Positions 1 to 64,000 of a stretch of DNA of 64,000 nucleotides are shown here, in pieces. The position numbers and the translations under genes are program-made. The DNA lies in IMG/VR virus record IMGVR_UViG_3300021963_000055, positions 40,878 through 104,877 of that record; one strand, given 5' to 3'. The stretch comes from a virus. Within the stretch, counting starts at the first letter, position 1. The number at the start of each line of letters is the position of its first letter. Under the pieces are notes generated by a model. That model worked only from the letters and a program-made list of their open reading frames with translations, had not been told where the DNA came from and ran no database searches.

Positions 1-302
1 ATATCTTTACCTGAATATGGATGGCCAAGTTTCCTTACCCAATTATGAATGGCAAGGTAATTTTTCATGCCCTCATCCACAATAAATTCAAGATTTAAAT
101 CTTCAAAATTAATTTCATCTCCAGGATGTGGAATTGCATTCCATCGTGTAGATTGAGTAGCTACAGATAAAGATACTCCAGGAATATTTGCTGACTGACA
201 AAAGAATGATACATTAGGATATTTAATTAATTGAAATTGAAATCCAATTCCTGTTAAAAAATTAGCTGGGCAAGAAGAATTTGTTACAAAATTAGCAGCC
301 AT
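1..302 (-). CDS. gp3: Tail completion / tail-tube terminator protein (gp3-like), partial, runs off the window
   Basis: Manual translation MAANFVTNSSCPANFLTGIGFQFQLIKYPNVSFFCQSANIPGVSL...IPHPGDEINFEDLNLEFIVDEGMKNY. Located directly after gp23, as in cyanomyoviruses. CTAAATA late promoter at 316-322. Confidence 0.8.
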   Translation of the reverse strand, partial: MAANFVTNSSCPANFLTGIGFQFQLIKYPNVSFFCQSANIPGVSLSVATQSTRWNAIPHPGDEINFEDLNLEFIVDEGMKNYLAIHNWVRKLGHPYSGKD

Positions 303-324
303 GATGTTTTATTTTTATTTAGAT

Positions 325-349
325 AAAAAAAGAGCCCCAAAAGGGGCTC
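325..349 (-). terminator. Rho-independent terminator after the major capsid gene
   Basis: Minus strand GAGCCCC-TTTT-GGGGCTC followed by T7. Confidence 0.9.
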
Positions 350-370
350 CTGAAGTATATAAACCAGCGA

Positions 371-1756
371 TCACATTAGGTTGATCACACGGGTTCTTCT
401 GTAGTAAACGTTGTCGTTTGCTTGGAGAGCACCAGAACGCTGGGTAAGACCACCTGCAAATGGGTTTGCAACCATGCCGTAACGGGTCTTGAAGCCAATC
501 TTAGGCTGGAAGGTGTCCTGACCGATAGAACGAACCATCTGGAGAGGGACATATGGGCAATAGAAGAGACCTGCATCGTATGCATTGCTTCCCTTATAAC
601 CCATTACATAGTAATGATCGTTAGAGATGTTTGCGGAATATGGATCAACATAAACCTTGATACGACCGTTGATAGTACCAGCAAGAGTAGAAACGGTGTC
701 ATCTGGGGTGTCACTGGTGTTGAGTAGTGGGGTGTAATCCATTACTTTAGCAGCAGCTAGAGCACTTGCAACGTCTGCGGAACAAACGATGAAGTTACCC
801 TTTCCTCTACGAGTCTCATGACCGATTGCGTTTGCATCACGCTCGATCTGGAATAGTAGACCCTTGAACTTCTCAACTGACCAACGACCGTTGGAGTCAA
901 CGTCGAGGTCGAAAGTACCAGCGTTAGCTACGTTGTTCTGAGCACCAGGCTTTGCAGTTACGTAGATGGTACGTACAACTTCACGGTTGATTTCAGTTAA
1001 AATCTCTGAGCTTAGGATGTTAGCAAGCTCAGTCTCGGCATCAAGACCATGAATAGCCTTGAGGTCTTGTGCGAGTTCTAGGGTGTACTCAGCTTTTAGA
1101 GCACGGCTCTTTGCTGTTACAGTTACCTTCTCAATGCTGAAGCTCATTTCACGGAACTCGGAACCAGCTTCACCTAGAGCTTCTGCAGCGTTGGTATTCA
1201 TACCACCAACTGCAGCGTAGTTGCCAGAAGCGTTAAGTACACCAGGGTTGGTTGCAGTCTCACCAGTTGCTGCAGAGTATGCACCACCAGCAGCAGAGTA
1301 ACCAGAAGGAACTTCGTTGAAGAAGGTCTCGTTATCGAATACGTTTGGAGTAGCACCGTTACCGTTACGGTCAGTACCACGATGAGCACGCATTGCGAAG
1401 ATGAGTCCAGTAGGACCGCTCATTGGCTGAACACCGCAAATGTCATAAGCAATTAGCTTAGGCATGGAACGGCGGATTAGGCTGATTAGAACTGGATCGA
1501 AACCAGCAACTGGACCGCCAGCAGCAGCGCCGCCAGAGAAACCATGTGCTCCTGCACCTGCACCACCTGCAGTGAAGGAACCAGTGCTGTTAGCAGCTAC
1601 TTCGGAAAGAACGCCACGCTCTTCACGAAGGAAAGACTCTTGGTTCTCAAGGAGAACTGCAGTTACTGCCTTACGATATCTGTCTGTAATTGGGTTTAGA
1701 TCGTTATGCTCCAGAATAGGAGCCCATTTTCTTTGTAGCTGTTCTGAATTAAACAT
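371..1756 (-). CDS. gp23: Major capsid protein
   Basis: T4 gp23 motifs GVQPMSGPTGLIFAMR, KSRALKAEYTLELAQDLKAIHGLDAETEL, FQPKIGFKTRYG. Confidence 0.98.
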   Translation of the reverse strand: MFNSEQLQRKWAPILEHNDLNPITDRYRKAVTAVLLENQESFLREERGVLSEVAANSTGSFTAGGAGAGAHGFSGGAAAGGPVAGFDPVLISLIRRSMPKLIAYDICGVQPMSGPTGLIFAMRAHRGTDRNGNGATPNVFDNETFFNEVPSGYSAAGGAYSAATGETATNPGVLNASGNYAAVGGMNTNAAEALGEAGSEFREMSFSIEKVTVTAKSRALKAEYTLELAQDLKAIHGLDAETELANILSSEILTEINREVVRTIYVTAKPGAQNNVANAGTFDLDVDSNGRWSVEKFKGLLFQIERDANAIGHETRRGKGNFIVCSADVASALAAAKVMDYTPLLNTSDTPDDTVSTLAGTINGRIKVYVDPYSANISNDHYYVMGYKGSNAYDAGLFYCPYVPLQMVRSIGQDTFQPKIGFKTRYGMVANPFAGGLTQRSGALQANDNVYYRRTRVINLM

Positions 1757-1804
1757 TGGGGGTTAACTCCTTGGTTGTTAAATTTATTGTTAGGAATCTA
1801 TTAA

Positions 1805-1812
1805 TATTTATA
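1805..1812 (-). promoter_or_regulatory. T4-type late promoter for gp23
   Basis: Exact TATAAATA about 50 nt upstream of the gp23 ATG. Confidence 0.85.
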
Positions 1813-1825
1813 AAAATCTAGACTA

Positions 1826-2974
1826 TCACTGAGCCCATCTGGAAACAGCATTTACATATGCTGCCATTGGTCCCTCATAGAAGTCTTGATTCTTTTCAAC
1901 GAGGTCTTCCACATAATTAGACTGAACTCTTGGGAAATAATTTTCCTTAATAGTTTCAATCTTGTCACGGAAAGATTCTTCACTAATAAACTCAACACCT
2001 TCTGCAAGGTTGAACATCTTTTCCTTTTGTGTTTCTGCTAGACCTTCGGATACTTCTGCAATAATTCCATGTTTAATATAGGATCCGATTTCTTGGTTTA
2101 GTTCAACATTAACTTCAATCTGTTCGTTGAGTTTTTCCTCCATCTCATCTAGTTTAGCTGCCATTTCGGCAACTACATCTTGTTGCTCTTCTGGAAGATC
2201 AATGTTGTTCTCCATGAAGAGGTTTGCAAGACCTTGCATTAGATTTTCAGCAATTTCGGTCTTGATGCCGTTGTCAATAGAAAGCTGGTTCTCAGCAATC
2301 CACTGTTCAGCAACATAATCAAGGTGAGCGTCTACACGAGTCTCTAGGGACTCAGCAATCTCTTCAATTTCCTCGATTAGACGCTGTTCGTATAGTGCCT
2401 CAAACTTTTGAACTTCTTCAACAACTTTAGCCTTTACTGCTGCTTCAAAAATAGTTGCAGCCTTTTGCATAAAGTGCTCGGAGAGTTCTTCTCCGTAGAA
2501 GAGTGCATTGAGATCGTCGGTAATATCGACTTCAATCTCTTCTGCCTTCATTTCTGTTTTTTCTTTCTTGGAAGACTTTTTCTTGCCTTCCTTTTCATCT
2601 TCTTCATCCTCATCTTCATCTTCATCCTTTTCGTACTCACCTTCAGCAAGTAGTTCATCATCCTCTAGTTCCTCTTCTTCTCTCATTCCTTTTTGGCCTG
2701 GAGCGGAACCTTGGAGATGTGGCATTGTATCTGGAGACTTAGCTCCAGCATTTACTTTAGAAGATGACTTCTTTACTCTGGAAGAAGCTTTTTTGCCAAT
2801 TTCATCACCTTCTGGCTTAGTTGTGGAAGAACCACCTAACTCTTCTGGTGATGCACCCTGTCCAGGAGTGCTGTGCTGTAATTTTTGCATACGGTCTCCT
2901 GGTTTAGCGTGAGCAGTGACAACGTTTCCTTCTTCTAGAAATTCGTCAAATTCTGTATTTAATACATTGGACAT
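1826..2974 (-). CDS. gp22: Prohead core scaffold protein
   Basis: Acidic coiled-coil protein with KAATIFEAAV and HLDYVAEQW motifs; lies between gp21 and gp23. Confidence 0.93.
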   Translation of the reverse strand: MSNVLNTEFDEFLEEGNVVTAHAKPGDRMQKLQHSTPGQGASPEELGGSSTTKPEGDEIGKKASSRVKKSSSKVNAGAKSPDTMPHLQGSAPGQKGMREEEELEDDELLAEGEYEKDEDEDEDEEDEKEGKKKSSKKEKTEMKAEEIEVDITDDLNALFYGEELSEHFMQKAATIFEAAVKAKVVEEVQKFEALYEQRLIEEIEEIAESLETRVDAHLDYVAEQWIAENQLSIDNGIKTEIAENLMQGLANLFMENNIDLPEEQQDVVAEMAAKLDEMEEKLNEQIEVNVELNQEIGSYIKHGIIAEVSEGLAETQKEKMFNLAEGVEFISEESFRDKIETIKENYFPRVQSNYVEDLVEKNQDFYEGPMAAYVNAVSRWAQ

Positions 2975-3012
2975 CGAAAAAACCCTCTAGAATATGTGAT
3001 ATTTTCTACTAT

Positions 3013-3019
3013 TATTTAT
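3013..3019 (-). promoter_or_regulatory. Late promoter for gp22
   Basis: ATAAATA overlapping the gp21 stop codon. Confidence 0.7.
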
Positions 3020-3669
3020 GAAATTTTGATATTACGGAGAAAACTTTCAAAAACTTGTAGTTTTCTTTCAGTTAAACTATTAGAAGATGCGTTATTAATT
3101 GCTCGTCTGTAACTATTAATTACCTTTTCTTCTAACATACCATTGTTCCAAATCCACTCTTTGCCTTCCATAATGCCTTGTACAAAAGCATCTGGAGCAG
3201 AAGGATCCGCAACAATGTCTGCAGCAGTAGATAACATAAAGTCATCTTTCACTACATTTACTCCATTCCTTTCCTCAATAGATCCAATACCTCTTGAGGA
3301 AACTCCGAGTGTAACTCCAGACTCAAGGAGAGACTTAGCGATTTTACCCATAGGAGTTTCTAGAATTTGAGCTTTCCCAATGAAGTTTGTTCCTTCTGCA
3401 CGGAGAGAAACAATCTTATGGGATACTCGATCTAGATTGATTGTTGGGCTATCTGGATGTCCCAGTTCACCTAGAGCACGACCCTTGGCAACGTAGTTCT
3501 CATTGTATGAGCCTACCTCTCTATTGAGAGTTTCCATGGGATACATTCGACCATTGCGGTTCTTTAGTTCCGCTTGAAGAAATACTCCTTCAATATATAG
3601 GTTCTTTTTACCACCTCTTTCTTCGGTGATAACTTTAATGTTTTCTATAGTTTCTGTGATTAGTTTCAT
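3016..3669 (-). CDS. gp21: Prohead protease
   Basis: Motifs KNRNGRMYP, ALGELGHP, GVSSRGIGS, DIVADPSAPDAFV. Confidence 0.97.
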   Translation of the reverse strand: MKLITETIENIKVITEERGGKKNLYIEGVFLQAELKNRNGRMYPMETLNREVGSYNENYVAKGRALGELGHPDSPTINLDRVSHKIVSLRAEGTNFIGKAQILETPMGKIAKSLLESGVTLGVSSRGIGSIEERNGVNVVKDDFMLSTAADIVADPSAPDAFVQGIMEGKEWIWNNGMLEEKVINSYRRAINNASSNSLTERKLQVFESFLRNIKIS

Positions 3670-3914
3670 TGTTCGTACTCTTCTTCTGGTACTTCGTCCC
3701 CATCATCTTCATATTCAACTACAGATTCACTACCGTCATAATAATCATCATCTTCTTCATAATTATTAGATGCAAACATATTTTGTGCAATTTCAATTTT
3801 TCTCATCCCAATCTTTTCGGAAGTTTTTCCAAAAAGTGAATCATAGATTTTTTCATTTGCATTTACATTATTTCTAGCAATAATGCTATCAACAATTTCC
3901 TGTGCCAAAGACAT
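3666..3914 (-). CDS. Small acidic prohead core protein (gp67/gp68-like position)
   Basis: 82 aa with an acidic tail, between portal and protease; ATAAATA at 3949-3955. Confidence 0.6.
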   Translation of the reverse strand: MSLAQEIVDSIIARNNVNANEKIYDSLFGKTSEKIGMRKIEIAQNMFASNNYEEDDDYYDGSESVVEYEDDGDEVPEEEYEQ

Positions 3915-3954
3915 AAAAACTCCAATAATGTATAAAAATTACAATAACTATTTA

Positions 3955-5625
3955 TTAAAATTTAGCTCTTCCATAATCGGAAGGAGAGATGTAATTTTTA
4001 AATTGTGCATCTACTCCACCTCCTGCGGGACCTGCTTCACCTGATGCTGATTGATCAGTTGGAATTTGTTGGTCTTGACCTGGAGGTAATGCATCTCCAC
4101 CCATTCCCTGATCCATCATCAGTGCGTTAGGATCTTGAATAATTCCAAGTTCCTTTTCTTTATCAATTTGCATATCAATTTCTTCAATCTCATCATCAGT
4201 TTGCTTGAGAATTTGTCTGCGAACATATTCAACAGAGAAATACTTACCGAGATATGGTTCTACCTGATTAACAATGGCTAGTCTATCATTTAAAATTTCT
4301 GAATTTTTTAACTCAGTGAAATGATTGTCAAAGATATAATCATACTGAATAAATTCCTTCATTTCTTCCCAATCATCTGCAGTGATGATTCCTTTGAGAA
4401 GAAGTTGAGTTCTGAGAAGATCATGAAATAGATCACTAAAACGCTTACGAAGTCTTCCGACAAATTTAGCAAACTTAAGTTCATCACGAGTGATTTCGTT
4501 AGTTCTACCGATGGTAAATGAACTTTCTTGCTCTAGTCTTGAAAGAGGAATATTTAGTGACTTATAAAGTTTCTTTTGGAAATACTTGACATCCTCAAGT
4601 TCTCCAAGATTTTGTCCCCCAGGAAGAGTTGTGATTTCTGTACCACGGCCACCTTCTCTTCTTGGTAGCCAAAAATCTTCAAGCATACTTAGATGCTTAC
4701 GATCATCACGAATTTCTCCAGTTGCAGAGTCATAAACTAGCTTGTTTCTGTATCTACCCATGACTTCTCTGAGGTACTGTTCTGCCTTAACTTTAGGTAG
4801 ATTACCCACGTCAATATAAAAGATTCTACGTTCTGGAGCACGAGATAATCTGTAAATTACTAGAGAGTCTTCGATCATTCTAAGTTGATTTACAGACTTA
4901 ATAGCCTTATAAAGATAACTTAGAACCATATTTCTATTATGATCATATAAACCAGATGGAACATAGGTTATAGCATCATTAGAAATTTTGATACCGTTTG
5001 CATCAGAACCTTTGTATCCTCTTGGGAAATAAATGTAGTATTCAATAAACTCACCATAGTCATACTTCTGACCTTCCATGGTGGTTAGTGAATCTACATT
5101 TTTCTGTCTTTTAATTTCTCTAACTCTTTTTATTTTAAGTGAGTCAATATATCTTAATTCTTTAATTCCTTCTTTTGGTTTATCGAAGTCAATAATTTTA
5201 TGGTAATATAGTCTTCCATCAATATACCAGCGACGGAAGATGTTATGACATTTTTTATCAAAATTTAAAAGTCTTAGAAGATTTCCAAACTCTTCTTTGA
5301 TTGATTTTTTAATTTTATCACTCGCTTGAAGATTTGAAAGTTCTACTGATACTGGAGCAAAATCTAAATCACTACTGATAGCTTCATTAATAATATCATC
5401 AATAGCGCCATCAATTTCTGGATGTAGAGCAATTTCTCTATATTTTCTAACCAGCTCAAATTCGTTATTATGTTGACCAACACCATCTAAATCTAGGTAC
5501 TGACCAAAATAGGCACCTGCAGCAACTACTGAGGTGCCATCATCATCATTAGGTGGCGCTGGTGAAAACGCTTTTGCTGGTTTCTTCTTTCTATCCTCAA
5601 TTGAGAAACCAAATAACTGGGTCAT
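3955..5625 (-). CDS. gp20: Portal vertex protein
   Basis: Motifs RAPERRIFYIDVGNLPK and MLEDFWLPRREGGRGTEITTLPGGQNLG; CTAAATA at 5649-5655. Confidence 0.98.
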   Translation of the reverse strand: MTQLFGFSIEDRKKKPAKAFSPAPPNDDDGTSVVAAGAYFGQYLDLDGVGQHNNEFELVRKYREIALHPEIDGAIDDIINEAISSDLDFAPVSVELSNLQASDKIKKSIKEEFGNLLRLLNFDKKCHNIFRRWYIDGRLYYHKIIDFDKPKEGIKELRYIDSLKIKRVREIKRQKNVDSLTTMEGQKYDYGEFIEYYIYFPRGYKGSDANGIKISNDAITYVPSGLYDHNRNMVLSYLYKAIKSVNQLRMIEDSLVIYRLSRAPERRIFYIDVGNLPKVKAEQYLREVMGRYRNKLVYDSATGEIRDDRKHLSMLEDFWLPRREGGRGTEITTLPGGQNLGELEDVKYFQKKLYKSLNIPLSRLEQESSFTIGRTNEITRDELKFAKFVGRLRKRFSDLFHDLLRTQLLLKGIITADDWEEMKEFIQYDYIFDNHFTELKNSEILNDRLAIVNQVEPYLGKYFSVEYVRRQILKQTDDEIEEIDMQIDKEKELGIIQDPNALMMDQGMGGDALPPGQDQQIPTDQSASGEAGPAGGGVDAQFKNYISPSDYGRAKF

Positions 5626-5657
5626 AATAATCCTATAACTCTTTTATGTATTTAGTA

Positions 5658-6293
5658 TCAAGATAAAGACTTGGATGTAGCTTCAAAGAAATTATACTGG
5701 AACTCTACAGTGAATTCCTCGATTTGATCATTTGCTTCAAAAGAAAGATCAATTGAAGAAATTGCTGAAGGCCATGCATCATAAAATTTATATGCACGAA
5801 TAACTTCTAGTTCAGCACCTTCTCCATTATTTGGATTAGCTGGAGTCTTGCTAGGGTTTTGATTATCTCTACTGAGCTGAAATACAGTCATATCTGCACA
5901 ATATGACTTACCTCCATCACTTCCGTACCCTAATTGAGACGCATTTTCAGTGAGGGCATTGATACCTCTTGACCATGCTTCAAATGCTTGTCTAATTTCA
6001 AAGCTACCATCATTAATAATTGTCACAGACCATGGTTCAAAAGTTCTGTCTCCAGCAACTTTTAACATTCTTCCACGGAAGGGAACTTCAATTGTTCCAA
6101 TATTTGAAGAGGGAATCTGAGCAGTTTTTACTAAAAATTCTGCTTGCTTTTGAAGATTTTGTGCAGTTTGCACATTTCCAATATCAACAATTTGAGAAAT
6201 AGATGTTGGAAATGTTAACCTAACTAGAAATAGATTAGGTCTTGCACCACCCTTTTTTAATTGTGATTTAAATTCTGTAATACTCTTAGCCAT
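5658..6293 (-). CDS. gp19: Tail tube protein
   Basis: Motifs GGARPNLF, FRGRMLKVAGDRTFEPW, IEEFTVEFQY. Confidence 0.96.
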   Translation of the reverse strand: MAKSITEFKSQLKKGGARPNLFLVRLTFPTSISQIVDIGNVQTAQNLQKQAEFLVKTAQIPSSNIGTIEVPFRGRMLKVAGDRTFEPWSVTIINDGSFEIRQAFEAWSRGINALTENASQLGYGSDGGKSYCADMTVFQLSRDNQNPSKTPANPNNGEGAELEVIRAYKFYDAWPSAISSIDLSFEANDQIEEFTVEFQYNFFEATSKSLS

Positions 6294-6327
6294 TGTTTTC
6301 TCCTAGATGGTTTACAAAATAGAATAA

Positions 6328-8613
6328 TTACTGAGTTAGTTCGCTAAATGAAACGCCAGTTCTCGTGGCTATAAAAGTGATGGTGATGTAATTAATACTT
6401 CTAGCAGGTTTAATGTAAATCTCAGCATTAAATTCATTTCTATCAATTACATCTGCACTATTATTGGTTTCATCACATATTACAAGGAAATCGTAAATTC
6501 CTCTTCTTCCTTGTACTCCTCTAAGATAAGGCTCAACAGCAGCTTTGAAAGAACTTCTAGTTATTTCATCATTAATTTCAAATAATTGGAATTTGGAGAA
6601 TGTAGCAACATTCTTTTCAAGTTCAATGAAGAGTCTGCGAACATTAATTCTGCTAAAAGCACTAGGGGAAGATAACGCAGTTTTATCACCAAATAAAACA
6701 ATTCCTTGCCCTGGGAAAGAAACAATAGGATTAATTCTATTTGTATAAAGTCTATCTCTTTCACTTTGTTTTGGTGAGTATGCAAGTTTAGTTGCATTTT
6801 TTAAGTTTCCTCTATTGTAACCTGCTGGAGAGAACCAAGTTTCAGAATTAATAGTGGTACTAATGCAAAGACCCGCAACATCAGCAGCACAAGGGACATA
6901 ACGATAGGTATCATTAAATTTATCATAAATGTATTTGTATCCAGAATCAAAAATTGCAAATGAACTACTTGCTAGACCACTGAAAAAATCAATTATAGCT
7001 TCAGTTTTTATTGAACTAGCTGAACTATTAATAACGTCACTTCTTCTTGGAGAAATTACTGCCATGCAATCTTTTCTTGAAGATGCAATATCAATAAGTT
7101 TGGAAGCTCTCTCTACGCTAATTTTTCCAGGAATTAAAAAGTCGATATCATTAAATCCTTCAGAATCTCTTAAAAGTTCATACGCATTGGTGGTTGCAGA
7201 TTCAATATCTGCAAGATCAGTAGTAAATTCATAATCTTTACCGCCACTTAAGCTAAATCCAAGTGTAGGTGAATAGTTGATAGATGAAATTAATGAATAT
7301 AATTTATTTGCACTATTTGTTTCTCCAATAGATGCAGTTGAATTTGCAGGACCTTCTAAGTTAATTTTTGAATTGCCAATAAAATCTAAACCAGCTCCAA
7401 ATCCTGGGAAAATATATTTGGATTTCTCTGCAATTGCTGAGTGAAAATAAACAAGAGAACCATCTAATGTACTTGCATCTTTTGCTTTAGAAACAAATAA
7501 ATATTTTTCTAAAATTGTGTTTGGGACGCCAGTAATAACGCCATCTTCATCTAAAACCAAAATGTGCATTTCATCAAATTTACCGCCTTTACTGGCAACT
7601 GAAGATGAAGTTCCTGGTTGTGGTGCTACTTCTCTCCACTTAAGACCAGAAGCATACTCAAGAGAATCATAATATGTATTATCTACTGAAATAATATCTC
7701 CAGCAGCAATTAAGGTTGTTGGGGTATCAGCATTATCAGTGATGCTATAATTATTAAATGCAGAACTTGGAACTCTTTCTGTGCTCTTATTTAAAACAAT
7801 ATAAAATTTATTAGTAGTAGTATCTACTTTATAAACCCATCCAGTTCCTACTTTAGTTGCTCCATTTTTGATTACAATAGCATCTCCTGGTGTGACTGTA
7901 GGATCGACAACAACTCCAGTTACTGTTAGTGTAATATTATTTGCTGGGGCAGCTCCACCGACATCAGAACCTAAAATAGTAATTGTATCATTGACAACAA
8001 AATTTTCTCCACCTGTTATAGTTACAGTATAAACATTTCCTGCAGATACTTCAACATTTAAAATTGCTCCTGTTCCAGATCCATTGGTAGTATATGCAAC
8101 ATTTGGATATGAAGCAGCACCACCAGTTGCAGTTCCAGTAGTTGTAAATGTAGTAATTTTTCCAGTTGTTGCAGCGTAATTAATTATTTGATCTGCACCG
8201 TGATCAACTGCAACCACTCTGAGTGAATTTAATTTTTCCCCTGCAGTTCTACCTGCAAACTTAAATGCTGTACCATTATAGTTATCAAAATCAAATTTAC
8301 TCTTAATAGTAAAATTTGATAATCCAGTATCAGAAGATGAATTTAAAGTGATATTTGAACCACTTGGTCTAATTACTGCAGCAATTCCGCCATATTCGAT
8401 AATAGTTGATGCGGCAAACCAAGATTCATAATTATAATCATTTGGTCTGCCAAATGTATCTACTAATTCTCTTTCGCTAGAAATAAAAGTTACTGTATCT
8501 ACAGGACCAGTTTCTGCAGCGATTACGACTGCACCAACGTTCTGATCAGATACATTAACTATTGGAGTTAAATCAATTTCTTTAATGGATACTCCAGGTG
8601 AAGCAAACGCCAT
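6328..8613 (-). CDS. gp18: Tail sheath protein
   Basis: Motifs SPGVSIKEIDLT, WFSPAGYNRG, RINVRRLF, IKPARSINYI; tandem ATAAATA at 8648-8658. Confidence 0.97.
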   Translation of the reverse strand: MAFASPGVSIKEIDLTPIVNVSDQNVGAVVIAAETGPVDTVTFISSERELVDTFGRPNDYNYESWFAASTIIEYGGIAAVIRPSGSNITLNSSSDTGLSNFTIKSKFDFDNYNGTAFKFAGRTAGEKLNSLRVVAVDHGADQIINYAATTGKITTFTTTGTATGGAASYPNVAYTTNGSGTGAILNVEVSAGNVYTVTITGGENFVVNDTITILGSDVGGAAPANNITLTVTGVVVDPTVTPGDAIVIKNGATKVGTGWVYKVDTTTNKFYIVLNKSTERVPSSAFNNYSITDNADTPTTLIAAGDIISVDNTYYDSLEYASGLKWREVAPQPGTSSSVASKGGKFDEMHILVLDEDGVITGVPNTILEKYLFVSKAKDASTLDGSLVYFHSAIAEKSKYIFPGFGAGLDFIGNSKINLEGPANSTASIGETNSANKLYSLISSINYSPTLGFSLSGGKDYEFTTDLADIESATTNAYELLRDSEGFNDIDFLIPGKISVERASKLIDIASSRKDCMAVISPRRSDVINSSASSIKTEAIIDFFSGLASSSFAIFDSGYKYIYDKFNDTYRYVPCAADVAGLCISTTINSETWFSPAGYNRGNLKNATKLAYSPKQSERDRLYTNRINPIVSFPGQGIVLFGDKTALSSPSAFSRINVRRLFIELEKNVATFSKFQLFEINDEITRSSFKAAVEPYLRGVQGRRGIYDFLVICDETNNSADVIDRNEFNAEIYIKPARSINYITITFIATRTGVSFSELTQ

Positions 8614-8673
8614 GTTTATTACCTCTATGAGATTTTTTTCTCAAAACTATTTATTTATCTTTATATTTTGAGG

Positions 8674-10350
8674 TTACTTATATTCCCACATGTAAGCCAT
8701 ATCGCCATACTCATCAACATTCCATTTACTATCAGTAGCAGAAGTCCAATAATCTCCTTTTGTATCTATAAAAGTAGTTTCATCATCAGTTAAGCCATCT
8801 AGTATAAAACCAAATGGAGCCATATCCTGTTCAATAGCCTCTCTTTGGTCTTCAAAAATTCTTTTTCTGACATCATTTGAAGTAAGCTCTCTAAAGTAAG
8901 GTTGAGTGGATAGCCAGGAAAAAATCACAAGACACATGGCAAGGTCATCGTTACATCCTTCTTCTGCATTAAAGGTATCACTTTTTTGAATGAACGTAGT
9001 AAGCTCACTAATAATATCGTAATCAGGAATCAATAATTTATCATCTTCAATCAATGCTTTCAGATTAGCACATCCATACTTTTTGACAGCTTTAGTCATC
9101 TTGACTCCTAACTGTGCTTTATTGGAAAACCCAGTGCCAACTAATTGTCCAGCACGACCTTTCATTGCACACATAAGCAAGTTATCATATTCAAGATCAA
9201 ACTGAAGAATATCTGCCACTTGTCCTCCAATATCATTAACTTCAACAAGTACGTTAGCGTTGTTGTAATTTTTACCTACGGTATCAATAATATTAGGGAA
9301 CAATATTGGTTTGATTTCGTTGTTTTTATATTTTGCTACTAATTTATATGGAATAGTAGTTACATCAATCACAGCAAATGCAGAGTAATCATTTCCAACT
9401 CCTCGTGCAACGTCAACAGTCATAACATAGTCATGACCTTCTATTACGTCTTCATATACATCCAATCCACCACTTCTCTTTAGTGGATCTTCATAAACCA
9501 TAGAACGAAGTTTATTTGGATTAATGAGAGTATCAACAGATCCTAGGAAGGTACATTCAAATTCTTGCTCAAACTGTCGTTGAGAAGTGTTTGCAATAGT
9601 TTCTTCTTTCCATTTTTGGTCTCTACCTGGAACATCCCACCAATTAACTTCAAGTGGAGTGTAACTGTTTTTTCCTCGTTCTGCATCATGCCAAAACTTG
9701 TAGAACATGTTCATTCCATTTGGTGTGGAAATGATAATAACTTTAGTTGTCTTACCAGATGAAATGGTTGGATATACAGAGCTAAAGAACTGTTCTGCAA
9801 TATGGTTTGGAATGAATGCAAACTCATCCAAAAAGATGATGTTAAAAGAGTTCCCTCGGACAGCAGATGATGAGGTAGATGCAGCAATAATTTTAGATCC
9901 GTTCTCTAGCTCCAGTGAGCCACGGTTCCAAGAACCCACGCCCTGCTGTAACCATTTGGGTAGATTTTCATAGGATAACTGCAATCTGGATAGAAGTTCC
10001 CTTGAGGTCTCTGCTTTATTTGCAAGAATAGCTATTTTTACGTTTGGGTTGAAAAGTGCATAGTGCAACAGGTAGGAAACCACAGTAGTTGATTTCCCTG
10101 TCTGTCTTGGAAGCTTTGCAATATTGAATCTATGTTTATGAAAATTATCAATTAATCTTTCTTGAAATTCCCACATTTTAAAAGGTACTAGACCTTCATC
10201 AAGAGAAACAATTTTAATATACTTTTTGGCAAAGTAAATTGGGTCTTCTTGACACTTCAAATATTCTTCTAATTGTTCAGAAGTAAATTGTATTTGTACA
10301 TTAGAAGGTTTTAGGTTGGGATTACCCTTATAACTAGATTTATCACTCAT
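8674..10350 (-). CDS. gp17: Terminase large subunit
   Basis: Walker A PRQTGKST, Walker B IIFLDEFAF, nuclease motifs VDVARG and NDDL. Confidence 0.98.
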   Translation of the reverse strand: MSDKSSYKGNPNLKPSNVQIQFTSEQLEEYLKCQEDPIYFAKKYIKIVSLDEGLVPFKMWEFQERLIDNFHKHRFNIAKLPRQTGKSTTVVSYLLHYALFNPNVKIAILANKAETSRELLSRLQLSYENLPKWLQQGVGSWNRGSLELENGSKIIAASTSSSAVRGNSFNIIFLDEFAFIPNHIAEQFFSSVYPTISSGKTTKVIIISTPNGMNMFYKFWHDAERGKNSYTPLEVNWWDVPGRDQKWKEETIANTSQRQFEQEFECTFLGSVDTLINPNKLRSMVYEDPLKRSGGLDVYEDVIEGHDYVMTVDVARGVGNDYSAFAVIDVTTIPYKLVAKYKNNEIKPILFPNIIDTVGKNYNNANVLVEVNDIGGQVADILQFDLEYDNLLMCAMKGRAGQLVGTGFSNKAQLGVKMTKAVKKYGCANLKALIEDDKLLIPDYDIISELTTFIQKSDTFNAEEGCNDDLAMCLVIFSWLSTQPYFRELTSNDVRKRIFEDQREAIEQDMAPFGFILDGLTDDETTFIDTKGDYWTSATDSKWNVDEYGDMAYMWEYK

Positions 10351-10365
10351 AATATTTTATTTAAA

Positions 10366-10581
10366 TTAACAATTCCAGGCTCTTAAAGATTTATTGATTC
10401 TGCTGTTTGGATCGTTGGCTGTTTTTGAACTAGTAAGTTTCTTTTTCATACCACTCATCCTGGCACAAAATGATGCCCTGCGAGGATTGCCTACCTTTTT
10501 TGAAGGTGCCTTGAGATCGCTTCCAGGATTTTCTTTTTCGTATGAGCGGCGTCCTTTTTCATTCAGTCCGCCGCTTGGGGC
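10366..10581 (-). CDS. -1 frame extension of the 11627 gene (71 aa, DUF6321-like); predicted fused product about 420 aa
   Basis: APSGGLNEKGRRSYEKENPGSDLKAPSKKVGNPRRASFCARMSGMKKKLTSSKTANDPNSRINKSLRAWNC-stop. It continues the EGAAWTKKSGK motif and has no start codon at the beginning of the domain. Confidence 0.85.
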   Translation of the reverse strand, partial: APSGGLNEKGRRSYEKENPGSDLKAPSKKVGNPRRASFCARMSGMKKKLTSSKTANDPNSRINKSLRAWNC

Positions 10582-10587
10582 TTTCCC
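10545..10587 (-). promoter_or_regulatory. Candidate programmed -1 ribosomal frameshift signal
   Basis: In-frame G GGA AAG (10587-10581), spacer CCCCA, stem AGCGGCG / CGCCGCT with a 17-nt loop. Confidence 0.75.
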
Positions 10588-11627
10588 GATTTCTTAGTCC
10601 AAGCAGCTCCCTCAGTCTTTAACTTTGGCTTTTTCCACTCAGGACCTTTTAGTTTTGATTTAGCTACAGAAGCTTCCCCTGCACTAGTAGTTCTATCTGC
10701 AAGATTTCTAATCTTTGCTTGCTTTTGAGCAGTTTTATGTCCAGGACCAATCTCAAAGCTTGCTTCTTTCATAAATTCAGAGAAAGATTTTGATTCCCCT
10801 CTAAGCTGACGATAATGTGCTTTCTTTTCTGCACCAGAAGAACTCTTTAACCATGGATCATCATGATCAATTGAAGATTTATTAACTTGAACAGTCTTTA
10901 CTTTATTCTTTGCATATGATTTTCCACTACCATATACAACTTTAGTTTTTGTTGGTCTAGTTGATTGATAAACTCTTCCTCCGCTACCAGTACGACCAAC
11001 TTCTACTCTTCCTTTTGCTTTATCAATTAATCGTCTAATTAATCCTTCATCCAATTCTTCATCAGATGCAAGATATTCGGCAGCAGTATCTACAAAGTCC
11101 GCAGCTCTAGTAATTTTAGATTGTACCCATGCAGGTAGTTGCTGATTTGATTTACGAATAACTTTACGAAGCATAGCAATAGATCTTTCCATTTGATCTA
11201 ATTCAAGTTTTGCCATGTAACCTTCATGGTCTTTAATCTTTCCTGAAGCTATCTCTTTATGGTCTTCTTGCATGTTGAGAAGACTAGTATTCATTTCCCA
11301 TGCACTAGGTCCATATGAACACTCAGATTTTTTCTCTGGTTTTTCGCAAAGATGGCAATAACGAGTTTCTTCTTTCTCTTCTTTGACGGCTTTTTTACCG
11401 TTTCTCCATTCTCCCTTTAGTTTCTTTTCCATCTTGAGTAAGTGCTTGTAGTAATCTGGAAATTCTGCAATATGCTGAAGTGCGATATTGTACGCCTCAT
11501 CATGCTTTGTAACATGCTCTCGTTCTACAGTAGATCCAATTTCAGCTTGCCTGATAACGTAATCTACTGAGACGCCATGTTTTTTAGCAATCTCCTTTTC
11601 AGTAGGAACTCTTTTGTGTGCCATCAC
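10563..11627 (-). CDS. Modular probable internal head protein, zero-frame product (354 aa)
   Basis: DUF5661-like N-terminal module (VEREH...IALQHIAEFPDYY..L.KME), LPAWVQSKIT module, internal capsid-targeting-like KSFSEFMKEA. Ends five codons after a slippery site. Confidence 0.8.
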   Translation of the reverse strand: MMAHKRVPTEKEIAKKHGVSVDYVIRQAEIGSTVEREHVTKHDEAYNIALQHIAEFPDYYKHLLKMEKKLKGEWRNGKKAVKEEKEETRYCHLCEKPEKKSECSYGPSAWEMNTSLLNMQEDHKEIASGKIKDHEGYMAKLELDQMERSIAMLRKVIRKSNQQLPAWVQSKITRAADFVDTAAEYLASDEELDEGLIRRLIDKAKGRVEVGRTGSGGRVYQSTRPTKTKVVYGSGKSYAKNKVKTVQVNKSSIDHDDPWLKSSSGAEKKAHYRQLRGESKSFSEFMKEASFEIGPGHKTAQKQAKIRNLADRTTSAGEASVAKSKLKGPEWKKPKLKTEGAAWTKKSGKPQAAD

Positions 11628-12175
11628 CCACCTACAATCTGAACTTCAGTAATATGTCCTGTAGCAGCGCCATTGCCATCAGGCTTTACAGAAAATTTAA
11701 TTGAATTTGAAAGAGTTGCAGTGTCAGTAAAATCTGCATATGCAGATGAATTTAATGCAACAGTAATTGAAGTATCTGTAACTGCAATAACTTCTAGGTG
11801 TGCAATGCCAGTATTGTACGCAGCAACTGAAGATCCAGTTAAAGTTACATAGTCTCCAACCGCAAAAGGATGTCCAGGAGTACCAGTATCAAGAGGAATA
11901 TTCATCACTGTATTGGTTGCACCTTTAGTGATTGAAGTTATTCTTACTCTTTTTGGAGTAGCACACTTTACAATTTCAGAACTTTCTTTTGGGATATGAA
12001 AATCATTTCCATCTACTGCAGTTGGATTGCCACCCCATGCTACATGAATTGCATCACTAGCATCAGCAGTAAAACGATAAATTCCACTTCGTACAATTAC
12101 TGCAGCGGACTGTGTAGCGTTACCACCAGTACACGCCACCGCAGCAATATTTTGGACAACCTTAAGTACAGACAT
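11624..12175 (-). CDS. Conserved cyanophage virion-associated protein
   Basis: 183-aa beta-rich ORF (HPFAVGDYVTL, ITEVQIVG) in the gp16-gp17 interval. Confidence 0.65.
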   Translation of the reverse strand: MSVLKVVQNIAAVACTGGNATQSAAVIVRSGIYRFTADASDAIHVAWGGNPTAVDGNDFHIPKESSEIVKCATPKRVRITSITKGATNTVMNIPLDTGTPGHPFAVGDYVTLTGSSVAAYNTGIAHLEVIAVTDTSITVALNSSAYADFTDTATLSNSIKFSVKPDGNGAATGHITEVQIVGG

Positions 12176-12185
12176 TAAAATACTC

Positions 12186-12614
12186 CTATTCTTCTGTATT
12201 ATTTATTTTTGATTGTTTTAGAAACTTTTGTAGTTCTGCGGTGGAACCAACAAACATAGTATTATTTACAGTAGATGGACCTTTAGTTGGTTTATCTTCT
12301 TCAATATCTTTCATCTTTTTCTGAACTTCTATTAGTTTTTCTGCAAGCTCTGAAACATTTTTAATCCCTTGGAAAGCAACTTCATAAGCTCTTGGATGAT
12401 CACTTTGAGAAGCTACATCTAAAATTCCATCAATTGCTTTTTGTCCTTTTTGAATTAAATTGTATAGTTGACCTCTACTATATTTGTAATCTTTTTTTAG
12501 ATCTTCTAAATCTGAATCTAAAATAACTTCAAGTTCTGAAACTATTTCTGATGTGTCATTTGAGTTAGTTGGAACTATATCAAAAGTGTCATCTAATTTA
12601 TCGTATGCTGACAT
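12186..12614 (-). CDS. gp16: Terminase small subunit
   Basis: Motifs KDYKYSRGQLYNLIQKGQ, SDHPRAYEVA, NNTMFVGSTAELQK; start taken at MSAYDKL. Confidence 0.92.
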   Translation of the reverse strand: MSAYDKLDDTFDIVPTNSNDTSEIVSELEVILDSDLEDLKKDYKYSRGQLYNLIQKGQKAIDGILDVASQSDHPRAYEVAFQGIKNVSELAEKLIEVQKKMKDIEEDKPTKGPSTVNNTMFVGSTAELQKFLKQSKINNTEE

Positions 12615-12616
12615 AA

Positions 12617-13414
12617 TTATTGTGTCCAAAGTTCATTAAATCCAAAGTTATCGTCAGATTCAACTAATAAATCATCTGCAGAGTTAATTTTACCATCTTT
12701 ATTTAAATCTGTTAGTGCCTTAGGAGTTACACTATAAGTAACATATCTATTTGCATTGATAGCAGTTCCAATATCAACGTTAACCTTTTTAATGACATCA
12801 GAAGTAGTAATAGGACCATAAATATATGACTTTGCAGTGAATGTTAAAGTATAAATAATTGTTCTTCTTTGTGTAAAATCACCTTCATAGTCATCTTGAA
12901 TAGAAACATTATTCAGTAAAATTGGAATATCTCTTTTCTCATTTGTCTCTGCTACCATATTAATAGTAATTGAAAAATATGGCTGAAAGAATGGTAAAAT
13001 TTGCTCTAAAATTTGAACGGCATCATCATTATTCTTGCTGATGATTGCAACTTCAAAGTCTAGATTGTATGGCACTGGCAGATAATGAGAATATGTTTTT
13101 TCAGTATCTCCAGATTTTGGGGTTCTGCAGATTTGAGTAGGTCCAAGCTTTCTCGCAGCATCATAAGAAATTCCTTTCATCTCAAAAGAAATTCTGGGAA
13201 GCTGAATTTGTGTTGGTCGTCTCTTGTCTAAATCTGGCTCTGCTTCTATTCTAGCAAGAAATTTTTCTGTAGGTCCATATGCAAGAGGAACCTTAATTGT
13301 CTGCTTAACAACTCCGTCTTTGTCTTTACGTTGAAGTTCTATATTATTGAATAATGTACCAAATCCAACAATAGTTTTACGAATTGATTCGTTATAAAAA
13401 TGTGTACCTAACAT
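12617..13414 (-). CDS. gp15: Tail sheath stabiliser / completion protein
   Basis: Motifs FGTLFNNI, KVPLAYGP, LPRISFE, QILEQILPFFQP. Confidence 0.95.
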   Translation of the reverse strand: MLGTHFYNESIRKTIVGFGTLFNNIELQRKDKDGVVKQTIKVPLAYGPTEKFLARIEAEPDLDKRRPTQIQLPRISFEMKGISYDAARKLGPTQICRTPKSGDTEKTYSHYLPVPYNLDFEVAIISKNNDDAVQILEQILPFFQPYFSITINMVAETNEKRDIPILLNNVSIQDDYEGDFTQRRTIIYTLTFTAKSYIYGPITTSDVIKKVNVDIGTAINANRYVTYSVTPKALTDLNKDGKINSADDLLVESDDNFGFNELWTQ

Positions 13415-14511
13415 TAAAATTCTCCCATGTTTGAATATTCACCAAATGGATTTCGTTCGGACCAGTCAATAATTTTATTTCCTTCGTCTTCAAACCATTT
13501 GTTTTCATTGAAATCATCATTTTCATTTTCAATAGAACTGAATGTATTAATTACCCATTCAGCATTACTAGTTCTACCAATTAAGGTTTCTCCATCAACA
13601 AATTTACCTACTATATCTATAAGCTCAAGTTCTTTAGTTGTGACATCATAACGAATAACCTTACCTTTTGCTCCGCTTCTGGAACCAGTTACAGTTTCTT
13701 CATATTTATAAGTTCCTCTTGGGGCTAAAATTGCTTGTGCAGTTGCACCAGTTCCAGCTCCAGTAATTGTAACTGCAGGTACAGAAGTGTATCCAGTTCC
13801 AGGCTCAATTACTTTTATACCTGTAATAACTCCAGCAGATACTGTAGCAGATGCTCTAGCTCCAGATGCTCCATTTACAGAACCAAAATTAACTGTTGTT
13901 CCTGATGCAGTATATCTAGTTCCACCAGAAATAACATTAATTTGTTTAATACCTTCGGTAAGTTTAAATGTAATTGAATATCCTTCATCTCTTCTAATTT
14001 TATCAATTTCATCAATTCCAGTTTCAAATCTTTCGCCAGAATCTTCCATCACTTCACAAACTAGTTGATACGTTGCAATCTGCCCTAGCTGTCTGAATGG
14101 TTTATTATGTTCTACAAATTTAATTTGGAACAACTGATTAGTTAATGGGAAATAAATTACATCACCTTCATTAGGTCTTTTAGATGTAATTAAATTATTT
14201 GATTTAGAAATTAAATCTTCCCAACGTCGTTTGGATACAATAAAGGTAGCTTCTTCGGCAATTCTAACTCCAAATCTAGTTAATAAAGTTCCTTCTCCAG
14301 TAAATCCCTCATAATTTGAAACATACATTTCAATTATATAATTTTCATCAAATTTTGCTAAAGGGTCTTCGCCAAACAATCTTTCATCGTTAGAAAATTC
14401 TCTTGGCAAATAATAAACATCAAATCCATATATTTTTAAAGATTCTATTATTAAATCTTCATAAAGTTTTTGTTCAGATGAAGTTCCGTGAGAAAAATAA
14501 ACGTTTTTCAT
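13414..14511 (-). CDS. gp14: Neck protein with a beta-rich insertion
   Basis: Motifs EDLIIESLKIYG, RPNEGDVIYFP, C-terminal WSERNPFG. Confidence 0.93.
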   Translation of the reverse strand: MKNVYFSHGTSSEQKLYEDLIIESLKIYGFDVYYLPREFSNDERLFGEDPLAKFDENYIIEMYVSNYEGFTGEGTLLTRFGVRIAEEATFIVSKRRWEDLISKSNNLITSKRPNEGDVIYFPLTNQLFQIKFVEHNKPFRQLGQIATYQLVCEVMEDSGERFETGIDEIDKIRRDEGYSITFKLTEGIKQINVISGGTRYTASGTTVNFGSVNGASGARASATVSAGVITGIKVIEPGTGYTSVPAVTITGAGTGATAQAILAPRGTYKYEETVTGSRSGAKGKVIRYDVTTKELELIDIVGKFVDGETLIGRTSNAEWVINTFSSIENENDDFNENKWFEDEGNKIIDWSERNPFGEYSNMGEF

Positions 14512-15332
14512 TATCCTACCATATCAAGTGGTGGCAATTCATATGTGTTAAGTAATTCTTCATATAGCTTGTCTAATTCTCCTATTGCGTCATCATATAA
14601 CTGACGGCCATTAAAAGTTACTCCACCTGGCATTTGAATACCTTCAAATTTAGATAAATTTTGTCCCCACTGTTTTTTAATAAGTGAAGTTAAATATTTT
14701 TTAACCCAAATTTCATTATAAAGTTTGGTAAAACTATTTGGATCTAACGCTCTATAGCAGTCTACTACAATAAAATCATTAACAGATTGCATACCCCAAT
14801 CTAGATCAATATACAGCCTATTTTGAACTTTGTTATATCTAATATCTTTATTACCTTCTAACATAAAATCAAGAGTTTCAAGATAAGTCAATACCATGTA
14901 ATAATTCATGATATCATATGAATAAAAATTATAAAAATCATTTAGGAAAAATTGATACCTAAAACCAAACATATTATTCACAAAAGCATTAGATACTTTA
15001 AAAATTCCTTGAACACCAACAACATGGTCTGGAACTGTTAAATATCCTCTACCTTCTTCAAAATTTAAAGTTCTGGAATTAACAGAACCGTTTGTATCAG
15101 TTTGAGTTGTAGTGAAATTACGTTTTTTTCCATTATCAATATCTTCTTGAGTAAGTTTGTACTTTAAGTACATTCTTTCCATTCCATTATAAGCTCTTTC
15201 ATTAAAGATCTGAATGGTGTCATCAATAAGATCTTCAACTTGGTCATCATCTACGTTAATTTCAATTACTGGTTTGCCAAGCTTACGAAGACAATATTCT
15301 TTTAATTGTAATCTACTACTTGGTTTTGACAT
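14511..15332 (-). CDS. gp13: Neck protein
   Basis: Motifs YCLRKLGKPVIEINVDDDQ and KKQWGQNLSKFEGIQMPGGVTFNG. Confidence 0.96.
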   Translation of the reverse strand: MSKPSSRLQLKEYCLRKLGKPVIEINVDDDQVEDLIDDTIQIFNERAYNGMERMYLKYKLTQEDIDNGKKRNFTTTQTDTNGSVNSRTLNFEEGRGYLTVPDHVVGVQGIFKVSNAFVNNMFGFRYQFFLNDFYNFYSYDIMNYYMVLTYLETLDFMLEGNKDIRYNKVQNRLYIDLDWGMQSVNDFIVVDCYRALDPNSFTKLYNEIWVKKYLTSLIKKQWGQNLSKFEGIQMPGGVTFNGRQLYDDAIGELDKLYEELLNTYELPPLDMVG

Positions 15333-15392
15333 TATACTAACCTTTTAAATTTTTACGATTTGTTTGGACAATTATTAACGCAATTTTATTTT

Positions 15393-15725
15393 TTATGTTA
15401 CTCCAGGATTAATAGTGACAACACCTTCAATTACTCTAATTTTTTTGTTGGATGGATCTGAAAGAACTACATCATATAAGTATCTTCCTTGCTCCATTAA
15501 AGAAGTTTGTGAAGATGTCAAATTTAAATTTACGATTCCGTCAGTTCTAGTTGAAGAAAAGGTCACTAAAAAGCTCACATAAGTTGTACTATAATAAGAT
15601 TTTTTTATTTTAGCCAATCCAGTGTAATCAGTTAAATCACGAGGATTATTATTATTATTGTACACTACAAATTGAACATCAAAATCAGCTCCTTGGTCAA
15701 CATATAAGTTTTTTACCGCTGCCAT
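15393..15725 (-). CDS. Small virion structural protein (BppU N-terminal / Ig-like type)
   Basis: Motifs NLYVDQGADF, GRYLYDV, RVIEGVVTINPGVT. Confidence 0.7.
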   Translation of the reverse strand: MAAVKNLYVDQGADFDVQFVVYNNNNNPRDLTDYTGLAKIKKSYYSTTYVSFLVTFSSTRTDGIVNLNLTSSQTSLMEQGRYLYDVVLSDPSNKKIRVIEGVVTINPGVT

Positions 15726-15748
15726 TTTATGTAGGGAGATTTCAATAA

Positions 15749-15756
15749 TATTTATA
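15749..15756 (-). promoter_or_regulatory. T4-type late promoter
   Basis: Exact TATAAATA about 24 nt upstream of ATG 15725. Confidence 0.8.
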
Positions 15757-15763
15757 ATAAGAC

Positions 15764-15922
15764 CTATTTGTTTAATAACATATTTAATATGAGATGTTGT
15801 TGCATATGATATAATTTAGCAAATTCTTTTGCTATTTTTTTAGCTTCTTCTTCATTTAAAGTATCTATATCATTATAAATTTTTTGAAGAGTAAATTGTT
15901 TAGTTAGAGGAAGTTCGTTCAT
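15764..15922 (-). CDS. NblA-like phycobilisome degradation adaptor (52 aa, not in the ORF track)
   Basis: MNELPLTKQFTLQKIYNDIDTLNEEEAKKIAKEFAKLYHMQQHLILNMLLNK; two-helix pattern with L-x-L-x-x-QF and KLY..QQ. Confidence 0.55.
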   Translation of the reverse strand: MNELPLTKQFTLQKIYNDIDTLNEEEAKKIAKEFAKLYHMQQHLILNMLLNK

Positions 15923-16133
15923 TTAATTTTAAAAGTAAATTTTTGATATCATTGATATCAGATTTTAAAGAATTTAAATCTTCTTCTATTTTATCAATTC
16001 TTTCAGATTTGTTTTTTCTTAATTCATAATTTTTAATATAGTTATCGTATTCATACGAATTATCATTTATTATTGCACCACTAGATGTATCTCTGTAGAG
16101 ACTTGGGTGCCCGTCTACTATTAATTTATTCAT
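15900..16133 (-). CDS. Small conserved cyanophage coiled-coil protein
   Basis: VDGHPSLYRD..SGAIIN followed by a coiled coil; follows the DUF4815 gene. Confidence 0.75.
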   Translation of the reverse strand: MNKLIVDGHPSLYRDTSSGAIINDNSYEYDNYIKNYELRKNKSERIDKIEEDLNSLKSDINDIKNLLLKLNERTSSN

Positions 16134-16134
16134 A

Positions 16135-19100
16135 TTATACTGCAAGTGCAATAGCTCTAAAGTTTCTTATTTTTGGAATGTTTGTTTGATCATTACTGAT
16201 CATACAAATTTTAATTGAAAATTGTTTAAATTCTGAAACATTTTTTAGTTCAAAATCGAAAGCTTTATAATCTTTTGAATTTAATGATTTTGGATATGAT
16301 ACTGCAGGAATTTCAATATAACTCATTGAATCAAAAGATCCTAAATTTCCTTCACTATATATTTTTGCAAATACTTTAATATCAGAATACTCTCCATTTA
16401 GTCCTTGTTCTCTAATTGCATCCAATAAAACTTTAATAGAAGTTGATGTATTTTGTAAAGTAATTTTTTTGGTAATATAAGAAGAATAAATTCCAGATAA
16501 AGGAGTAAGTTCTTGTGTTATATCAATTTTATTATTAGCAATTTTTTTAATGATTCTATTTGAAACTGCAATCGCAGATGAACCATTAATATCTAATGCG
16601 GGACTGACATTATCTTTTTCTGTAGATAAATTTACATTTAATGTTAAAGATGCAGAATTTTCAGAACCAAAATACTGATTTGAATTAGTTGGAGATGCAA
16701 CTAATCTAGAACTACTTAACTCATTGTATTGTCTATTTTGTACTGACTGCTCAGAAATTCTTACAAATGAAGTTTCCGCTTGATAAGGACTGTTTGCACT
16801 AACGCTTTCAAGTCCAAAAGAGACATTTGTAAATGGAATTGATAAAATATTTAAATTTGGATATAATTCTTCATACTGTATATTTCGTGAAGCTTTAATA
16901 TAAATGCCTCCAGAAATTACATTAGAATTAGCATTCACTCCAGAACTAATTTTATATCTATCTAAATCAATAATTTGCGTAATTTTATGAATTTTATTAA
17001 TTTGATTTAATGGAACTCCATTGATAGAATAGCAATACAATACACTCCCTGCTGCATGTGTCGTTGCAGTTGTTCCAAACTGACCTCTTCCATCAGGAGG
17101 TATGGACAACGTAGTTCCAGATATAGCAGTATATTTTATAATTTCATTATTTACTAAAATATATCCAGGGTTAGTTGCTGAAACAGGTGTCTCTGCTATA
17201 GTACTCCAAGTAGTATCGGAAGTATTTCCTACATTTATAGCTCCACTTTGAGTCGCTGTTGTAATTGAAGTATTTAAAGATGTTACTAAAGCTTCTGAAA
17301 CTACAGAAGAAATTTTGACATAATTTTGAATACTATTCATTCCATGATTTGGATGATAGACTTCAATTGATCCTGAAGATTGAGTGAATTTTAATGCATT
17401 AGCAGGAAGAGTTACATCTGTCACTGGACCATTTATTAGTTTACAATTATATGTCGTTTCAGTAACAAATTTGGCTCTATTGAGTGTAAATTTAAGATCT
17501 TCAAATTGATCTGGAGTCCATACAGACATATTCTGAGATTTATAAAGAGAACCAGAATATGGTTGCTTGTCAATAATAAATCCTCCCAATACATCAGTTT
17601 CAGAAAGTCTTGAAATCCAAACTTTATAATTCTTGGAAGCACTTCTAACAATAAATGCGTATTCTGTATTCTGATTTAAATAAATTGGACATGGGAAGGT
17701 GAATCTAGTAGCAACAGAGCCATTGTTTGATACATTTACATTTGCAGATTGAACAGTAGCAATACTATTTGGAACTACTGTATTTGTTAAAGTGCCATTT
17801 TCCATGGTTCTAACTTCAACAGATACTGGAAGTATAGAATCTTTGGTCTGGAAATACAAATCAATAGATGTAGCAAAGATTCCACCTTCAATATCAACCA
17901 AGAATGATTGTGCTAAAGGATCTCTTCCTGCTGGAGCTGGTGGTGGAGGTGGTGGGAATGGAATAAATACCGTTCTTGTTCCAATACCTGCGGTAGAAGA
18001 AATTTGTGCAGTAGTAAGTGAAACTACGTTACTAGTGAGAGATACGTTTGTACCTAGTGTATTGTAAGTTGTTTGAGCACTTGAATCAGAAATTCCGTAA
18101 ATAGAAGTTCCTGTAATTTGATCACATAGTTTAAATACAGTTTCTCCAGTTTGATATGTATTTGGTGGAATAACTAAAAATGCTTCAACTGTTCCATTTA
18201 CATCTGACTTTACTCTAGGTCCAGTGAATTGAACAGTTCCAGTAGCTCCAGATGCCAATCCTCTAATCTGAATTGTATCAATAAGTGCAGTTGGATTGAT
18301 TTCTGTACCATCTCTTGTAGTAATGTTATCAATTTTTAGGAAAGTTGTTGTTGATGTGTAACTTCCTAGGGGAGATGTTACTACTATTCCTCTTACTGGA
18401 TTTGTAGCATTTGTTGCAGGAGAGAAAATCTCTACAGTTTCGCCATTGACAAAAGCAACACCATTTCTATTAGTCATCCCAGTTATTTGTTTGGGGAAGA
18501 TCATAGAATTATTTAATCTATCATCAACAAAGAAATGGAATAGTGTATCTGGCTTTAGCTTTGTTGATGTAAGCTCAACAATTCTAGATCTAATAAATCT
18601 TTCTGCAGAGATATTATTGATACTATCTCCAACTTGAATATCTTGTGTTACTGGTGTAAATGTATTATTTCCACCTGGAGTGTTTTGAACACTTAAAGTT
18701 CCTCCTCCAACTACAAGACGTGGAACAATGTTTCTATTCCAGTCATTCCATTGATCTGCAAGAGCAGAAGTTCTATCGAATAGTGCTCTTAGGGGCTGAG
18801 ATAAATCAATTCGTTGGACTTCTCTTGCAGTTCTTACTGTATCGAACCAAACATCCTTTTCTGGTTCTAGTTGAATGTCGCCATACCATTGAATAACTTC
18901 AAATGGCTGAAGATTTTCAACTCTGCTTGCATAACTTTGAACAACAAATGGAGTCTCCGTATATGGGAGAGTAACTAAGCTACCAGTCTGCTTTGCTGTA
19001 AATCCAGAAGTTGCTGGTTTTAACTGAATATTAGTAACATATGGATATGGTCTTAGTATAGCTTTTTCAGTGTCAATACATGCAGTATATGAAGTATTAT

Positions 19101-22100
19101 TTAAATCGGCTAAATCTGTAGTTTTAAAATTATCTGCAACAAATCCAGTTTTAAATCTATTATTGCCATCTTCATCAACAATTGTTAAACTGTTAGTGCC
19201 AATTTCCAAAAGATTTAATGAAGTTAACTCTTCTACTGTTTCTAGACGTTTATCAATTAATCCAATATCTTTCATTGTATAACGTCTTGATTTAATGATT
19301 TCTAATGTAGAATCATTTACTGATTTCATATATGGAGGTATTGTTAAAGTGCCAATATGTAAAGTATTTGGCACATCTTCAGGTTCTTTAGGAATTAAAG
19401 AATCTGAACCTTTTGCAATGATTATATTTCCATTTTCATCAAGAAAAATTTTATCAATTCTTCCAAGATAATAATCATAATCTAAACTAATTATTTCTCC
19501 AGGAAATGCAAACGATGGAATTACTCTGTATAAAGATAATACATCAAATGCAGAAGCAGATTCTTGATATGGAGTGATTAAAGAACCTCCAGAACCAGGG
19601 GAAGGAACAGTTTCAAATCTAAAATCTACTATATTACTATATGGAGTTCCATCATAACATAGTGGAATTTCTGAATATTCAATTTGTGAAGTATCATATG
19701 AATTTGTAGAATAAAAATCATTACTAGTATTATTATGAATAAAATAATCAAATACAACTATAAATTTATTTTGTGGAGTTGGGCTACTTGAACGTCTAAC
19801 TAATTTGGAAATATTATAAAACTCAGGTCCATCATTTTTATTTAATATAAAATCATTTGTAATATCTTTATAATTTCCATTTGTAACAGAAGTAATAAAT
19901 TTGCCAACTACTGGAGAAATGGATGTTATATCTACTGATAAAGTTAAATTAGTTCCATTTTGAAATTTATTATCTGAAAGATATACAATATAGAGAGTAT
20001 TTCCACTAATTGAAATAATTTTTGCTCTAATATTTTGGTATGATATAATATCTCCAGCTACTAATCCAGTGGAATCATTGATATTAATTTTATCAAATAA
20101 GTCTTGATTTGATGCTTGCGAATTTAGTGCTTGTCTAATAGCATGAATTTTATATACATCTGGAAATTTTAAAGATATTTCATTATCTACAAATCTAGTT
20201 CCATATATTGTGTTTGTACTAGTTTTTAATTTATCAACTAGCAAAAAGTTAAATTTACTTGCAGATTTTGTTTTTAATGAAGGGTTATTAGATCTAACTT
20301 TATAAGTAATATTTACATTAGTATTACTCAATGAATCGCTAACAAAAATATTTACAGATGATGGAGATATTGAAGAAGCAGAAAATTCAACAATTCCAGA
20401 ACTATTTGTGATTATAATATCATTGGGAGATATAGTAAAATTAGAAGTTGTGGAAATAGTAAATCCAGCATTTGAAACTAGTTTCGTTTCTGTTATGGCT
20501 TTATAATATGATAGATCTGAAGTTGTTTTGACAGAATTATTTGAAATTCTTGAGAAAAAATTTGTCCCTGAAGTTTTAACTTTAGGAATTAATTTTTTTA
20601 CATTATAATAAACTCCATCAGCTACAGTTTCAGTAATAGTTATTTCACTATCAGTAACATTAGTTACTGTAGCAACAGAAGTTCCAATCAATAGTTTCAT
20701 AGGAACTTGAATTTCGGATGAAAATCTTGATCCGATTCCAGATAAAGTATTTCCAATAACTTTAAATGAAGTTCCAGAAATTGATACTTGTTCTAATTTT
20801 ACGCTTGAACTAAATCCAGGTGCGCTTAAATTTGTAATATTTTCAATATTATTTGCAATTACTGTGGATATAGTGTATGTTGAATTATTTTTGCTATTTG
20901 TAAATGTAGATCCTGGTAAAAGTGTTCCTGCAACTTGTCTTAATGTAAGGGTAGAACCATTAATTGAATCTATTACTGCACTTGCACCATTATTTGTAAA
21001 AATAAAATCTCCTATAGCTAATGCGGGAGAATTTTCAGATGTTGTAACAACAGTAAACATCGAAATATCTGCCAAATATAATTTTCCACCTACTATTAAT
21101 GATAATGCTACTGCTTTACCAATCGAAGTTTCTACACCGCTTGCAATTTTTTTTAGTGTTACTAAATTTCCTGGTAACACTGATCCCTGTATTGTTGTCG
21201 TATCTAATTCAATATAATTGCCAAATGCAGAAATTAATCCTTGATTATTAATTGCTAAAGATTTTCTTGGTTTTTCTATCGTTACATATTTTTTATCTGT
21301 GTTATTAATTTCAAATCCTTTTACATATGCTTTTATGGGAGAAAGTTCCATAGTATAATAATTTCTTCCATCAATAGATTTCCCATCTGTAATACTTGGA
21401 GTTCTATTTAATACTACTGTTCCATCTAGTAAAGTATCGTTATAAGAATATACACCATTATTTTCACCATCATTATAAGTTTCTCGTAAATTTAAGTTAA
21501 AATCTGTTACAGTATAATTTCCAGATTCATCAAAAGTTCTTCTGGCTAAGTTTTTTTCAAGTTGATTATATACAGAATTTTCTACTAATTTAGCTACTTT
21601 TCCTTCTTCTAGTCTGAGAAGTTCAATAAATGTAGAATCTGTAGGGAGATCAATATCTTGTTTAGATAAGATAGCTTCAATTTTTAATCTATCTGCTCCT
21701 GGTGCTGCAAAATTAGGAGAACCAATTGCATTATCATATAAAGAATTATCTTCGTCTGTAGTTACAACACTTTCTAATATAGATAATCCAATTTTATATG
21801 ATGAAAAATTGTTATATTGATCTAAAATAATACTTTGTTCTGGAACTTCTACAAAAAATCCACGAATAAAATATACTCCAGCTGTAATATATGCGGCACT
21901 TCCGACAAATGATGTTGCATTTTGTGTTGCAGTTACAGCTACGGGATTGTTATTTTCATCTTGTAATATTTCTCCATTTGTAAATTTTGTTAATTGAACG
22001 CCATTTACAACATTTCCAGAAGCAACATATTTTACATATAATGTTGCTGTAGATTTATCAGATTGTGTGGCACTAATGCTATTTAAAACTTTAGCTTTAA

Positions 22101-22416
22101 CTCCTGAAGTTTGACCCACTAAAGTTTTTTCTGTCAGATTAGTTCTAATGCTTTCAAATGATATTCCTCCAATTGATGGCTGAACTAAAACAGCCTGATA
22201 TTGAAGGTCATACCCAACTTGTCCTGGAATTACTACAGAACCGTGTTTAAATATGTGCTTACCAAATTTTTCAATTTGTCCCTGAAGGATTGATTGTAGA
22301 GTAGTTAATTCTCTAGCTTGAATAGGATAATTTGGTTTAAATAGTACCCTATAAAAATTTTTAGATGAATCAAAATCGTCAAAATATGGCTGCAAATTAA
22401 GATTAGTATCTTGCAT
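16135..22416 (-). CDS. Large virion/baseplate structural protein (DUF4815-type)
   Basis: Motifs PYFDDFD..KNFYRVLFKP, QARELT, APGADR, RFKTGFVADNF, DPLAQSF; ATAAATA at 22454-22460. Confidence 0.88.
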   Translation of the reverse strand: MQDTNLNLQPYFDDFDSSKNFYRVLFKPNYPIQARELTTLQSILQGQIEKFGKHIFKHGSVVIPGQVGYDLQYQAVLVQPSIGGISFESIRTNLTEKTLVGQTSGVKAKVLNSISATQSDKSTATLYVKYVASGNVVNGVQLTKFTNGEILQDENNNPVAVTATQNATSFVGSAAYITAGVYFIRGFFVEVPEQSIILDQYNNFSSYKIGLSILESVVTTDEDNSLYDNAIGSPNFAAPGADRLKIEAILSKQDIDLPTDSTFIELLRLEEGKVAKLVENSVYNQLEKNLARRTFDESGNYTVTDFNLNLRETYNDGENNGVYSYNDTLLDGTVVLNRTPSITDGKSIDGRNYYTMELSPIKAYVKGFEINNTDKKYVTIEKPRKSLAINNQGLISAFGNYIELDTTTIQGSVLPGNLVTLKKIASGVETSIGKAVALSLIVGGKLYLADISMFTVVTTSENSPALAIGDFIFTNNGASAVIDSINGSTLTLRQVAGTLLPGSTFTNSKNNSTYTISTVIANNIENITNLSAPGFSSSVKLEQVSISGTSFKVIGNTLSGIGSRFSSEIQVPMKLLIGTSVATVTNVTDSEITITETVADGVYYNVKKLIPKVKTSGTNFFSRISNNSVKTTSDLSYYKAITETKLVSNAGFTISTTSNFTISPNDIIITNSSGIVEFSASSISPSSVNIFVSDSLSNTNVNITYKVRSNNPSLKTKSASKFNFLLVDKLKTSTNTIYGTRFVDNEISLKFPDVYKIHAIRQALNSQASNQDLFDKININDSTGLVAGDIISYQNIRAKIISISGNTLYIVYLSDNKFQNGTNLTLSVDITSISPVVGKFITSVTNGNYKDITNDFILNKNDGPEFYNISKLVRRSSSPTPQNKFIVVFDYFIHNNTSNDFYSTNSYDTSQIEYSEIPLCYDGTPYSNIVDFRFETVPSPGSGGSLITPYQESASAFDVLSLYRVIPSFAFPGEIISLDYDYYLGRIDKIFLDENGNIIIAKGSDSLIPKEPEDVPNTLHIGTLTIPPYMKSVNDSTLEIIKSRRYTMKDIGLIDKRLETVEELTSLNLLEIGTNSLTIVDEDGNNRFKTGFVADNFKTTDLADLNNTSYTACIDTEKAILRPYPYVTNIQLKPATSGFTAKQTGSLVTLPYTETPFVVQSYASRVENLQPFEVIQWYGDIQLEPEKDVWFDTVRTAREVQRIDLSQPLRALFDRTSALADQWNDWNRNIVPRLVVGGGTLSVQNTPGGNNTFTPVTQDIQVGDSINNISAERFIRSRIVELTSTKLKPDTLFHFFVDDRLNNSMIFPKQITGMTNRNGVAFVNGETVEIFSPATNATNPVRGIVVTSPLGSYTSTTTFLKIDNITTRDGTEINPTALIDTIQIRGLASGATGTVQFTGPRVKSDVNGTVEAFLVIPPNTYQTGETVFKLCDQITGTSIYGISDSSAQTTYNTLGTNVSLTSNVVSLTTAQISSTAGIGTRTVFIPFPPPPPPAPAGRDPLAQSFLVDIEGGIFATSIDLYFQTKDSILPVSVEVRTMENGTLTNTVVPNSIATVQSANVNVSNNGSVATRFTFPCPIYLNQNTEYAFIVRSASKNYKVWISRLSETDVLGGFIIDKQPYSGSLYKSQNMSVWTPDQFEDLKFTLNRAKFVTETTYNCKLINGPVTDVTLPANALKFTQSSGSIEVYHPNHGMNSIQNYVKISSVVSEALVTSLNTSITTATQSGAINVGNTSDTTWSTIAETPVSATNPGYILVNNEIIKYTAISGTTLSIPPDGRGQFGTTATTHAAGSVLYCYSINGVPLNQINKIHKITQIIDLDRYKISSGVNANSNVISGGIYIKASRNIQYEELYPNLNILSIPFTNVSFGLESVSANSPYQAETSFVRISEQSVQNRQYNELSSSRLVASPTNSNQYFGSENSASLTLNVNLSTEKDNVSPALDINGSSAIAVSNRIIKKIANNKIDITQELTPLSGIYSSYITKKITLQNTSTSIKVLLDAIREQGLNGEYSDIKVFAKIYSEGNLGSFDSMSYIEIPAVSYPKSLNSKDYKAFDFELKNVSEFKQFSIKICMISNDQTNIPKIRNFRAIALAV

Positions 22417-22461
22417 TTAGTTAAACCTTCAAGAATTTATGGTCGTTTTTTATTATTTATT

Positions 22462-24072
22462 TTAGAATTCTACTACTAATTTAATATCTTCAATTTGATC
22501 ATTAGATCTGAAAACTGGTTTTCTATTTTCAATGTAAATAATTTTACCACTATATTTTTTAATTTCTCCGTTAGAATACCCGTTTACAAAGGTAGTTCCT
22601 GAAAGAACTGTCCCCACTGGAGTGCTATATGAAGTATCTGGCATTGCAGTAACATTACCTTGAGAAATTGCAAAATTACCAGAAAAATTAATAAATTTAT
22701 CTTTATTTGCTCCTTCTTGAGTTTTATTGATATGCTCATTTTGATAATATTTTAAAATTTTATTCACTGAATCCCAATGAATAATTCTTCCTTTTGCACC
22801 AGTAGTTGGCTGAGTGATAATTTCTCCGTTTGTAAAATCATCAATCATTGTGGATGGAAATTTAATTGCTTTGCATACTGAAGCAGTAGGAGCAGTATAA
22901 TCTAAATTTCCTATAGTTTGGGGATCTTCAATAAGCCCAAATCTTCTAAATTGCATGTTGATTGGAATATCTCCATTTCCATCAAGAAAATCAAGACTTT
23001 TATTAATCATTACTCTATACCCTCCTAATTCGTAAATAGAATTTGATCCATGTCCGCCAGGAGGAGAAATAATAATTTCAAGTTTTGCAGTTGTTCCAAG
23101 ACTAGTCACTGCACCAGATTGGGAATTTGCATCTGAAATACTAGAATAACATTTAGTTAAATCTGCTACGCCATAGGTATATCCAGTGCCAAGATAATTG
23201 TTTACTACTTCTACTGCAGTGATCTTTGAAGAAGATACTGTAATACCTAAAATTGCTTTTGTAGACCCATCTCCAATTACTGGAGTGTACCAAGTTCCAT
23301 TTGTGAGGCCAGAACCTCTATTAACAATTAAAACTTGATGAATAGCACCATCTACTGCTGCATTTTTAACAGATGAATCTAACCTAACTGGAATAAAATC
23401 AGACGAAACAAATTTGATATAATCAGAAATTGAAATAGTATACATGTACTTCCATTTATACCCATCAGAAGTACTAAAAATACCAGTGCTTGTTCCAGTT
23501 GGCTCTATAGTTGAAACTTTACCATTTTGATTTACATCTGGATCTTGGCCATTGTATATGCATTTATATACTTGAAAATCTTTGTTCATGACATAAAATT
23601 GAGTATCATATAGTTTTGATTGGCCAGTAGAAGATATTTTTGGTTGGCCATTAACTATAGTTCCGTAATCATGTTTGTACATATCATAAACTAGTCCAGA
23701 TTGCCAAACTCTTCTTCTAATAACTTCAGATACATCACTTCTAGTTACTCTTTTTATGGCAATCATATCATCATAAATTTCACTCATTTCATCAAATGAA
23801 TCTACTGGATTTGGAGGAGAAAAATCTGAAATAGTAGATACGCCAGCATATTTTTCTGGAACTGCGCCCACAGTAGGATCATTCCAATTATAAGAACGAC
23901 CAATAAAAAGATAAATCTTACTTCTATATGCTTGAGAAGCAGAAGATTCTGCAGGAGAAGCTACTTCGTCTTCAGATGCAGGTAAATAAGAACTATTATA
24001 TGGTTCTTCTAATGATTCAATAAATTGCTGTGAAGCAAAAATTCTAAAATTATCTGATACTAATGAAGGCAT
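22462..24072 (-). CDS. gp8: Baseplate wedge subunit
   Basis: Motifs YLFIGR, VYKCIYNG, DGYKWKYMYTI, QIEDIKLVVEF; ATAAATA at 24108-24114. Confidence 0.92.
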   Translation of the reverse strand: MPSLVSDNFRIFASQQFIESLEEPYNSSYLPASEDEVASPAESSASQAYRSKIYLFIGRSYNWNDPTVGAVPEKYAGVSTISDFSPPNPVDSFDEMSEIYDDMIAIKRVTRSDVSEVIRRRVWQSGLVYDMYKHDYGTIVNGQPKISSTGQSKLYDTQFYVMNKDFQVYKCIYNGQDPDVNQNGKVSTIEPTGTSTGIFSTSDGYKWKYMYTISISDYIKFVSSDFIPVRLDSSVKNAAVDGAIHQVLIVNRGSGLTNGTWYTPVIGDGSTKAILGITVSSSKITAVEVVNNYLGTGYTYGVADLTKCYSSISDANSQSGAVTSLGTTAKLEIIISPPGGHGSNSIYELGGYRVMINKSLDFLDGNGDIPINMQFRRFGLIEDPQTIGNLDYTAPTASVCKAIKFPSTMIDDFTNGEIITQPTTGAKGRIIHWDSVNKILKYYQNEHINKTQEGANKDKFINFSGNFAISQGNVTAMPDTSYSTPVGTVLSGTTFVNGYSNGEIKKYSGKIIYIENRKPVFRSNDQIEDIKLVVEF

Positions 24073-24113
24073 TATTCGCTGTCCTTTTAGTTAGTCTTTG
24101 TTATAATTATTTA

Positions 24114-27100
24114 TTATATAAATTTGTCATAATATACGATACTGTTTTGAATATGTGTAGTGGGTGATTGAGATCTAGTGCAACCAACTAATTGATTTGA
24201 TAAAATATAAGTGTATTCTATAATCTCTCTGTCAATAATTGCTCTAAACGTGTCATATCCCTCTCCAGAATTTCTAACAATTACTGAAGTTACTCGTCCC
24301 ATACTATCTAGAATAACCTCTGGAACACAACCACTTCCACCTCCACCAATAACAATTACTTCTACATCTCTATCATCATACCCAATTCCCTGTGTAAGTA
24401 CATCAATTTTTTTAATTCTTCCATTGCTAATAAATGGTCTAAATGTCGCTCCAGATCCAGTAGAAGATTTAATTTCAACTCTAATTTCGCTCTGTTCAAA
24501 ATTTTGTGCGTTTGCTACTGGAATTATTTCTGATGTTGAATTAATTGTTGAAGTTAATTTTGTTCCTATTTTTATATTTGAAGTACTTAATGGCCTTTGT
24601 TTGTATGAATATGCATATGTAGTAGGAACTACAATTTGAGGTCCATATTGATTATATCCAGGATATTGAATTTGAACTGGAGTTTCTATGGTTCCACCTT
24701 TTATTGCGTTTATATTAGTTGTTATTTTTGCTCCAAATCCAGTTCCTAAAGTTCTCAATATAGTTGGATTTTTATATCCTTTACCTCCGTTTGATATTGA
24801 AATTGAAGTAACTTTGCCATTTGTTGTGGATGCAGATCCAATAAACCCAGATGGTTTTTCTCCAATATATGAAGTTGTTTTTAACAATGTTGGTGATAAA
24901 ATATCTGTAACAACTCTTGGATTAGATTCCCCATCAATATGTAATTCATCACCAACATTAATTTGATATGATCTACTATTCACATTTACATCCAACCTAG
25001 TTCCTCTAAAATCTAAAATTACTACTTTACTTCCAGCTGCAACTGTGTTTGTAAAAATAATTTTATCATTATTGATATAATAATCATAAAGTGGACTTTG
25101 AATATTGCCATCTTTGATAACTAAAATTTGATTTTCATGACTTCTTGGCCTTTCAATAATAGCATTTGGATAATAAGGTCCAAATTTTGCAGCAACACCA
25201 GAATTAGTCATTTGAACTGGGCCAGTTCTAGTCATTACAATTTGCTCTAAAATTGGCATTAATATTCCATTTCTAGTTAATGTCGAAACAGGAATTCCTG
25301 ATGACATTTCTAATATATTAGTCGCTGATGTGACTAATATAGTATTTAATTTATTAAATGAACCAACACACTTAACTGACACTATATCAGTAGAAATTAA
25401 TGGAGAATTAAATTCAATTTGACTCTTTATATCTCCTTGTAAAGTATAATCTACTCCAGCCTCTAAAAATTTTCCATTTTTAGTAACAATTAAACTAGAT
25501 TCTGATGCTACGGAATCCACACTTACCGTACCTGGAGGCATAAAATTATCTTCATTTAAGAAAAGATTAAATTTAGTATTTACTCCATTAAATGGAGTAT
25601 TAGTTTGATCTAGTAAGTGAAAAACTCCAGCAAATTTAATGCCAAAAATATATGCTGATGTATTTGGGGATGTAAGTGTAATTCTATATCCAGTATTGTA
25701 AGTATATTCATTTAATTCATTGAATTTCCAACTATTATTTGAGAATACAACTAAATTTTCTGTTGTACTGAGATTATCAATATCATATACTGTATTTGAA
25801 TTAGATACTGAAGTTAAATTTACAACCTGATTTCCATACATTCGGATCCTGAAAATTTCATCGGTAAATTGTGGGGGAGTTGCAAATTCTACAATTCCTC
25901 TGTTTGGAGATATTGTATATTGCACTCCAGGATATTGTATAACACCATTGACAGATATTAAAATGTCTGCATCCTGAATAATATCGGAACTAATTAAATT
26001 TTGTTCATTATAAAATAATCTAAATTTCTTTCTAGTTCCATTTGGACAATCATCTGGGTCATTTAAAAAATGTATTGAAGGATATTTAATTGCAAAAATA
26101 GAATCTATTTCAGTATTTGAAAGTAATGTTACTGTATTTCCTGAAATGGTAAAATTTTGTCCATAAAATTGAGGAACACCATTAATATGAAGAACTAAAT
26201 TTGCCCTTTCATTTGTTGAAATAGCAGTTCCGAGAGTTATGGAAGTTCCAGAAATATTTGTTATAGGTATTTCTGTAGTTCCATGTCTATATGCGATATA
26301 AATTTCATCATCTTGCGTTATATTTGTAGTAAACGTAATATAACCATTTCCAACTATAAAATCTTCTCCAGGATTTTGTGAAACTCCATTTCTTAAAACA
26401 AAAACATCAGAATTTGCTGGAGGATTAAAACTTCCATAATTTTTTTGCAATTTATATGTAGATTTTGAAAAATCATCATTTAAATAATCTACAATTATTG
26501 TATCAGTCGCAGAAGTTCCTACCTGGTAGATATGCACAGGTGATAGTGAATAATCACGAATATTAAATAATTCATGAGCATTAGTTAGTTCTATAATTGC
26601 AGAATTGCAATTATATGTGGAAGTTTTTTGAATAACTCCATTTACTAGTAAAATTAAATTTTCACTCGTTGCGGGCAGTAAAGTGTTTATAATAGTGTTA
26701 TTTTTAAGTAAATTATATTTATAATTTGCAATAGTAATTATATCGGATGAAGATATATTAGAAGTAAACGTAATATATCCAATACCATAATTATAATCAA
26801 CACCAGGAATTAATAATGTATCATTTTTATAAACAAAAATATTTCCACTTATTGTATTATCATAATATACATAATTTGATGATAATTTATAAGTATTTTT
26901 GCTATAATTGTCATTAATATAATCTAAAACATCAACATTATAAGAAGAAATCTGAAATACTTTAGAACGGTAATTTACATAATTAATTACATTATTCAAT
27001 CTTAATATATTTCCATTTATAGTATAATTCACTGATGGAACTAAAATTGAATCATTTATATCTAAAATTAAATCCTGAGCCCTTGGAAGATTTGTAGTTA

Positions 27101-30100
27101 TAGGAATTAAATTGGTGCATAATTGATACTCATTAACATAAATTTCAATTGCATCAGATTCTAAAATAGGATTTGCAAAAGTAATATACCCAGTTAAATT
27201 TGCATAATCAGTTATTGGATTTAAAGTAATTCCATTTTTTATCACAGTTAAACTATTAATTCCAAAAATTACATGTGTTTTATAGTTAAATTGTAGTTTA
27301 AAAGTAGTTTTTGTAAAATTATCATCTATGGGATCCAATAAAACTGTACCATAATTTACACCCAATTTGTAAATTAAAACTGTTGAATTTATATTTAAAT
27401 TTTGATTTAATAATGTTATTTCATTATTTGAAGCTGTATATGAAATCTCGGGTATTTGAACTACACCATCAATGACTACAATTAAATCTGAAGCTTTAGT
27501 TAAATTATCTGGAATATTGACATTGTTTTTTTGTAAAGTATAAGTTGAAATATTATTTTGTACAGTAAATGAATCTAATTGCACTTTTGCAGAAATAAAC
27601 CCAAATATTTTTACTTTATCGGTAGATAAATTTACATTTTCATCAAAAGTTAATATACTAGTACTAGAATTGTAATTCCATGAACTAATTTGAATAATTC
27701 CATTTACATATATCAAAAATACATCAGTATCTATTATTGGAGTTAATGATGTATATTGTAAAGAATTTGATGACAGCTGTGTAAATCTATTAGTTACATC
27801 TACTATATCTGAATTTGGATAACTAACAATATGAACTGCCTCAGTTGAATTTGGAGCAGTTAAAAATTCAATAGATGGTGAATTGTCTGGTCCAACGATA
27901 GAATAATCAACATTTTCATATTGGTATACTCCATTTCTAAATACATGAAATGTTGAATCATTGGTAACATTTAAATAATTTTTAGTTAATGCAAATTTTA
28001 CATTTACAGAATTAAAATTTTTAAAATTATCAAGTTGAATCACATTAAAACTATCAATTTTTGGTTTTGATGTTTTAAATGCAATTATTTTTAAATTATC
28101 TATATTTAAATTTGTTGGTTGAATAAAAGTTAATACGTTAGAAGAAAAACTCCAAGTTTCATTGCTCAATAATATTCTGCCTTGTGCAGTATCTTTGTAT
28201 ATTAAAAATGTATTGGTATCTATTGTTGGTGATGTTGATGTATATTGAAGTTGGGTTGGTGAACTTTGACTAAATCTATTAGTTACATCTATAATATCGT
28301 CATTAACAATATTTCTAATATCAAATTTGTCGGTCGAAATTGGTGCAGTTTCAAGCTCAAGATATTGGGCAGAATTTTGACCAACAATAAATTTGGAATT
28401 GTTGCTGGTTTTTACATCATATACATCTGAATGTAAATATTTTCCATTTTTGAAAATTTGTAAATTAGTATTACTTAATATAGGAGTTTTGATATAATTT
28501 TTTGTTAACGCAAACGTTTTATTTACTCCATTAAATTCTTTAAATGAATCTAATCTTTCTGGAGTAATTTGATCTAAAAATCTTTTTTGTGATTTAAAAG
28601 CTAATATAGAAACTTTATCTAATGCTAAACTTACAAAAGATCCACTAAAAGATAGAATATTTGTAGTTGTATTAAAATTCCACGCAGTATTATCCTGTAA
28701 AACTCCGTTAAGATAAATTAAAAATATATCAGTGTTAACTATTGGAGATTGACTTGTATATCTCAATGAAGTTGTATTTTCTTGTGTAAACCTATTTGTG
28801 ATATCAATTAAGTCATCTCCCATGAATGCAGTGATAACAATATCATCATCTGTAGTTGGCGCAGTTGCAAAATTTATATAATTATAATTAGAAGTTCCAG
28901 CCATAGTGTAATCAATTCCTGGATATTGATACGCACCATTTCGGATAACTTGTAAATTACTAGATGTTGCAGGATTAATACTAATATAATTTTTAGTTAA
29001 TGAAAATTTAGTTTCAATGCCATTATATTTTTTAAATGTATCAAATTCAAAATTTTGATTCAATCCATCATATGCATAATACATTGATATAATTTCTCCA
29101 TATAATGGAGTTGTTGTGAAAGTTATATTTGATCCTACTATTATATAATCTGTTACTGGTTTCTGATATACACCATTTCGGATTACAATTACATGATGTT
29201 CAGTTATTGGAGCAAATAAAATTCCATCTAAAGTGATTGGGAATGTTGCTCGGACACCATTGAAACAAATAAAAGGATCTATAAGTACATTTTTAGTTTT
29301 TTGTGGAGATAATTGACGATTGAAATATGCAAGTTTTATATTATCGGTAGAAGTTGGTGCCAAATTAAAAGTAATTTTATTGGCGAAAACAGTATGACTT
29401 TGAGAATCTGGTTTAATTAAATTTCCGTTTTTAATTACAAAAATATCTTCAAGATTTTTAACATAATGAGGAACACCTCTATCAGATAAATTAAAAGTTT
29501 TTCTAGTGCCATTTTGAATGACATTTAATCTATCTAAATCTGCACCTTTAGATGATGTAGTGGTATTTGACAAATATTTACTTATAAAATCTACAATGGT
29601 GCATTTTGTTCCAGTAGGATAAACCTGATTAAATGTAATATTAGAACCAGATAATGTATATTGAGAAGAATCTAAAATAGTATTATTTACATATACAATT
29701 AAATTATTTTTTCCATTTATTGGAGTATAAGAAATTCCATCCGCATATTTAAGTGCAAATGTAGTTAAAGTTCCATTAAATTTAATTTCATTTAAAACTT
29801 CTACATAACTGGTTGAATATTCTGGATTTGAATAAGTAAATCTTGTATCATATCCATATACAGTAGTATTGTCAGGATCTGTATATACAGTGCCATCTAA
29901 TAAATCTTTAGTTGTTTGATATAAAGATTTTGGAGTTTTTATTGCATTAGATTCAATGTAGCAATTTAATTTATGTACATCACAATCATAAATTTGCGTA
30001 ATTTTATTTGGTTGTGATGTATTAATATTATCTAAATAGCAAGCTACAGATTCATCAATATACCAACCAAAAATATCAGATGCATTCACAGAAGATGACA

Positions 30101-33100
30101 AACTAATTTGATTTCCAAATATTGTAAAATCTGTAACAAGCTCGGATTGAAATACGGAATTTGCAAAAATTAATAAGTTGCAAGTATCTGATGGCGTATA
30201 ATTTAAAGTATAATTAAACCCAGAACCATTAAATGTCAATACTTTTAAATTTTGATGATATAAAACAAAAATATTACTTTCTGGAGATATAATTGAATTA
30301 AATGTCACTACATTTTCAGAAACAGTAAATGTAGGCTCTTGGACAACACCATCAATAGAAATTAAAAGTCTTTCTGCAAATTGTGGATTAAATTTTTGTC
30401 TTCCTTTTAATAAATTTAATTTATTCCCTTCAAGTACAAAATTTAATACCTCAAAATTAGTAGTTAATTTGTGGGCTACAATATTATCAGTAGGATTTAA
30501 TGCAAAATTAAAAATTAAATTGTCATTAGAAACATAATATGAATCTATAGGTTTTTGTAATATTCCAGAATAAAATACAAATGCATAGTCAGTTTGATTA
30601 GCTCCTGTCGCTGCAAACTCTTTTGAAACTTCAAATATAAAATCTCCAACAATAAATTTAGTTTGTTTTAGTATTAATACTTCTATGTAATTTTCGGAAA
30701 ATGATTGTATGATTCCAAATGCACCTGATAAATTTCCATATATGAATTGTCCAACTGCAAATAAAGATACATCAGATATAGAAATTTTTTGTGTTTTACA
30801 GTCTGATAATTTTAAATTTAAATCTAATAGATTTAATAATGTAGCTTTAAAAATTACAGAACTATTAAATATATCTTGTTCATTTTTAAATAATGCTGTT
30901 TGATTATGGATTAAATTTTTTCCAAATAATTTAAACCCAGTAGGATGTGTATTTTTGATTACGTCATTTTTCCAATCTAAAGTATTTTTTGATGATGCAA
31001 TACTATATGACCAATCTTGGTAGTAATTACTATCATGAATTTTTTGAGTTGTATCATTTAAAAATCCATAATTATCTAAAAATTTATATGGAAATGATAC
31101 ATTTGTTGATGTCTTTGCATGTGCAGATGCAGTTTTAATTGAAAATATATTTCCATATAAAGAGCCATCTGGCAGATAAATTAAATCATTATTATTAACA
31201 GTTCCACTAATTTTTTCAAATTCAATCGTAGATGATGGAACATCAAAATTTATAACCTTGCAAATTGCAGTTGGATTTACAAAGGAACCAATTTTTAATT
31301 CATCATTTGCGAATATTAATTTTCTGCTCAAATTAACTTTTAATTCTACACCAACACCATATTCACTTTCTATAGTAACAGTTGGAATATAATTTAAATT
31401 ACTGCCGCCATTTATTACGGTAATATTTGTTATAATTCCACATGAAGTATCAATTTTAAATTTATAATTGTTATCAATAATTCCATTTATTTTTATTTTA
31501 TCTGTAGGTCTATAATTTACTCCTCCAGATATAACTTCAATACTTGCAATTTGGAAATTATTTTTAATTTTAGCAGTACTTGAAAATTTTATTGGAAATT
31601 GTTTTTTTCTATCTCCAATTAATTCTCCAGTTACAGATTGGCAATTAATTGCTGAAATTTTTCCAATATTAGATGAATTTAATTGCATCAATGCTCCATA
31701 ACCAGAAGTTGTTTCTACACCTATAACTTCTGGTAATTTTTTATAATTATTTCCTTTACTTGAAATATTAATTTTTACAATGCCACCCATAGCTGTTTTG
31801 GATGTGGTAGTATAATTTAAAGTTTGAATTAAACTACTAAATTGCTTTGGTTTTGGAATCAAAAATTTAGTTGAACTTCTTACAGAAAAAACTTTTTGTT
31901 TTAAAAGTAAGGGATTATCAAAAATTAACAAATCATTAGTTTGTAAATTGTGATTTATTGTGGTATTAATTTCTATATAAGAATTTCCAAATTCAGTTAC
32001 AAAATTATAGGAAGAAATATTTACTCCATATACTTGTGCAACATATGCAGAAAATCCAGTCCCATATGTAAATGAATTGTCTACTTTTAATTTATCATTT
32101 GTTCTATAATTAAACCCTGGATTTTCAATTATAACTTCATCAATAGATCCAAAATTATATGATTTAGACTTTAAAATTGAATTTGTTGTACTTTCATTAA
32201 ATTTAAATATAGATGAAGTATACAATGCCCCTCCATCAGTAACTGTAATATCAGATGGCAGAGCTAGCATTCTAAAAATTATTGGAGATTTTGTTCTATC
32301 TCCATTTAAATAACCATTTAAAAAATAATTTACATTTCCAGAAGTTAAACAAGTTCTTCCATATAAGTAAATAGCAGTTGAATTGCTAATTGTAAGTGGA
32401 GATGTTCCAGAAATTATTCTACAATTTAAAAATTGAGTATTAGTTCTTGTAGAATATTCTATTACCCTTCCATTAATATATAATTTTCCAGATTTTTGTG
32501 GAAAATTTTTAGCATCAATAGTACTTATTGATGAAAGTGAATTTGATGTTACCGTTGAAGTCTGGGTAGCGATTGTAGATGGTGGCAAAAATAATTTTTT
32601 ATAATTTAAATTTGAATCTATTTCAAATTCATATAAATTATTTTCTAAATTTTGAATTTCTGAAATTTGCAAAGAAATTCCTGGAATTTTATAACTTAAA
32701 TCTCTAGACTGAACTAATTCAATTAATTTTACATTATCTAAATTTTCAGCTCCAGAAATTAATTCGCAACGAATAATTCGTCTTTCATAAAAGTTTGCAG
32801 ATGAACCTTTAATTACATTCTCTTTAGGTCTTTCTATTTTTGGATCAATTGAAATAATTTCAATTGATGGATTTCCTTGTTTATTTGTTTCTGTTAGGTA
32901 TGCAGCAGCAATTCTTGCCCTTGGAGATTCTCCTCCAATTCCAACTATTCTAGAATTAGAAGTAAAATACCCAGAAATTTGATATAATATTAATTCTCGT
33001 GAAGAATCACTCCAACTATAAACTTTGCCGCTGCCAATAATGTTATTATTAGAATCAATACAATTTACTATTTGATCTGGATCAAAACTTCTTTCACGTA

Positions 33101-34073
33101 CCTCTGCTGTAATAGGTCCAACATATCCAAATCCTTTATTTGCAATTTTAACTCCATCTACAGCAATTCCTCCAGATGAAGTCATTTTGGTGACAATCAT
33201 CTCTGCTGTTTTTGTAGTAGTTAATGTTAACGGATTTACGGATCCAGTTCCAGATCCAATTATTTTAATTATTGGAGGAGATAGTAATTCATTATTAATT
33301 TTTTCGTAATAATATCCAGAACCACTATTTACAACTTGAAAGGAACTTATATCGCCAGAATAATTTAAAATATTAATATATGCTCCAAATCCACTTGGAT
33401 TCAATTTTAATTTTACTCGTTTTTCATTAAATAAAATTCTAAACAATAATTTGTGAGAATTTTCGGTTCCTTTAGAACGATAAAAAGAATTAATATTTTT
33501 TAAAAATGATACTATATTTAATTCGGGAGTTAATACTTCTGGAAGAGTTGGCGAAATTTCGGATTTAATTCTATTAAAAAATTCAATTGTAAATTGATAT
33601 GAAATATTGTATACTAATGTGCCAGATGCATAAGATTTTGCATCTCCTCCGTTTGTGTATACAATATTTGTAGAAGGAATTTTTTCTAATGTAAATGCGC
33701 CTGTAGATCGAACGCAATTTAAAAATTGCTGTTTAGTTTTTGTTTTGTAAAATATTATTTCGTCTTCGATTTGAATATAACCATTTGAATCAGGAAATCC
33801 ATCAGTGCTGGCAACAGTAAGGGTAGTTTCAGTTGCAGATATTGAAGAAGAAATACTAGTATACTCTTTTAACTTACTAATAGAGTAATGGCCAATGTTA
33901 TAATATTCAATTAAATTTTCAACAATATCCAAAGAATTATATTTAACTTCCTGGGATTCATAGTAAGAAGTTAAAAATGATATAAATTTTGGATTAGATT
34001 CCCTTACAAATGACGGAAGTTGCTTTTCAATTAATACTGAAGTATTAATAATTTTTTCGTCTAAATTTGTCAT
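24114..34073 (-). CDS. gp7: Baseplate wedge initiator (gp7-like) with a long internal repeat array, 3319 aa
   Basis: Motifs FYRSKGTENSHKLLFRILF and IHDSNYYQDWSY...HPTGFKLFG; between gp6 and gp8; many FNG...NG..Q.P..DY...I.F..AP repeats. Confidence 0.8.
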   Translation of the reverse strand: MTNLDEKIINTSVLIEKQLPSFVRESNPKFISFLTSYYESQEVKYNSLDIVENLIEYYNIGHYSISKLKEYTSISSSISATETTLTVASTDGFPDSNGYIQIEDEIIFYKTKTKQQFLNCVRSTGAFTLEKIPSTNIVYTNGGDAKSYASGTLVYNISYQFTIEFFNRIKSEISPTLPEVLTPELNIVSFLKNINSFYRSKGTENSHKLLFRILFNEKRVKLKLNPSGFGAYINILNYSGDISSFQVVNSGSGYYYEKINNELLSPPIIKIIGSGTGSVNPLTLTTTKTAEMIVTKMTSSGGIAVDGVKIANKGFGYVGPITAEVRERSFDPDQIVNCIDSNNNIIGSGKVYSWSDSSRELILYQISGYFTSNSRIVGIGGESPRARIAAAYLTETNKQGNPSIEIISIDPKIERPKENVIKGSSANFYERRIIRCELISGAENLDNVKLIELVQSRDLSYKIPGISLQISEIQNLENNLYEFEIDSNLNYKKLFLPPSTIATQTSTVTSNSLSSISTIDAKNFPQKSGKLYINGRVIEYSTRTNTQFLNCRIISGTSPLTISNSTAIYLYGRTCLTSGNVNYFLNGYLNGDRTKSPIIFRMLALPSDITVTDGGALYTSSIFKFNESTTNSILKSKSYNFGSIDEVIIENPGFNYRTNDKLKVDNSFTYGTGFSAYVAQVYGVNISSYNFVTEFGNSYIEINTTINHNLQTNDLLIFDNPLLLKQKVFSVRSSTKFLIPKPKQFSSLIQTLNYTTTSKTAMGGIVKINISSKGNNYKKLPEVIGVETTSGYGALMQLNSSNIGKISAINCQSVTGELIGDRKKQFPIKFSSTAKIKNNFQIASIEVISGGVNYRPTDKIKINGIIDNNYKFKIDTSCGIITNITVINGGSNLNYIPTVTIESEYGVGVELKVNLSRKLIFANDELKIGSFVNPTAICKVINFDVPSSTIEFEKISGTVNNNDLIYLPDGSLYGNIFSIKTASAHAKTSTNVSFPYKFLDNYGFLNDTTQKIHDSNYYQDWSYSIASSKNTLDWKNDVIKNTHPTGFKLFGKNLIHNQTALFKNEQDIFNSSVIFKATLLNLLDLNLKLSDCKTQKISISDVSLFAVGQFIYGNLSGAFGIIQSFSENYIEVLILKQTKFIVGDFIFEVSKEFAATGANQTDYAFVFYSGILQKPIDSYYVSNDNLIFNFALNPTDNIVAHKLTTNFEVLNFVLEGNKLNLLKGRQKFNPQFAERLLISIDGVVQEPTFTVSENVVTFNSIISPESNIFVLYHQNLKVLTFNGSGFNYTLNYTPSDTCNLLIFANSVFQSELVTDFTIFGNQISLSSSVNASDIFGWYIDESVACYLDNINTSQPNKITQIYDCDVHKLNCYIESNAIKTPKSLYQTTKDLLDGTVYTDPDNTTVYGYDTRFTYSNPEYSTSYVEVLNEIKFNGTLTTFALKYADGISYTPINGKNNLIVYVNNTILDSSQYTLSGSNITFNQVYPTGTKCTIVDFISKYLSNTTTSSKGADLDRLNVIQNGTRKTFNLSDRGVPHYVKNLEDIFVIKNGNLIKPDSQSHTVFANKITFNLAPTSTDNIKLAYFNRQLSPQKTKNVLIDPFICFNGVRATFPITLDGILFAPITEHHVIVIRNGVYQKPVTDYIIVGSNITFTTTPLYGEIISMYYAYDGLNQNFEFDTFKKYNGIETKFSLTKNYISINPATSSNLQVIRNGAYQYPGIDYTMAGTSNYNYINFATAPTTDDDIVITAFMGDDLIDITNRFTQENTTSLRYTSQSPIVNTDIFLIYLNGVLQDNTAWNFNTTTNILSFSGSFVSLALDKVSILAFKSQKRFLDQITPERLDSFKEFNGVNKTFALTKNYIKTPILSNTNLQIFKNGKYLHSDVYDVKTSNNSKFIVGQNSAQYLELETAPISTDKFDIRNIVNDDIIDVTNRFSQSSPTQLQYTSTSPTIDTNTFLIYKDTAQGRILLSNETWSFSSNVLTFIQPTNLNIDNLKIIAFKTSKPKIDSFNVIQLDNFKNFNSVNVKFALTKNYLNVTNDSTFHVFRNGVYQYENVDYSIVGPDNSPSIEFLTAPNSTEAVHIVSYPNSDIVDVTNRFTQLSSNSLQYTSLTPIIDTDVFLIYVNGIIQISSWNYNSSTSILTFDENVNLSTDKVKIFGFISAKVQLDSFTVQNNISTYTLQKNNVNIPDNLTKASDLIVVIDGVVQIPEISYTASNNEITLLNQNLNINSTVLIYKLGVNYGTVLLDPIDDNFTKTTFKLQFNYKTHVIFGINSLTVIKNGITLNPITDYANLTGYITFANPILESDAIEIYVNEYQLCTNLIPITTNLPRAQDLILDINDSILVPSVNYTINGNILRLNNVINYVNYRSKVFQISSYNVDVLDYINDNYSKNTYKLSSNYVYYDNTISGNIFVYKNDTLLIPGVDYNYGIGYITFTSNISSSDIITIANYKYNLLKNNTIINTLLPATSENLILLVNGVIQKTSTYNCNSAIIELTNAHELFNIRDYSLSPVHIYQVGTSATDTIIVDYLNDDFSKSTYKLQKNYGSFNPPANSDVFVLRNGVSQNPGEDFIVGNGYITFTTNITQDDEIYIAYRHGTTEIPITNISGTSITLGTAISTNERANLVLHINGVPQFYGQNFTISGNTVTLLSNTEIDSIFAIKYPSIHFLNDPDDCPNGTRKKFRLFYNEQNLISSDIIQDADILISVNGVIQYPGVQYTISPNRGIVEFATPPQFTDEIFRIRMYGNQVVNLTSVSNSNTVYDIDNLSTTENLVVFSNNSWKFNELNEYTYNTGYRITLTSPNTSAYIFGIKFAGVFHLLDQTNTPFNGVNTKFNLFLNEDNFMPPGTVSVDSVASESSLIVTKNGKFLEAGVDYTLQGDIKSQIEFNSPLISTDIVSVKCVGSFNKLNTILVTSATNILEMSSGIPVSTLTRNGILMPILEQIVMTRTGPVQMTNSGVAAKFGPYYPNAIIERPRSHENQILVIKDGNIQSPLYDYYINNDKIIFTNTVAAGSKVVILDFRGTRLDVNVNSRSYQINVGDELHIDGESNPRVVTDILSPTLLKTTSYIGEKPSGFIGSASTTNGKVTSISISNGGKGYKNPTILRTLGTGFGAKITTNINAIKGGTIETPVQIQYPGYNQYGPQIVVPTTYAYSYKQRPLSTSNIKIGTKLTSTINSTSEIIPVANAQNFEQSEIRVEIKSSTGSGATFRPFISNGRIKKIDVLTQGIGYDDRDVEVIVIGGGGSGCVPEVILDSMGRVTSVIVRNSGEGYDTFRAIIDREIIEYTYILSNQLVGCTRSQSPTTHIQNSIVYYDKFI

Positions 34074-36277
34074 GAGCAGGTATCTGGATTTATTGGAGTG
34101 AAGTCTTCGATATTTGGATCAAGTGGAGGACATCCTAATGTAGCAAGTTGCTGTAATGTTTGAGTATCAGCATAACCTTGAGTAATAATTTTATCATATA
34201 ATTTTTGACAGTCTGTAATTGCTGTAGTTGGAGGAATAATAACTTGAGAACCGTCTGGATTTGTAGTTATAGAAGTTCCATCATCTTCAATAACTGTAAT
34301 ACTTCCATCAGCATTTCTTGTTGCACTTCCTAAAATATCTGTGACTGGTGAAATACCAAACGGATCTCCAGTGACAGGAAAAGCACTAGTAGAACTAGTA
34401 GCAGTTGGTCTAGGCAATTCAGTTTCTGGATTTAAATCATTATTTGTATAATCTTTTATATCAATTGGGTTTGTTGCGAACAATTCGGCGTTTGGATATG
34501 TATCCGAACCCGTTGTAATATCAGGACTTTCTGGTATTACGTAAATATTTATTGGATCATCTTGACAAGAAGCTATAGTAAATTCTACTTCTCCTGTTTC
34601 ATAATTAACACTACCAACTTTAGCAATTACTCTTTCCTTTAAAGTTAAAAGATAAATATCAGAATTATTTCTAGGTGAACAATCATTAACATTATAACCA
34701 GCAAATTTATTGCTAAATGCAGCTAAGAAAAGAGGTTCATTATAACCTTTAACACAAAAAGCGTCACTGATCATTGTGTATTTGTCTTGAACATTATTTT
34801 TAATTTTAGAATAAAATTTTAATTTATATCTATAATATAAATTATTGTATAATTCTACAATTCTTTTAAAAATTGGTTTTATTACGACAAATTTTATAGA
34901 TGAATCTAAATCACGAATTTGGCAAATTAATTTGGAAGATGAAAATACTCCATTAAAATTTTTAAAATCATCATCTAAATTATATTTTGCAACTTCTTGA
35001 TTAATTAATTCACTAAGTTTTCCAGAATCTTTTTTTGTTCTATTTTTTTCGTAAATTATATTAATTGCCATTAAAATATAGAATGGATTTGCATCTTCAA
35101 TAATTGGAGTTATAGATCCTACAGTATAGGTTTTAATTTCATCTGCAATTCTTTTCTTTTCAGCCGTAGAAATTTTAGTCCCTACTTTTGGTTTAATTGA
35201 AATAAAAACTTTACCATATTCGGGAGGAGATTTAGTTTCTCCTCCGACAACTCGCACTAAATCTGCATTTGCGTAAATATTTTGCAAGATACTTTCATAA
35301 TCATCATTAACTACTGCTCTTTGCTGTGCGGCATAATATCTTGGAGCCCTGTATTTAATTGATTTTATAGGTTCAAACTCAGCCCCACCATCAGTTTTTG
35401 TTGATATTGCTAATGGAGTTACATTTACATTACCAATTACAGATTCTCCACTAGTATTGGATCCTTTTACTGTGCCAACAAATTTTAATTGTGAGGTATT
35501 AATAGAATTTGCAGCAGAACCATTAGTAATTACATAACTTATGATAATGACTTCTCCATTCTGTAATTTTCTTCCTATGACATCATCTCCAAAAATTACT
35601 TCATATTTCTGATCTTGAACTTCTTCTACAAAGAAAATTTTATCTGAAGAAGATACTCCAACAATACTAGTTCTTTTCTCATATTCTACTTCTAAATTAG
35701 TTGCTGGATCGGAAATTACAGAAACTTTAATTGAATTTGCATCTATGAAGTTATTTGGAATAAAAAATCTTTGATTTTCGTTGCTATCATCTACAGTATA
35801 TCTAATTAAAAACTGTTGCCCTTCCTGAACAGTAATATTTGAAAATGTTACTGTAGAATTACCTTGGACATTTTCAACAAGTTTATCTCTAGTAATATAA
35901 GTGTAAGTTTTATTATTTTCAGTAACTGAAAATAATGGACCTGGTTCAATTACAACACTTTGGTATTGCGAAACATTATTTACTGTAATATCAAAAACAG
36001 CAGTGGATGATGTATAAGAATTTGGTGTATATCCTAACTTTTTTGCATGGGAAACTACATTATCTCTAAGAACAGCAGTATCTAAATTTAATTCATTCGC
36101 CGCCATATTGATATTATATGACGAATACATGCTATTATACGCCAAAATATCCATTAACATAGACAGATTAGATCCTTCAAAATCGTAATCTTTAAAATCT
36201 GTCTTTGTTTTGATGTAATTTTTAATAGATTCTCTGATTTGAGAAAATTCTAAAGCAGAGATAGTAGGTAGTTCCAT
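34070..36277 (-). CDS. gp6: Baseplate wedge subunit
   Basis: Motifs FKDYDFEGSNLS, NVVSHAKKLGY, QQRAVVNDDY, PPEYGKVFISIKP. Confidence 0.95.
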   Translation of the reverse strand: MELPTISALEFSQIRESIKNYIKTKTDFKDYDFEGSNLSMLMDILAYNSMYSSYNINMAANELNLDTAVLRDNVVSHAKKLGYTPNSYTSSTAVFDITVNNVSQYQSVVIEPGPLFSVTENNKTYTYITRDKLVENVQGNSTVTFSNITVQEGQQFLIRYTVDDSNENQRFFIPNNFIDANSIKVSVISDPATNLEVEYEKRTSIVGVSSSDKIFFVEEVQDQKYEVIFGDDVIGRKLQNGEVIIISYVITNGSAANSINTSQLKFVGTVKGSNTSGESVIGNVNVTPLAISTKTDGGAEFEPIKSIKYRAPRYYAAQQRAVVNDDYESILQNIYANADLVRVVGGETKSPPEYGKVFISIKPKVGTKISTAEKKRIADEIKTYTVGSITPIIEDANPFYILMAINIIYEKNRTKKDSGKLSELINQEVAKYNLDDDFKNFNGVFSSSKLICQIRDLDSSIKFVVIKPIFKRIVELYNNLYYRYKLKFYSKIKNNVQDKYTMISDAFCVKGYNEPLFLAAFSNKFAGYNVNDCSPRNNSDIYLLTLKERVIAKVGSVNYETGEVEFTIASCQDDPINIYVIPESPDITTGSDTYPNAELFATNPIDIKDYTNNDLNPETELPRPTATSSTSAFPVTGDPFGISPVTDILGSATRNADGSITVIEDDGTSITTNPDGSQVIIPPTTAITDCQKLYDKIITQGYADTQTLQQLATLGCPPLDPNIEDFTPINPDTCS

Positions 36278-36280
36278 TTA

Positions 36281-36697
36281 CTAGCTTTCTCTTACGAGGA
36301 TAAAATCTACGGTTTGTAATATTGGAGGCAATCCAACTATAAAATATTCAATACTTACATCAAACTCATTTGAATCGTCCTCAACATTTACTGTAATATT
36401 TTTTAATGTTATTCTAGATTCATATAATTGAAGGACATTTTCAATTTCTTCAATCAAAGAATTAGCGGAAAAAGTTGTTGTCAATTCAAACAAATATCCA
36501 GTAGTATTGGTTCCTACATTTGGATTGAAAAGACGTTCTCCTAATTTAGTTAAAACTAAATTTTTAACAGATTGCTTGATCGCTTCTTCATTTTTTAATA
36601 TAACAACGTCTTTTGTAATTGGATTTAGGCCAAAATTTAAACTAATGTCTTTAAATGACCTAGATATTTTGCCTAATTCTTCCGAGACAGTAGACAT
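36281..36697 (-). CDS. gp25: Baseplate wedge / sheath initiator
   Basis: Motifs FKDISLNF and AIKQSVKNLVLTKLGERLFNP; CTAAATA at 36725-36731. Confidence 0.95.
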   Translation of the reverse strand: MSTVSEELGKISRSFKDISLNFGLNPITKDVVILKNEEAIKQSVKNLVLTKLGERLFNPNVGTNTTGYLFELTTTFSANSLIEEIENVLQLYESRITLKNITVNVEDDSNEFDVSIEYFIVGLPPILQTVDFILVRES

Positions 36698-36723
36698 GTA
36701 TGTAAAAAAATAAGAATTATAAA

Positions 36724-36879
36724 CTATTTAGATGTATCTTCAAAATATTCGCAATAGTCTACATGATAAATTTTTTTATTTGTTTGTTTTATTGGAATAT
36801 AATCAGTGATTAATCGTGTAGTTCCCCACATTTGTTTCATATATGAGGTATCTCTATCAGGGTTTGGGTGAATTGCCAT
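36724..36879 (-). CDS. Small hypothetical protein (51 aa, not in the ORF track)
   Basis: MAIHPNPDRDTSYMKQMWGTTRLITDY...; GGAG RBS and ATAAATA at 36941-36947. Confidence 0.7.
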   Translation of the reverse strand: MAIHPNPDRDTSYMKQMWGTTRLITDYIPIKQTNKKIYHVDYCEYFEDTSK

Positions 36880-36951
36880 CTGTCTTCTCCAAAAAATGGG
36901 TCTAACAGAACTTTTAAAGGGGTTGCTATCCCTTCGGTAGTATTTATGGTT

Positions 36952-36976
36952 AAAAAAAGAGGGTCTAACGACCCTC
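36952..36976 (-). terminator. Rho-independent terminator
   Basis: Minus strand GAGGGTC-GTTA-GACCCTC followed by T7. Confidence 0.88.
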
Positions 36977-36983
36977 TAAATTA

Positions 36984-37127
36984 CTATTTTCCCTGTCCTC
37001 GATAAGCTTTTTTACGTCCATTTCGACTAGTTGCCGAAAGTTTAGTGTTTTGTGAACGTCCTTGACGAGTACATTTGGGTTTCCCAGGAACATAGCTGGT
37101 CTTATTGAAACTAGGTGATTTTGCCAT
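36984..37127 (-). CDS. Small basic conserved cyanophage protein (47 aa, not in the ORF track)
   Basis: MAKSPSFNKTSYVPGKPKCTRQGRSQNTKLSATSRNGRKKAYRGQGK. Confidence 0.75.
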   Translation of the reverse strand: MAKSPSFNKTSYVPGKPKCTRQGRSQNTKLSATSRNGRKKAYRGQGK

Positions 37128-37129
37128 AA

Positions 37130-37453
37130 TTAACTCACGAATAAATTTGTAGGAGCTGGTAATATTGTACGTGGAGAAGCTGGATTTGTCAAGTCCCCTA
37201 CGTGTGCGGATGGCCTTCCATTAATAAAAACTTTACTTGGCGCAATAATTGTTCTTGCTAATGGTGGACAAAAAGTGTCTTTACATACTGGAAAACCTGG
37301 AGCTGGGGTTAAAACGTCTCCAGCTTTTGCTCGTGGGCGACCTTGAGAAAAAACTGTAGATATGATAGGTGTAACTACATTAGGAGGGTATACACAACAA
37401 GGTCTAGTAGATACAGAGTCGGGGTTTCCTAATGCTGCAATTGGTCTTGTCAT
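37130..37453 (-). CDS. PAAR spike-tip protein (gp5.4-like)
   Basis: PAAR-like repeats PIAALG, GRPRAKAGD, VFINGRPSAHVGD; start placed at the ATGA overlap with the upstream stop. Confidence 0.85.
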   Translation of the reverse strand: MTRPIAALGNPDSVSTRPCCVYPPNVVTPIISTVFSQGRPRAKAGDVLTPAPGFPVCKDTFCPPLARTIIAPSKVFINGRPSAHVGDLTNPASPRTILPAPTNLFVS

Positions 37454-40400
37454 AGAACCTCTTTGTTTTGAATCTCTACTGGCCAATATTGAGAAATGTA
37501 ATTGTCTTTTCCATAACTATGTACTGTAAAAGTACTGCCTTCAAATGGAACTAAAATACTTCCAAATAGATAAACTTCACCCGACTCAATAGTTCCAGAT
37601 CCATCTGCAGTTGCAGTAAATACAGTTCCTGCAGTGTACCCATCAGGAGCACCATAATCTTTCCAATTTACACTTCCGAGAGTCTTTATTATATATGTAA
37701 TTCCTTGTTCGATAAATGCAGAGTTAGAACTTTCTTCAAATGTATAAGTTGTATTAAACATTTGACGTGTGCAACTTAAAAATTGAGTTTCTGTTTTATC
37801 TTTATAATATATAATTTCCTCTCCCAAATAGTAATGCATTAATGTTTCATTTTTTGTTTCTAAATTTATATGTTTTTTGATAATAAATTTTGGAATAATT
37901 ATATACCCAGAAGAAATAAATTGACTTGTATCATCAACTTTTATTACAGTATCATTTGGTTTCAATTCTTCTGTTAATTTTGCATATGGGGGTTCATCAA
38001 TAAATGGATTTCCTTTATTTTTAACTGCTTTTGCAATTGTTTTGCTTACTTCATTTACTCTAAAGTTTAAAATTTTTGGATATCCCGATTGATAATTAGT
38101 TCCATATATATCGGATGCAAGATTTGCTTCTCCATGCCAAATATATTGCGGTGCAGGTCCTGCAGCCCAAGCTTTTGTCCCACCACCCAAAACAACATTA
38201 AAAGGCTCAGATGCTGTGGTAACACTGGTTATAAACCCATTTGAATCTTTATTGGTGAGAATACGAAGGCCATCTATAGGATTAATATCAGGACCAGTTT
38301 GACCGTTTGAACTAGCATTCCCAGTCCATCTAGGAATAGATTTTAACATAATAGTAATTCTATTCTCTTCTGAATCTGGAATTAAACTTGAATCACTAGT
38401 AAAACTAAAATCATCAATTATATACTCTAAAGATTTAAATCTTGGAGGAATACGATATCCAGTGTTACTTCTAAATATTTTTCCAGATTTATCTTCGCCC
38501 TCAATAGATGGAGGTAAGTTTGGAATAGTAGTTTTCTTTGGTACAGAAGAACCAATTGTACCTACTGCCCTCAAAAGAATATTTTGTAAAGAATTTTCAT
38601 CTGAAATAACTCTTTTATACATTTCTTGTGGAAGATTTAATGAAGCTACATCAAAACCTCCCTGAAGATTTGATGTAATAAGATTACTTAATTCATCTTG
38701 ATTTAAAGCATCAGGAGTTTTAACATCTACACATTCATCATAACCTGCATTTTTTTCAACTGGATTAATATATTCTTTAAAAGTATCAAATTCTTGATGT
38801 GGATAATATACTTTACTATAGTCTGGATTAATTACACTGTCACATTCTATATCTTTGACTGATACCACAACTTTATTATTTAATCGTTGGTTCTCAAAAT
38901 TTATAATTTCTTTTTGAATTGCAACATAATTAGAATTTTTTAATTTTAAAGTCCAAGTTTCTAATTCTTCTTTTTCAGCAGGCCGTTTAAAATAAGTCCA
39001 AAAAATATTATTTACTTCATATCTATCATTTGTGGCAGGACTAACACATAAAAATTTCTCTTTAATGTAGTAAGTTCCATCATTTAATATTACATTTCCA
39101 AGTAAATATTTGCCAGTTTCATCCTCAAGAGGAGTAGTTTCACAAAAATTATCTTTAGAATAAAATAATGGAGTATATGTATAGAATTTTTTGTCATTAC
39201 TGATATAAACTCCGCATACTGCAGATCTGTCAATAATACCTTTACCTGCAACTACTTTAATTCTATTTGGCGCAATTAGAGCAGAACCCTGAACTCGGGT
39301 TACACTCCAACCACGAATATAGGTATTAACCTTGTTGCTATCACGTTTAAACCAAACTCTAAAGGTTTTTGTATTTACAACGTCTACTTTAGAGACAAAA
39401 TTAAAAGAATTTTTGACTCCAGATGCAGATTGATCATCAGTAATTCTAATATTTACATCAGATGGTTTAGTAATTGTAGTTGAATCTAAAAATGTAACTT
39501 CATAGTACTTCCTATTCAAGCTATCATTAGATCCACCTTCATCGTTTTGGTTCTTTGCTACAACTTTAATGTCCTTTGAGCTGCTTAGTTGTATATTTTT
39601 GTTTTTATTGTCGTTAAAAACATGATAAACAGTACTTGTATACTGAGGAGTTGAAGGGGTATTTTTTGCATAGAAGGCGTCTTTAACAAAATTAGCACTT
39701 CCACCACTAATTTCTGCGTAACAAAGAATCTGATTTGAAATATTATTTACTAATTCTGTCTTAGTAAAGGCCACATTACGAACTTTTCGCTTATTTTTGT
39801 ACTTTAGTGGCTTAGATAAGAAGATTTTAAGCCCTTGAATACCTTCAACAACAGTATCTTTTTGAATTCCATAACCAGAAACCTTATCTCCAATATTAAT
39901 AATTCTATCTTCAGTATCATCATTTTTGTTTACAAAGATAAATGATGGGGTTTTATTTTTTTCAGATAGTTTAGAGACTCTTCTACGAACGGTTTCTGAA
40001 GTACGAATGGTTTTTTCGTTCAAATATTCTGAATTATAGTTTACAACTTTATTTACAGTCCAACCATTGATGACATCACCAACGGCAATCATATCTTTAT
40101 TAGCAGTATTTTCATAAAAGAAAAAGATTTTATTGTCTATTGTACCACCATGATACACAATAGTTCCTTCTGGAATTCCCTCAACTTGACTATCAACTCT
40201 AGCTAAGTTAAAAGTGCCAGATACAGTAGTACTTTCAACTGCATAAACTGGACAACCTGCCGCACCGTCAGGTGAAGGAGGTGGAGTAGTTACTGTAATG
40301 CCACCAGCAGGACGACTTGGCAACGTATGAGTTAGTGGCCATTCAAAAATATGAAAGAAATATTGTTCATCATATGAAGGATCAGCTTTGCAATATCTTC

Positions 40401-40746
40401 TATAAACTGGTTTAGAAATTATTTCATCATCATTAGATGAAATAATTTCATACTCTGGCTGATAATAAACAGTATCAATAAAATTAACTACGTCTCCACT
40501 TGCGTTTTCTGGATTATTCAGATCAGGAACTTTGATGATAGACTTTTTTAGTTTTTCTTGCTTAGTTCCATTTATAATTGTTTTTCTAGATGCACTGGGT
40601 GGCCTGACTTCAAACCAGTGCTTTTCTTTATAATTAAATTCTATTGTAATTTTAGCTGGAGGTCCATTTTCTGGCGGAGGGCACTGATCATAAGTAAAAG
40701 TTAATTTTGCATCAATTGCCTCTGATTTTCCACTGCAGTTAGCCAT
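37450..40746 (-). CDS. Large virion structural protein, function unknown
   Basis: 1098-aa beta-rich ORF translationally coupled to PAAR, with a C-terminal GEEIIYY..KTETQF..CTR module also seen in the gp7-like protein. Confidence 0.65.
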   Translation of the reverse strand: MANCSGKSEAIDAKLTFTYDQCPPPENGPPAKITIEFNYKEKHWFEVRPPSASRKTIINGTKQEKLKKSIIKVPDLNNPENASGDVVNFIDTVYYQPEYEIISSNDDEIISKPVYRRYCKADPSYDEQYFFHIFEWPLTHTLPSRPAGGITVTTPPPSPDGAAGCPVYAVESTTVSGTFNLARVDSQVEGIPEGTIVYHGGTIDNKIFFFYENTANKDMIAVGDVINGWTVNKVVNYNSEYLNEKTIRTSETVRRRVSKLSEKNKTPSFIFVNKNDDTEDRIINIGDKVSGYGIQKDTVVEGIQGLKIFLSKPLKYKNKRKVRNVAFTKTELVNNISNQILCYAEISGGSANFVKDAFYAKNTPSTPQYTSTVYHVFNDNKNKNIQLSSSKDIKVVAKNQNDEGGSNDSLNRKYYEVTFLDSTTITKPSDVNIRITDDQSASGVKNSFNFVSKVDVVNTKTFRVWFKRDSNKVNTYIRGWSVTRVQGSALIAPNRIKVVAGKGIIDRSAVCGVYISNDKKFYTYTPLFYSKDNFCETTPLEDETGKYLLGNVILNDGTYYIKEKFLCVSPATNDRYEVNNIFWTYFKRPAEKEELETWTLKLKNSNYVAIQKEIINFENQRLNNKVVVSVKDIECDSVINPDYSKVYYPHQEFDTFKEYINPVEKNAGYDECVDVKTPDALNQDELSNLITSNLQGGFDVASLNLPQEMYKRVISDENSLQNILLRAVGTIGSSVPKKTTIPNLPPSIEGEDKSGKIFRSNTGYRIPPRFKSLEYIIDDFSFTSDSSLIPDSEENRITIMLKSIPRWTGNASSNGQTGPDINPIDGLRILTNKDSNGFITSVTTASEPFNVVLGGGTKAWAAGPAPQYIWHGEANLASDIYGTNYQSGYPKILNFRVNEVSKTIAKAVKNKGNPFIDEPPYAKLTEELKPNDTVIKVDDTSQFISSGYIIIPKFIIKKHINLETKNETLMHYYLGEEIIYYKDKTETQFLSCTRQMFNTTYTFEESSNSAFIEQGITYIIKTLGSVNWKDYGAPDGYTAGTVFTATADGSGTIESGEVYLFGSILVPFEGSTFTVHSYGKDNYISQYWPVEIQNKEVL

Positions 40747-40769
40747 ATTTATTAAGAACGGATAAAGCC

Positions 40770-40952
40770 TTAGTCTCCTACTTTATGTATGCGAATTCCT
40801 GGAGTATCATGATGATCAAAGTACTCAAACTCTAAAGTATCTCCCTCTTGCCATTGCATCTCATCGAGGATCTCATCAGGAAATGTAATGAAGTACTCAC
40901 CAGATTTGTCATCATATTGCACTTCAGTTGTAAACGAAGAAAGACTAGACAT
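40770..40952 (-). CDS. AbrB/MazE-like small DNA-binding protein
   Basis: YFITFPDEILDEMQWQEGDTLEF matches the swapped-hairpin AbrB pattern. Confidence 0.7.
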   Translation of the reverse strand: MSSLSSFTTEVQYDDKSGEYFITFPDEILDEMQWQEGDTLEFEYFDHHDTPGIRIHKVGD

Positions 40953-40986
40953 TTTTATTTTTTAAAACTTACAGTATATAGCCAAA

Positions 40987-40993
40987 ATAAATA
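40987..40993 (+). promoter_or_regulatory. Late promoter for the + strand gene at 41006
   Basis: ATAAATA 12 nt before the ATG. Confidence 0.7.
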
Positions 40994-41005
40994 TTTAAAA
41001 AACAC

Positions 41006-41416
41006 ATGAAAACATACTCCGAATTCATTACAGAAGCTAAAAGAATTAAGATGACAAGATATTATCATGGGACATCATCATCTTCTGCAGATAGCATTCA
41101 TAAGTCAGGGTTTAAAGGCTCTGAAGTACATGCATCAACATCTGCTAGAACTGCAGATGCTTTTGGTAAGAGGTATGGTAAGGATACTAGAACTCTTTCA
41201 ATTCGTGTCCCTTCAAAATCAAAGCATGTAGAAAAAACAAAGGGTCAGCAAGGTATTGATGCTTGGGGAAGAAGACATCACTCTGCTATAATGAGTCCAG
41301 AGTATGCTTCTAAACACATTACAAAATCACCAACAATTCCTGCACCTAAGGTTCCAAAGAAGTATGCACATCTGAGTCCTTTTAAAAAACGAACTAAAAC
41401 TCAAATAAAAAAATAA
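41006..41416 (+). CDS. Putative internal head protein with an ADP-ribosyltransferase (KptA/Tpt1-like) NAD lobe
   Basis: N-terminus MKTYSEFITEA (T4 IP capsid-targeting type), then YHGTS...I.KSGF...VHAS...TADAFGKRYG. Confidence 0.65.
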   Translation: MKTYSEFITEAKRIKMTRYYHGTSSSSADSIHKSGFKGSEVHASTSARTADAFGKRYGKDTRTLSIRVPSKSKHVEKTKGQQGIDAWGRRHHSAIMSPEYASKHITKSPTIPAPKVPKKYAHLSPFKKRTKTQIKK

Positions 41417-41424
41417 ATTATTTT

Positions 41425-41459
41425 TTCCGAGGATCTAAACGGTTCTCGGAATTTTTTTT
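41425..41459 (+). terminator. Terminator after the 41006 gene
   Basis: TTCCGAG...CTCGGAA stem followed by T8. Confidence 0.75.
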
Positions 41460-41557
41460 GCTGAAAATTTTTTCCGAGATTATTTTGATGCCCTCGGTAA
41501 GGCAGAGGGCAATATATCTGAATTGCTCGGAATACGTTGTGCGGGTAGGGAGGGGCT

Positions 41558-41935
41558 TCATTTTTTTCCAAAGGTATTTCCTACCATCCATCGTTGGTTT
41601 TCCTTTCTATCTACCCATCTCAGATTTTCTATGGAGTTGTTTTGTTTGTTTCCATCAATATGGTCTACTTCTTTGAAATTTTGTGGGTTTTCTATAAGGG
41701 TCTCTGCTATGAGTCTATGTGAGTAATATTTGATTTGTTTTGTAGTCCTTCCGTTTGCATCCTTTAGAGAAATATTGATAGATTGATACCTATCAGATTC
41801 TTTGAGACCTCCTCGTGGATTTTGAGTCATTTTTCTAGCTTCTCCTCGTCTATGAGGATTTCTGTGCCACTCAGTCCATATAGAGCCATCTTCACAGACA
41901 TAGTATCCTTCAAATTTTGTTGGAAATTTTTTCAT
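41558..41935 (-). CDS. HNH homing-type endonuclease (NUMOD4/HNH_3-like)
   Basis: Motifs YYVCEDG, HRLIAET, VDHIDGNKQNNSIENLRWV..KEN. Confidence 0.9.
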   Translation of the reverse strand: MKKFPTKFEGYYVCEDGSIWTEWHRNPHRRGEARKMTQNPRGGLKESDRYQSINISLKDANGRTTKQIKYYSHRLIAETLIENPQNFKEVDHIDGNKQNNSIENLRWVDRKENQRWMVGNTFGKK

Positions 41936-42140
41936 GATATTTTGGAAATTTTTTTTTATTTAAATCACTATATCTAGGTCGATCTAGGAATGGTATAGCT
42001 TAGGGTAGTTAAGGCTTTTTGTACGGGTACGGGGGGCGGCGACCCATAAGGGCCGCTTATACTGCCCCTGCCCACTGATAAGCACTGCTGATGGATCAGA
42101 TCTGCTGATGGGTGGGGGAGGCTGGCTCCCCCTCTGCTTA

Positions 42141-42308
42141 TCAGTCCCAGAGCAGGTTGGCGATGGCTTCCAGTCGCTGCTGGCGGGTGGCCAGCTCGGC
42201 TTCGATGGCCTCGGCTTCCTGTTCGGTAGGGTTGCCCTCATCGAGCCATTCCATCAGCTGGAAGCTGCTCAGGTCGTCGAAAGCGGTGGCGATGGTTGCG
42301 TCGAGCAT
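42141..42308 (-). CDS. Small acidic early protein (55 aa, not in the ORF track)
   Basis: MLDATIATAFDDLSSFQLMEWLDEGNPTEQEAEAIEAELATRQQRLEAIANLLWD; GGAG RBS, own promoter, hairpin at 42114-42132. Confidence 0.7.
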   Translation of the reverse strand: MLDATIATAFDDLSSFQLMEWLDEGNPTEQEAEAIEAELATRQQRLEAIANLLWD

Positions 42309-42334
42309 GGTTGGCTCCGTTGGTTTGCTTGATC

Positions 42335-42389
42335 AGTCTACCATGGATGGGGCCAGCTTGTGGCCAGCCCCGTTACAAAGGTTTACACA
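42335..42389 (-). promoter_or_regulatory. Early promoter with HLR1-like (RpaB) direct repeat
   Basis: -10 TAGACT at 42340-42335; GTTACAAA-GG-TTTACACA at 42372-42389; no TTGACA. Confidence 0.65.
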
Positions 42390-42697
42390 GGGCTGGGGCG
42401 ATCCTGGCTCCAGCGAACTAGCCTGCGGTTGCTGGCCTTGCTGTAGACTCGGTTGCCAATGGTTCGGCCATCGGCCAGCGTGATCACGCTGCGGCCAGCG
42501 GCGTCAGCAGCAGCCTGCAGAGCCTGGCGTCCCAGCTTGCGCTCCTCCTTGAGAGCAGTCTCACTGGTGGCCAGATCAAACAGCCACTGTGCCCGATGGC
42601 GGCCAACGATGACGCCATGGCGGATGGTGACCTTGGCAACAGCAACAGCCACTGCGGTGGGGATGCTGGTGCGGGTGAGGCGGTCAGAGCGGGTCAT
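42383..42697 (-). CDS. Hypothetical basic early protein
   Basis: ORF preceded by a TATAAT promoter at 42746-42741. Confidence 0.6.
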   Translation of the reverse strand: MTRSDRLTRTSIPTAVAVAVAKVTIRHGVIVGRHRAQWLFDLATSETALKEERKLGRQALQAAADAAGRSVITLADGRTIGNRVYSKASNRRLVRWSQDRPSPV

Positions 42698-42740
42698 GGT
42701 CTCAGGTGGTTGTGGGGGCTTCTCTCGCCCCCGTGTTCAA

Positions 42741-42803
42741 ATTATAGGGCATGGGTGGGGGCTGTCGATGCCCCAGACCCGAACTGTTACAAACCGAAAT
42801 AAT
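42741..42803 (-). promoter_or_regulatory. Early promoter with a degenerate HLR1-like repeat
   Basis: TCGACA-N16-TATAAT; GTTACAAA-CC-GAAATAAT at 42786-42803. Confidence 0.55.
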
Positions 42804-43561
42804 TATACTTTAGCGGCCAGAATAGCCTGGCGTTCCTTCCTGTAACCGCTGAACTTACCAGCACGGCGGCGAGCATGGACAGCTTTGCCATAGGTTGAAC
42901 CTTTAGGCTGTGTTGAGTGTACCAACAGTGCAAACGGTTTGTCACCAAAACAGTGCGAGTCGTCGTGATCAACCTCTAGCCCAATCGCTTCAGCTTCTTC
43001 ATCGTTATGCACAACTTTACTGTAGCGAGTGAACACACCTGCGTCGATATAGTGGTCGAATTTGCCACCATAACTTGCCGTCATGAAGAAGTTAGAGGGC
43101 AACTCCAAACCTACAAACAGTGGCAGGTTTTTGCTGTAGCAGTAGAACTTGAGATCAGGGTTCAGCTTTGCCACTGTGATCCAGGCATCCAGATAGGCAC
43201 CCGAGAAGAAATCACCAGACTCGTGAATCCTGACGAGTTTGCTATTCTTCTTGCGAGCATTCTGCAGGCTGTTGTTGATCAGTTCGGCTGCAGTGTTGGT
43301 TTGGATCGCCTCAACAACCAGCTGCAGATTGCGAGCCCGAGCATAGAAAGGGCCATCGTATTGTGCTTCACTAGTTGCAGCAAAACACCTAAATTGTGTT
43401 TGAGGGCCATCCTGAACTTTACGCTTGCCGTCTTCATTAACAACAGCAAACGAGAGACAGAATAGAGCGCCAGGGCAGGTTTTGCCAGCTGGCAGGCTAA
43501 AGATCAGGGTGCCCTTACCGAGCTTGGCGTTACCGTGGCTGAAGGTCAGAAGGTCAGACAT
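42803..43561 (-). CDS. GP88-like Cys-rich protein
   Basis: Motifs GNAKL, FSLPAGKTCPGA..C, CFA, RIHESGDF, FYCYSK. Confidence 0.75.
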   Translation of the reverse strand: MSDLLTFSHGNAKLGKGTLIFSLPAGKTCPGALFCLSFAVVNEDGKRKVQDGPQTQFRCFAATSEAQYDGPFYARARNLQLVVEAIQTNTAAELINNSLQNARKKNSKLVRIHESGDFFSGAYLDAWITVAKLNPDLKFYCYSKNLPLFVGLELPSNFFMTASYGGKFDHYIDAGVFTRYSKVVHNDEEAEAIGLEVDHDDSHCFGDKPFALLVHSTQPKGSTYGKAVHARRRAGKFSGYRKERQAILAAKV

Positions 43562-43587
43562 TGGTGGTTTGGGTGTGAACTGAGGTT

Positions 43588-43642
43588 AGTCTACCAGATG
43601 GGAAGGGCCAGGCTGGCTGGCCCTGTTGCAAAGCTTAATGCT
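43588..43642 (-). promoter_or_regulatory. Early promoter with HLR1-like repeat
   Basis: -10 TAGACT at 43593-43588; GTTGCAAA-GC-TTAATGCT starts at 43625 (32-nt offset). Confidence 0.55.
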
Positions 43643-43880
43643 GTGTCACCCAGTGGTCCATGGTCATGATCCAACCCTCACCGTGCCACGTATGGAAGCG
43701 ATCGGTTTTGAACTGCTCCCACTGGGCTTTGGTGATCAGATGGCCCTCAACCCATACCAGGGTCTGATCCTGCTCCCGCTCAGCTTGCTTGGCCCCAGCC
43801 CGCACCCGAAACATTTCGGCTGCAATGGTTCCCTGGCTGGCGTCAGGGCCGATTCCTGGGAGGTGCTCGGTGTTCAGCAT
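43635..43880 (-). CDS. Hypothetical early protein
   Basis: Start re-placed at MLNTEHL, downstream of the promoter at 43904-43909. Confidence 0.6.
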   Translation of the reverse strand: MLNTEHLPGIGPDASQGTIAAEMFRVRAGAKQAEREQDQTLVWVEGHLITKAQWEQFKTDRFHTWHGEGWIMTMDHWVTQH

Positions 43881-43903
43881 TGGTCCTTTGCGACTGCTCA
43901 CGA

Positions 43904-43958
43904 ATCCTACACCATCGGGTGAGCCCTGAAGCCCACCCCTGTAACAGAATGAAATAAT
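43904..43958 (-). promoter_or_regulatory. Early promoter with HLR1-like repeat
   Basis: -10 TAGGAT at 43909-43904; GTAACAGA-AT-GAAATAAT starts at 43941 (32-nt offset). Confidence 0.55.
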
Positions 43959-44152
43959 TACATTTCCAGCTCCCAGTTCTGATCTTTGTGCATATCAACC
44001 CAGAAAATCTCTTCAGGGTCAGCTATACTTGCCAGCAACATTCTGCCATCCATGTGTCGTAGGATGGTGCAATGCTCGCAGCGTTTGAGTGCATTAGCGA
44101 ACCTGTTTTTGGCTTTCTTGCTGATAGGTTTGACTGAAATGATCTGTGCCAT
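43958..44152 (-). CDS. Conserved small cyanophage protein
   Basis: VKPISKKAKNRFAN...FWVD..KD.NW. Confidence 0.7.
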   Translation of the reverse strand: MAQIISVKPISKKAKNRFANALKRCEHCTILRHMDGRMLLASIADPEEIFWVDMHKDQNWELEM

Positions 44153-44276
44153 TAGAGTAGTTTCCTCTTGAGAGATTGTAACAGAGTGAAGAACACCAGA
44201 ACAAAAAGAAGCTCGAAAGTCACAGAATGAAACAATGAAGAACTGGAAGGGGGGAATTGATCCCCCCAGAATCCTA

Positions 44277-44540
44277 TCAGATCGCTTTCAGTTCTTCAGT
44301 CTTGCGAGCATCTGCGATAGTGGAACCGATGCTTACATTCTTCAGGATCTCATCATTGTTGAGCAGATCACTGAGGAATTGAATGTAACTATCTGATGCA
44401 ATAAAGTTGTAAACTTTATCAGGATTGCTGTGATAAGTTATAAAAACATCATTGCTATCTAGGGGCATAGTGATAGATTGAATGGCGCTAGATTGCTCTT
44501 TAGTGAATTGACGATGGATGGGGGAGATTGCAACGGTCAT
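44277..44540 (-). CDS. KTSC-like small protein
   Basis: SSAIQSI...VFITYHS...VYNF...SIGS pattern; followed by a G6/C6 hairpin at 44249-44267. Confidence 0.55.
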   Translation of the reverse strand: MTVAISPIHRQFTKEQSSAIQSITMPLDSNDVFITYHSNPDKVYNFIASDSYIQFLSDLLNNDEILKNVSIGSTIADARKTEELKAI

Positions 44541-44566
44541 GATGTTTGTTCAGGTGTACGTTTAAT

Positions 44567-44621
44567 AATTTACAGGTTGGGGGCTGAGGTGTCAACCCCC
44601 TGATTGATTAGTAATACTAAT
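44567..44621 (-). promoter_or_regulatory. Sigma70 promoter with LysR/RbcR-type box
   Basis: TTGACA-N17-TAAATT; ATTAG-TAATA-CTAAT at 44607-44621. Confidence 0.75.
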
Positions 44622-44752
44622 CAGAACTCAATTTCGTCTAGAGTTGGCTCTGTAATAGTATCATCAGAGCCTGCAATCATGTCGAGAATGGTGAGAATTT
44701 CATCACCAGTCTGACCTTTCCGAAGCATCGAAACAAGTACCTCTTTAGACAT
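44621..44752 (-). CDS. Small hypothetical protein (43 aa)
   Basis: MSKEVLVSMLRKGQTGDEILTILDMIAGSDDTITEPTLDEIEF. Confidence 0.6.
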   Translation of the reverse strand: MSKEVLVSMLRKGQTGDEILTILDMIAGSDDTITEPTLDEIEF

Positions 44753-44760
44753 AATAATTC

Positions 44761-44898
44761 TCAGTAATCGTAATTAGAGTTAATAAATTGATGAAAGTTT
44801 AGTTCGCTTTCATCATCATCAGCTGCAGGAATCAGCATATCATCCTGCCAATCGTAAATCTCAGCTTCAAGATCTACGAAATCAAACGTAGTTTCCAT
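44761..44898 (-). CDS. Very acidic small protein (45 aa)
   Basis: METTFDFVDLEAEIYDWQDDMLIPAADDDESELNFHQFINSNYDY; has its own promoter. Confidence 0.6.
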   Translation of the reverse strand: METTFDFVDLEAEIYDWQDDMLIPAADDDESELNFHQFINSNYDY

Positions 44899-44922
44899 TG
44901 GTTCAGTGAAGTGAACGATTCA

Positions 44923-44977
44923 AGTATGACCTGGATTGTCTGGGATGTCAACCCTTTGAGCCATAAGCATTGCTAAT
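44923..44977 (-). promoter_or_regulatory. Sigma70 promoter with LysR/RbcR-type box
   Basis: TTGACA-N17-CATACT; ATAAG-N5-CTAAT at 44963-44977. Confidence 0.72.
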
Positions 44978-45128
44978 CTGACTGATTAGCTTTGATAAAG
45001 TTTTCTAATGTGTCCAGTTCAGTTTCATTTAAGCCTAACACATATTCTTCAATGATTTGCTCCATTAGAACATATTCATTGCTGTAAAGTTGTTCTTTAA
45101 GAGCATCAATCATCTCATCTTGTTTCAT
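44973..45128 (-). CDS. Small acidic hypothetical protein
   Basis: Start re-placed at MKQDEM because a promoter lies inside the longer ORF call. Confidence 0.6.
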   Translation of the reverse strand: MKQDEMIDALKEQLYSNEYVLMEQIIEEYVLGLNETELDTLENFIKANQSD

Positions 45129-45158
45129 TGATTTGGAATGAAAGAACTGTACCACGTC

Positions 45159-45213
45159 AGAATAGTTGATTGTGTGCATGATGTCAAGTAGGTGAATGAT
45201 AAGGATTACTTAT
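45159..45213 (-). promoter_or_regulatory. Sigma70 promoter with LysR/RbcR-type box
   Basis: TTGACA-N17-TATTCT; ATAAG-N5-CTTAT at 45199-45213. Confidence 0.72.
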
Positions 45214-45376
45214 TAATAACTAATGCACCATATTTGTTTAATTTACCTGCACACGGTTTGTTATCATATAGCCCAAAGTAATACTTACCAATACTAATAC
45301 CAAATTGTTCGTCACCTTGCTTAGCCTTGGTGTTAGCACCAATGTAGAAGATTCGGGAGTCAAGTGAGAATTTCAT
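45206..45376 (-). CDS. Small hypothetical protein (56 aa)
   Basis: MKFSLDSRIFYIGANTKAKQGDEQFGISIGKYYFGLY...; has its own promoter. Confidence 0.55.
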   Translation of the reverse strand: MKFSLDSRIFYIGANTKAKQGDEQFGISIGKYYFGLYDNKPCAGKLNKYGALVINK

Positions 45377-45400
45377 GGTTGTTCATGTGTGAACATAGTC

Positions 45401-45454
45401 ACTATAGAGGTTTCTCAGAGGGTTGTCAAGGGTTCTTTGATTAGTGTATCTTAT
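45401..45454 (-). promoter_or_regulatory. Sigma70 promoter with LysR/RbcR-type box
   Basis: TTGACA-N17-TATAGT; ATTAG-N5-CTTAT at 45440-45454. Confidence 0.75.
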
Positions 45455-45509
45455 ATGGTTAATAATTTCTAAGTATACTTAATAATAAGTTCTGAACCCT
45501 GACATGGTT

Positions 45510-45563
45510 ATTCTAGCAGGTTTTGGGTGTGTTGTCAAGTGTATATTGATAATAATTTCTGAT
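45510..45563 (-). promoter_or_regulatory. Sigma70 promoter with a degenerate LysR box
   Basis: TTGACA-N17-TAGAAT; ATAAT-N5-CTGAT at 45549-45563. Confidence 0.68.
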
Positions 45564-45640
45564 CGGTGGCCTCCGAGTGATTTGGAATGCTTATATTAGT
45601 AATACTTATCGGTGGCCTCGGAGTGATTTGGAATCCTTAT
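45549..45640. repeat. Tandem 46-nt duplication with a near-identical 33-nt core
   Basis: ATCGGTGGCCTC(C/G)GAGTGATTTGGAAT(G/C)CTTAT at 45562-45594 and 45608-45640. Confidence 0.9.
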
Positions 45641-45661
45641 GAGTTTTTTGGGCCTGGGGGC

Positions 45662-45690
45662 TTGACAAAATGGCCGAGTGATGATATAAT
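45662..45690 (+). promoter_or_regulatory. Perfect-consensus sigma70 promoter on the non-coding strand
   Basis: TTGACA-N17-TATAAT. Confidence 0.8.
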
Positions 45691-45759
45691 GCTCGCCAAG
45701 ACTGCTGCACCCCCGCACATTTCAGATACTTTCTCTGACACACTCGGACACATACAGTA

Positions 45760-45875
45760 TATACTTAATAATTTCACACATATACCCTATACACTTAATA
45801 ATTTCTCTCTTTCAGTCTCTCTCTATACAACACAAACATATATTTTTTATTACATTTATTATATACTTAATAATT
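45760..45875. repeat. AT-rich TA(T/C)ACTTAATAAT repeats
   Basis: Copies start at 45760, 45790 and 45862, with another at 45474. Confidence 0.8.
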
Positions 45876-46443
45876 ACACAAAAAACGACTGATTGTTTAC
45901 ATATACCTGCGGACTATACATTACATAAACTAACTTTAGATTCTTTTGGAAGTCTGTTTCATAGTGAGATCTCTTATGACGATCAATCACTATATTAGTA
46001 TTCTTTACAAAGAATCCATCTTCTCTTATTGGTACATATTGTGCATCTACTTCCCAGATCATTACTCTCTGATGTGTAAGTAATACATGATAATATAAAT
46101 CAATTTTCTCTGTTGATAGATTCTGTTGTGTATTCTGGAATGTTAGCTGGAATCTATCTTTAATCTCACCATCTGTATTGGTGGTATCCTGGCGGAGTAC
46201 AACTTTTTTGATTTGTGCATTGAGCCAGATCTTAGGTTGTTTCTCTACAAGTAAATCTACACCTGTATCTACTTTTGGTTCTGCTACATTGATTTGATTC
46301 ATGGTAAGATAGCCCATGACGAAGCTTTGGCACGAGATACCTGAATAGTTTGGATCCGCCAGGATAACCTTCTCTTCTTGCAATAAAGGAGGCATTGTTG
46401 GTGGTATAAAGCTGGGTGCGATCAGATCAGTTACTTTATTCAT
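45874..46443 (-). CDS. PD-(D/E)XK-like nuclease
   Basis: PKVDTGVDLLVE...NAQIKK and IDLY pattern. Confidence 0.55.
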   Translation of the reverse strand: MNKVTDLIAPSFIPPTMPPLLQEEKVILADPNYSGISCQSFVMGYLTMNQINVAEPKVDTGVDLLVEKQPKIWLNAQIKKVVLRQDTTNTDGEIKDRFQLTFQNTQQNLSTEKIDLYYHVLLTHQRVMIWEVDAQYVPIREDGFFVKNTNIVIDRHKRSHYETDFQKNLKLVYVMYSPQVYVNNQSFFV

Positions 46444-46587
46444 TATAGTGCAAAAAAGTAGTGTTTTTTGGTTGTAAATACTTGGCTTTGAGGTGATTTA
46501 GAGATTGCTTCCTGGCTTTGATTTTGGCTTTTGATTGACCTTTGGTGGTCTTTGGTTTGTTAGAGTGATGTTGCCAGTTTGGTGTGT

Positions 46588-47040
46588 TCATGGTAGTTTG
46601 ATTTCTTGCTTTGGTTGAAAGAGATTTGTGGAATAACATTTCCACTGATTCTTGCGAGTGAACAGATACACATACTCTTCACCACCTAACTTACCAGAAA
46701 CAAACTTATGAAATGTAGTATGCTGAACTTCGATTTCCTCACCACGCTCTGTATAATAGAGTGGCTGCGGAATACGATCATTCTCATACATCAAATAGCC
46801 CGCATCATCACAAATATATTCACCTTTTTCATCACGAAGAGAAGAACCAGAATTCCAGGTTTCACGAGTGCGAAGGGAAGAAATAGCTCCACCATCAATC
46901 AGATTGACGACTTGATCTCTGATGGAGTAATGTTCCTTCAGAATCTTAGCATGGTGCTCAGGATAACCATCCCAATGGCAGTACACTGAAACAACAGAGC
47001 GATCCTTGAGTTGAATGCCGATGCGTGAGCGGGTAGCCAT
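46588..47040 (-). CDS. Conserved cyanophage early protein
   Basis: MATRSRIG...SVYCHWDGYP, EEYVYLF...W. Confidence 0.8.
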   Translation of the reverse strand: MATRSRIGIQLKDRSVVSVYCHWDGYPEHHAKILKEHYSIRDQVVNLIDGGAISSLRTRETWNSGSSLRDEKGEYICDDAGYLMYENDRIPQPLYYTERGEEIEVQHTTFHKFVSGKLGGEEYVYLFTRKNQWKCYSTNLFQPKQEIKLP

Positions 47041-47062
47041 TGGAGTGGTTTGAACTGTGTTC

Positions 47063-47120
47063 AGTATAGAGGTGGAATCAGCCCTGAGGACTGGGCTGTG
47101 TGCCAGCTTGAGAACTGGCC
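47063..47120 (-). promoter_or_regulatory. Early promoter with a GTGCCAG...CTGGCC dyad
   Basis: -10 TATACT at 47068-47063; dyad starts at 47100; GC hairpin in place of a -35. Confidence 0.6.
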
Positions 47121-47202
47121 TTGGATGTCTTGCTGTAGGTATGGAGTGAACCGAAGATCTTTACAGTCTTTGGCTTGGGATTGTTGTGATAAGGTTTGTT
47201 GC

Positions 47203-47469
47203 TCATAGTGATTGTACTTCTTCTAGAATGTTGTTAATGTCTTGTTCATCACGATGACCTAATACATCATCAGTGATTGGTGTATCATAGGTGATTTCCC
47301 AATTATCTTGGGTTCCTTTGAGAATGGCTACTTCATACAGATCATCTTCAAAACCATAACTACCAGGAAAACGAACTACAGATACACCATAACCATTAGG
47401 AAAGAAATGTGTAGCTTGTACACCATCTTGAATCTTGTGTTTTTCAAACTTTAGATCAGTGAAGTTCAT
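47203..47469 (-). CDS. Conserved phage hypothetical protein
   Basis: FPNGYGVSVV..GSYG...LYEVAIL...YDTPITDDVLGH. Confidence 0.75.
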   Translation of the reverse strand: MNFTDLKFEKHKIQDGVQATHFFPNGYGVSVVRFPGSYGFEDDLYEVAILKGTQDNWEITYDTPITDDVLGHRDEQDINNILEEVQSL

Positions 47470-47624
47470 TGACAATGATGATGAGTTGGGTTTTTGGTGC
47501 AAAATAGTTTGTGAACTGCTCTGTATTCAGTATCAATCAGTTTACCATTGTCACGAAGAATAGCAAGTGTATTCCATCCAACAATGATACCAATTCCACA
47601 GATGATAACTGGTAGGCACTTCAT
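47466..47624 (-). CDS. Small membrane-anchored protein (52 aa)
   Basis: MKCLPVIICGIGIIVGWNTLAIL...; ATGA overlaps on both sides. Confidence 0.6.
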   Translation of the reverse strand: MKCLPVIICGIGIIVGWNTLAILRDNGKLIDTEYRAVHKLFCTKNPTHHHCQ

Positions 47625-47806
47625 GCGTTGTATCCTTCCGCTTTCAAAATAGCACGACGAGCTTCATATGCTTGAAACTGAGTAGCAAATTCAGCAATCT
47701 TTTGAAATGAATGCCGACGATACAATCCCCATCGAGTTGTACCATAAATTTGGCAAATTTGATAAGGATTGTCGATACCGAGAGGATAGGGTTTCATGGT
47801 AGTCAC
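47621..47806 (-). CDS. Hypothetical protein
   Basis: ORF in a coupled gene chain. Confidence 0.6.
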   Translation of the reverse strand: MTTMKPYPLGIDNPYQICQIYGTTRWGLYRRHSFQKIAEFATQFQAYEARRAILKAEGYNA

Positions 47807-47964
47807 ACCGAAAGAGAAACTTCAATTTGTTTGATGTTAAGTCCACAAAGTTGTTCATGGACACGTTTGCAAATCAAATCTGTTGCAGACTTTGCTTTAG
47901 ACTTTTCATACCAGATGGTACAAAGACCATCATAGGTTTCAACACGAACTTTGTAGTTTTTCAT
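47803..47964 (-). CDS. Hypothetical protein (53 aa)
   Basis: MKNYKVRVETYDGLCTIWYEKSK...; fills the gap in the chain. Confidence 0.6.
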   Translation of the reverse strand: MKNYKVRVETYDGLCTIWYEKSKAKSATDLICKRVHEQLCGLNIKQIEVSLSV

Positions 47965-47966
47965 GT

Positions 47967-48236
47967 TCAGTCAGGAAGAATACAGAATGAAGCACAGAAC
48001 TGTCGAACCCATTCTAGTGTGGCACGGTAGCCTCTGGGATTCGACATCACCATACTAGCACCTTTTCGGGGATTGTGGGCGATGGCAACATACTTGTAAA
48101 CATCAGGGGATTCTTCAATCTCTTCAATCCACATCTGGTTCACGTCACCATCTTGCCAATCCCAGCGACTGGTGGTGTAATGGTACACTTCACGGAATCG
48201 TGGTTTGACTGGTGTGAGTGTGATGATGTCGTTCAT
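47967..48236 (-). CDS. Hypothetical protein
   Basis: ORF in a coupled gene chain. Confidence 0.65.
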   Translation of the reverse strand: MNDIITLTPVKPRFREVYHYTTSRWDWQDGDVNQMWIEEIEESPDVYKYVAIAHNPRKGASMVMSNPRGYRATLEWVRQFCASFCILPD

Positions 48237-48237
48237 T

Positions 48238-48513
48238 TCAAACAGTCTCCTGATAGATTTTCATACCCTTACGGAGACGGATTGTATCATCAATCATTTC
48301 ACCAACCTGTTCGTAAATGTAGGAAGAACCTCCTACATCACAGAGAACATCTTCAGTGAGTTCTTTAGAGAAACGCACTTCGTCGCAGTTTTCACCAACG
48401 ATCTCAAATACATCATCTTGAGTGAATACAAACGCAGCACAACCTGCGTTCTCACCTTGACGCTCAATCATTTGGTTGATTGAGTCACGAAGTTCAGAAA
48501 GTGTGCGGTACAT
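48238..48513 (-). CDS. Hypothetical protein
   Basis: MYRTLSELRDSINQMIERQGE; own promoter upstream. Confidence 0.7.
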   Translation of the reverse strand: MYRTLSELRDSINQMIERQGENAGCAAFVFTQDDVFEIVGENCDEVRFSKELTEDVLCDVGGSSYIYEQVGEMIDDTIRLRKGMKIYQETV

Positions 48514-48539
48514 GGGTTGGTTCCCTTGACTACCTCAGT

Positions 48540-48593
48540 AGGTTAACCGATCTGCGGGGGCATGTCAACCTTTGATTCATTAGCCTTCTTAAT
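48540..48593 (-). promoter_or_regulatory. Sigma70 promoter with LysR/RbcR-type box
   Basis: TTGACA-N17-TAACCT; ATTAG-N5-TTAAT at 48579-48593. Confidence 0.65.
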
Positions 48594-49083
48594 ACGTGCG
48601 GAACGTTTCCGCATTTCATACTGATGGTTCCGTGTGAAAGCATAAAGAATCACAACAAGTGCTCCAGCTAGTCCAGCAACAGCTGCGATAGCATTGACTT
48701 CAACAGGGAATGTAGTGGTTTCAATCATTGAGAATACCTTCAAGATGGTCAAGACAGAGTGTAACATAGGTTTGATCTTCTTCGATCAGTTCACGATACT
48801 CTGCATAGAGAGCATCAGCAATTCTGAAGTTCTTGTGCATTGTTTTGTAGGTCTTAGCCTTTACTGCACGATTATTGAACTTCTCCATTCTCTCCATAGC
48901 ATTTGCATGTGAGAGATAGATTGAATAATCAGCTTCGTCCATTATGGTTGGGATCTCCTTTACCTTCAAGTGATTTTGCAAGAAGTTCTGCATACTTCTC
49001 AAGATATGCTGTATCATAGGCTGCTAGATGGTTCTTTGTCAATTCTTTGTGCATGTTGTTGAGGTTAATCCAATCTTCTGTGT

Positions 49084-49698
49084 TCATAGTTCTAGGTCCA
49101 CGTAATTTAATTCAGCCAAACCGATATATTCAACACCTTTGTATATGGTGTGGTGATCAACATGCCAGTGACCATGAATGAATAGATCAGGTTTGTGAAT
49201 CTCTAGTATATTATCAAGAAATTGACGAGTTATAGATGTGTCGTCATATTTCGTTAGATTACACTTAGAGCACACTATGTAGGTGAGGCTTTCTGGCATT
49301 TCATGTGCCACTACAACTTGTGGTTTCAGTTTCTCATAGTCATCGCACAACTTTAGAAACTGCTTGTAAGATAACTCTTCATCACTCCACCAGTTTAGTC
49401 CTTCTGTTCTCATGTGTGCATCAATTGATTTTGCACCACCAACACAGAAGATCTTATCATGAATCAAAGTACCATCTTTTATCCAGAATGGATGATTTGC
49501 ACATACATTTGGATTGTCATGGTTGCCACGAATAAACTTGTGGTCTCCCTTTTTCATGTGATCATATGGTGGATTGGAATGACCAGAGAATCCTACACCG
49601 AAATCACCAACTTGAATTGAAACATCGCATTCATTGATGATCTTCTTGTATCGTTTCCAATTGCCATGAACATCACCAATGAAGCGAATAGTTTTCAT
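49084..49698 (-). CDS. Calcineurin-like metallophosphoesterase
   Basis: Motifs GDVHG, GDFG, RGNHD, HGHWH. Confidence 0.92.
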   Translation of the reverse strand: MKTIRFIGDVHGNWKRYKKIINECDVSIQVGDFGVGFSGHSNPPYDHMKKGDHKFIRGNHDNPNVCANHPFWIKDGTLIHDKIFCVGGAKSIDAHMRTEGLNWWSDEELSYKQFLKLCDDYEKLKPQVVVAHEMPESLTYIVCSKCNLTKYDDTSITRQFLDNILEIHKPDLFIHGHWHVDHHTIYKGVEYIGLAELNYVDLEL

Positions 49699-50018
49699 TT
49701 CTTAAGCCATTTATACAGAAGATAGATGCCCCCAATTACAATGAGAGCAAGAATAATGTAGCGGAACACCCAAATAGCAAGCAAGCATAAAAGTATCAGA
49801 ACTCCACCAAAACTAACATCAGGACTGAAACTAGATGATGAAGATGAATCGCTGCTAGATGATTTACTAATTGGATTGCAAAACTTTACTTCCTTTGCCC
49901 CATACATTGACTTTACTTGTGCAATTGCATCTTCACGCCATGGTCCAGGAGTTTCGATTTCTACATTCTGAAGCACATTGGATTGTGTCAGAATGAGTGC
50001 TTTCCAATAGTGTGTCAT
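49695..50018 (-). CDS. Membrane protein
   Basis: Ser-rich linker followed by a long C-terminal hydrophobic segment. Confidence 0.65.
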   Translation of the reverse strand: MTHYWKALILTQSNVLQNVEIETPGPWREDAIAQVKSMYGAKEVKFCNPISKSSSSDSSSSSSFSPDVSFGGVLILLCLLAIWVFRYIILALIVIGGIYLLYKWLKK

Positions 50019-50428
50019 GTCAGCGACTCATGCGATAGATGATACAACGCTTGAACTCTTGCCATTCAGTATCACTAAAATTGTCGCTAGCATAAGGAAT
50101 GCCAACATCAGAGGCACATTGCTTTGCAACACTTTCAGGAACAGGAGTCGATAGGAAATCATACTGAACAACTGTAGCAAGTAGAAAGGGAAGCATCAGT
50201 TTTCCTCAGTTGGGGTGAAACGATCAGACCAAAGTTCATAGAACATTTCTTTCATGTTCTCAACCATAGTATATCGTTGAATGATGGGGTTGTCAAGTGG
50301 GAGATCCCACATACCATCATCATATGGAGACACAAGTTGAAATGCCTCCATTGTGTGGCATAGAATTTCATTCAACAATTCGTGTTGAGATTCAGTCAGA
50401 GTGACTGTGATGTTACCTTCGTTCATAA

Positions 50429-50692
50429 TCAGTTTTTGTTTACAGTAACGAGGCCAGAGAATACAAGTCGAACACCAAGAATGATGCCCCAGACTTGCCA
50501 AATAGTCAGTGCAGTGTAATTAAATAAGCTAACCAGAATCCAGTGAACAATCCATGCTACAGGAATCATGAGTAGAGCACTCAAAGCGAATGCAAATACT
50601 GCAACGATGATAAGCCCTGTAATAGCACCTAGAGCTTCAGCCCAGGTATAGTTTTTGTTGTCCATGCGTTTGCGTCGTCGTGTGTAGGTCAA
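50429..50692 (-). CDS. Two-helix membrane protein
   Basis: Hydrophobic segments; promoter TTGACA-N17-TATTGT at 50744-50716 with a GTGACAG dyad at 50752. Confidence 0.65.
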   Translation of the reverse strand: MTYTRRRKRMDNKNYTWAEALGAITGLIIVAVFAFALSALLMIPVAWIVHWILVSLFNYTALTIWQVWGIILGVRLVFSGLVTVNKN

Positions 50693-50771
50693 GAAACCTC
50701 CGTGTCAACAAAGACACAATAGGTCAGATTGGCTGGGCTGTCAAGTGGTATGTGACAGCCCATGGACTGGA

Positions 50772-52013
50772 TCAGTCAACATAGTATTCAGGTGGGATGC
50801 CCTGCCTGAATACGAAGTCTACCACACTCTGGAGCCGTTGCTGGATGTTCTTGCCATGGTTCTTGTGAACTGGTACAGTCACAAAGCCATATGATTTACG
50901 ATAGGACAGATAATCACCAGGAGTGAGTACACCATTGGCCATATCTTGTGCATCTTCTCTATCAACACGAATAACTCGGCCAATAGTTTGACACATTTCA
51001 ATCACGTTGAGATTTCGCAGGAGAATGGAGTGCGTGAGCCCTGGACAGTTGATGCCCTCACTCAAAATAGAATAGTGAAACAATACAAACTTCTTTTGTC
51101 TGTCTTGACCCCATTTAGTCATGGTGTCAAAGAATACTTCACGATTCACTTTCTTGTCATTGACATATGCACCTTCTTTAGATGTGATGTGCATAATCTC
51201 ATAGCCACGTTGTTTGAATTGATTCATGACATCAGTACGAAACAACATCTGACATAAAACCTTGGTACTAGGTGCAGCAACTAGTACTTTTTGAGATTTA
51301 TTTGAGTCTAGGCCATCTAGTATGGATAATAGCGTTTTAGCATCATGTTTTGCTGCATTATCTTTCTCACGCACACCATCTACCTCAAAGACTTGCACCA
51401 TGGGAGGAATGATGCTACCATTCTCAATCAACTCAGGTGCAGGTACATTCTCAATAACTTGACCAAACACAATAGAGTTATTCATGCCACGACCTTTTGG
51501 ATTCTGTGACAGTTTAGGTGTAGCAGTGAAGTAATATGCAGACTCTGCATGTTGAGACATCATTGCAGTAGAAACAAAGAAGTCTCGCTTACAGGCATTG
51601 TGAGCCTCATCAAAGTAGACTGTATCAATGTGTATTCCACTGTCAACAATACGATGAAGAGAATGATAAGTAGTAAAAAGTAGTTGGTGTTCATTATTAG
51701 ATTTAACCATGTTGTGGAACATGGTGATATGATCAGGATTAGTTGTAGAGAAGTGCTTAGTCTCGCCAGAATGAATGTGAGCAACCACAGCATTCTTGAT
51801 TTCTTGAGTAAACTCTGCACATAACTGATTCGCAAGCAAGATGCGAGGAGCAACAATCAGTGCAGTAAAAGGTTTGTCTGATTCTGATAATCTACGCATG
51901 AGATCACGAATCATGATCAGAGTCTTGCCACCACCTGTAGGAACATATACCTGGCCCATACGAACCAGTTCCATCTTGGTGAGGCTTCGGGCTTGGTGGG
52001 GACGGAGCTTCAT
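50772..52013 (-). CDS. Superfamily 2 DEAH-box helicase (ResIII-like)
   Basis: Q-motif LRPHQ, PTGGGKT, DEAH, TATP, ILSEGIN, QTIGRVIR; promoter TTGACA-N18-TATGGT at 52064-52035. Confidence 0.9.
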   Translation of the reverse strand: MKLRPHQARSLTKMELVRMGQVYVPTGGGKTLIMIRDLMRRLSESDKPFTALIVAPRILLANQLCAEFTQEIKNAVVAHIHSGETKHFSTTNPDHITMFHNMVKSNNEHQLLFTTYHSLHRIVDSGIHIDTVYFDEAHNACKRDFFVSTAMMSQHAESAYYFTATPKLSQNPKGRGMNNSIVFGQVIENVPAPELIENGSIIPPMVQVFEVDGVREKDNAAKHDAKTLLSILDGLDSNKSQKVLVAAPSTKVLCQMLFRTDVMNQFKQRGYEIMHITSKEGAYVNDKKVNREVFFDTMTKWGQDRQKKFVLFHYSILSEGINCPGLTHSILLRNLNVIEMCQTIGRVIRVDREDAQDMANGVLTPGDYLSYRKSYGFVTVPVHKNHGKNIQQRLQSVVDFVFRQGIPPEYYVD

Positions 52014-52060
52014 GGGTGATGAACGAATGGGTCCACCATACCATGGCAGACCCACACATG

Positions 52061-53866
52061 TCAATAGCCTATCTTCAAATATACTGGATTCAAACGATTT
52101 ACCATTTTCTTCAATCTTTGTCTGCCACCAAGATTTTTAAGATTTATGTGTCTACCATCGAATATAATCAATCCAATTGAAGATGCTGCTGCATATAGTG
52201 ACATAACAAATGAATCTTTAATCCAGTCATGAACTATTTTTTCATGAGATACAACATATGATGCCATTTCAAACATCGACATCTTTTGTGCATATGATTC
52301 TGCTTTATTAGATATGCTACTGAATTTAGGATATTTATCACTAAAATTAAAATTGCCAAGTGGTTTCATATTTTTAGATAAACGATTGACATATTCAAAT
52401 AGTATTTGTTTTACTTGTTCATCAGTTCTATTGTTCATTAAGTCTGTGATTAATGCTTTAAAATCACCTTCCGTCAACATTTTTCCAGATTTAATAATAG
52501 GTGACTTGCTATACTTAGAAAAGACTTCCTTTCTAGATTTTAATAATGCACTCATAAAAGCTGCTTTTCTTGGAAGTTTCAATATAATTTTCTGAAATAG
52601 ATATTGCCTTGCAATTCCGCCAAGTCCAGCATTAGAAGTACTTTTATCTGGCATGATATGTATTTGCCCACTAGTAAACCATAATTTATTACCTTTAAAT
52701 TTTCCTTTTTTGAACTGCGTCTTAAACGGAATATCCATTCCTTGCTTGCCAATACCTAAATTTGCAGAATCAAATTCAATGTCTATCATATCATTAATTT
52801 TTTTAATAAATGATTGTTTAGAATTTGTATCAAATAATTCTATAACTGCTTTCATATATTCATCTTCCAACGATTTAGAATCATCTAACTTATATGAACC
52901 TACCACTTTAATTCTTGACGTGATGAAATTGTCATCCGTAGAATCTATATCCTTAGTTACTAATTGTTTCAATGAAATAGGAATAATTACTCCATTTTTA
53001 AACGCATGATTCATAAAATGTCTATATTGATTGTGAGTTAATTTTTTATCTTTACGATTAAATACAGCCATTACTTTTTCATACATTTCATCACTTTCAT
53101 CATAGATGTACATGTCTGCCGTAGTAAGTTTATCTGGAGATGAATAATAATTTGATTCTGTCGATTGAATCCTTTTGAATGGACCACTTTTTAAATGAGA
53201 TGCAGATTTTTCTTCTGCAACAGTATATTCCGAGAGAGTTTTAGATAAGTTTAATTTAGACTTATTTGCATATATTGTTTTTGCATTAGCATATGCATCC
53301 ACAAGATACATGTAATTATCATTGTGTGACATAATTTGAAAATCTTTAACATCACTCTTAATGAGTAATTTATTTGATTTTGTTATATTTCCTGTTTCTA
53401 AATTAAACAATATATCATATATTTTAACTTTTGGATTGTTGAAGAAGTAGTTAATTACATAACAAATAAATTCTTGTCTGAATTCAACTTTAGGTTTTGT
53501 AGCTGATGTAAAATTATAATATTTTACAGTATCTGCAGGATTGAATGCAAGTCCAGTTAGTTTTGATATTGCCCCAATAATTGCAGATTGTGTAAAACCT
53601 AGTTTAGGTTTATTTGAATCTATCATAGTTTCCAATACTATTCTAGATATGCATATTTTATTTCCAATATCATAACAAAATTTCTCAGTGTCTTTAAGAG
53701 TTTTTAATTTATTTCTTGTTTCTACTCTGCTTCGTTCTTTTATATTTTTTGGCTGATCTATTTGAACTAAATTATCTCTACATGCGATTAAAAACTCATC
53801 CAATACTGAACTATTTTTTAATTTAGTGTCGTTCAATACATCCTTTACTGTGTAAATAGTAGTCAT
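52061..53866 (-). CDS. AT-rich 601-aa protein, possible PD-(D/E)XK-fold nuclease
   Basis: PDKLTTADMYIY...IIPISLKQ motif pair; CTAAATA at 53889-53895. Confidence 0.5.
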   Translation of the reverse strand: MTTIYTVKDVLNDTKLKNSSVLDEFLIACRDNLVQIDQPKNIKERSRVETRNKLKTLKDTEKFCYDIGNKICISRIVLETMIDSNKPKLGFTQSAIIGAISKLTGLAFNPADTVKYYNFTSATKPKVEFRQEFICYVINYFFNNPKVKIYDILFNLETGNITKSNKLLIKSDVKDFQIMSHNDNYMYLVDAYANAKTIYANKSKLNLSKTLSEYTVAEEKSASHLKSGPFKRIQSTESNYYSSPDKLTTADMYIYDESDEMYEKVMAVFNRKDKKLTHNQYRHFMNHAFKNGVIIPISLKQLVTKDIDSTDDNFITSRIKVVGSYKLDDSKSLEDEYMKAVIELFDTNSKQSFIKKINDMIDIEFDSANLGIGKQGMDIPFKTQFKKGKFKGNKLWFTSGQIHIMPDKSTSNAGLGGIARQYLFQKIILKLPRKAAFMSALLKSRKEVFSKYSKSPIIKSGKMLTEGDFKALITDLMNNRTDEQVKQILFEYVNRLSKNMKPLGNFNFSDKYPKFSSISNKAESYAQKMSMFEMASYVVSHEKIVHDWIKDSFVMSLYAAASSIGLIIFDGRHINLKNLGGRQRLKKMVNRLNPVYLKIGY

Positions 53867-53895
53867 CTAGACTGTACTGCATTTTAAATATTTAG

Positions 53896-53920
53896 AAAAA
53901 AAGAGGGTCTTTCGACCCTC
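53896..53920 (-). terminator. Rho-independent terminator
   Basis: Minus strand GAGGGTC-GAAA-GACCCTC followed by T7. Confidence 0.88.
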
Positions 53921-53925
53921 TAAAA

Positions 53926-54336
53926 TCACTTATTCATTTGAAGTGTCGGAACTGGCATTCCACCTTCAGTCGGTACATAGATGGTCACGTTACCATTCTT
54001 GCTACCATCTTCAAGACCAGTGATATACAGATACTGAAGATACTCACGATTATCCTTCAGACTGTCACCAATAATCTGGTTTGCCTTAGCAACACCAGTA
54101 GCACGGATGATCTCAGCATCAGCAAGTTGTTGTGCTGAATCTTTCTTTGCTTGTGCTTCCAGTACTGCTACCTGTCGGGTGTATTCTGCTTTCTGCAGTT
54201 CTGCTTTACCTGCAAGAGATTGTTGCCACACATTGTATTGTGGACCACCAATGAAGATGAGACCACCAATCACAAAAAAACCACCGACAATCAGAATAAC
54301 AGCGGGGTCAATAAAACCATTACGATCAGTTTTCAT
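53926..54336 (-). CDS. Membrane-anchored SPFH/band-7-related protein
   Basis: N-terminal TM helix, AE..RA.GVAKAN.IIG.SL...YLQY, IYVPTE. Confidence 0.65.
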   Translation of the reverse strand: MKTDRNGFIDPAVILIVGGFFVIGGLIFIGGPQYNVWQQSLAGKAELQKAEYTRQVAVLEAQAKKDSAQQLADAEIIRATGVAKANQIIGDSLKDNREYLQYLYITGLEDGSKNGNVTIYVPTEGGMPVPTLQMNK

Positions 54337-54510
54337 AAATCATTCCTTCCATTTGTGCAGAGAGTTCAAGAAGTTCATTCTTGAGTTTTAGATTTTCTTC
54401 TTCAAGAATCCCAAGCCTACGCTTGAGATCAAGGTTTTCAGAATACAAACACATTGCATCAAGTTCTGCATCTGTGTATTTGTTTGTGGTGCCTGAAATT
54501 GTGAATTCAT

Positions 54511-54678
54511 TCATTTGAGACCAACCTCTTTGAGATAATCATGATACCGCATGAATCTTGTGAGTGATGGATGTCCTGGCGGCTTCAGGCTCCAACAGCA
54601 TTCAGTATAGGACAAAAACTCATACCAAGGAGTCGTTGGGTCCAGTACGTGGACTGGTACATCATTAGAGTTTTCCAC
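54511..54678 (-). CDS. Small conserved cyanophage protein (GTG start, 55 aa)
   Basis: HVLDPTTPWYEFLSYTECCWSL...RFMRYHDYLKEVG. Confidence 0.6.
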   Translation of the reverse strand: MENSNDVPVHVLDPTTPWYEFLSYTECCWSLKPPGHPSLTRFMRYHDYLKEVGLK

Positions 54679-54901
54679 CTACCACCCCTTCGTAAGATTT
54701 ACTGTCGGAAAAACCTTCTTGTTTTCCTTTAAGATAGAATCTTGTTGCAGCGATGCAAGATTCTCGTGAGAGAGAAGTAATAAGCGAGTCCCCATTCTTA
54801 TGAAAACTCTTCCAAGTTTTCCAGCGACTTTGTTCAACACGGAATTCATCATCAATCCAGTCTACCTCTGCAATTTCAGGATGTTCGTTTTGGTTTGTCA
54901 T
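54665..54901 (-). CDS. Conserved hypothetical protein
   Basis: WIDDEFRVE...C-terminal YEGVVGGKL. Confidence 0.7.
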   Translation of the reverse strand: MTNQNEHPEIAEVDWIDDEFRVEQSRWKTWKSFHKNGDSLITSLSRESCIAATRFYLKGKQEGFSDSKSYEGVVGGKL

Positions 54902-55218
54902 TCAAATTCTCCAGTGCGGTTCTTGATTGTTCCTGACAAATATACTCCCTCAATTCGGGTGTCTCCGTCCATTCCCAGATAGTTCCGTCTTTCTGAGTAT
55001 AACTTTTCGGCATAGTTTGCATTTTCATAAATTTCTACCTCAACTTTAATTTCTCGGTCATTCCAATGTCTTACCACTCCAGCAATAATAAATGCATTGG
55101 TAATAAGATATGTAGTAAAGATAAAGGTACGAATAATAGCAACCTTATCAGCTACTTGATCTTTTTTGTGTGCTTTTTCTCCGAGTGCGAGTGCCCACAG
55201 GTGCCACAGGTGTTTCAT
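54898..55218 (-). CDS. Conserved hypothetical membrane protein
   Basis: WALALGEKA...ADKVAIIRT...TNAFIIAGVVRHWN. Confidence 0.7.
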   Translation of the reverse strand: MKHLWHLWALALGEKAHKKDQVADKVAIIRTFIFTTYLITNAFIIAGVVRHWNDREIKVEVEIYENANYAEKLYSERRNYLGMDGDTRIEGVYLSGTIKNRTGEFE

Positions 55219-55419
55219 CTGGTGTAAAGAATGTGTCTAGTTCAGAAAACAGTTGTTGTTTCTTTTGTTTTTGTTTGATTGTTTGAATACTTGCATTGGT
55301 TGGTTTGTATCTTTCGATATGTTTTTGAAGATGCTCTTCACACATAAACCAACAAACTCGTTCATCCTTTCCATCGGTGTATTCTAGCCTGTATGGAAAT
55401 CCTTCGTATGGAAAATCAC

Positions 55420-55785
55420 TCATCTAAGTATTTCAATGTGTGTAATCTTACCTAATTTAAAACATATACTACATCGTGGCCATGCTTCCCAAGTATCGTT
55501 TGGGTTTTGTTCTGGATAAACCTCAATACAATCAGTAATATATTGAGGTCGAACAATCCCATGATTGCCATTTGGAATCCATTGAAATGTGGCCCAAGGT
55601 GGAAGTGATTCGTCATCAACTTCTACAAAGTCTGCAGTCATGCACTCATCAATCTCAAATAGTTCACCTGCAGGGCTAATCCAATATTCAAACATAGAAC
55701 ATTTAAGTCCTTTGGTTTGTAGTGTATGATTATTGAAATGTTCGTTGATAGGATATGAGCAACGAACACGGTCAAACAGTCCCAT
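55420..55785 (-). CDS. Conserved phage hypothetical protein
   Basis: MGLFD.V.C...QTKGL.C.M..YWI...G.L. Confidence 0.7.
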   Translation of the reverse strand: MGLFDRVRCSYPINEHFNNHTLQTKGLKCSMFEYWISPAGELFEIDECMTADFVEVDDESLPPWATFQWIPNGNHGIVRPQYITDCIEVYPEQNPNDTWEAWPRCSICFKLGKITHIEILR

Positions 55786-56258
55786 TAGAAATCACCTTTA
55801 CCTTGGGAGACATCAAAAGTAAATATACCACGCTCCTGCCACATTGTCAAGACCCGTTTTCGATCATCAAATACTGCAAAGATTTCATACTGTTCTTCGA
55901 TCTGATCAGCAATCTCTGCCTTAACAATAGCATCATCACGATGGTCTTGATACTTTCTCATATAGAGAGCATTATAATCATCAGTCGTGATATTGTTATC
56001 TTCAAACCATTTCAGAGTTACATCACGATAATCATCAGATCGACCACTCACAAAGAAAATAGCATAGAAATACTTCAATGCATGAAACATTGCAAGCACT
56101 TGATTTACAGGTTTATCATTAGCAATACCACGATTCCATGCGTCCCAGTTACGAGGCTTGGTTGCAACAAACTGTCTACGATGTGAAACATCACACAGAG
56201 TACCATCCAGATCAAAGACGATACACTTTTCTTTAGGAGTATTCGTAGAGGAATCCAT
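55785..56258 (-). CDS. HAD 3'-phosphatase, the phosphatase half of T4 Pnkp (PseT)
   Basis: Motifs FDLDGT, VSGR, LYMR...D.RDD..VK, FDDR, C-terminal GDF. Confidence 0.9.
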   Translation of the reverse strand: MDSSTNTPKEKCIVFDLDGTLCDVSHRRQFVATKPRNWDAWNRGIANDKPVNQVLAMFHALKYFYAIFFVSGRSDDYRDVTLKWFEDNNITTDDYNALYMRKYQDHRDDAIVKAEIADQIEEQYEIFAVFDDRKRVLTMWQERGIFTFDVSQGKGDF

Positions 56259-56613
56259 GGTTGGTAGTGTAGTGAACGTGAGTAATGCCAGCTTCTTTAA
56301 GTGCTAGTTGGCAAATAGGACATGGCCGAGCCATTCGTAATTTACCCTGTGGATTGATCCTAGCGACAATGATAGTATCTACTTCATCACGACACTTAAC
56401 AAGTGCAGCAATCTCTGCATGAAGATAGATTTTTTCTTTGAGACCCACTCGTTCAGCGAACTTAGCTTGAAGTGGATGAGACTTAGTTTCCAGGTTAGTT
56501 GCAGCTACAATCACCTTGTTTTTATTGAGTAGCAAAGCGCCAACTTGTTTCTTTGATGGGGAAGACTTTGCAGTTGCAATAGCCTGGTCAAACACCGAGT
56601 CAGAAATCATCAT
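56233..56613 (-). CDS. Zn-dependent nucleotide/nucleic-acid deaminase
   Basis: HAE and RPCPIC motifs, VGALL strand. Confidence 0.9.
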   Translation of the reverse strand: MMISDSVFDQAIATAKSSPSKKQVGALLLNKNKVIVAATNLETKSHPLQAKFAERVGLKEKIYLHAEIAALVKCRDEVDTIIVARINPQGKLRMARPCPICQLALKEAGITHVHYTTNHGFLYEYS

Positions 56614-57110
56614 GCTACCTGCAATTTCAGATGCGACCCATCATGAGTCATAATAACATCAAAACCTTCGTCTTCAGTTGGCATTTCAAATTGGTGATAC
56701 ATGCGAGTAATAACAGAACGTGGAATGAATTTGTTTGCTCGTTGAGAATTGCGAATGATAGCTTCTTCAAGAGTGATAGGAAGAACCACTGCAGTCTTGG
56801 TATATTCTTCTGGAATCTTCTTTAGTTTCTTGATGCGAGACTTTCTAGAGACATTAGTTTGGTCCCAGATGATAGACTTGCCTCGTTGGATAGCAAGTTC
56901 TAGGTCTTGATACATGCGTGTGGTAGCTTCATCAATAACTTCATCGAAGACTTCATTGTAAGTCTTGTTATTTGCTTTGGCATATTCTTCGATGTAATTA
57001 TCTGTGGAAAGAATTACATATTCATCAAACACATCTGCATTTTCAATTCCCCTGCGAATGTAAGTAGACTTGCCTGCACAAGGAATGCCACACATCATAA
57101 TCAGTTCCAT
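56610..57110 (-). CDS. P-loop polynucleotide kinase (AAA_33), the kinase half of Pnkp
   Basis: Motifs CGIPCAGKST, LSTD, WDQTN, RNSQR, PT.DEGFD. Confidence 0.88.
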   Translation of the reverse strand: MELIMMCGIPCAGKSTYIRRGIENADVFDEYVILSTDNYIEEYAKANNKTYNEVFDEVIDEATTRMYQDLELAIQRGKSIIWDQTNVSRKSRIKKLKKIPEEYTKTAVVLPITLEEAIIRNSQRANKFIPRSVITRMYHQFEMPTEDEGFDVIMTHDGSHLKLQVA

Positions 57111-58270
57111 GAAATACCTCCGAACATCCAACGGGAATCGTTTAATTTGGTTTGTGAAGTGAGAGATTTCTCGATTGAATCAATCAAGAGTTGTTTACAT
57201 TCTTTGCCTTGTTTCATGCCAAACATGAATGGGCGATGAATGGGAAGAAGCATTCGGTTTACAAACTCAACGGCAAACTCCTTTTTATCTGGATACATCT
57301 TATCACCACCTTCAAAGATGGTAGTAAGGTCTTGTGCCACCTCATCAACTGCACTCCAAAACTCAGACTGGAACTTTCGCAGTCGAGCAGAATCATCTTC
57401 AGTGAGCAGTGGAATCATATCATCTACTGCATCATTGAGGATAACTTGAATGATATTCTTTTCTGAGTTAATTTGTTCTTTAGAGCGATGTCGAAGAATA
57501 TATTCATCTGCTTTAATTTTGACCATATGACCATCATCAAAACGGATAACTACACCTTCACCATCATCCCATTTGCGAATGTGGTCAACAACCTTAGTAA
57601 TGTCGGTTTCATCACCAGCAATTGCTTTCACAAAAGGAATACCATAATGTTCCGCAAGTTCTACCATGTTAAAGTATGGTAGATAGTTACCCTTAGTGAG
57701 ATTACGAATACCAGTGAGAATGAGTTGGTCTTCTGGATAGTCAACTACAATACGATTCTTACGAGAACACCATTCAAATATAGGTGTCATTCCACCATCA
57801 ATCATGGCACGAATAAAAGTGTTGTATTGTGGCTTATCACCAATGAATACTTCTGCATTCATTGCAACATCAGTAATACCTGCTTTTGTACCAAGACGAA
57901 ACCCTTCTGGAGTTGGAATAGGACGAATCATCGAACCATCTAGCTTCTCCAGAACTACATGTGAAGCACTTAAGTTGAGTTTATCAATCTGAGTTTCTTC
58001 TCGTTCACCAACATTGAAGAACTTATGATATGGACGAGATATTAGTTTGCCAGTAGCATTATCAAAGATAAGACCACGACATTCACGACGCATCCACATG
58101 TTGTAATGTGTACGATGGCGAATGAGTGAGAATGTATCTTCAAATGCAACCATGTAGTTGATAACAGTGTACCAACCTTTGTCCATTACTTTGAACTCTG
58201 GCTTGTCTTCAATTTGCAGAAGAACATCATCAATGTGATTGATGTCAGGAAATGTGTAGTTCATCTTCAA
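57101..58270 (-). CDS. rnlA: RNA ligase 1 (T4 RnlA-like)
   Basis: RECRGLIF, RPYHKFFN, motif I EKLDGS, FEW, EGVVI, MVKIK. Confidence 0.93.
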   Translation of the reverse strand: MKMNYTFPDINHIDDVLLQIEDKPEFKVMDKGWYTVINYMVAFEDTFSLIRHRTHYNMWMRRECRGLIFDNATGKLISRPYHKFFNVGEREETQIDKLNLSASHVVLEKLDGSMIRPIPTPEGFRLGTKAGITDVAMNAEVFIGDKPQYNTFIRAMIDGGMTPIFEWCSRKNRIVVDYPEDQLILTGIRNLTKGNYLPYFNMVELAEHYGIPFVKAIAGDETDITKVVDHIRKWDDGEGVVIRFDDGHMVKIKADEYILRHRSKEQINSEKNIIQVILNDAVDDMIPLLTEDDSARLRKFQSEFWSAVDEVAQDLTTIFEGGDKMYPDKKEFAVEFVNRMLLPIHRPFMFGMKQGKECKQLLIDSIEKSLTSQTKLNDSRWMFGGISWN

Positions 58271-58430
58271 AAGAAAAGTATTCGTAGATCTGTGACATTA
58301 CAGCCTCATCAATACGGTCCATGATGGCACTGGGGGCAGGATTCTCTACATGTTTGTGTGCGAGGTGCCAACCACGACGCACACCTTCTTCAATAGCTTG
58401 TTCTAGAATAACACGAGTTTTAACTTTCAT
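58245..58430 (-). CDS. Hypothetical protein
   Basis: ORF overlapping the RNA ligase start. Confidence 0.65.
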   Translation of the reverse strand: MKVKTRVILEQAIEEGVRRGWHLAHKHVENPAPSAIMDRIDEAVMSQIYEYFSFEDELHIS

Positions 58431-58499
58431 CGGTAAATAGCTTTAAAGAAAAATACAATACCACCTACAAGCATAATGAAGGTGGCGAGCATGGAAAGA

Positions 58500-58871
58500 T
58501 CAACAATGTCCATCTGATTCAGTATCCCAAGGAGCAGGTCGAGAGAGTAGTTGTCGTAGAAATGGGGTTGGTGGATCGGGGTTATTGATCTTCTCCATCA
58601 TAGAGTCATAAGCCTCTTCTGTCAAGTAGATGGTCTCTGGAATCTCATCAGGAGAACTTATACCCATCATAGCTTCCTCTGTTCCTGGGGCATTAATGAA
58701 CGCATCATACTCCATAGTCCACCAACCATTGTTTAATTCATACCAGAAATCTGCATACAAATGCCTATCATCAAGACGATAACCTTGATGACAGATCATA
58801 CGATACCAATACCAGAATGGAGTGCGGATAATCGGTTTAAATCCGATTATCCATTTGTGTATAAACGTCAT
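58500..58871 (-). CDS. Hypothetical protein with a DUF1778-like C-terminal segment
   Basis: IYLTEEAYDSMMEKINNPDPP...LRQLL..PAPW. Confidence 0.55.
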   Translation of the reverse strand: MTFIHKWIIGFKPIIRTPFWYWYRMICHQGYRLDDRHLYADFWYELNNGWWTMEYDAFINAPGTEEAMMGISSPDEIPETIYLTEEAYDSMMEKINNPDPPTPFLRQLLSRPAPWDTESDGHC

Positions 58872-59425
58872 AATGCATCATCAATCCAATAAAAACCAAG
58901 ACAGGTTCTCATAAAGAACCTCACCAAACGATTAGGTTTATCAGGCATATAATACCTCAAATATCGTCGATTTCCAATCGTATAATAACCTTCGTGTTTG
59001 TTTCCCTGTTTGATTACAAAAGAGGTTCCATAAGAATCAGCACTCAATCCAGTTCCCATAACAAATTTTACTGGTTGTGGAAAATGTCCATTATCCTTTG
59101 CGTATTCAAATCTTTCAAAAATCTTATCAAACTCGTATTTGTATCTTTTTTCGGCAACTACTTTGGAATACTCAAACTTTTCTTTTGTTGTCTCAATCAG
59201 TTTATCAATCTTCTCATCAAACTCTTGTTGGATTTCATCCAGAGTTTTGGGTTTCTCTGGAATGATAAGGAGATGTTTGACTTTATCAAAGTTTTCATTA
59301 GTTTCAGATACTTTCAATCCAATAGCACAAAATACTGCCTCTACATCTTTGATAGAAGTTAGTTTAGTGGTATCTACATCATACCATTTATGTCCAATGT
59401 ATAAAGTTCCTTGTGGTTTAATCAT
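58868..59425 (-). CDS. Hypothetical protein, paralogue of 63142-63714
   Basis: Shared QEFDEKIDK and SFVIK..GYYT.GN..LRYY..DKPN. Confidence 0.75.
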   Translation of the reverse strand: MIKPQGTLYIGHKWYDVDTTKLTSIKDVEAVFCAIGLKVSETNENFDKVKHLLIIPEKPKTLDEIQQEFDEKIDKLIETTKEKFEYSKVVAEKRYKYEFDKIFERFEYAKDNGHFPQPVKFVMGTGLSADSYGTSFVIKQGNKHEGYYTIGNRRYLRYYMPDKPNRLVRFFMRTCLGFYWIDDAL

Positions 59426-59585
59426 CGGATTCCAGTATCAAAGAGTTTTTTCAGTTCATTATACACCAACAACAATTCATGGTCAATAGTTAAACGACCA
59501 ACATCTTTTTGAGTTCTTAGAAATTCATAGAGTTCTAATGCTTGTGGCTCTGTGAGTTTGAGTTTATACTGTTTTTGTACTTCAA

Positions 59586-59888
59586 TCATTTCAAAACCTC
59601 ATCAACATCAACAGCATCATAATCACTGATACCAAGTTTAGATCTTACAAAATCTGTAAAATCAGTGGCATCACATTCATAAACACAATGTCCACCATTA
59701 TTATCACTTTGAGTATAATTGGTGAAGTAATCGTCAAATACTACCATAATAGCAAGAGCACGAGATTGGTCATGTTTTGTGATTGCAGTATGTGGATGTG
59801 CCACAATCTTTGTGATACACTCAAATAACTCTTCACGAGTATATGAGAATGCTTTTGCTTCTTGATTTAATTTAAGTGGATTAGTCAT
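59586..59888 (-). CDS. Hypothetical protein
   Basis: ORF in the gene chain. Confidence 0.65.
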   Translation of the reverse strand: MTNPLKLNQEAKAFSYTREELFECITKIVAHPHTAITKHDQSRALAIMVVFDDYFTNYTQSDNNGGHCVYECDATDFTDFVRSKLGISDYDAVDVDEVLK

Positions 59889-59890
59889 AG

Positions 59891-60643
59891 TTAATTAAAT
59901 GTTTTTACATATTTTACTAAATTAATATAATTTTTACACTCTGCATCATGCTGGTAATATTCTTCTAATTTTTGCTTAGAATTTTTACTTTTTGTGCCAA
60001 GCATTCTTACAAGTCCACCAAAATTAGACATATGACTTATTTTTAATGGTTTATTGTTTTCTGGTCCTGTAATTCGTTCCCTAAATCCAGAAGCATTAAT
60101 CGGTTCATTATTGATGAAACTTCCTCCCCTAAGAATATGTAAATCGTCTCGCATCTTTGCTATATTTTTTGATAAAAAATATTCTGATTTTGTTACATAT
60201 GGACTCATAGAAGTATTATTAATATTCCACTTCCAAGCAGATACAAATAATAAATCAGTATTCAACAATTCTGATTGAATAGCATCAAAATGTGACTTAG
60301 ACTCATGAGAATTTACACATAAGGTTTTAACTTCGATATTACATACAAAATTTTCTTTATCGTCAGTAATGTAAAAATCATTATATTGATTTTTACATAT
60401 CCATTTTAAGCTATGCCCAAAAGATTCTAATTCTTTTTTCATATAGTATCCCCACATAGCTTCAAAAAGTATACCAAATCTAGTAGAATGGCCATAGTTT
60501 ATTTCTGCAGAATCAACCAAAAAAGTTTCAGAAAAAAATTGATTTAATTCTTCGACAACCTTAAAATTTAAACTCTCTAATGTTTCTTTTATCTGTTCAG
60601 TCACCTTTCCATTCCTCATAACGTGTGTTAATCTTACCATCAT
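59891..60643 (-). CDS. Restriction-endonuclease-like PD-(D/E)XK protein
   Basis: G.LFE...QYNDFYI...NIEVKT; much more AT-rich than its neighbours. The true start may be the GTG near 60604. Confidence 0.55.
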   Translation of the reverse strand: MMVRLTHVMRNGKVTEQIKETLESLNFKVVEELNQFFSETFLVDSAEINYGHSTRFGILFEAMWGYYMKKELESFGHSLKWICKNQYNDFYITDDKENFVCNIEVKTLCVNSHESKSHFDAIQSELLNTDLLFVSAWKWNINNTSMSPYVTKSEYFLSKNIAKMRDDLHILRGGSFINNEPINASGFRERITGPENNKPLKISHMSNFGGLVRMLGTKSKNSKQKLEEYYQHDAECKNYINLVKYVKTFN

Positions 60644-60787
60644 TCAGGAAAACATTCAAGTGCCCTGTGTTACCATTCTCAAAATAGAATGCCATCCACA
60701 CATGATGCCCTTCATCCATCACCTCATAGTGATAGCTTTTGATATTATCCAGGAGGAATTCATCAGGATTGTAGAGTTCTTTATCGG

Positions 60788-61432
60788 TCATGAGAAGTTG
60801 TAGTGAACACGAGTGTGGAAATCTTTGTAGCAATTTTTGTTGGAAAGTTTCATCATCACAGGAGGAATGTAATAAGCACATTCAGTGAAGAAATCTTCTT
60901 TACTGAGGAATCTGAGACCATGGAGATACCAAGTGCCAAACTGTTCATGGAATGCTCTCACTGCACGATATTGCTGAGAGTTAATAGGTACATACCTATT
61001 CTCATCACTAAAGTCATCACCATATGGGGTTGCCTGTGTCATCATAAGACAAACAGTATTTCCTTCTCCAGTTGCCCCATATTCAGAAAGCATATACACC
61101 CAGTATTCATCTACTGGGAACACATCACGACCATACTTCTCCTCATATTCTTTCATACAAGCATCAGCAACCAGTTGAAAGTTTTCTTTCTTCTTTGCTT
61201 GTAGTTCTTCAATCAATTGTTCATGTTCAATCTTACGAAGTTCTTTAAGTGCTTCTGAATATTTGCCAATACCATCAATGGCAATTCTCACAGCATCGAT
61301 TCGTTCCTCCTTTTCAATATCAGCAAGTTGTTGGAGAGCATCACCATTCTCATCATAGAGTTTTTCAACTGCTTTCATTGCTGCTTCTCGCCTTGCTGCT
61401 TCTTCAAGCATTTCTTCATGTGTCATGACCAT
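60788..61432 (-). CDS. Hypothetical protein (coiled coil plus conserved C-terminal domain)
   Basis: MTHEEMLEEA N-terminus; EYGATGEG.TVCLM; HYNFS C-terminus. Confidence 0.65.
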   Translation of the reverse strand: MVMTHEEMLEEAARREAAMKAVEKLYDENGDALQQLADIEKEERIDAVRIAIDGIGKYSEALKELRKIEHEQLIEELQAKKKENFQLVADACMKEYEEKYGRDVFPVDEYWVYMLSEYGATGEGNTVCLMMTQATPYGDDFSDENRYVPINSQQYRAVRAFHEQFGTWYLHGLRFLSKEDFFTECAYYIPPVMMKLSNKNCYKDFHTRVHYNFS

Positions 61433-61701
61433 TTCTCCACAGTAGATTTCCAGAAATCATAAGTCATATCTTGTGACCCTGCCATTCTAGCAACTACTTC
61501 GCCATCTGTCAAGGCTACAAGTGTTGGTGTTGCAACAACTCGACAAGTCTTAGCAAATTCGGTCCATTCGCCATTCTCTTTAGCATTGGTGATAGTAACC
61601 ACCTTTTCCCAACCATCTACTTTCTTTAGTTGTGTTTCAGCATACATGCAAGGTCTGCAACCTTCCTGTACAAATAGATGAATTTGAGTCATGGTTGCCA
61701 A
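61423..61701 (-). CDS. Thioredoxin/glutaredoxin-like protein
   Basis: CRPC active site and cis-Pro motif ATPTLV. Confidence 0.85.
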   Translation of the reverse strand: MATMTQIHLFVQEGCRPCMYAETQLKKVDGWEKVVTITNAKENGEWTEFAKTCRVVATPTLVALTDGEVVARMAGSQDMTYDFWKSTVEKWS

Positions 61702-61867
61702 GCATAAGATTTCAAGAGTTCGTTGTCCTTTTCAAGTTGTTCAATCCTTTCATTCATTTCTTGCAATAGTGCAATCAAAGCAAGATTATCAATGGTTTCT
61801 GTGTCTTGTCCATTCTCCATATCAATATAATGGGAATAGAAGAGTTCTTGTTTAAAGTTTCGGTCAG

Positions 61868-62350
61868 TCATCGTAGTTTCCTCTTGATTTTATTGAGACA
61901 ATCGTTGAATCCTTCTACTGTGCATTCAACATAAGCATTTTGAGAACCAGCAGAAGATTGTTCTTTCGGCAACCATGCTTCGATACGATCAACGAGAGTA
62001 TCAACACATATTCCCATATCATCATTGCTATTGGTTGTGAATACATCTTCCCACCAATCATAAATCAAATCAGTGAGAGTTTGTGTTTCTTTCTTCTTCT
62101 CAATCTCCTCAAGTAGTGCTACTTTCTTTTCAAGTACTTTGATTTCTGCTTTTACTTGTTCAATTTCAGTCATTTTACGAATGTGTAGTTTTGTTTTAGG
62201 TGCTACTGTTCCCAATCTACCAGTATCTCGAACTTTTATGGTAGTTTCTCCACTTGGGGATGTGAATTTGAGGTCGGTCATTTTATCTTTGTTAAGAGGT
62301 CCATAAACTTGTTCCATTAGTTGTTGGAAATCTTTCTCAATACCAAACAT
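61868..62350 (-). CDS. Hypothetical protein, related to 63711-63968
   Basis: Shared E.WLP.E...G.NDC..K.K motif. Confidence 0.65.
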   Translation of the reverse strand: MFGIEKDFQQLMEQVYGPLNKDKMTDLKFTSPSGETTIKVRDTGRLGTVAPKTKLHIRKMTEIEQVKAEIKVLEKKVALLEEIEKKKETQTLTDLIYDWWEDVFTTNSNDDMGICVDTLVDRIEAWLPKEQSSAGSQNAYVECTVEGFNDCLNKIKRKLR

Positions 62351-62595
62351 TACAGGTTCTCCAACTCATCACTCCAAGGATAATGATAATCTACCTCAAT
62401 ACTTTCTAAAAGTGTGCGGGCAAAGGTAATTTCACCATAATCAGAACCATCTTCAAAAATATCCCAACTATGGTGTGGATATTCATAATCTGGATTTAGA
62501 TTATAACAAGTTGGTTGTTCTGCGTAATTTTTGAGAACTTTGAGAAGATGTGTGAGTTTTTGTTCGTCAGTCATCGTATTCAGTGATAAAAGCAA
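62350..62595 (-). CDS. Hypothetical protein
   Basis: ORF in the gene chain. Confidence 0.6.
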   Translation of the reverse strand: MLLSLNTMTDEQKLTHLLKVLKNYAEQPTCYNLNPDYEYPHHSWDIFEDGSDYGEITFARTLLESIEVDYHYPWSDELENL

Positions 62596-62845
62596 ATGCT
62601 AAACAAAACCTTCGTTGTTGAAAATCTACACTCATAAGAGAATTACCAAAGAAAGAGAACAAGATGTTAATACCACCAGAAGAATGAATGACACCACCAG
62701 GAGTTTCAAAACTCACCCAGAGTAGTGATATGTCGTTGATAATACCAAACTGCCAGGTGTGAGATACTTCACCATCTTGATAAGTTTGTTTGGAGTGCTG
62801 GTAGAGTTTCATAATCAATCCTCCACAATCAAACAATAACGACAC
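62567..62845 (-). CDS. Hypothetical protein
   Basis: ORF in the gene chain. Confidence 0.6.
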   Translation of the reverse strand: MSLLFDCGGLIMKLYQHSKQTYQDGEVSHTWQFGIINDISLLWVSFETPGGVIHSSGGINILFSFFGNSLMSVDFQQRRFCLAFAFITEYDD

Positions 62846-63072
62846 TGGAAAGAAAACACATCTTTATCGTTGGTTCTCTTTACTCCATTTTCGTCCCAAG
62901 AATACACAACTTCAATCCAAGGGTCTGTGTCTCCATAAGTATTGAAACCTTCAACAGTTACAATACCACCAGAAGAACCAATCCAACGAGAACCAACTTG
63001 GATTTCGTGTGCCTTGAAGAAATGACCGACTATAAATTTGTGTCCGTTTTGGATTTTAGTTTCGTAGTCCAT
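62815..63072 (-). CDS. Hypothetical protein
   Basis: ORF with its own promoter. Confidence 0.7.
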   Translation of the reverse strand: MDYETKIQNGHKFIVGHFFKAHEIQVGSRWIGSSGGIVTVEGFNTYGDTDPWIEVVYSWDENGVKRTNDKDVFSFQCRYCLIVED

Positions 63073-63094
63073 CGGTTTGGTTGCTTATGAAGTT

Positions 63095-63151
63095 ATTATA
63101 AGGCATCACAGGGGGATTTGGAGCACCCCTGTGTCAGTTCTTCAAGTGTCC
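63095..63151 (-). promoter_or_regulatory. Early promoter with a GTGTCAG...GTGTCC dyad
   Basis: -10 TATAAT at 63100-63095; dyad starts at 63131; GC hairpin at 63107-63133. Confidence 0.6.
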
Positions 63152-63714
63152 TTTTCATCAACCCACTTGAACCCCAAGAGTTTATCCATACAAAAACGGA
63201 TTATAAAATTCGGTTTATCTCTTTTATAATACCTCAAATATCCATTACCAAAAGTATAATATCCAACTTCTTTACCACCTTCTTTAATTACAAAACTGGA
63301 AGTAAAATTACTACTACCAGTCGCAGTAAGTTTAGAGTAATCTAATGTAAGTTTAGGTGGAAAACTTCCAGTCTTGCGAGCATACTCAATATCCTCAATA
63401 ATCTTGGTAATCTTTTTACTAAACTGATACTCTTGATAGTATTTGAGTTGTGCGAACTTATATTCTACATCCTCAATCTGTTTATCAATCTTCTCATCAA
63501 ACTCTTGTGAGATTTCTTCTAATGACTTGCGTGGTAGTTCAAATTTGAGTTCTTGTGCTTCGTTTGGAATTGTGAAGTATTCTTTGAGGAGTTCATACTT
63601 TTCGTGGTCTTCTTCAGCATAAGAATACAAATTCATACACTCAAAGACATTCTTTACATCTGTGAGTGTTTTGATTTTACTTACATCTAATTTATGGTTT
63701 AATGGTTCAATCAT
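63142..63714 (-). CDS. Hypothetical protein, paralogue of 58868-59425
   Basis: Collinear similarity along the whole length. Confidence 0.75.
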   Translation of the reverse strand: MIEPLNHKLDVSKIKTLTDVKNVFECMNLYSYAEEDHEKYELLKEYFTIPNEAQELKFELPRKSLEEISQEFDEKIDKQIEDVEYKFAQLKYYQEYQFSKKITKIIEDIEYARKTGSFPPKLTLDYSKLTATGSSNFTSSFVIKEGGKEVGYYTFGNGYLRYYKRDKPNFIIRFCMDKLLGFKWVDEKDT

Positions 63715-63968
63715 TTCAACCTCAACTTCAACTTCTCAACACAATCATTCCAACCACAAGCATATCTATCATCACCACCATCTTCATCAGGCAACCATCT
63801 TTCAACAATATCACAAATAACTTCTCTATTTACAAACTCCAATTGTTCTTTACAGAACATCTCATAAAGTGTTTGTGGTTTTGGTTCTTCTACTTTTTGA
63901 TACTTCACACCATCAATCATTATGGTTTCTTCATCAAGTTTTTGATAAACTCTCATAGTATAATCCAC
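63711..63968 (-). CDS. Hypothetical protein
   Basis: C-terminus resembles that of 61868-62350. Confidence 0.65.
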   Translation of the reverse strand: MDYTMRVYQKLDEETIMIDGVKYQKVEEPKPQTLYEMFCKEQLEFVNREVICDIVERWLPDEDGGDDRYACGWNDCVEKLKLRLK

Positions 63969-64000
63969 AGCACATCTTCCGTATTTTTTTCTTTCTACGA

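Follow-up and report, generated by a model that had tools for sequence, protein, structure and literature searches.

A probable programmed -1 ribosomal frameshift joins a DUF6321 module to a gene between the terminase genes of a T4-like phage

How does a phage gene make use of a conserved C-terminal module that is encoded out of frame, beyond the stop codon of the reading frame in which its translation begins? The question is raised by a locus in IMG/VR virus record IMGVR_UViG_3300021963_000055, a record of 104,877 bp with an estimated completeness of 57%. The window, by which we mean the whole stretch of 64,000 nt that was analysed, covers positions 40,878-104,877 of that record. The phage has a GC content of 34%, and the nearest DNA relatives of the window are Synechococcus and Prochlorococcus myophages, at roughly 70-75% identity. 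A preliminary description had placed the gene in question between the two terminase genes and had proposed that it contains a programmed -1 frameshift, a device that in phages is mostly known from tail chaperone genes and from a few capsid and tail genes. The placement is correct: the minus strand carries, in this sequence, a gp15-like sheath stabiliser, a gp16-like small terminase, a DUF7243 gene, the frameshift gene, a gp17-like large terminase and a tail sheath, and Pfam matches identify the gp16-like and gp17-like neighbours on the two sides (Table 1).

Results

A stop codon falls inside a conserved module

The frame-0 product consists of an N-terminal DUF5661 domain (PF18905, residues 11-69, 49.1 bits against a cut-off of 27, E 7e-13) followed by a helical, modular body. 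On the minus strand its gene ends in AAA TCG GGA AAG CCC CAA GCG GCG GAC TGA, a stretch that holds a heptamer of the slippery type, a short spacer and the start of a predicted stem, whose arms AGCGGCG (10575-10569) and CGCCGCT (10551-10545) would pair over 7 bp around a 17-nt loop. The -1 frame stays open between 10593 and a TAA at 10368-10366, with the ATG of gp17 15 nt farther on, and encodes the peptide APSGGLNEKGRRSYEKENPGSDLKAP...SFCARM...SLRAWNC. This peptide had been called DUF6321-like, and it does match the Pfam family DUF6321 (PF19846) along the full profile (1-72 of 72, 85.1 bits against a cut-off of 28.5, E 5.3e-24), with the match occurring in the -1 frame only. A slip at the heptamer would join 349 residues to 71 and thus give a predicted long product of 420 aa. 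Everything that had been said about the letters of the junction, namely the register of the heptamer, the stop after five codons, the spacer, the stem and the 71-aa continuation, proved exact.

Table 1. Features of the junction and of its neighbourhood, in coordinates of the window.
Feature	Position	Strand	Support
Large terminase subunit (gp17-like), downstream neighbour	8674..10350	-	Terminase_6N E 9e-25, Terminase_6C E 5e-15
-1 frame extension, 71 codons + TAA, whole DUF6321 module	10366..10581	-	PF19846
Predicted stimulatory stem-loop	10545..10575	-	MFE -21.1 kcal/mol, z -3.5
Frame-0 ORF, 354 aa, short product, ends ...EGAAWTKKSGK-PQAAD, then stop	10563..11627	-	
Frame-0 stop TGA, five codons past heptamer, inside -1 frame codons CTG AAT	10563..10565	-	
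Spacer CCCCA, 5 nt, heptamer to stem	10576..10580	-	
Slippery heptamer G_GGA_AAG, X_XXY_YYZ, in frame-0 register (TCG GGA AAG)	10581..10587	-	
TAA in -1 frame, restricts entry into -1 frame to 10593-10566	10594..10596	-	
DUF7243 gene, between gp16-like gene and frameshift gene	11624-12175	-	PF23891 E 3e-31
Small terminase subunit (gp16-like), upstream neighbour but one	12186..12629	-	PF11053 E 2e-7

Two other candidate stimulators were considered. A Shine-Dalgarno-like element was rejected, the purine-rich stretches lying 19-22 nt upstream and following from Glu and Gly codons, and a pseudoknot between AGGA in the loop and UCCU downstream would comprise only 3-4 bp, within conserved ENPG codons.

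The preliminary description gave the interrupted domain as normally one contiguous unit, and contiguous it is in most homologs. In cultured cyanophages the homolog, such as S-RIM2 SWUG_00084 or S-SSM5_108, is a single ORF of about 400 aa, and when the DNA is aligned with these genes the window is one base short, directly after GGAAAG. Because EGAAWTKKSGK is encoded in frame 0 and GGLNEKGR... in the -1 frame, the break must lie inside the conserved unit; stand-alone DUF6321 proteins likewise start before the W. Among 44 distinct junctions, the spacing from the W to GGLN is 30 nt in 41 and 29 nt in 3.

The break recurs in independent relatives

A homolog search over 5.8 billion proteins returned 1,135 homologs of the 354-aa product. 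Four close protein clusters among them, with sources in Logan, NCBI and JGI assemblies, stop exactly where the window does, P0006 with the C-terminus ...SGKLQAAD, P0010 and P0045 with ...SGKQQAAA, and P0043 with ...SGKHQAAA. If the -1 frame encodes S-G-G in these four clusters, their ...SGK-x-QAA-x tails, read at the protein level, fix the nucleotides CAAGCGGCGG. The same break is found at the DNA level in two contigs. The junction of L085 (same scaffold as L094; IMGVR_UViG_3300033233_000036) reads GCG GGA AAG CAC CAA GCG GCG GAC TGA and that of L099 (same contig as L101 and L114; IMGVR_UViG_3300044630_004416) reads TCG GGA AAG CAC CAA GCG GCG GTC TGA, with the shared consensus xCG GGA AAG CNC CAA GCG GCG GNC TGA. 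Both have an intact 71-codon DUF6321 ORF in the -1 frame, and these extensions are 78-84% identical to that of the window at the nucleotide level. Cassettes known at the DNA level are therefore the three of the window, L085 and L099, the other four members being known at the protein level only. Upstream of the junction the three have 355, 271 and at least 591 open codons, encoding bodies that are very different and cannot be aligned near the junction.

The comparison that had been called for was whether homologous loci retain heptamer, stem and frame break alike, and all three elements are kept in the three independent contigs, with the four protein clusters ending alike. The contrary outcome, in which all close relatives would be in-frame, does not hold for L085 and L099, which are broken too, although it does describe the majority of relatives, which are in-frame or lack DUF6321. 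Judging from the sequences compared, the frameshift allele is one class among several in the family. Further searches covered a phage collection, in which neither near-identity comparison nor tblastn with P0010 gave a close relative; metagenomes, in which a pattern scan gave only the source scaffold of L085 and small stand-alone DUF6321 genes of an unrelated clade; and the region itself, in which a restricted protein search gave no additional frameshift-type members. A pattern scan of bacterial genome contigs yielded 16 matches that have the appearance of chance matches.

The other states of the junction are instructive with respect to the two predicted products. Some alleles are fused and free of signals (WTRKEGQNK-type), some are fused and contain A_AAA_AAG together with a hairpin, some depend on a frameshift (G_GGA_AAG plus stem), and some are without DUF6321 and end in KPKLK or YIPRSKNA. 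In cluster P0002 the module has been removed by a clean in-frame deletion that leaves the C-terminus EGAAWNC. Since fused alleles (about 410-420 aa) and module-less alleles both exist, each of the predicted products has a natural stand-alone counterpart. Some of the in-frame alleles are dnaX-like in layout, with A_AAA_AAG, a hairpin 8-10 nt downstream and a stop in the -1 frame two codons later.

The -1 frame changes in the manner of a coding sequence

Pairwise comparison of the three cassettes over the 71-codon extension gives a pS of 0.52-0.59, a pN of 0.04-0.12 and a dN/dS of 0.04-0.12. Stops are absent from the -1 frame in this stretch and number 3-6 in each of the other two. The 13 cassette-only codons that follow the slip have undergone at least 7 changes, all of them synonymous in the -1 frame and none non-synonymous; in the five-codon frame-0 tail, both changes are non-synonymous. 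Compared with their nearest sampled in-frame neighbours, the downstream parts are 14-22% diverged, with a dN/dS of 0.04-0.08.

In a tree of the whole module the three cassettes form a clade with support of 99/99. We did not accept this clade as proof that the whole module has diverged while frameshifted, because in a control tree of the 156 nt downstream of the stem the three-cassette clade appears in 0% of bootstraps. Recombination with in-frame alleles is therefore possible in the downstream part, and some of the low dN/dS found there could stem from selection in in-frame genomes. The count of changes in cassette-only codons and the comparison with in-frame neighbours avoid this problem, the codons of the former being confined to frameshift alleles. 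The pattern of substitution thus points to a -1 frame that is under purifying selection.

The -1 frame of the window becomes open only four codons ahead of the slip, and no ATG, GTG or TTG follows in it until codon +41, so that the conserved half of DUF6321 is reachable there only from frame 0. Possible -1 frame starts lie seven codons before the slip in the other two cassettes, an ATG in L099 and a TTG in L085, each behind a purine-rich stretch. Separate initiation is accordingly conceivable in L099 and L085, though not in the window.

Heptamer and stem are built from rare codons

At the junction position GGGAAAG is present in 3/3 broken junctions and in 0/41 in-frame junctions, and in the long ORFs of the window (14,504 codons) the copy at the junction is the only one in register. 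Slippery heptamers of other kinds, mostly A_AAA_AAG arising from Lys-Lys, occur in 16 of the 41 in-frame junctions; such heptamers are common in this Lys-rich junction, and the heptamer alone is therefore weak evidence. Both heptamer and stem are composed of codons that are rare in the phage. Given the encoded amino acids and phage codon usage, the probability of TCG GGA AAG is 0.0018 and that of AGC GGC...CGC CGC about 7e-6. The codon that precedes GGA is TCG (Ser) or GCG (Ala), the final G being kept across the amino-acid change, and in the phage TCG makes up 1.8% of Ser codons and GCG 4.9% of Ala codons.

The predicted stems of the three cassettes are GC-rich, 7-11 bp long and located 5-6 nt after the heptamer, with an MFE of -15.5 and -17.0 kcal/mol in the two other than the window. 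Not one of 300 synonymous-codon resamples of the window was as stable as the actual stem at -20.9 kcal/mol (0/300; resample mean -7.4 kcal/mol), and for each of the three cassettes at most 1 in 300 such resamples was. Dinucleotide-shuffle z-scores are unremarkable for L085 (-0.75) and L099 (-1.29). The core pairs of the stem are kept in all three cassettes, and the changes that have occurred are one-sided, from G-C to G-U only; double compensatory changes are lacking because there are only three cassettes at the DNA level. Folding of the closest in-frame relatives, L102 and L006, gave no such stem. With a heptamer of rare codons and a stem whose folding energy lies below that of synonymous resamples, the signals at the junction go beyond chance.

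Discussion

The retention of the junction in relatives, the selection on its -1 frame and the lack of an independent start in the window lend support to the frameshift originally proposed for this gene, and we think it likely that a programmed -1 ribosomal frameshift gives rise to products of 354 and 420 aa. According to this view, a ribosome translating the 354-aa ORF would meet G_GGA_AAG with its P-site tRNA-Gly paired to GGA and its A-site tRNA-Lys paired to AAG, while the GC-rich hairpin 5 nt downstream would resist unwinding and thereby stimulate a slip. A fraction of the ribosomes would move back by one base, from GGA to GGG and from AAG to AAA, and would go on to read 71 further codons in the -1 frame, yielding the 420-aa protein with its C-terminal DUF6321. 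Ribosomes that do not slip would terminate five codons on and release the 354-aa body alone. We infer the ribosomal nature of the slip and its stimulation by the hairpin, and likewise a function for each product and the ratio in which the two would be made.

The heptamer is well suited to such a role. G_GGA_AAG is one of the -1 heptamers listed as highly prone to shifting in E. coli (PMC5009743), which may not be the host, and it is indeed, as had been noted from the start, the slippery site of lambda G/GT, where shifting amounts to about 4% (PMC3296357). For the tail chaperone of T4-like phages, frameshifting has been reported to be absent, according to Vladimirov et al. 2022 as that work is cited in PMC10885494. 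A literature search found no description of frameshifting at the gp16-gp17 locus or in cyanophages. The mechanism itself is canonical; it is the gene family and the phage group that would be new for frameshifting.

Other origins of the break deserve consideration. It could be a fixed frameshift mutation that has left a truncated allele, with DUF6321 either untranslated or rescued by incidental 'compensatory' slippage in which no selected signal takes part. Alleles without DUF6321 are common and evidently viable, as the KPKLK and YIPRSKNA termini and P0002 attest, and the downstream 156 nt are not monophyletic, so that an intact ORF could be refreshed by recombination. However, the cassette-only segment with its 7 synonymous and 0 non-synonymous changes could not have been borrowed from in-frame alleles, the 71 codons are free of stops and indels in three lineages at a pS of about 0.55, and a heptamer and stem of rare codons are present in all three cassettes and absent from in-frame relatives. 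We consider a truncated allele very improbable. An error of sequencing or assembly, in which a base was lost from a short homopolymer, might be suspected in a metagenome assembly that has CCCC beside the break, but the same break appears in two contigs from different metagenomes that are 78-84% identical and have CACC rather than CCCC, and again in four protein clusters from three further data sources. Such an error is so implausible in the face of these sequences that we regard it as effectively refuted and, for practical purposes, excluded.

Alternatively, DUF6321 may be expressed by a route that does not involve ribosomal slippage, be it separate or internal initiation, reinitiation after the TGA, or slippage of RNA polymerase. 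The ATG of L099 and the TTG of L085, seven codons upstream of the slip, would suit separate initiation, and stand-alone DUF6321 proteins of about 100 aa are in fact encoded in other marine contigs (L087-L096). In the window, however, the -1 frame is closed by the TAA, and its first start, at +41, lies past the most conserved half of the domain. Reinitiation is countered by the position of the ATG that follows the TGA: translation from it would run in frame 0, through a 23-codon ORF that bears no relation to DUF6321. Polymerase slippage is unlikely because no homopolymer exceeds 4 nt (CCCC in the window) and the corresponding letters in L085 and L099 are CACC. Routes of this kind therefore strike us as very improbable, and programmed ribosomal frameshifting is the reading that we carry forward.

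A bolder possibility, which we offer tentatively and regard as rather doubtful, is that the DUF6321 junction is a 'recoding switch' at which two mirror-image -1 signals tune the ratio of long to short product in many marine T4-like phages. On that reading, slippage in alleles with G_GGA_AAG and a GC stem would produce the long isoform, and slippage in in-frame alleles with A_AAA_AAG and a hairpin would produce the short one. Purely fused and module-less alleles would exist beside both designs.

As to what the protein does, the T4-GC119 family to which the gene belongs has been described as a hypothetical protein in a mobile cassette of the hyperplastic gp16-gp17 region (Sullivan et al. 2010, PMC3037559). 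At least 8 PHROGs of very different lengths, all annotated as of unknown function, have DUF6321 as their C-terminal module, and a literature search for DUF6321 and DUF5661 found no paper that mentions either. The AlphaFold model built for P0008, an in-frame homolog, shows a modular, helical protein (pLDDT 64, pTM 0.23); a Foldseek search of this model against the PDB gave no match with E < 1, and a PDB sequence search gave no match. Of 120 family members, 94 contain the motif K[ST][FY]xxF[IM]xE, which we take to resemble the T4 capsid-targeting sequence. A search of the literature for virion or cleavage data on the family found none. The original label of a head-protein gene is thus not sustained, as neither protein families nor structures nor papers gave a function and the resemblance of the motif is all that points that way.

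If our interpretation is correct, this gene adds a well-supported new case of programmed frameshifting, in abundant marine T4-like phages and in a family as widespread as its homologs indicate. A single junction would then offer an allelic series in which the module is fused, absent or dependent on a frameshift, and would be well suited to the question of why selection favours a fixed isoform ratio. The short and long products would also provide a concrete handle on the role of DUF6321. There is a practical side as well, in that gene callers split or truncate the frameshift gene in metagenomes.

Among the closest known systems are the cyanophage T4-GC119 proteins (S-SSM5_108 and S-RIM2 SWUG_00084), which belong to the same family, occupy the same gp16-gp17 locus and have a C-terminal DUF6321 with EGAAWTKKSGK...GGLNEKGR...SFCARM...WNC. 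Their genes differ from the one studied here in that each is one contiguous ORF, about 400 aa long, and has neither GGGAAAG nor the GC stem. The signals of E. coli dnaX and of IS3/IS911 are similar in architecture, with a heptamer ending in A_AAG and a stem-loop a few nucleotides downstream. In dnaX, however, ribosomes that slip soon meet a stop and the product is shortened, whereas here the slip would lead to a 71-codon extension, and no Shine-Dalgarno-like element stands at the dnaX spacing, the purine-rich stretches lying some 19-22 nt upstream.

The lambda G/GT site is generally described as working without strong downstream structure, in contrast to the present junction, where a GC-rich stem follows the slip site. 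The genes are unrelated: matches in Pfam and PHROG were to DUF5661, DUF6321 and PHROGs of unknown function only, with no homology to gpG/gpT. Their positions differ too, lambda G/GT being located between the tail tube and tape measure genes and the present gene between gp16 and gp17. The two nevertheless share an identical heptamer that encodes Gly-Lys in both frames, a frame-0 stop a short way beyond it and a slip that adds a C-terminal extension, so that in lambda, and probably here as well, two products come from one start (PMC3296357).

The DUF6321 module and its surroundings

Many close relatives lack DUF6321 altogether, their proteins ending in KPKLK or YIPRSKNA, which indicates that the module is dispensable in some phages. 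One of these homologous protein clusters, P0002, ends in EGAAWNC, as if the stretch from one "W" motif of the module to the other had been cleanly deleted in frame. DUF6321 also occurs on its own, in small proteins of about 100 aa that form a clade apart (metagenome contigs L087-L093, L095 and L096) and whose N-terminus reads M(A/S)TPLWQRKGGKNPSGGLNEKGRK. This clade shows that the conserved unit extends upstream beyond the frameshift site to include the W...GK segment. The stand-alone genes also contain the CAAGCGGCGG stretch but lack the complementary 3' arm.

The frame-0 product also carries a match to K[ST][FY]xxF[IM]xE, a motif found in 94 of 120 family members. In 41 of them it precedes the AW of the DUF6321 unit by 2 residues, and in 39 it lies roughly 50-70 residues upstream. 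This motif resembles in sequence the capsid-targeting sequence of T4 internal proteins. The adjoining DUF7243 gene, whose product has a weak similarity (E 2e-4) to a PHROG annotated as major tail protein, is kept beside the homolog of the studied gene in cyanophages. ARAGORN found no tRNA genes in window positions 1-64000, so neither the tRNA-Lys nor the tRNA-Gly needed at the slip site is encoded in the part of the phage examined.

Features in the window and at related loci
Feature	Location	Strand	Remarks
183-aa gene	window 11624-12175	-	DUF7243 / phrog_682; adjoins gene under study
KSFSEFMKE	window 10752-10778		residues 284-292 of frame-0 product
-1 frame ATG	L099:1963-1970		
In-frame A_AAA_AAG junctions	L021:2317-2400, L050:1993-2076, L057:1839-1922		9 further loci
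DUF6321-less proteins	P0002, P0007, P0011, P0017, P0019, P0030, P0032, P0033, P0041, P0042		
DUF6321-less loci	L007-L015, L018-L020, L027-L029, L038-L042		

Possible start codons in the -1 frame, and the in-frame alleles

Separate initiation of the -1 frame is conceivable only in L085 and L099, the two other contigs with the same frame break. This frame offers an ATG in L099 and a TTG in L085 (minus strand), each placed seven codons ahead of the slip and thus about 21 nt from the heptamer on its upstream side, and both arising from conserved GCN TGG codons; the equivalent position in the window reads TTG GAC TAA, and the -1 frame is closed.

Among relatives whose junction is in frame, all 12 of the type WTKKSGK-(SPS/NSE/SSS)-GGLN have an in-register A_AAA_AAG at ACA AAA AAG, given as A_AAA_AAA in one of them. 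A hairpin of 6-7 bp follows 8-10 nt downstream, and folding energy is unusually low against the synonymous-codon null in nine (MFE p <= 0.05). Because hairpin registers differ among the 12, there is no strict covariation. At the same junction, S-H38 (L001) has a 9-bp hairpin and no heptamer. In 11 of the 12, a TAA closes the -1 frame two codons past the heptamer. An in-frame A_AAA_AAG, a hairpin and an early -1 stop together make up a layout like that of dnaX, from which these alleles could produce a truncated isoform.

Follow-up and report, generated by a model that had tools for sequence, protein, structure and literature searches.

Promoter and stem-loop cassettes of a T4-like cyanophage carry interchangeable upstream boxes that resemble host control sites

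How T4-like cyanophages start transcription without the Alt/Mod/MotA/AsiA machinery of T4 is a question to which the cassettes ahead of the small genes described here offer concrete candidate answers. The window analysed (64,000 nucleotides) derives from the 104.9-kb contig of a T4-like cyanomyovirus, a relative of S-PM2. Its 42–63 kb stretch is a hyperplastic small-ORF region that is syntenic with the small-ORF region beside the baseplate genes of S-PM2. A preliminary description proposed that boxes of three classes (A, B and C) occupy one slot upstream of the promoters and are read by different host regulators. All boxes that it named are present in the places given, on the minus strand, as are all the cassettes of the window listed below.

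Cassette layout and relation to PeSLs

About 15 minus-strand intergenic cassettes, placed between small ORFs by the ORF map and the list of intergenic segments, punctuate the region and have one layout in common: an upstream box comes first, followed in most cases by a GC hairpin that covers the -35 region, and then come a TAnnnT -10 element and an AGTTCAC-type leader. The gap from box end to -10 was first put at 31–35 nt; measured in the cassettes of the window, it is 28–34 nt, with two outliers. A sigma-70-like TTGACA-N17-TAnnnT arrangement is present in the six class B cassettes and in C2 and absent from A1–A4, C1 and C3, and hairpins were found in A1–A4, B1 and C1–C3. Among 110 related cassettes TTGAC stands at -35 in only 4%. 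The spacers of related cassettes fold at ≤ -8 kcal/mol in 76% of cases versus 17% when shuffled, and their stem sequences are not conserved. Since a T-run follows the hairpin in only 3% of related cassettes, a terminator function is at most putative.

This anatomy recalls the promoter-early stem-loops (PeSLs) of the T4-type phages RB49/phi1, T4/PST and KVP40/nt-1 (Arbiol et al. 2010, PMC2839356; Comeau et al. 2014, PMC4122927). Like PeSLs, the cassettes are compact promoter and stem-loop units among small non-essential ORFs of hyperplastic regions, occur in many copies per genome, and differ between orthologous genes that they flank. In PeSLs, however, the upstream region is AT-rich and the -35 close to consensus, whereas in classes A and C the -35 is missing and a specific palindromic box is combined with a stem-loop over the -35 region; T-runs, moreover, are rare in the cyanophage cassettes. 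The cultured phages S-PM2, Syn9 and S-SRM01 carry cassettes of the same kind. S-PM2 has been reported to be without dense PeSLs, yet we counted 12 TGGCACA-type cassettes in it, concentrated in its 5–23 kb small-ORF region.

We consider it on balance probable that these are PeSL-type cassettes whose boxes were copied from host cis-elements, with host regulators as candidate readers. Each small gene or gene group would then be headed by a cassette running from the stop codon of the preceding ORF through a box at about -45 to -66, a stem-loop and a -10 to an AGTTCAC-type start region. The GC-rich stem-loop over the -35 region may also end or insulate the upstream transcript, and the TAnnnT -10 would be read by host RNA polymerase.

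Class B dyads and the host carboxysome operon

Class B is a dyad, ATWAG-N5-CTWAT, located 10–11 nt upstream of TTGACA in six promoters of the window. In B1 (44567..44621) the dyad ATTAGTATTACTAAT is separated by 11 nt from a TTGACA that lies in the loop of a GGGGG/CCCCC hairpin and is followed after 17 nt by TAAATT; near-identical cassettes occur in L025, L048, L121 and L122. The same distances are found in B2 (44923..44977; dyad ATTAGCAATGCTTAT, -10 CATACT) and B3 (45159..45213; ATAAGTAATCCTTAT, TATTCT), while B4 (45401..45454; ATAAGATACACTAAT, TATAGT) and B6 (48540..48593; ATTAAGAAGGCTAAT, TAACCT) have 10 nt between dyad and TTGACA and again 17 nt to the -10. B5 (45510..45609) includes an orphan dyad, ATAAGTATTACTAAT (45609..45595), within a 46-nt tandem repeat, and a second dyad, ATCAGAAATTATTAT (45563..45549), 10 nt upstream of TTGACA-17-TAGAAT. 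Four of the promoter-linked dyads are strict, one is looser (48593..48579) and one, the second dyad of B5, matches at 9/10 positions.

The pairing of dyad and TTGACA originally described for this class held up. The strict dyad is present in 8 copies in the 104.9-kb genome versus 0.8 expected, and two further class B promoters lie outside the window. The composite recurs 2–7 times per contig in other viral contigs, and the box followed by 30–36 nt and TAnnnT was found 42 times versus 0 in the reversed control.

In Synechocystis the CbbR-type LysR regulator RbcR recognizes ATTA(G/A)-N5-(C/T)TAAT (Bolay et al. 2022, as cited in PMC13249358). Class B, too, is a T-N11-A dyad, and its invariant letters, AT.AG-N5-CT.AT, are those of the motif in the form quoted there. 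B1 matches the quoted consensus exactly, and the other class B dyads fit AT.AG-N5-CT.AT with A or T as the third letter, most copies reading ATAAG/CTTAT. The position differs: activation is given in PMC13249358 as occurring from about -90, whereas the centre of the phage dyad lies at about -54, 10–11 nt upstream of the -35.

A dyad of this type is also a fixed feature of the hosts. In 33/33 host-family genomes GAT(C/A)AG-N5-CTTAT(C) lies 125–130 nt upstream of csoS1, ahead of the csoS1-rbcL operon, at a constant position of about -85. It is rare, with 2–3 copies per 3-Mb genome and a total of 11 versus 1 for the control pattern. Most hosts have ATCAG as the left half, where the phage boxes have ATAAG or ATTAG. 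Of our findings, this correspondence with the carboxysome operon is the most novel. Class B may thus copy the dyad, of LysR type, that stands before the carboxysome-RuBisCO operon of the host; in the phage it would sit some three helical turns nearer to a promoter with a full TTGACA, and an RbcR/CbbR-type regulator is the candidate reader. The assignment of class B to RbcR made at the outset agrees with the quoted consensus and with the csoS1-rbcL dyad, and departs from the source in position. Through this match infection might disturb the expression of the carboxysome and of RuBisCO.

Class C palindromes and class A boxes

In relatives (344 promoters, 763 kb), where its support is overwhelming, class C is a 24-bp palindrome, TGTGACAGTT-N4-AACTGGCACA, whose proximal half starts 36–38 nt before the -10. 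The matrix built from 110 instances reads tGTGACAGTT-N4-AAsTGGCACA, and the geometry is fixed: 88/113 occurrences fall at -38..-36, i.e. within ±1 nt. The palindrome is present in Syn9 (3 sites), S-PM2 and S-SRM01, with 0 matches for the control pattern. In the present genome the full palindrome is missing at ≤3 mismatches, and the strict composite has only 3 matches versus 0.5 expected.

The three class C sites of the window, initially grouped together, are heterogeneous, and only that at 47.1 kb proved a good representative. This site, C1 (47063..47108), comprises CCAGTT-N4-AGCTGGCACA, a CAGCCC/GGGCTG hairpin, the -10 TATACT and the leader GTTCAA; its TGGCACA starts 37 nt before the -10, completing a good cassette of TGGCACA, hairpin and TATACT. 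C2 (50716..50762) is a normal promoter of the sigma-70 type, in which a hairpin with the 5' arm GGGCTGTCA and a 3' arm that contains the -35 TTGACAGCCC is followed after 17 nt by TATTGT. Its CTGTCAC is the hairpin arm that pairs with the TTGACA, and TGTCAC starts 36 nt before the -10. C3 (63095..63137), a hairpin GACACTTGAAGAACTGACACAGGGG followed by TATAAT, is a degenerate orthologue of the S-PM2 cassettes at 8590, 9870 and 11364.

Class A boxes were first interpreted as HLR1-like sites read by RpaB, a response regulator of the host, which would couple the genes of the GC-rich island in which they lie to light and redox state. We scored boxes out of 16 against two (G/T)TTACA(T/A)(T/A) direct repeats 2 nt apart. 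A1 (42335..42387) has the box TGTAAACCTTTGTAACGG at 42387..42370 (bottom strand GTTACAAAGGTTTACACA); a GC hairpin follows, and the -10 TAGACT (42340..42335) stands ahead of the ORF at 42241..41984. At 15/16, no other site in the 104.9-kb genome matches HLR1 as well as this box. A2 (42741..42800; box ATTTCGGTTTGTAACAG, hairpin, -10 TATAAT at 42746..42741, ahead of ORF 42697..42383) scores 13/16. A3 (43588..43637) consists of the box TAAGCTTTGCAACAG, the hairpin GGGCCAG-CCAGC-CTGGCCC, the -10 TAGACT and the leader AGTTCAC, and precedes a GP88 (PF17338) gene (43561..42803); the orthologous cassette is kept in L123 and L124. A4 (43904..43955; ATTTCATTCTGTTACAGG, hairpin, -10 TAGGAT) precedes the ORF at 43880..43635, and like A3 it scores below 13/16. 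A5 (44175..44233), upstream of ORF 44152..43958, has two HLR1-like boxes, GTTTCATTCTGTGACTTT and TCTTCACTCTGTTACAAT, each scoring 13/16; the second overlaps the -10 TACAAT, a geometry unlike that of A1–A4.

Genuine HLR1 function would be consistent with the A1 score, with a position of roughly -59 to -42, near the reported activating window, and with reports of HLR1 motifs from cyanophage genomes. The RpaB assignment nevertheless leans on the single 15/16 site: all other class A boxes score ≤13/16, and sites at ≥13/16 are common in this AT-rich genome (150 observed versus 111 expected). In relatives only the hairpin-proximal half, TGT(A/T)AC(G/A), is conserved, while the distal repeat is not, and this half occupies exactly the proximal position of class C. 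L136 even carries a hybrid in which a class A box is joined to the class C distal half. We therefore regard the HLR1 interpretation as unlikely.

Within the 55.6% GC island the distance from the first base of TGYWACR to the -10 is exactly 37 nt in 3/4 promoters (TGTAACG in A1 and TGTTACA in A4 among them) and 45 nt in the fourth, A2, which is therefore a geometric outlier. Because their positions are identical and their cores similar (TGnnACA), classes A and C may be one family. For class A this leaves two readings, a degenerate half-site of class C, which is the more probable, or an HLR1-like element. Different boxes do share one slot, as proposed, and at least two box classes are mixed in 50/83 related loci, whereas the division into three classes may reduce to two. 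As a loose pattern, class A is not enriched (102 versus 85 in the reversed-sequence control).

Candidate readers of the boxes

In marine picocyanobacteria the Yfr2 promoters carry the element CGRE1, to which the PlmA-type GntR regulator PMM1637 binds (Lambrecht et al. 2018, PMC6191309). The half-site of the phage class C matrix is the half-site found in host Yfr2 upstream regions; both elements share 9–10 bp, AACTGKCAC / GTGMCAGTT, and both stand upstream of a -10. In CGRE1 the halves are head-to-head with a 0–2 nt centre, span 21–22 nt and start at -55 to -57 (PMC6191309). In class C, by contrast, the halves are everted, GTGMCAGTT-N4-AACTGKCAC, with a 4-nt spacer at about -66 to -43, and the centre lies about 8 bp further upstream. 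As half-site order is opposite and the centre shifted by about 8 bp, one dimer could not bind CGRE1 and class C alike.

The everted box does have host counterparts. It lies upstream of the rRNA operon in five Synechococcus genomes, where the rRNA start was placed by alignment only, and GTGACA-N9-11-TGGCACA was found in 42/201 host-family genomes (45 matches versus 2 for the control). Class C, and probably class A as its degenerate form, may thus take the half-site of CGRE1 in the everted arrangement seen upstream of host rRNA operons, on promoters without a -35, with a PlmA-type GntR regulator as candidate reader. The third factor invoked in the preliminary description thereby gains a plausible identity from the PMM1637 half-site, qualified by the everted order of the halves. 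Should the everted PlmA-type box ahead of host rRNA operons prove real, the PlmA regulon would be larger than is now known.

The analysis establishes the anatomy of the cassettes, their fixed geometry, their conservation in many phages and the agreement of box sequences with host sites. From these correspondences we infer that host regulators may bind the boxes and govern how strongly, when or under which conditions transcription proceeds, a reading that is plausible. PlmA-type GntR and RbcR-type LysR regulators would tie early phage expression to the nitrogen/light and carbon state of the host. A more far-reaching version, which we hold to be rather doubtful, is that cyanomyoviruses copied the carboxysome-RuBisCO LysR-type operator onto a block of strong sigma-70 promoters. 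The genes concerned would then be coupled to the inorganic-carbon status of the host, or else the numerous phage dyads would titrate the activator off the host operon and help in the viral shutdown of CO2 fixation; together with the PlmA-type sites, the cassettes would make up a modular switchboard reading host physiology.

The classes may instead be temporal, not physiological, programmes, with C and A as early-gene element, B as host-like middle promoters, and boxes that set timing only. Doron et al. (2016, ISME J 10:1437) reportedly found that a novel element controls the early genes of T4-like cyanophages and that host-like promoters drive the middle genes. That element is likewise reported to be located upstream of early genes and conserved among T4-like cyanophages, and it is probably the class C palindrome. 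Neither the dyad that class B places on host-like promoters nor the correspondences with host sites are known to have been part of that study. Given also the resemblance to PeSLs, the system is not an undescribed one, as was first suggested; the design appears partly new, in that the boxes seem to copy control sites of the host carboxysome-RuBisCO operon, the Yfr2 small-RNA genes and the rRNA operon.

We give the temporal explanation only slightly less than an even chance. The occurrence of the palindrome in Syn9, S-PM2 and S-SRM01 and the clustering of the S-PM2 sites among small ORFs accord with it, as does the study of Doron et al., but it leaves unexplained the strictly positioned class B dyad identical to a host operator. 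Moreover, orthologous GP88 genes, flanked by different cassettes, are headed by A-, B- or C-type boxes depending on the phage, which would be odd if class fixed the time of expression. The temporal explanation is largely compatible with the reading of host-derived boxes in PeSL-type cassettes.

A phage-encoded DNA-binding protein, acting as activator or early-to-middle switch, could read the boxes in place of host factors. Many palindromic sites of fixed geometry per genome are typical of phage regulators, and a small DNA-binding protein is annotated in the small-ORF region of S-SRM01. We consider this quite improbable, since host genomes that lack the phage have these sites conserved at their own promoters, the earliest transcribed genes would be out of reach of a phage factor, and among 30 ORFs of the region Pfam detected neither an HTH nor any other DNA-binding family.

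Slightly less probable still is that the boxes have no regulatory reader and serve either as joints at which mobile PeSL-type cassettes recombine or, at the RNA level, as 3'-end elements of the gene before them. PeSLs mediate gene shuffling (PMC2839356, PMC4122927), overlap between a box and the upstream stop codon is frequent, and near-identical cassettes recur within one contig, e.g. seven in L076. Such a role would not account for a distance to the -10 fixed within ±1 nt, for half-site letters that are conserved and do not covary whereas the adjacent hairpin does, or for boxes identical to host promoter elements.

Host-derived boxes in PeSL-type cassettes would extend a known principle. Cyanophage promoters with host-regulator boxes are already known for NtcA, PhoB and HLR1, and the present boxes would likewise be host transcription factor sites on phage promoters; they differ in the factors and sites concerned and in that several box types are swapped in one fixed cassette frame. 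The cassettes are also usable as compact promoter parts for picocyanobacteria.

Promoter cassettes around the small-ORF region

The viral contig whose final 64 kb form the window measures 104,877 bases; DNA and protein matches group it with the T4-like cyanomyoviruses (Kyanoviridae), close to Synechococcus phage S-PM2. About 50 minus-strand ORFs, mostly small, occupy bases 42-64 kb next to giant structural/baseplate genes, a layout shared by the small-ORF regions of S-PM2 and S-SRM01. The genes recognised here encode a GP88-family protein, a helicase, a metallophosphatase and an Rnl1/kinase/deaminase/phosphatase cluster; a Pfam scan of 30 ORFs of the region revealed no DNA-binding family. GC content reaches 55.6% in an island at 42.0-44.0 kb and is 30-40% in the rest of the genome. 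The island (window 42000-44000) contains four small ORFs, each of which has its own class A cassette, besides the GP88-family gene (PF17338), and is closed at 42060..42046 by the dyad ATAAGCGGCCCTTAT and a GC-rich tract. At 55785-58264, four overlapping genes encode a T4 Rnl1-type RNA ligase, a P-loop kinase, a cytidine/dCMP-type deaminase of 126 aa and a PNKP-type HAD phosphatase, which looks like an RNA-repair module with an inserted deaminase.

Across a sample of 80 loci encoding GP88 homologues, we found one cassette frame upstream of the gene family: a box, a GC stem-loop of variable sequence, a TAnnnT -10 element, about 6 nt, and an AGTTCAC or AGTCAAC leader. Depending on the contig, the box is of A-type or B-type, the commonest form being GTGACA-N10-TGGCACA (class C), and at least two box classes occur in 50 of 83 loci. 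When the combination of box, spacing and TAnnnT was counted against a reversed-sequence control, class C gave 459 matches (control, 102), class B 42 (control, 0) and class A 102 (control, 85). Judged by these counts, classes B and C are solid; class A, taken as a loose pattern, is not. An Rfam scan of the window matched no family, so the cassettes do not correspond to a catalogued RNA.

The cassettes are best read as units of the PeSL (promoter-early stem-loop) type adapted to cyanobacteria. The stem-loop would terminate or insulate the small gene upstream, the -10 element would be recognised by host polymerase, and the upstream box would, via a host factor, replace the contribution made elsewhere by a -35 or UP element. 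Binding and regulation by host factors are suggested by the identity of the boxes with host sites. Compatible with this is the alternative that the box classes correspond to timing: Doron et al. 2016 reportedly assigned a novel element to early genes and host-like promoters to middle genes. The preliminary description presented the system as a candidate for an undescribed one, which goes too far: the cassette principle is already known and the palindrome class has probably been published. What appears to be new is the demonstration that, ahead of orthologous genes, one box type can take the place of another within a single frame and, on sequence grounds, the class B dyad with its identity to a conserved host carboxysome-operon operator.

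Class B dyads and the host carboxysome operon

Intergenic sequences and exact coordinates confirmed the presence of the boxes named in the preliminary description. In the genome we counted 8 copies of the strict class B dyad, ATWAG-N5-CTWAT, where second-order Markov simulations predict 0.8. Five strict dyads, four of them in the window, lie 10-11 nt upstream of TTGACA, a spacing not used for their selection, as do a 9/10 dyad at 45563..45549 and a looser one at 48593..48579. Two more class B promoters are located upstream of the window, at genome positions 32550 and 34732, and in one of these the loop of a TCCATCCCA/TGGGATGGA hairpin contains the TTGACA. In a scan of viral contigs, the class B composite yielded mostly single chance matches, along with several contigs bearing 2-7 copies; in the latter, one of which is a 172-kb close relative, the intervening sequence is diverse.

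The surrounding sequence has further repeats. An AT-rich unit, TATA(T/C)ACTTAATAATTTC, occurs five times on the plus strand at 45444-45880, and two 46-nt tandem units at 45559-45640 each contain dyad half-sites. A perfect plus-strand TTGACA-N17-TATAAT (45662-45690) is oriented opposite to every local gene and is followed by no credible ORF.

Among picocyanobacterial genomes obtained by a 16S primer scan, GAT(C/A)AG-N5-CTTAT(C) was found upstream of csoS1-rbcL in all five first examined, with a CTTGAC -35 element about 42 nt further downstream. In the wider set, 33 of 33 genomes have the dyad 125-130 nt ahead of the start of csoS1, with invariant half-sites and a variable centre. The pattern is present in 2-3 copies per high-GC genome (11 in five genomes; control, 1). 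Phage and host dyads agree at the invariant positions as well as in the G and C that flank them, and the phage dyad fits the consensus of RbcR, ATTA(G/A)-N5-(C/T)TAAT. Activation by RbcR reportedly takes place from around -90; the phage copies have their centres near -54, some three helical turns closer. A second conserved host site, GATCAG-N5-CTTAT, was rejected as a promoter element, as it sits between convergent genes. Scanning hosts for ATTAG-N5-CTAAT was uninformative: low-GC Prochlorococcus gave many chance matches, and one recurrent site was intragenic, within a large coding gene.

The class C palindrome and the class A box

Class C is weak in this genome: its three sites are heterogeneous, and the composite is found 3 times where 0.5 would be expected. 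To avoid selection on the box, promoters were defined by the -10 element and leader alone, giving 344 non-redundant promoters from 763 kb. Within this set, 88 of 113 class C cores begin between -38 and -36, and the class A core occupies the same place. For the boxes of the window itself, the gap between box end and -10 measured 28-34 nt, not the 31-35 nt claimed previously. A matrix built from 110 instances describes a 24-bp palindrome, tGTGACAGTT-N4-AAsTGGCACA, in which the proximal half gives the strongest signal. A folding energy of -8 kcal/mol or below is reached by 76% of the spacers (17% after shuffling); only 3% of related cassettes have a T-run and only 4% have TTGAC at -35.

The cultured phages S-PM2, Syn9 and S-SRM01 bear the same cassettes, with 6, 3 and 8 full palindromes, respectively, at ≤3 mismatches; at this threshold the palindrome was absent from our contig, and the control pattern matched nowhere. 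In S-PM2, TGGCACA-N28-32-TAnnnT occurs 12 times (control pattern, 0), 7 of them in the 5-23 kb small-ORF region.

Several other readings of the box were rejected. Were TGGCACA a displaced -35 aligned by cruciform extrusion, removal of the hairpin should leave 17 nt; manual counting on a set of cassettes gave about 12-13 nt. A sigma-54 promoter (TGGCAC-N5-TTGC) would need a -12 element, and none was seen; moreover, sigma-54 is not known from cyanobacteria. The NtcA (GTA-N8-TAC) and CRP-type (TGTGA-N6-TCACA) patterns mismatch in spacing.

For class A, the preliminary description had proposed HLR1-like sites possibly read by RpaB. TGYWACR starts exactly 37 nt before the -10 in three of the four promoters of the island, with a GC hairpin in between and no -35 element. 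The bottom strand of A1, one of the island cassettes, reads GTTACAAAGGTTTACACA and matches HLR1 at 15/16 positions, the top match in the genome; the other class A boxes reach at most 13/16 against a high background. Scanning viral contigs for TTGTAAC-N22-36-TGGTAGACT returned single matches only, equal to chance expectation, and class A is therefore not established by that scan. Relatives keep only the hairpin-proximal TGT(A/T)AC(G/A), which is one or two letters away from the class C half-site core and has an identical position, and locus L136 is a hybrid of a class C distal half and a TGTTACA proximal half. Because the proximal half alone is conserved, at the class C position and with a near-identical core, and because such a hybrid exists, we favour class A as a degenerate class C half-site over an RpaB site, although A1 itself may still be one.

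Host counterparts of the class C box

GTGACA-N9-11-TGGCACA was detected in 42 of 201 host-family genomes (45 matches versus 2 for the reversed pattern). The majority represent a single orthologous N9-spaced site that closely precedes a small conserved ORF; in Cyanobiaceae genomes (L445:1501-1831; orthologues L436, L438-L454) the box reads GTGACAGT-N6-nCTGGCACA. The ORF, located downstream of an FAD monooxygenase gene, encodes about 75-99 aa with the core YRLVD..G.PHPVLDDLYESLDAAW...IGVEVST.SG.WRTLR.PG.; Pfam and NCBIfam searches returned zero matches, and no homologue of the protein was found in the phage sets.

The N10 group consists of TGTGACAGGTGAATTAGTGGCACA, located some 430 nt ahead of the 16S gene and conserved in five Synechococcus genomes (L493-L501). 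A TACCTT hexamer follows 32 nt downstream of this box; it aligns with the -10 element of rRNA promoters from Prochlorococcus and freshwater hosts, and we used it to infer the rRNA start site. Its location directly upstream of the putative rRNA promoter suggests PlmA-type control of rRNA transcription. A related element, AACTGKCAC-(n)-GTGMCAGTT, occurs in upstream regions of Yfr2 genes (taken as Rfam Cyano-1, RF01701) and agrees with the published account of CGRE1, to which the GntR regulator PMM1637 binds. CGRE1 and class C are identical in their 9-10 bp half-site; the CGRE1 halves are arranged head-to-head, whereas those of the phage and rRNA boxes are everted around a 4-nt spacer, with the centre about 8 bp further upstream. 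The candidate everted PlmA-type box at host rRNA promoters appears to be new.

In the freshwater hosts G050, G148 and G096, the class C box was not found at rRNA promoters. The inferred -35 of the G050 rRNA promoters (L505/L506), TTGCCA, is the 5' arm of a CTTGCC/GGCAAG hairpin, so that a hairpin over the -35 occurs in a host promoter as well.

Follow-up and report, generated by a model that had tools for sequence, protein, structure and literature searches.

The window (the whole 64,000-nucleotide stretch that was analysed) comes from a T4-like cyanomyovirus (Kyanoviridae) infecting freshwater picocyanobacteria. The phage genome is AT-rich (35% GC) and is represented by a 105-kb fragment that is 57% complete; a relative with a complete 172-kb genome (G001) is also available. 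Most early proteins of the window phage have no known function. Small genes on the minus strand are preceded by sigma70 promoters with an interrupted dyad upstream of the -35 box, and the features of the region are as follows.

44567..44621, minus strand: promoter P1, with dyad ATTAG-N5-CTAAT at 44607-44621, 11-nt gap, TTGACA at 44590-44595, 17-nt spacer and TAAATT at 44567-44572; it drives the gene at 44277-44540 (87 aa).
44923..44977, minus strand: promoter P2, with dyad ATTAG-N5-CTTAT at 44963-44977, 11-nt gap, -35 box at 44946-44951 and CATACT at 44923-44928; it drives the genes at 44761-44898 (45 aa) and 44621-44752 (43 aa).
45159..45213, minus strand: promoter P3, with dyad ATAAG-N5-CTTAT at 45199-45213, 11-nt gap, -35 box at 45182-45187 and TATTCT at 45159-45164; it drives the gene at 44973-45131 (about 52 aa).
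45401..45454, minus strand: promoter P4, with dyad ATAAG-N5-CTAAT at 45440-45454, 10-nt gap, -35 box at 45424-45429 and TATAGT at 45401-45406; it drives the gene at 45206-45376 (56 aa).
45510..45563, minus strand: promoter P5, with degenerate dyad ATCAG-N5-ATTAT at 45549-45563, 10-nt gap, -35 box at 45533-45538 and TAGAAT at 45510-45515.
45595..45609, strand not assigned: an extra strict dyad, its centre 46 bp away from that of the P5 dyad.
45662..45690, plus strand: divergent promoter, TTGACA-N17-TATAAT with a TG extension (12 of 12 matches).
48540..48593, minus strand: doubtful promoter P6, with dyad ATTAA-N5-CTAAT at 48579-48593, 10-nt gap, TTGACA at 48563-48568 and a poor -10 box, TAACCT; the gene downstream is at 48238-48513 (91 aa, phrog_1255).

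The preliminary description had listed six sigma70 promoters, each with an RbcR/LysR-type dyad just upstream of TTGACA. All six dyads lie where it placed them, and the promoters and genes are on the minus strand, TTGACA reading as TGTCAA on the plus strand. The 17-nt spacer holds at every site. Offsets of 12, 12, 12, 11, 11 and 11 nt from the -35 edge are right as coordinates, but the nucleotides that actually intervene number 11, 11, 11, 10, 10 and 10. Four promoters carry the strict dyad ATWAG-N5-CTWAT (44607, 44963, 45199 and 45440, with -35 boxes at 44595, 44951, 45187 and 45429), and these four, P1 to P4, are the top-scoring promoters of the region in a promoter scan. The claim is weaker for 45549 and 48579, where the dyads are degenerate. 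At P5, one arm is ATTAT where strict sites have CTWAT, no ORF lies between P5 and P4, and the transcript leader is also present at two other promoters of the genome. P6 was not called by the promoter scan; its -10 box matches at 3 of 6 positions, and its dyad is located within an ORF (48543-48767).

The cassettes share one layout: the stop codon of the upstream gene, the 15-bp dyad, 10 to 11 bp that are often G-rich, TTGACA, 17 bp and the -10 box. At P2, the TAG stop of the upstream gene falls within the left dyad arm. At the main sites the dyad is centred near -54 and spans -47 to -61. The dyad at 45595-45609 lies 52 nt upstream of the plus-strand promoter at 45662, with its centre near -95; this promoter has a conserved transcribed region of about 90 nt followed by tandem repeats, and no ORF is found downstream. 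Two further sites occur outside the window, at genome positions 34720 (11-nt gap) and 32527 (22-nt gap), and both are retained in the complete relative.

Conservation is confined to the dyad arms, the spacer being free to vary, and positions 3 and 13 do not covary (ATTAG..CTTAT and ATAAG..CTAAT are both found), which fits protein half-sites one turn apart rather than a hairpin. Folding agrees with this exclusion: four of the five promoters (P2-P5) fold no better than shuffles. The exception is P1, where a G5/C5 hairpin encloses the -35 box (RNA fold -23.6 kcal/mol, z = -5.5). Such G-run/C-run stem-loops are absent from P2-P5 and common in a second lineage (lineage B, G002). The dyad also does not fit an UP element contacted by alpha-CTD, which would be A/T tracts at -40 to -60 lacking both symmetry and conserved G/C positions, whereas the dyad is symmetric and has such positions; G5 and C11 are each retained in about 92% of 53 phage sites. 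Every strict site has the T-N11-A core (T2, A14) of LysR-type interrupted dyads. LysR recognition sites usually lie near -65, or about -90 for activation by RbcR, and are accompanied by another site near -35 to -45; the phage dyad departs from this in being centred near -54. The gaps of 10-11, 22 and 52 nt, and of 43 nt in hosts, differ from one another by roughly whole helical turns.

Comparison with related phages is informative about which positions are maintained. In orthologous promoters of G001 and another relative, G004 (P1 and P3 were compared), dyad arms, -35 and -10 are kept and the flanks have diverged. The P5 ortholog in both is a strict ATTAG-N5-CTAAT, and the dyad at 45595-45609 is conserved in both, again 52 nt from the promoter. 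The promoter module is present in at least four uncultured cyanophage lineages, with early proteins that have no blastp similarity to those of the window phage. G002, for which the search gave no phage family assignment, has 15 dyads (1 in a reversed-pattern control); the Mic1-like siphovirus G003 has nine (none in the control), as does G004 (none in the control). A B3-like T4-type phage (L117) also bears the module. Arms of the form TTAAT are restricted to the Mic1-like lineage, and ATTAG-N5-TTAAT lies upstream of rbcL in hosts of that kind.

Cultured cyanophages gave a different picture. Syn9, S-CRM01, S-PM2, B3, Bellamy and P-TIM68 show no excess of the dyad, and since their hosts belong to the same picocyanobacterial family, cyanophages do not need the box for early transcription. 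DSL-LC03, S-CREM1 and S-SRM01 have a few copies each. Mic1 has six strict dyads (none in the control), but they adjoin a different repeated motif. None of these phages has the full feature, and the transcriptome papers on Ma-LMM01 and Mic1 describe no upstream dyad.

The host family has this same dyad element in front of its carboxysome/RuBisCO operon (csoS1-cbbLS). In 32 of 33 Cyanobiaceae (picocyanobacterial) genomes, AT-N-AG-N5-CTTAT occurs 123-129 nt before the csoS1 start, with invariant arms, a variable spacer and a centre at about -86. Its distance to the -35 box TTGAC(G/T) downstream is 43 nt in 30 of the 32, with values of 42 and 38 nt in the remaining two. Host and phage sites share a flank preference, G-dyad-CA. 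We predict that the RbcR box of Prochlorococcus, Synechococcus and Cyanobium is AT-N-AG-N5-CTTAT, placed 43 bp ahead of the csoS1 -35. The dyad is not enriched genome-wide in hosts. RbcR autoregulation was considered and rejected, as there is no dyad within 480 nt upstream of rbcR in five picocyanobacteria. Among beta-cyanobacteria, 19 of 28 Synechocystis-family genomes have ATTAG-N5-(T/C)TAAT in front of rbcL, in agreement with the published RbcR motif.

Five picocyanobacterial genomes each contain exactly one PF00126 (LysR HTH) gene. The copy followed, from RCC307, is annotated as RuBisCO operon transcriptional regulator and has 70% identity to the Synechocystis RbcR cluster, with an identical recognition helix. 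Orthology was set by annotation names and identity because NCBIfam has no specific RbcR model, and by these measures the RCC307 protein is the ortholog of Synechocystis RbcR. No such gene was found in the phage: the statement that the window encodes no LysR regulator was upheld, and a PF00126 profile search extended it to the rest of the 105-kb fragment and to the complete 172-kb relative. No HTH or other DNA-binding family was detected among the small early proteins encoded next to the promoters.

A review (PMC13249358, citing Bolay et al., 2022) gives the motif for Synechocystis RbcR as ATTA(G/A)-N5-(C/T)TAAT, just as the preliminary description had it, and places an activating site at about -90 and a repressing site at about -10. 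The phage element shares the 15-bp interrupted dyad with 5-bp arms, 5-bp spacer and T-N11-A core. The dyads of P1 and 48579 match the Synechocystis motif exactly; other phage sites deviate at positions 3/13, as host csoS1 boxes do. The assignment of the dyad to the RbcR/LysR type is borne out by its identity with the invariant host element. Position differs: the phage centre is near -54, whereas that of host csoS1 is near -86 and those of Synechocystis are near -90 or -10. The phage element also belongs to a virus, where it precedes promoters with a consensus -35 that serve small genes with no known function, and no second LysR site was recognised between dyad and -10.

Promoter early stem-loops (PeSLs) are near-consensus sigma70 promoters with an AT-rich region containing the upstream stop and a polyG/polyC stem-loop around the -35, and they occur among small ORFan genes of T4-like phages (Arbiol et al., 2010, PMC2839356; Comeau et al., 2014, PMC4122927). 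The window cassettes resemble them: near-consensus TTGACA-N17 promoters are repeated in short intergenic regions among small ORFans, the upstream stop lies in an AT-rich stretch, P1 has a G-run/C-run stem-loop around its -35, and neighbouring genes are gained and lost. Unlike in PeSLs, the AT-rich stretch takes the form of one particular dyad, which has conserved G and C positions and matches a host operator, and most copies in the window have no stable stem-loop.

On balance, we lean towards reading the phage dyads as boxes for host RbcR that have been incorporated into early promoter cassettes of a PeSL-like kind. The phage probably borrows its hosts' only LysR regulator in this way, through putative binding. 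The winged-helix dimer of host RbcR would bind dyads centred near -54, a position that shares its face of the helix with the host site near -86, and would couple a subset of early promoters to the host carbon-fixation regulator. The likeliest effect would be that early transcription is stimulated or gated according to the carbon and photosynthetic state of the host. As phage DNA replicates, many box copies might pull RbcR off the host operon. Simple activation is disfavoured because the box is near -54 and not at -86/-90 like host activating sites, because a consensus -35 is already present in the phage promoters, which should function with no activator, and because the box is missing from many cyanophages whose hosts have this regulator. 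The PeSL-like nature of the cassettes accounts for the spread of the module within and between genomes, and cassette-to-cassette recombination could homogenise the dyad. More tentatively, unrelated freshwater lineages (T4-like myoviruses and Mic1-like siphoviruses) may each have built into their early promoters an RbcR operator that gates early transcription and sequesters RbcR; we hold this to be possible but doubtful.

Several other explanations were considered. Chance pairing of AT-rich palindromes with -35 boxes is refuted: although the genome is AT-rich and the six listed sites include two weak ones, the window contains four exact composites (dyad-N11-TTGACA three times, dyad-N10-TTGACA once) and 100 dinucleotide-preserving shuffles contained none, while for the dyad by itself 12 occurrences compare with an expectation of 6.2. 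The sites are also conserved in relatives and recurrent in other lineages. The dyad might instead have no dedicated binder and be the AT-rich stop-codon part of a PeSL-type mobile cassette, made uniform by recombination and possibly making an UP-like alpha contact. The AT-richness of the dyad, and the frequent presence of the upstream stop codon in it, as in the AT-rich part of PeSLs, count against the RbcR reading; the architecture and the P1 hairpin fit published PeSLs, the dyad sits at the position of a distal UP subsite, and there is a variant that lacks precisely the gene 48238-48513. We nevertheless consider this unlikely, as conservation is limited to ten arm positions, G and C included, with variable spacer and flanks, and the module is common to unrelated phage families. 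Hosts fix the same dyad at another distance from the -35, which homogenisation within phages cannot explain.

A dimeric protein encoded by the phage or delivered by the virion could also use the dyad as its operator, for example in early shut-off, with the likeness to the host element being mimicry or coincidence. Phages commonly place repeated operators at one set position in their early promoters, and such a protein could be one of the many early proteins with no known function or lie in the missing part of the genome. However, the lineages that bear the module have no detectable early proteins in common, promoter-proximal genes encode no HTH family, the motif equals a host element that has its own conserved position, and RNA polymerase is not blocked by a site that spans -47 to -61, so this appears rather improbable. 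A host regulator other than RbcR might bind the csoS1 and phage dyads alike, as the link between RbcR and the csoS1 dyad rests on motif likeness and orthology. Against it, the dyad has the T-N11-A signature of LysR sites and matches the Synechocystis motif, each of the five host genomes has just one LysR regulator, and the copy followed has the recognition helix of Synechocystis RbcR. We regard this alternative as quite improbable, and RbcR remains the preferred binder.

Cyanophages redirect host carbon metabolism, and their infections are light-dependent. Little is understood of the ways in which host physiology bears on their early transcription, and to our knowledge T4-like cyanophages lack the MotA/AsiA switch of T4. 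Sullivan et al. in 2010 and Zeng and Chisholm in 2012 reportedly described NtcA or PhoB boxes in promoters of T4-like cyanophages. The window promoters would be similar in that a lytic cyanophage sets a host transcription-factor site before its own genes; they would differ in the regulator, RbcR, and in involving many early promoters with fixed geometry rather than single auxiliary metabolic genes. If RbcR is the binder, viral gene expression would be linked directly to the regulator of the carboxysome/RuBisCO operon. On the more tentative reading, early viral transcription would also be gated by the carbon-fixation state of the host, and sequestration of RbcR would help to shut down host CO2 fixation. 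Our literature search found no paper connecting RbcR with cyanophage promoters.

An Rfam scan of 40-52 kb of the window gave no credible family. A single RNA-library run yielded short contigs of relatives that are 90-95% alike, from which transcript start and strand are not readable. In public DNA reads, the region is present in three runs with zero differences.

All six promoter sites of the preliminary description are present as claimed: on the minus strand, a 15-bp dyad precedes TTGACA by 10 or 11 nt, and a -10 box follows after a 17-nt spacer. Four of the dyads have the strict form ATWAG-N5-CTWAT, and the other two are degenerate. The exact composite of dyad and -35 occurs four times in the window, compared to none in 100 shuffles. 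Additional dyads were found in the window and elsewhere on the contig ("genome" positions are those of the whole contig).

Dyad sites in the window and elsewhere on the contig
44607, minus strand: strict dyad, promoter P1
44963, minus strand: strict dyad, promoter P2
45199, minus strand: strict dyad, promoter P3
45440, minus strand: strict dyad
45549, minus strand: degenerate dyad, one arm ATTAT where strict sites have CTWAT
48579, minus strand: degenerate dyad within an ORF, its -10 rejected by the promoter scan
45595-45609: strict dyad, absent from the earlier six
42046: strict dyad in a GC-rich island, without an adjoining -35
genome 34720, outside the window: dyad, again with an 11-nt gap, preceding a 714-aa gene
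genome 32527, outside the window: dyad, gap of 22 nt, preceding a cobS-like AAA+ gene

The dyad marks a subset of promoters, because other consensus promoters of the genome have none. In the region behind the two outside sites (genome 31357-34668; L274), the 714-aa protein has no Pfam family, and the cobS-like ATPase has AAA_5/CbbQ_C domains. These two promoters adjoin gp46/gp47-like and gp55-like genes.

The window covers the final 64 kb of a viral contig of 104,877 bp (35% GC, approximately 57% complete). Among named phages, it is closest to T4-like Synechococcus myoviruses in the Kyanoviridae (DSL-LC03, S-SRM01, and S-CREM1). An uncultured relative with a complete genome of 172 kb (G001) carries a psbA nearest to freshwater picocyanobacterial copies (Synechococcus UW140, Cyanobium, and RCC307). 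The minus strand holds nearly all genes of the phage, and the series of small genes of unknown function at 44-50 kb is typical of a T4-type early region. Positions 42000-44000 form a GC-rich island (55.6% GC vs 35% for the genome) that encodes a 252-aa GP88 (Pfam) protein (42803-43561).

The dyad could act as a protein site or as a hairpin, and its conservation favors the former. Among the dyad sites compared, the 10 positions of the arms are conserved, and the five of the spacer vary freely. There is no covariation between the W positions of the two arms, since mixed forms such as ATTAG..CTTAT are common, and P1 alone folds better than shuffled sequence. Divergence among the orthologous promoters in G000, G001, and G004 has affected the flanks but spared the arms, -35, and -10. 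This pattern is the signature expected where a protein contacts two half-sites spaced by one helical turn.

The same motif precedes the host carboxysome/RuBisCO operon. RuBisCO was first located in five genomes from the clade of the probable hosts. The operon begins with csoS1, and at an equivalent position ahead of csoS1 each of the five has a dyad with no more than one mismatch. The csoS1 search was then widened to the whole host family, from Prochlorococcus to Cyanobium, where 32 of 33 genomes have AT-N-AG-N5-CTTAT at 123-129 nt ahead of the csoS1 start. Arms of the host dyads are invariant and spacers variable, and a flank preference (G-dyad-CA) is common to host and phage sites. Of these 32 genomes, 30 have a TTGAC(G/T) box 43 nt downstream of the dyad (42 and 38 nt in the other two), which places the center of the host dyad near -86. 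In Synechocystis, the motif of the LysR-type regulator RbcR is ATTA(G/A)-N5-(C/T)TAAT, with RbcR acting as an activator when about 90 nt ahead of the start site and as a repressor at about -10 (review, PMC13249358). We found ATTAG-N5-(T/C)TAAT upstream of rbcL in 19 of 28 Synechocystis-family genomes. Host csoS1 loci (L207-L243) carry, in addition to the dyad, a conserved GGTGAT/GGTAAT element some 18-24 nt past it on the downstream side, and their -10 region is poor (GCATTG-like); both features are consistent with a promoter that depends on an activator and has a second LysR site.

The five picocyanobacterial genomes searched for LysR-type HTH genes contain exactly one each. The RCC307 copy is annotated "RuBisCO operon transcriptional regulator" and has 70% identity to a Synechocystis salina protein (34-36% for the other LysR paralogs there), which clusters with the probable RuBisCO transcriptional regulator of PCC 6803. 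Residues 1-60, including the recognition helix, are nearly the same in the RCC307 and S. salina regulators. Because there is one LysR gene per genome and the RCC307 protein is orthologous to RbcR, the phage dyad appears to match the operator of the single LysR regulator found in every host genome examined. In a preprint on Prochlorococcus MED4, regulation of the cso genes by RbcR is inferred, with no RbcR motif reported upstream of them.

A scan of IMG/VR for the composite pattern gave mostly single copies, which we read as chance, and several contigs that carry many copies, all with identical geometry. The multi-copy contigs form four groups.

Groups of contigs with many dyad promoters
Group 1: close relatives of the phage (G001, G004, L058)
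Group 2: G002, with at least 13 near-identical cassettes
Group 3: Mic1-like siphovirus contigs (G003, L005, L016, L099)
Group 4: L117, a B3-like T4-type contig

Dyads outnumbered a reversed-pattern control in G002 (15 vs 1), G003 (9 vs 0), and G004 (9 vs 0). Relatedness between the early proteins of different groups was undetectable; the occurrence of one module in unrelated cyanobacterial phages suggests that a host factor is involved. TTAAT arms are confined to the Mic1-like group, and hosts of that group use the TTAAT arm. The dyad was not enriched in the cultured model cyanophages Syn9, S-CRM01, and Bellamy (0 each), S-PM2 (2), B3 (3), or P-TIM68 (2), where controls gave 0-3. Microcystis phage Mic1 (L272) has six strict dyads vs none in the control; at 8057-8093, 16349, and 21690, tandem dyads 22 bp apart precede a repeated TTTCAA..CACATCTG..TAT motif rather than TTGACA. 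Like Mic1, the cultured relatives DSL-LC03 and S-CREM1 have retained some boxes.

As a whole, the phage cassette closely resembles the promoter-early stem-loop (PeSL) elements of T4-like phages, in which a near-consensus early promoter is joined to a G-run/C-run stem-loop and to an AT-rich stretch that includes the stop codon of the preceding gene. PeSL elements flank small ORFan genes that are gained and lost (PMC2839356; PMC4122927). At P1 a PeSL-like stem-loop encloses the -35, and at P1-P3 the gene upstream has its stop codon within or next to the dyad. The 91-aa gene at 48238-48513 (phrog_1255) behaves like a widely shared, cassette-like gene: it has 10-20 times the depth of its neighbors in three metagenomes and is precisely missing from a public-run contig that joins 48236 to 48518. 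PeSL behavior would explain the spread of the module, but it does not explain the identity of ten specific positions to the host operator. Identification as an RbcR-type box, as the preliminary description had it, is well supported by the comparative evidence (csoS1 dyads, a single LysR gene per genome, and the Synechocystis motif), while the function proposed with it is kept here as prediction.

With RbcR available in the host, and with the motif identical, fixed in geometry, and conserved, RbcR probably binds the phage dyads. The phage box is centered near -54, three turns (32 bp) nearer than that of the host, and the other gaps (22 nt at genome 32527 and 52 nt at the plus-strand promoter 45662) differ by roughly whole turns, which would fit a protein that must face RNA polymerase. 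The phage dyad promoters have a perfect -35, so activation may be unneeded, and a LysR tetramer reaching downstream from -54 would cover the -35. For these two reasons the predicted effects of RbcR are ranked rather than one chosen: first, promoters stimulated or gated according to host carbon status; second, promoters repressed in certain conditions; and third, RbcR sequestered by the growing number of phage DNA copies.

NtcA or PhoB boxes of the host are already known from cyanophage genes. A host regulator box in cyanophage promoters is a known principle, of which the RbcR-type box would be a new form; a literature search found no paper linking RbcR with cyanophage promoters. This reading can be checked with one purified protein.

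Further elements lie near the dyads.

Promoter-associated elements near the dyads and their copies
45662, plus strand: divergent consensus promoter TTGACA-N17-TATAAT, TG-extended, with no ORF after it
45480-45509, minus strand: shared leader of about 25 nt
genome 38325, plus strand: same leader
genome 8500, minus strand: same leader

About 90 nt transcribed from the 45662 promoter are kept in G001 and G004, followed by two to four tandem units of about 34 nt, each ending GGTTAATAATT (window 45590-45960). The region may encode a small RNA or form an iteron/origin-like array. Three strong promoters, those of the leader copies listed, have in common an initial transcribed sequence directly after the -10, AACCATGTCAGGGTTCAGAAC-like, which looks like a repeated leader.

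Follow-up and report, generated by a model that had tools for sequence, protein, structure and literature searches.

An uncultured T4-like cyanophage carries an RNA-mending set of an RNA ligase, a kinase and a phosphatase, and a deaminase gene is placed between the kinase and phosphatase genes (Table 1). Judged by sequence, the reading of Rnl1 and the split kinase and phosphatase as a T4-type set for healing and sealing RNA ends is well supported. The deaminase appears to be independently mobile and to have been inserted in one narrow lineage, and therefore it is most likely a neighbour of the repair genes and not part of a new "repair-and-edit" machine. Taken as a whole, it is probable that a T4-type repair set received, in a narrow lineage, an independent mobile deaminase of free pyrimidines that has no role in repair.

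Table 1. Features of the cyanophage RNA-repair locus and its surroundings
Feature	Coordinates	Strand	Evidence
Rnl1-type ATP-dependent RNA ligase, 389 aa	57101..58270	-	PF09511, T4_Rnl1_C, phrog_562, 2c5u match
Stand-alone P-loop polynucleotide 5'-kinase-like protein, 166 aa from ATG	56610..57110	-	AAA_33, phrog_505 N-terminal half
Zinc deaminase, CMP/dCMP-type superfamily, 126 aa	56233..56613	-	PF00383, phrog_174
Stand-alone HAD 3'-phosphatase, Pnkp type, 157 aa	55785..56258	-	PF25109 HAD_PNKP, phrog_505 C-terminal half
Candidate promoter-like site TTGACA-17-TATGAT	58597..58625	-	11/12 consensus matches
Conserved phage gene phrog_1615, downstream; marker of syntenic slot	55420..55785	-	phrog_1615 1.5e-33

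A preliminary description of this DNA had reported four overlapping genes in the order Rnl1, kinase, deaminase and HAD phosphatase. This layout was confirmed, with all four genes on the minus strand, and a motif check revealed intact catalytic motifs in all four proteins. Rnl1 and the kinase overlap by 10 nt, the kinase and the deaminase through ATGA, and the deaminase and HAD by 26 nt, and the phosphatase start codon falls within the 3' end of the deaminase gene. The kinase reading frame extends up to a TTG at 57131; the ATG at 57110 is the start used by relatives. The promoter-like site upstream of a 61-aa ORF and Rnl1 is possibly the start of one transcript spanning all four genes; it is only a candidate because such sites are no more numerous in the region than chance would give. 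When the locus was compared with isolated phages by megablast, no match appeared, and comparisons were therefore made at the protein level.

Rnl1 was identified by profile searches (PF09511, 8.5e-31; T4_Rnl1_C, PF20819, 2.2e-6; phrog_562, 4e-75) and matched the T4 Rnl1 structure (2c5u, 7.8e-21), with its KLDG aligned to the KEDG of T4. The protein contains KLDG with K109, EGVV and KIK; the KxDG lysine, motifs IV and V and the Rnl1-specific C-terminal domain of the T4 Rnl1 family were all found. The kinase matched AAA_33 (1.1e-20) and positions 2-145 of the 295 positions of phrog_505 "polynucleotide kinase" (1.3e-16), and the HAD protein matched PF25109 HAD_PNKP (8e-29) and positions 157-294 of the same 295. 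In the PDB, the kinase matched the tRNA kinase PSTK (6.5e-7) and, only weakly, the kinase domain of Pnkp1 (1e-3), and the HAD protein matched the phosphatase domain of Pnkp1 (2.6e-12) and residues 156-299 of T4 Pnkp (3.7e-8). Both carry the motifs of the respective Pnkp domains: Walker A GIPCAGKS (8-15), STD (35) and RNSQR (120), an RxxxR, in the kinase, and DLDGT (16), SGR and DDR in the phosphatase. These domain, phrog_505-half and motif matches bear out the earlier assignment of the ligase and the split kinase and phosphatase to RNA repair. The kinase-phosphatase fusion of T4-type Pnkp is absent, the two being separate ORFs here, and the same holds for 32/32 related cassettes that lack the deaminase, where the two genes lie in different frames or the gene order differs. 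The split evidently predates the insertion of the deaminase, and the locus shows that a T4-type RNA-repair set whose Pnkp is natively split is maintained in cyanophages.

The survey of where the deaminase occurs covered 80 viral contigs that carry a related Rnl1. It was present in nine of them, all close relatives with Rnl1 at least 78% identical, and 32 contigs carried Rnl1, kinase and HAD without it, with the kinase and HAD genes abutting, 226 nt apart, or in the order HAD-Rnl1-kinase. The position of the deaminase was constant across all 10 contigs of the cassette-bearing lineage. Homing endonucleases or tiny ORFs occupy the same junctions in other lineages. In contigs L038 and L059, Rnl1 and the kinase are separated by an HNH endonuclease, and an Rfam scan detected no intron in the interrupted Rnl1 of L059. 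In contig L030 a homing endonuclease (phrog_314) separates the deaminase from HAD, and the deaminase allele of this contig is only 74% identical whereas the flanks are about 90% identical.

Deaminases 61-81% identical were found in unrelated contexts, among them beside 2OG-Fe(II) oxygenases, beside peptide deformylase, and in the up123/phrog_1615 slot without repair genes; the phrog_1615 gene directly follows the cassette-free deaminase in contigs L016 and L017. Profile searches of the complete cyanophage genomes Sf-CH8 and ACG-2014f, which bear the deaminase at 60-81% identity, found neither PF09511 nor PF25109, and the PF09511 search detected all three control genomes known to carry Rnl1. 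In a complete relative (G001), the single PF00383 gene is the same deaminase, and ThyX is also present. We found no report in the literature of RNA repair genes linked with a deaminase. The deaminase occurs mostly outside the cassette and the cassette mostly without the deaminase. The preliminary description had named a lack of linkage to RNA-repair genes in relatives as the observation that would speak against an editing role, and this is what the contig survey and the complete genomes revealed; its fallback, that the deaminase could be a passenger, fits best. Its remark that the gene has no nucleotide-metabolism neighbours carries little weight, since T4 cd lies near pseT and the homologue in jumbo phage GAP32 adjoins thymidylate kinase (Tmk) and NrdD.

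The deaminase was assigned to PF00383 (4.1e-10) and phrog_174 (1.6e-20) by profile searches. It contains HAE (65) and PCPIC (97), and H65, E67, C98 and C101 are shared by all of 68 homologues. Its length of 126 aa had been set apart as shorter than a T4-type dCMP deaminase, a detail that does not hold for dCMP deaminases at large: the solved chain of the cyanophage S-TIM5 enzyme, with 138 aa, is only a little longer. It belongs to a clade of short phage deaminases with the signature N40-x3-K44-x-H46-P47-x-Q49 plus R85, and the family has K-T-H-P-x-Q where dCMP deaminases have GYNG/GWNG. This motif of canonical dCMP deaminases is missing, and the GWNG/GYNG of 4p9c and 2hvv faces ATN in the alignments. 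The best family-profile match was the S-TIM5 dCMP deaminase (5.7e-12); the S. mutans dCMP deaminase matched at 1.7e-9, the T4 enzyme (1vq2) at 4.8e-7 over a partial region, and TadA at 5.6e-7; the single-sequence match to the S-TIM5 enzyme had only E = 0.12. The AF2 model (pLDDT 97) ends at residue 126 in a CDA-like C-terminal β-hairpin, without a C-terminal helix, and its best fold matches were cytidine deaminases (Z 12-12.8 over 101-109 residues), with TadA at Z 10.4 or lower. His (HAE) takes the place of the first zinc ligand, in contrast to Cys (CAE) in tetrameric CDA, and the NCBIfam CDA models gave 26.6 bits, far below the cut-off of 113.65. The deaminase is closest to dCMP deaminases by profile and to cytidine deaminases by fold, and not to TadA. 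The missing GYNG/GWNG and the CDA-like hairpin count against the explanation preferred here, and the hairpin makes dCMP an insecure choice of substrate.

The deaminase is under strong purifying selection and is better conserved than any other gene of the cassette in the lineage that bears it, with dN/dS of 0.02-0.055 as against 0.08-0.23 for the other genes; by these sequence measures it is evidently a working gene. This conservation and the constant position also count against the preferred explanation. With so short a protein the deaminase tree had poor resolution, and it gives only a weak hint that the cassette allele of contig L020 lies outside the main cassette group. The clade itself is large, with 1697 representative clusters (E up to 1e-3), and uncharacterised, and its substrate is worth an assay.

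The gene identities, intact motifs, distribution, selection and T4 synteny are shown by the analysis; we infer that the deaminase takes no part in repair and that it most likely acts on free pyrimidine nucleotides or nucleosides. According to this explanation, Rnl1 would work with a polynucleotide kinase-phosphatase encoded as two proteins throughout the phage group, and a small mobile deaminase gene would have entered the kinase/phosphatase junction in one narrow lineage. The inserted gene would then have become tightly packed, coupled through ATGA to the gene upstream and with the phosphatase start within its 3' end, and its co-transcription with the repair genes is proposed to reflect nothing more than the dense packing of early genes in T4-like phages. 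The enzyme would convert dCMP to dUMP, or catalyze a close variant of this reaction, and the product could feed the phage ThyX to provide dTTP for a genome of 35% G+C. If so, the locus is a clear example in T4-like phages that tight overlap and co-transcription do not imply a common pathway.

TadA holds tRNA by the anticodon arm, to which its C-terminal helices bind. The preliminary description proposed that the deaminase edits mended tRNA so that a host anticodon nuclease cannot cut it again, by analogy with the 2'-O-methylation by Hen1 in Pnkp-Hen1. The gene does overlap tightly with the repair genes and probably shares their transcript; it is fixed in place, coupled in translation and the most constrained of the operon, and its HAE/PCxxC core is common to TadA-type enzymes, although the name "TadA" on its homologues is an automatic JGI pipeline label. 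However, the linkage is limited to one narrow lineage, the deaminase resides in complete phage genomes without Rnl1 or the Pnkp phosphatase, and unrelated inserts occupy the same junctions in other lineages. Neither the sequence profile nor the fold gave TadA as the best match, the model of the 126-aa protein closes with a hairpin and has no TadA-like C-terminal helices, and ARAGORN detected no tRNA genes in the window, that is, the whole 64-kb stretch of DNA analyzed. It is thus quite improbable that a deaminase of the free-nucleotide type was recruited in one cyanophage lineage to edit repaired tRNA or other cleaved RNA against a host ribotoxin. If true, it would be a new phage route to tRNA resistant to anticodon nucleases.

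An alternative of somewhat better, though still low, likelihood is that the deaminase acts outside RNA repair but is not a plain dCMP deaminase, and uses dCTP, a modified cytosine nucleotide, a nucleoside or ssDNA, for example in shaping the pool for DNA modification, or in a conflict. The signature N-x3-K-T-H-P-x-Q with R85 in place of GYNG, the fold matches to nucleoside cytidine deaminases and the 2OG-Fe(II) oxygenases that flank the closest free relatives (Sf-CH8 and contig L021) are consistent with it. Moreover, phage PF00383 enzymes called "dCMP deaminases" have been shown to act on dCTP analogues and on ssDNA, some with a preference for 5mdCTP or ssDNA (bioRxiv 10.1101/2024.12.05.627091), and homology therefore leaves the substrate unfixed. 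On the other hand, bona fide dCMP deaminases are the best sequence-profile matches, the neighbours differ between lineages, and no dCMP methylase or hydroxymethylase was seen beside the deaminase. We rejected as very improbable a nucleotide-salvage trio of nucleotide kinase, deaminase and 5'-nucleotidase with Rnl1 as a bystander. Nucleotide enzymes do occur among AAA_33 kinases and among HAD phosphatases, and the HAD protein weakly matches 5'-nucleotidase and acid-phosphatase models, but the kinase and HAD match the two halves of phage Pnkp (phrog_505), HAD also matches HAD_PNKP, and they accompany Rnl1 across distant phages whether or not the deaminase is present.

The locus resembles that of T4, where rnlA (gene 63), alc, pseT.3/.2/.1, pseT, cd.5 to cd.1 and cd follow one another on the same strand, with cd 1.3 kb downstream of pseT. 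In both phages the genes for Rnl1, for Pnkp-type kinase and phosphatase activities and for a PF00383 deaminase share a strand and fall within a few kb of an early region, and the catalytic motifs of ligase, kinase and phosphatase are conserved. They differ in that T4 Pnkp is one fused protein whereas the cyanophage kinase and phosphatase are separate genes, and in that T4 cd is an allosteric enzyme of 193 aa encoded downstream of pseT whereas the cyanophage deaminase is short, divergent and placed between the halves; the two deaminases are distant homologues only. Linkage of the Hen1 methyltransferase with Pnkp is consistent, and the two form a complex. The Pnkp1-Rnl-Hen1 and Pnkp-Hen1 systems (e.g. 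Capnocytophaga gingivalis Pnkp1, 4xrp) have HAD and kinase domains homologous to those of the cyanophage (2.6e-12 and 1e-3), and the earlier idea matches their scheme of healing, sealing and then modifying against re-cleavage. In contrast to Hen1, the candidate modifier here is missing from most related cassettes and common without them, and linkage of a modifier to the repair enzymes across lineages was not found for the deaminase.

The S-TIM5 dCMP deaminase (4p9c) shares with the cyanophage deaminase the HAE/PCxxC motifs, the small size and the cyanophage origin, in addition to being its best profile match. However, its GWNG segment is replaced by ATN-x3-K-x-HP-x-Q, and the model, without a helix between the last two strands, is slightly closer to tetrameric cytidine deaminases than to dCMP deaminases (Z 12.8 vs 10.9). 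For split or rearranged Rnl1, kinase and HAD genes, a survey of PKN-HAD proteins in jumbo phages provides a comparison set (PMC7824862). No deaminase lies inside any Rnl1/kinase/HAD set examined in the roseophage DSS3P8 group, Caulobacter phage Cr30 and Synechococcus phages B3 and B23, and the deaminase homologue of B3 is 21 kb from its Rnl1/kinase set. In these phages Rnl1 adjoins a stand-alone kinase, as it does here, and HAD phosphatases of the Pnkp family can occur alone.

The preliminary description of four overlapping genes on the minus strand (58270-55785) was confirmed, and every expected catalytic motif is intact. Rnl1 matches the T4 Rnl1 structure 2c5u (7.8e-21), with KLDG opposite the T4 KEDG. 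In the PDB, the kinase matches PSTK and the kinase domain of Pnkp1, and the HAD phosphatase matches Pnkp1 (2.6e-12) and T4 Pnkp residues 156-299 (3.7e-8). The stop codon of the kinase gene overlaps the start codon of the deaminase gene in a shared ATGA, and the phosphatase start codon is located 26 nt inside the deaminase gene. A sigma-70-like candidate site with a good match is present upstream of the block at 58625-58597, such sites being no commoner in this region than expected by chance.

Features of the RNA-repair cassette, its surroundings and related viral loci (coordinates with an L prefix refer to those loci)
Feature	Position	Strand	Matches and remarks
Rnl1, 389 aa		-	PF09511 8.5e-31; T4_Rnl1_C; phrog_562 4e-75
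P-loop kinase, 166 aa		-	AAA_33 1.1e-20; N-terminal half of phrog_505 'polynucleotide kinase'
HAE/PCxxC deaminase, 126 aa	56233-56613	-	PF00383 4.1e-10; phrog_174 1.6e-20
HAD phosphatase, 157 aa		-	PF25109 HAD_PNKP 8e-29; C-terminal half of phrog_505
Thioredoxin-like protein, 92 aa	61423-61701	-	CRPC motif; Thioredoxin_2 4.2e-5, under family cut-off
GP88-family gene, 252 aa	42803-43561		PF17338 5.7e-44
Homing endonuclease	L030:5938-6831 (IMGVR_UViG_3300025646_000024)		phrog_314 5.9e-13; between deaminase and phosphatase
Conserved 77-86-aa ORF	L034:5600-5833, L038:6086-6346, L059:7095-7355		Kinase/phosphatase junction of deaminase-free relatives
Rnl1 in two ORFs, 208 aa and 197 aa	L059:3971-5823 (IMGVR_UViG_3300046777_001709)		~630 nt between; then HNH endonuclease gene

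The genes lie in the 3'-terminal 64 kb of an IMG/VR record of 104,877 bp that is ~57% complete, has a G+C content of 35%, and finds its protein relatives among T4-like Synechococcus phages (Kyanoviridae). ARAGORN returned no tRNA gene anywhere in the window (1-64000). The G+C content peaks at 0.56 in 42001-44000, versus ~0.35 elsewhere, and this peak spans the GP88-family gene. The thioredoxin-like gene is situated ~3 kb upstream of the cassette on the same strand, and its product may be an NrdC-like redox partner in nucleotide metabolism.

To place the cassette among its relatives, the four proteins were located by tblastn in 80 distinct viral contigs encoding Rnl1 relatives of 37-93% identity. 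The complete order Rnl1-kinase-deaminase-HAD was present in 9/80 contigs, all of them closely related (Rnl1 identity >=78%). Another 32 of the 80 had Rnl1, kinase and phosphatase but lacked a deaminase within ~4 kb, 16 had Rnl1 and kinase, and in 22 Rnl1 was the only one present in the fetched stretch. Where Rnl1 is 51-69% identical (the next-closest group), the ORFs for kinase and phosphatase overlap by ~1 base or are 226 nt apart, the gap surrounding the 77-86-aa ORF, and a more distant group (Rnl1 ~40% identical) has the order HAD-Rnl1-kinase. Since Pnkp is encoded by two genes in deaminase-free groups, the split is ancestral in these phages and was not caused by the deaminase.

The junctions between the cassette genes are hot spots of insertion and exchange. 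An HNH endonuclease gene (HNH 4.9e-17) separates Rnl1 from the kinase in two loci, L038 and L059; Rfam detected no intron in the interrupted Rnl1 of L059. In L030 the deaminase allele is 74% identical to that of the window and the flanking genes ~90%; a homing endonuclease beside so divergent an allele suggests endonuclease-driven allele exchange. The 77-86-aa ORF, for which no Pfam or PHROG family was found, fills the exact slot held by the deaminase in the window.

The deaminase is a real gene under constraint. Its dN/dS was 0.02-0.055 against eight cassette-bearing relatives, except for the exchanged allele of locus L020 (0.20); the values for the four neighbouring genes were 0.08-0.23, and the deaminase dS equals or exceeds theirs. 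The family, mostly ~105-150 aa and drawn from viromes and metagenomes, comprises 1697 representative clusters at E<=1e-3 and 332 at 1e-10, with 496 close clusters. H65, E67, P97, C98, and C101 are invariant, and M1, N40, K44, H46, P47, Q49, L64, A66, R85, and A104 nearly so. To our knowledge, no member of this short phage family has been characterised. The best structure matches of the family profile were dCMP deaminases (S-TIM5 5.7e-12, S. mutans 1.7e-9, human 3.1e-7, T4 4.8e-7), with TadA at 5.6e-7 and CDA at 1.2e-4. The AF2 model (pLDDT 97) ends in a predicted CDA-like C-terminal beta-hairpin, and its superposition placed tetrameric cytidine deaminases first (Z 12-12.8), then S-TIM5 dCD (10.9) and TadA (<=10.4). 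TadA was never the nearest relative by profile or fold, and a C-terminal helix is absent from the model; 'TadA' names on homologues are pipeline labels.

The preliminary description proposed that the deaminase edits mended tRNA against re-cleavage, with a passenger gene as the fallback. Close relatives of the deaminase (61-81% identity) are carried by contigs and cyanophage isolates that have no repair gene in the vicinity. Two loci (L016, L017) carry the deaminase in the same syntenic slot, between an up123 homologue and the conserved downstream gene phrog_1615, without Rnl1, kinase, or HAD. The closest free relatives (Sf-CH8, 27096-28691; L021:3445-5021) are flanked on both sides by 2OG-Fe(II) oxygenase genes; in L023 and L024 the deaminase follows peptide deformylase, and in ACG-2014f and S-CAM7 its neighbours are small hypothetical genes. 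Neither PF09511 nor PF25109 was found in two complete deaminase-bearing genomes, Sf-CH8 (175 kb) and ACG-2014f (215 kb); for PF09511, the same search recovered Rnl1 from all three genomes used as controls. Synechococcus phage B3 has Rnl1 next to the kinase and the deaminase homologue 21 kb off. More distant homologues neighbour thymidylate kinase and NrdD (GAP32), topoisomerase III (Carin-5), or replication genes (KLEP7). Linkage to RNA-repair genes thus fails in relatives, complete genomes included; this distribution lends no support to RNA editing, which we regard as very improbable. We favour the view that the deaminase is an accessory gene, mobile in its own right, which came to be inserted at a permissive junction, and its occurrence in and out of cassettes favours the passenger reading. 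In a complete 172-kb relative with terminal repeats (G001), it is the only PF00383 gene and ThyX is also encoded; G004, a relative with a deaminase-free cassette, has ThyX and lacks the deaminase, which is therefore an accessory gene.

By inference, deamination of a free cytosine nucleotide or nucleoside would be the most economical role, providing more dUMP and dTMP for an AT-rich genome, like T4 cd, which is annotated in the dNTP-synthesis pathway. Two observations qualify this role. In contrast to canonical dCMP deaminases, the family lacks the GYNG segment, which is replaced by the signature N-x3-K-(T/S)-H-P-x-Q plus R85 (alignment A1, 68 sequences). Moreover, some phage PF00383 enzymes are reported to prefer 5mdCTP or ssDNA (bioRxiv 10.1101/2024.12.05.627091). 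The RNA-repair set itself is real, ordinary, and T4-type, its Pnkp being natively split; such sets are also known from roseophages, Caulobacter phage Cr30, and the Synechococcus phages B3 and B23; stand-alone HAD phosphatases have been treated for jumbo phages (PMC7824862). The same-strand early order of T4 is td, nrdA, nrdB, denA, rnlA, alc, pseT.3/.2/.1, pseT, cd.5-cd.1, cd, and thus a dCMP deaminase shortly downstream of RNA ligase and Pnkp is already the T4 arrangement.
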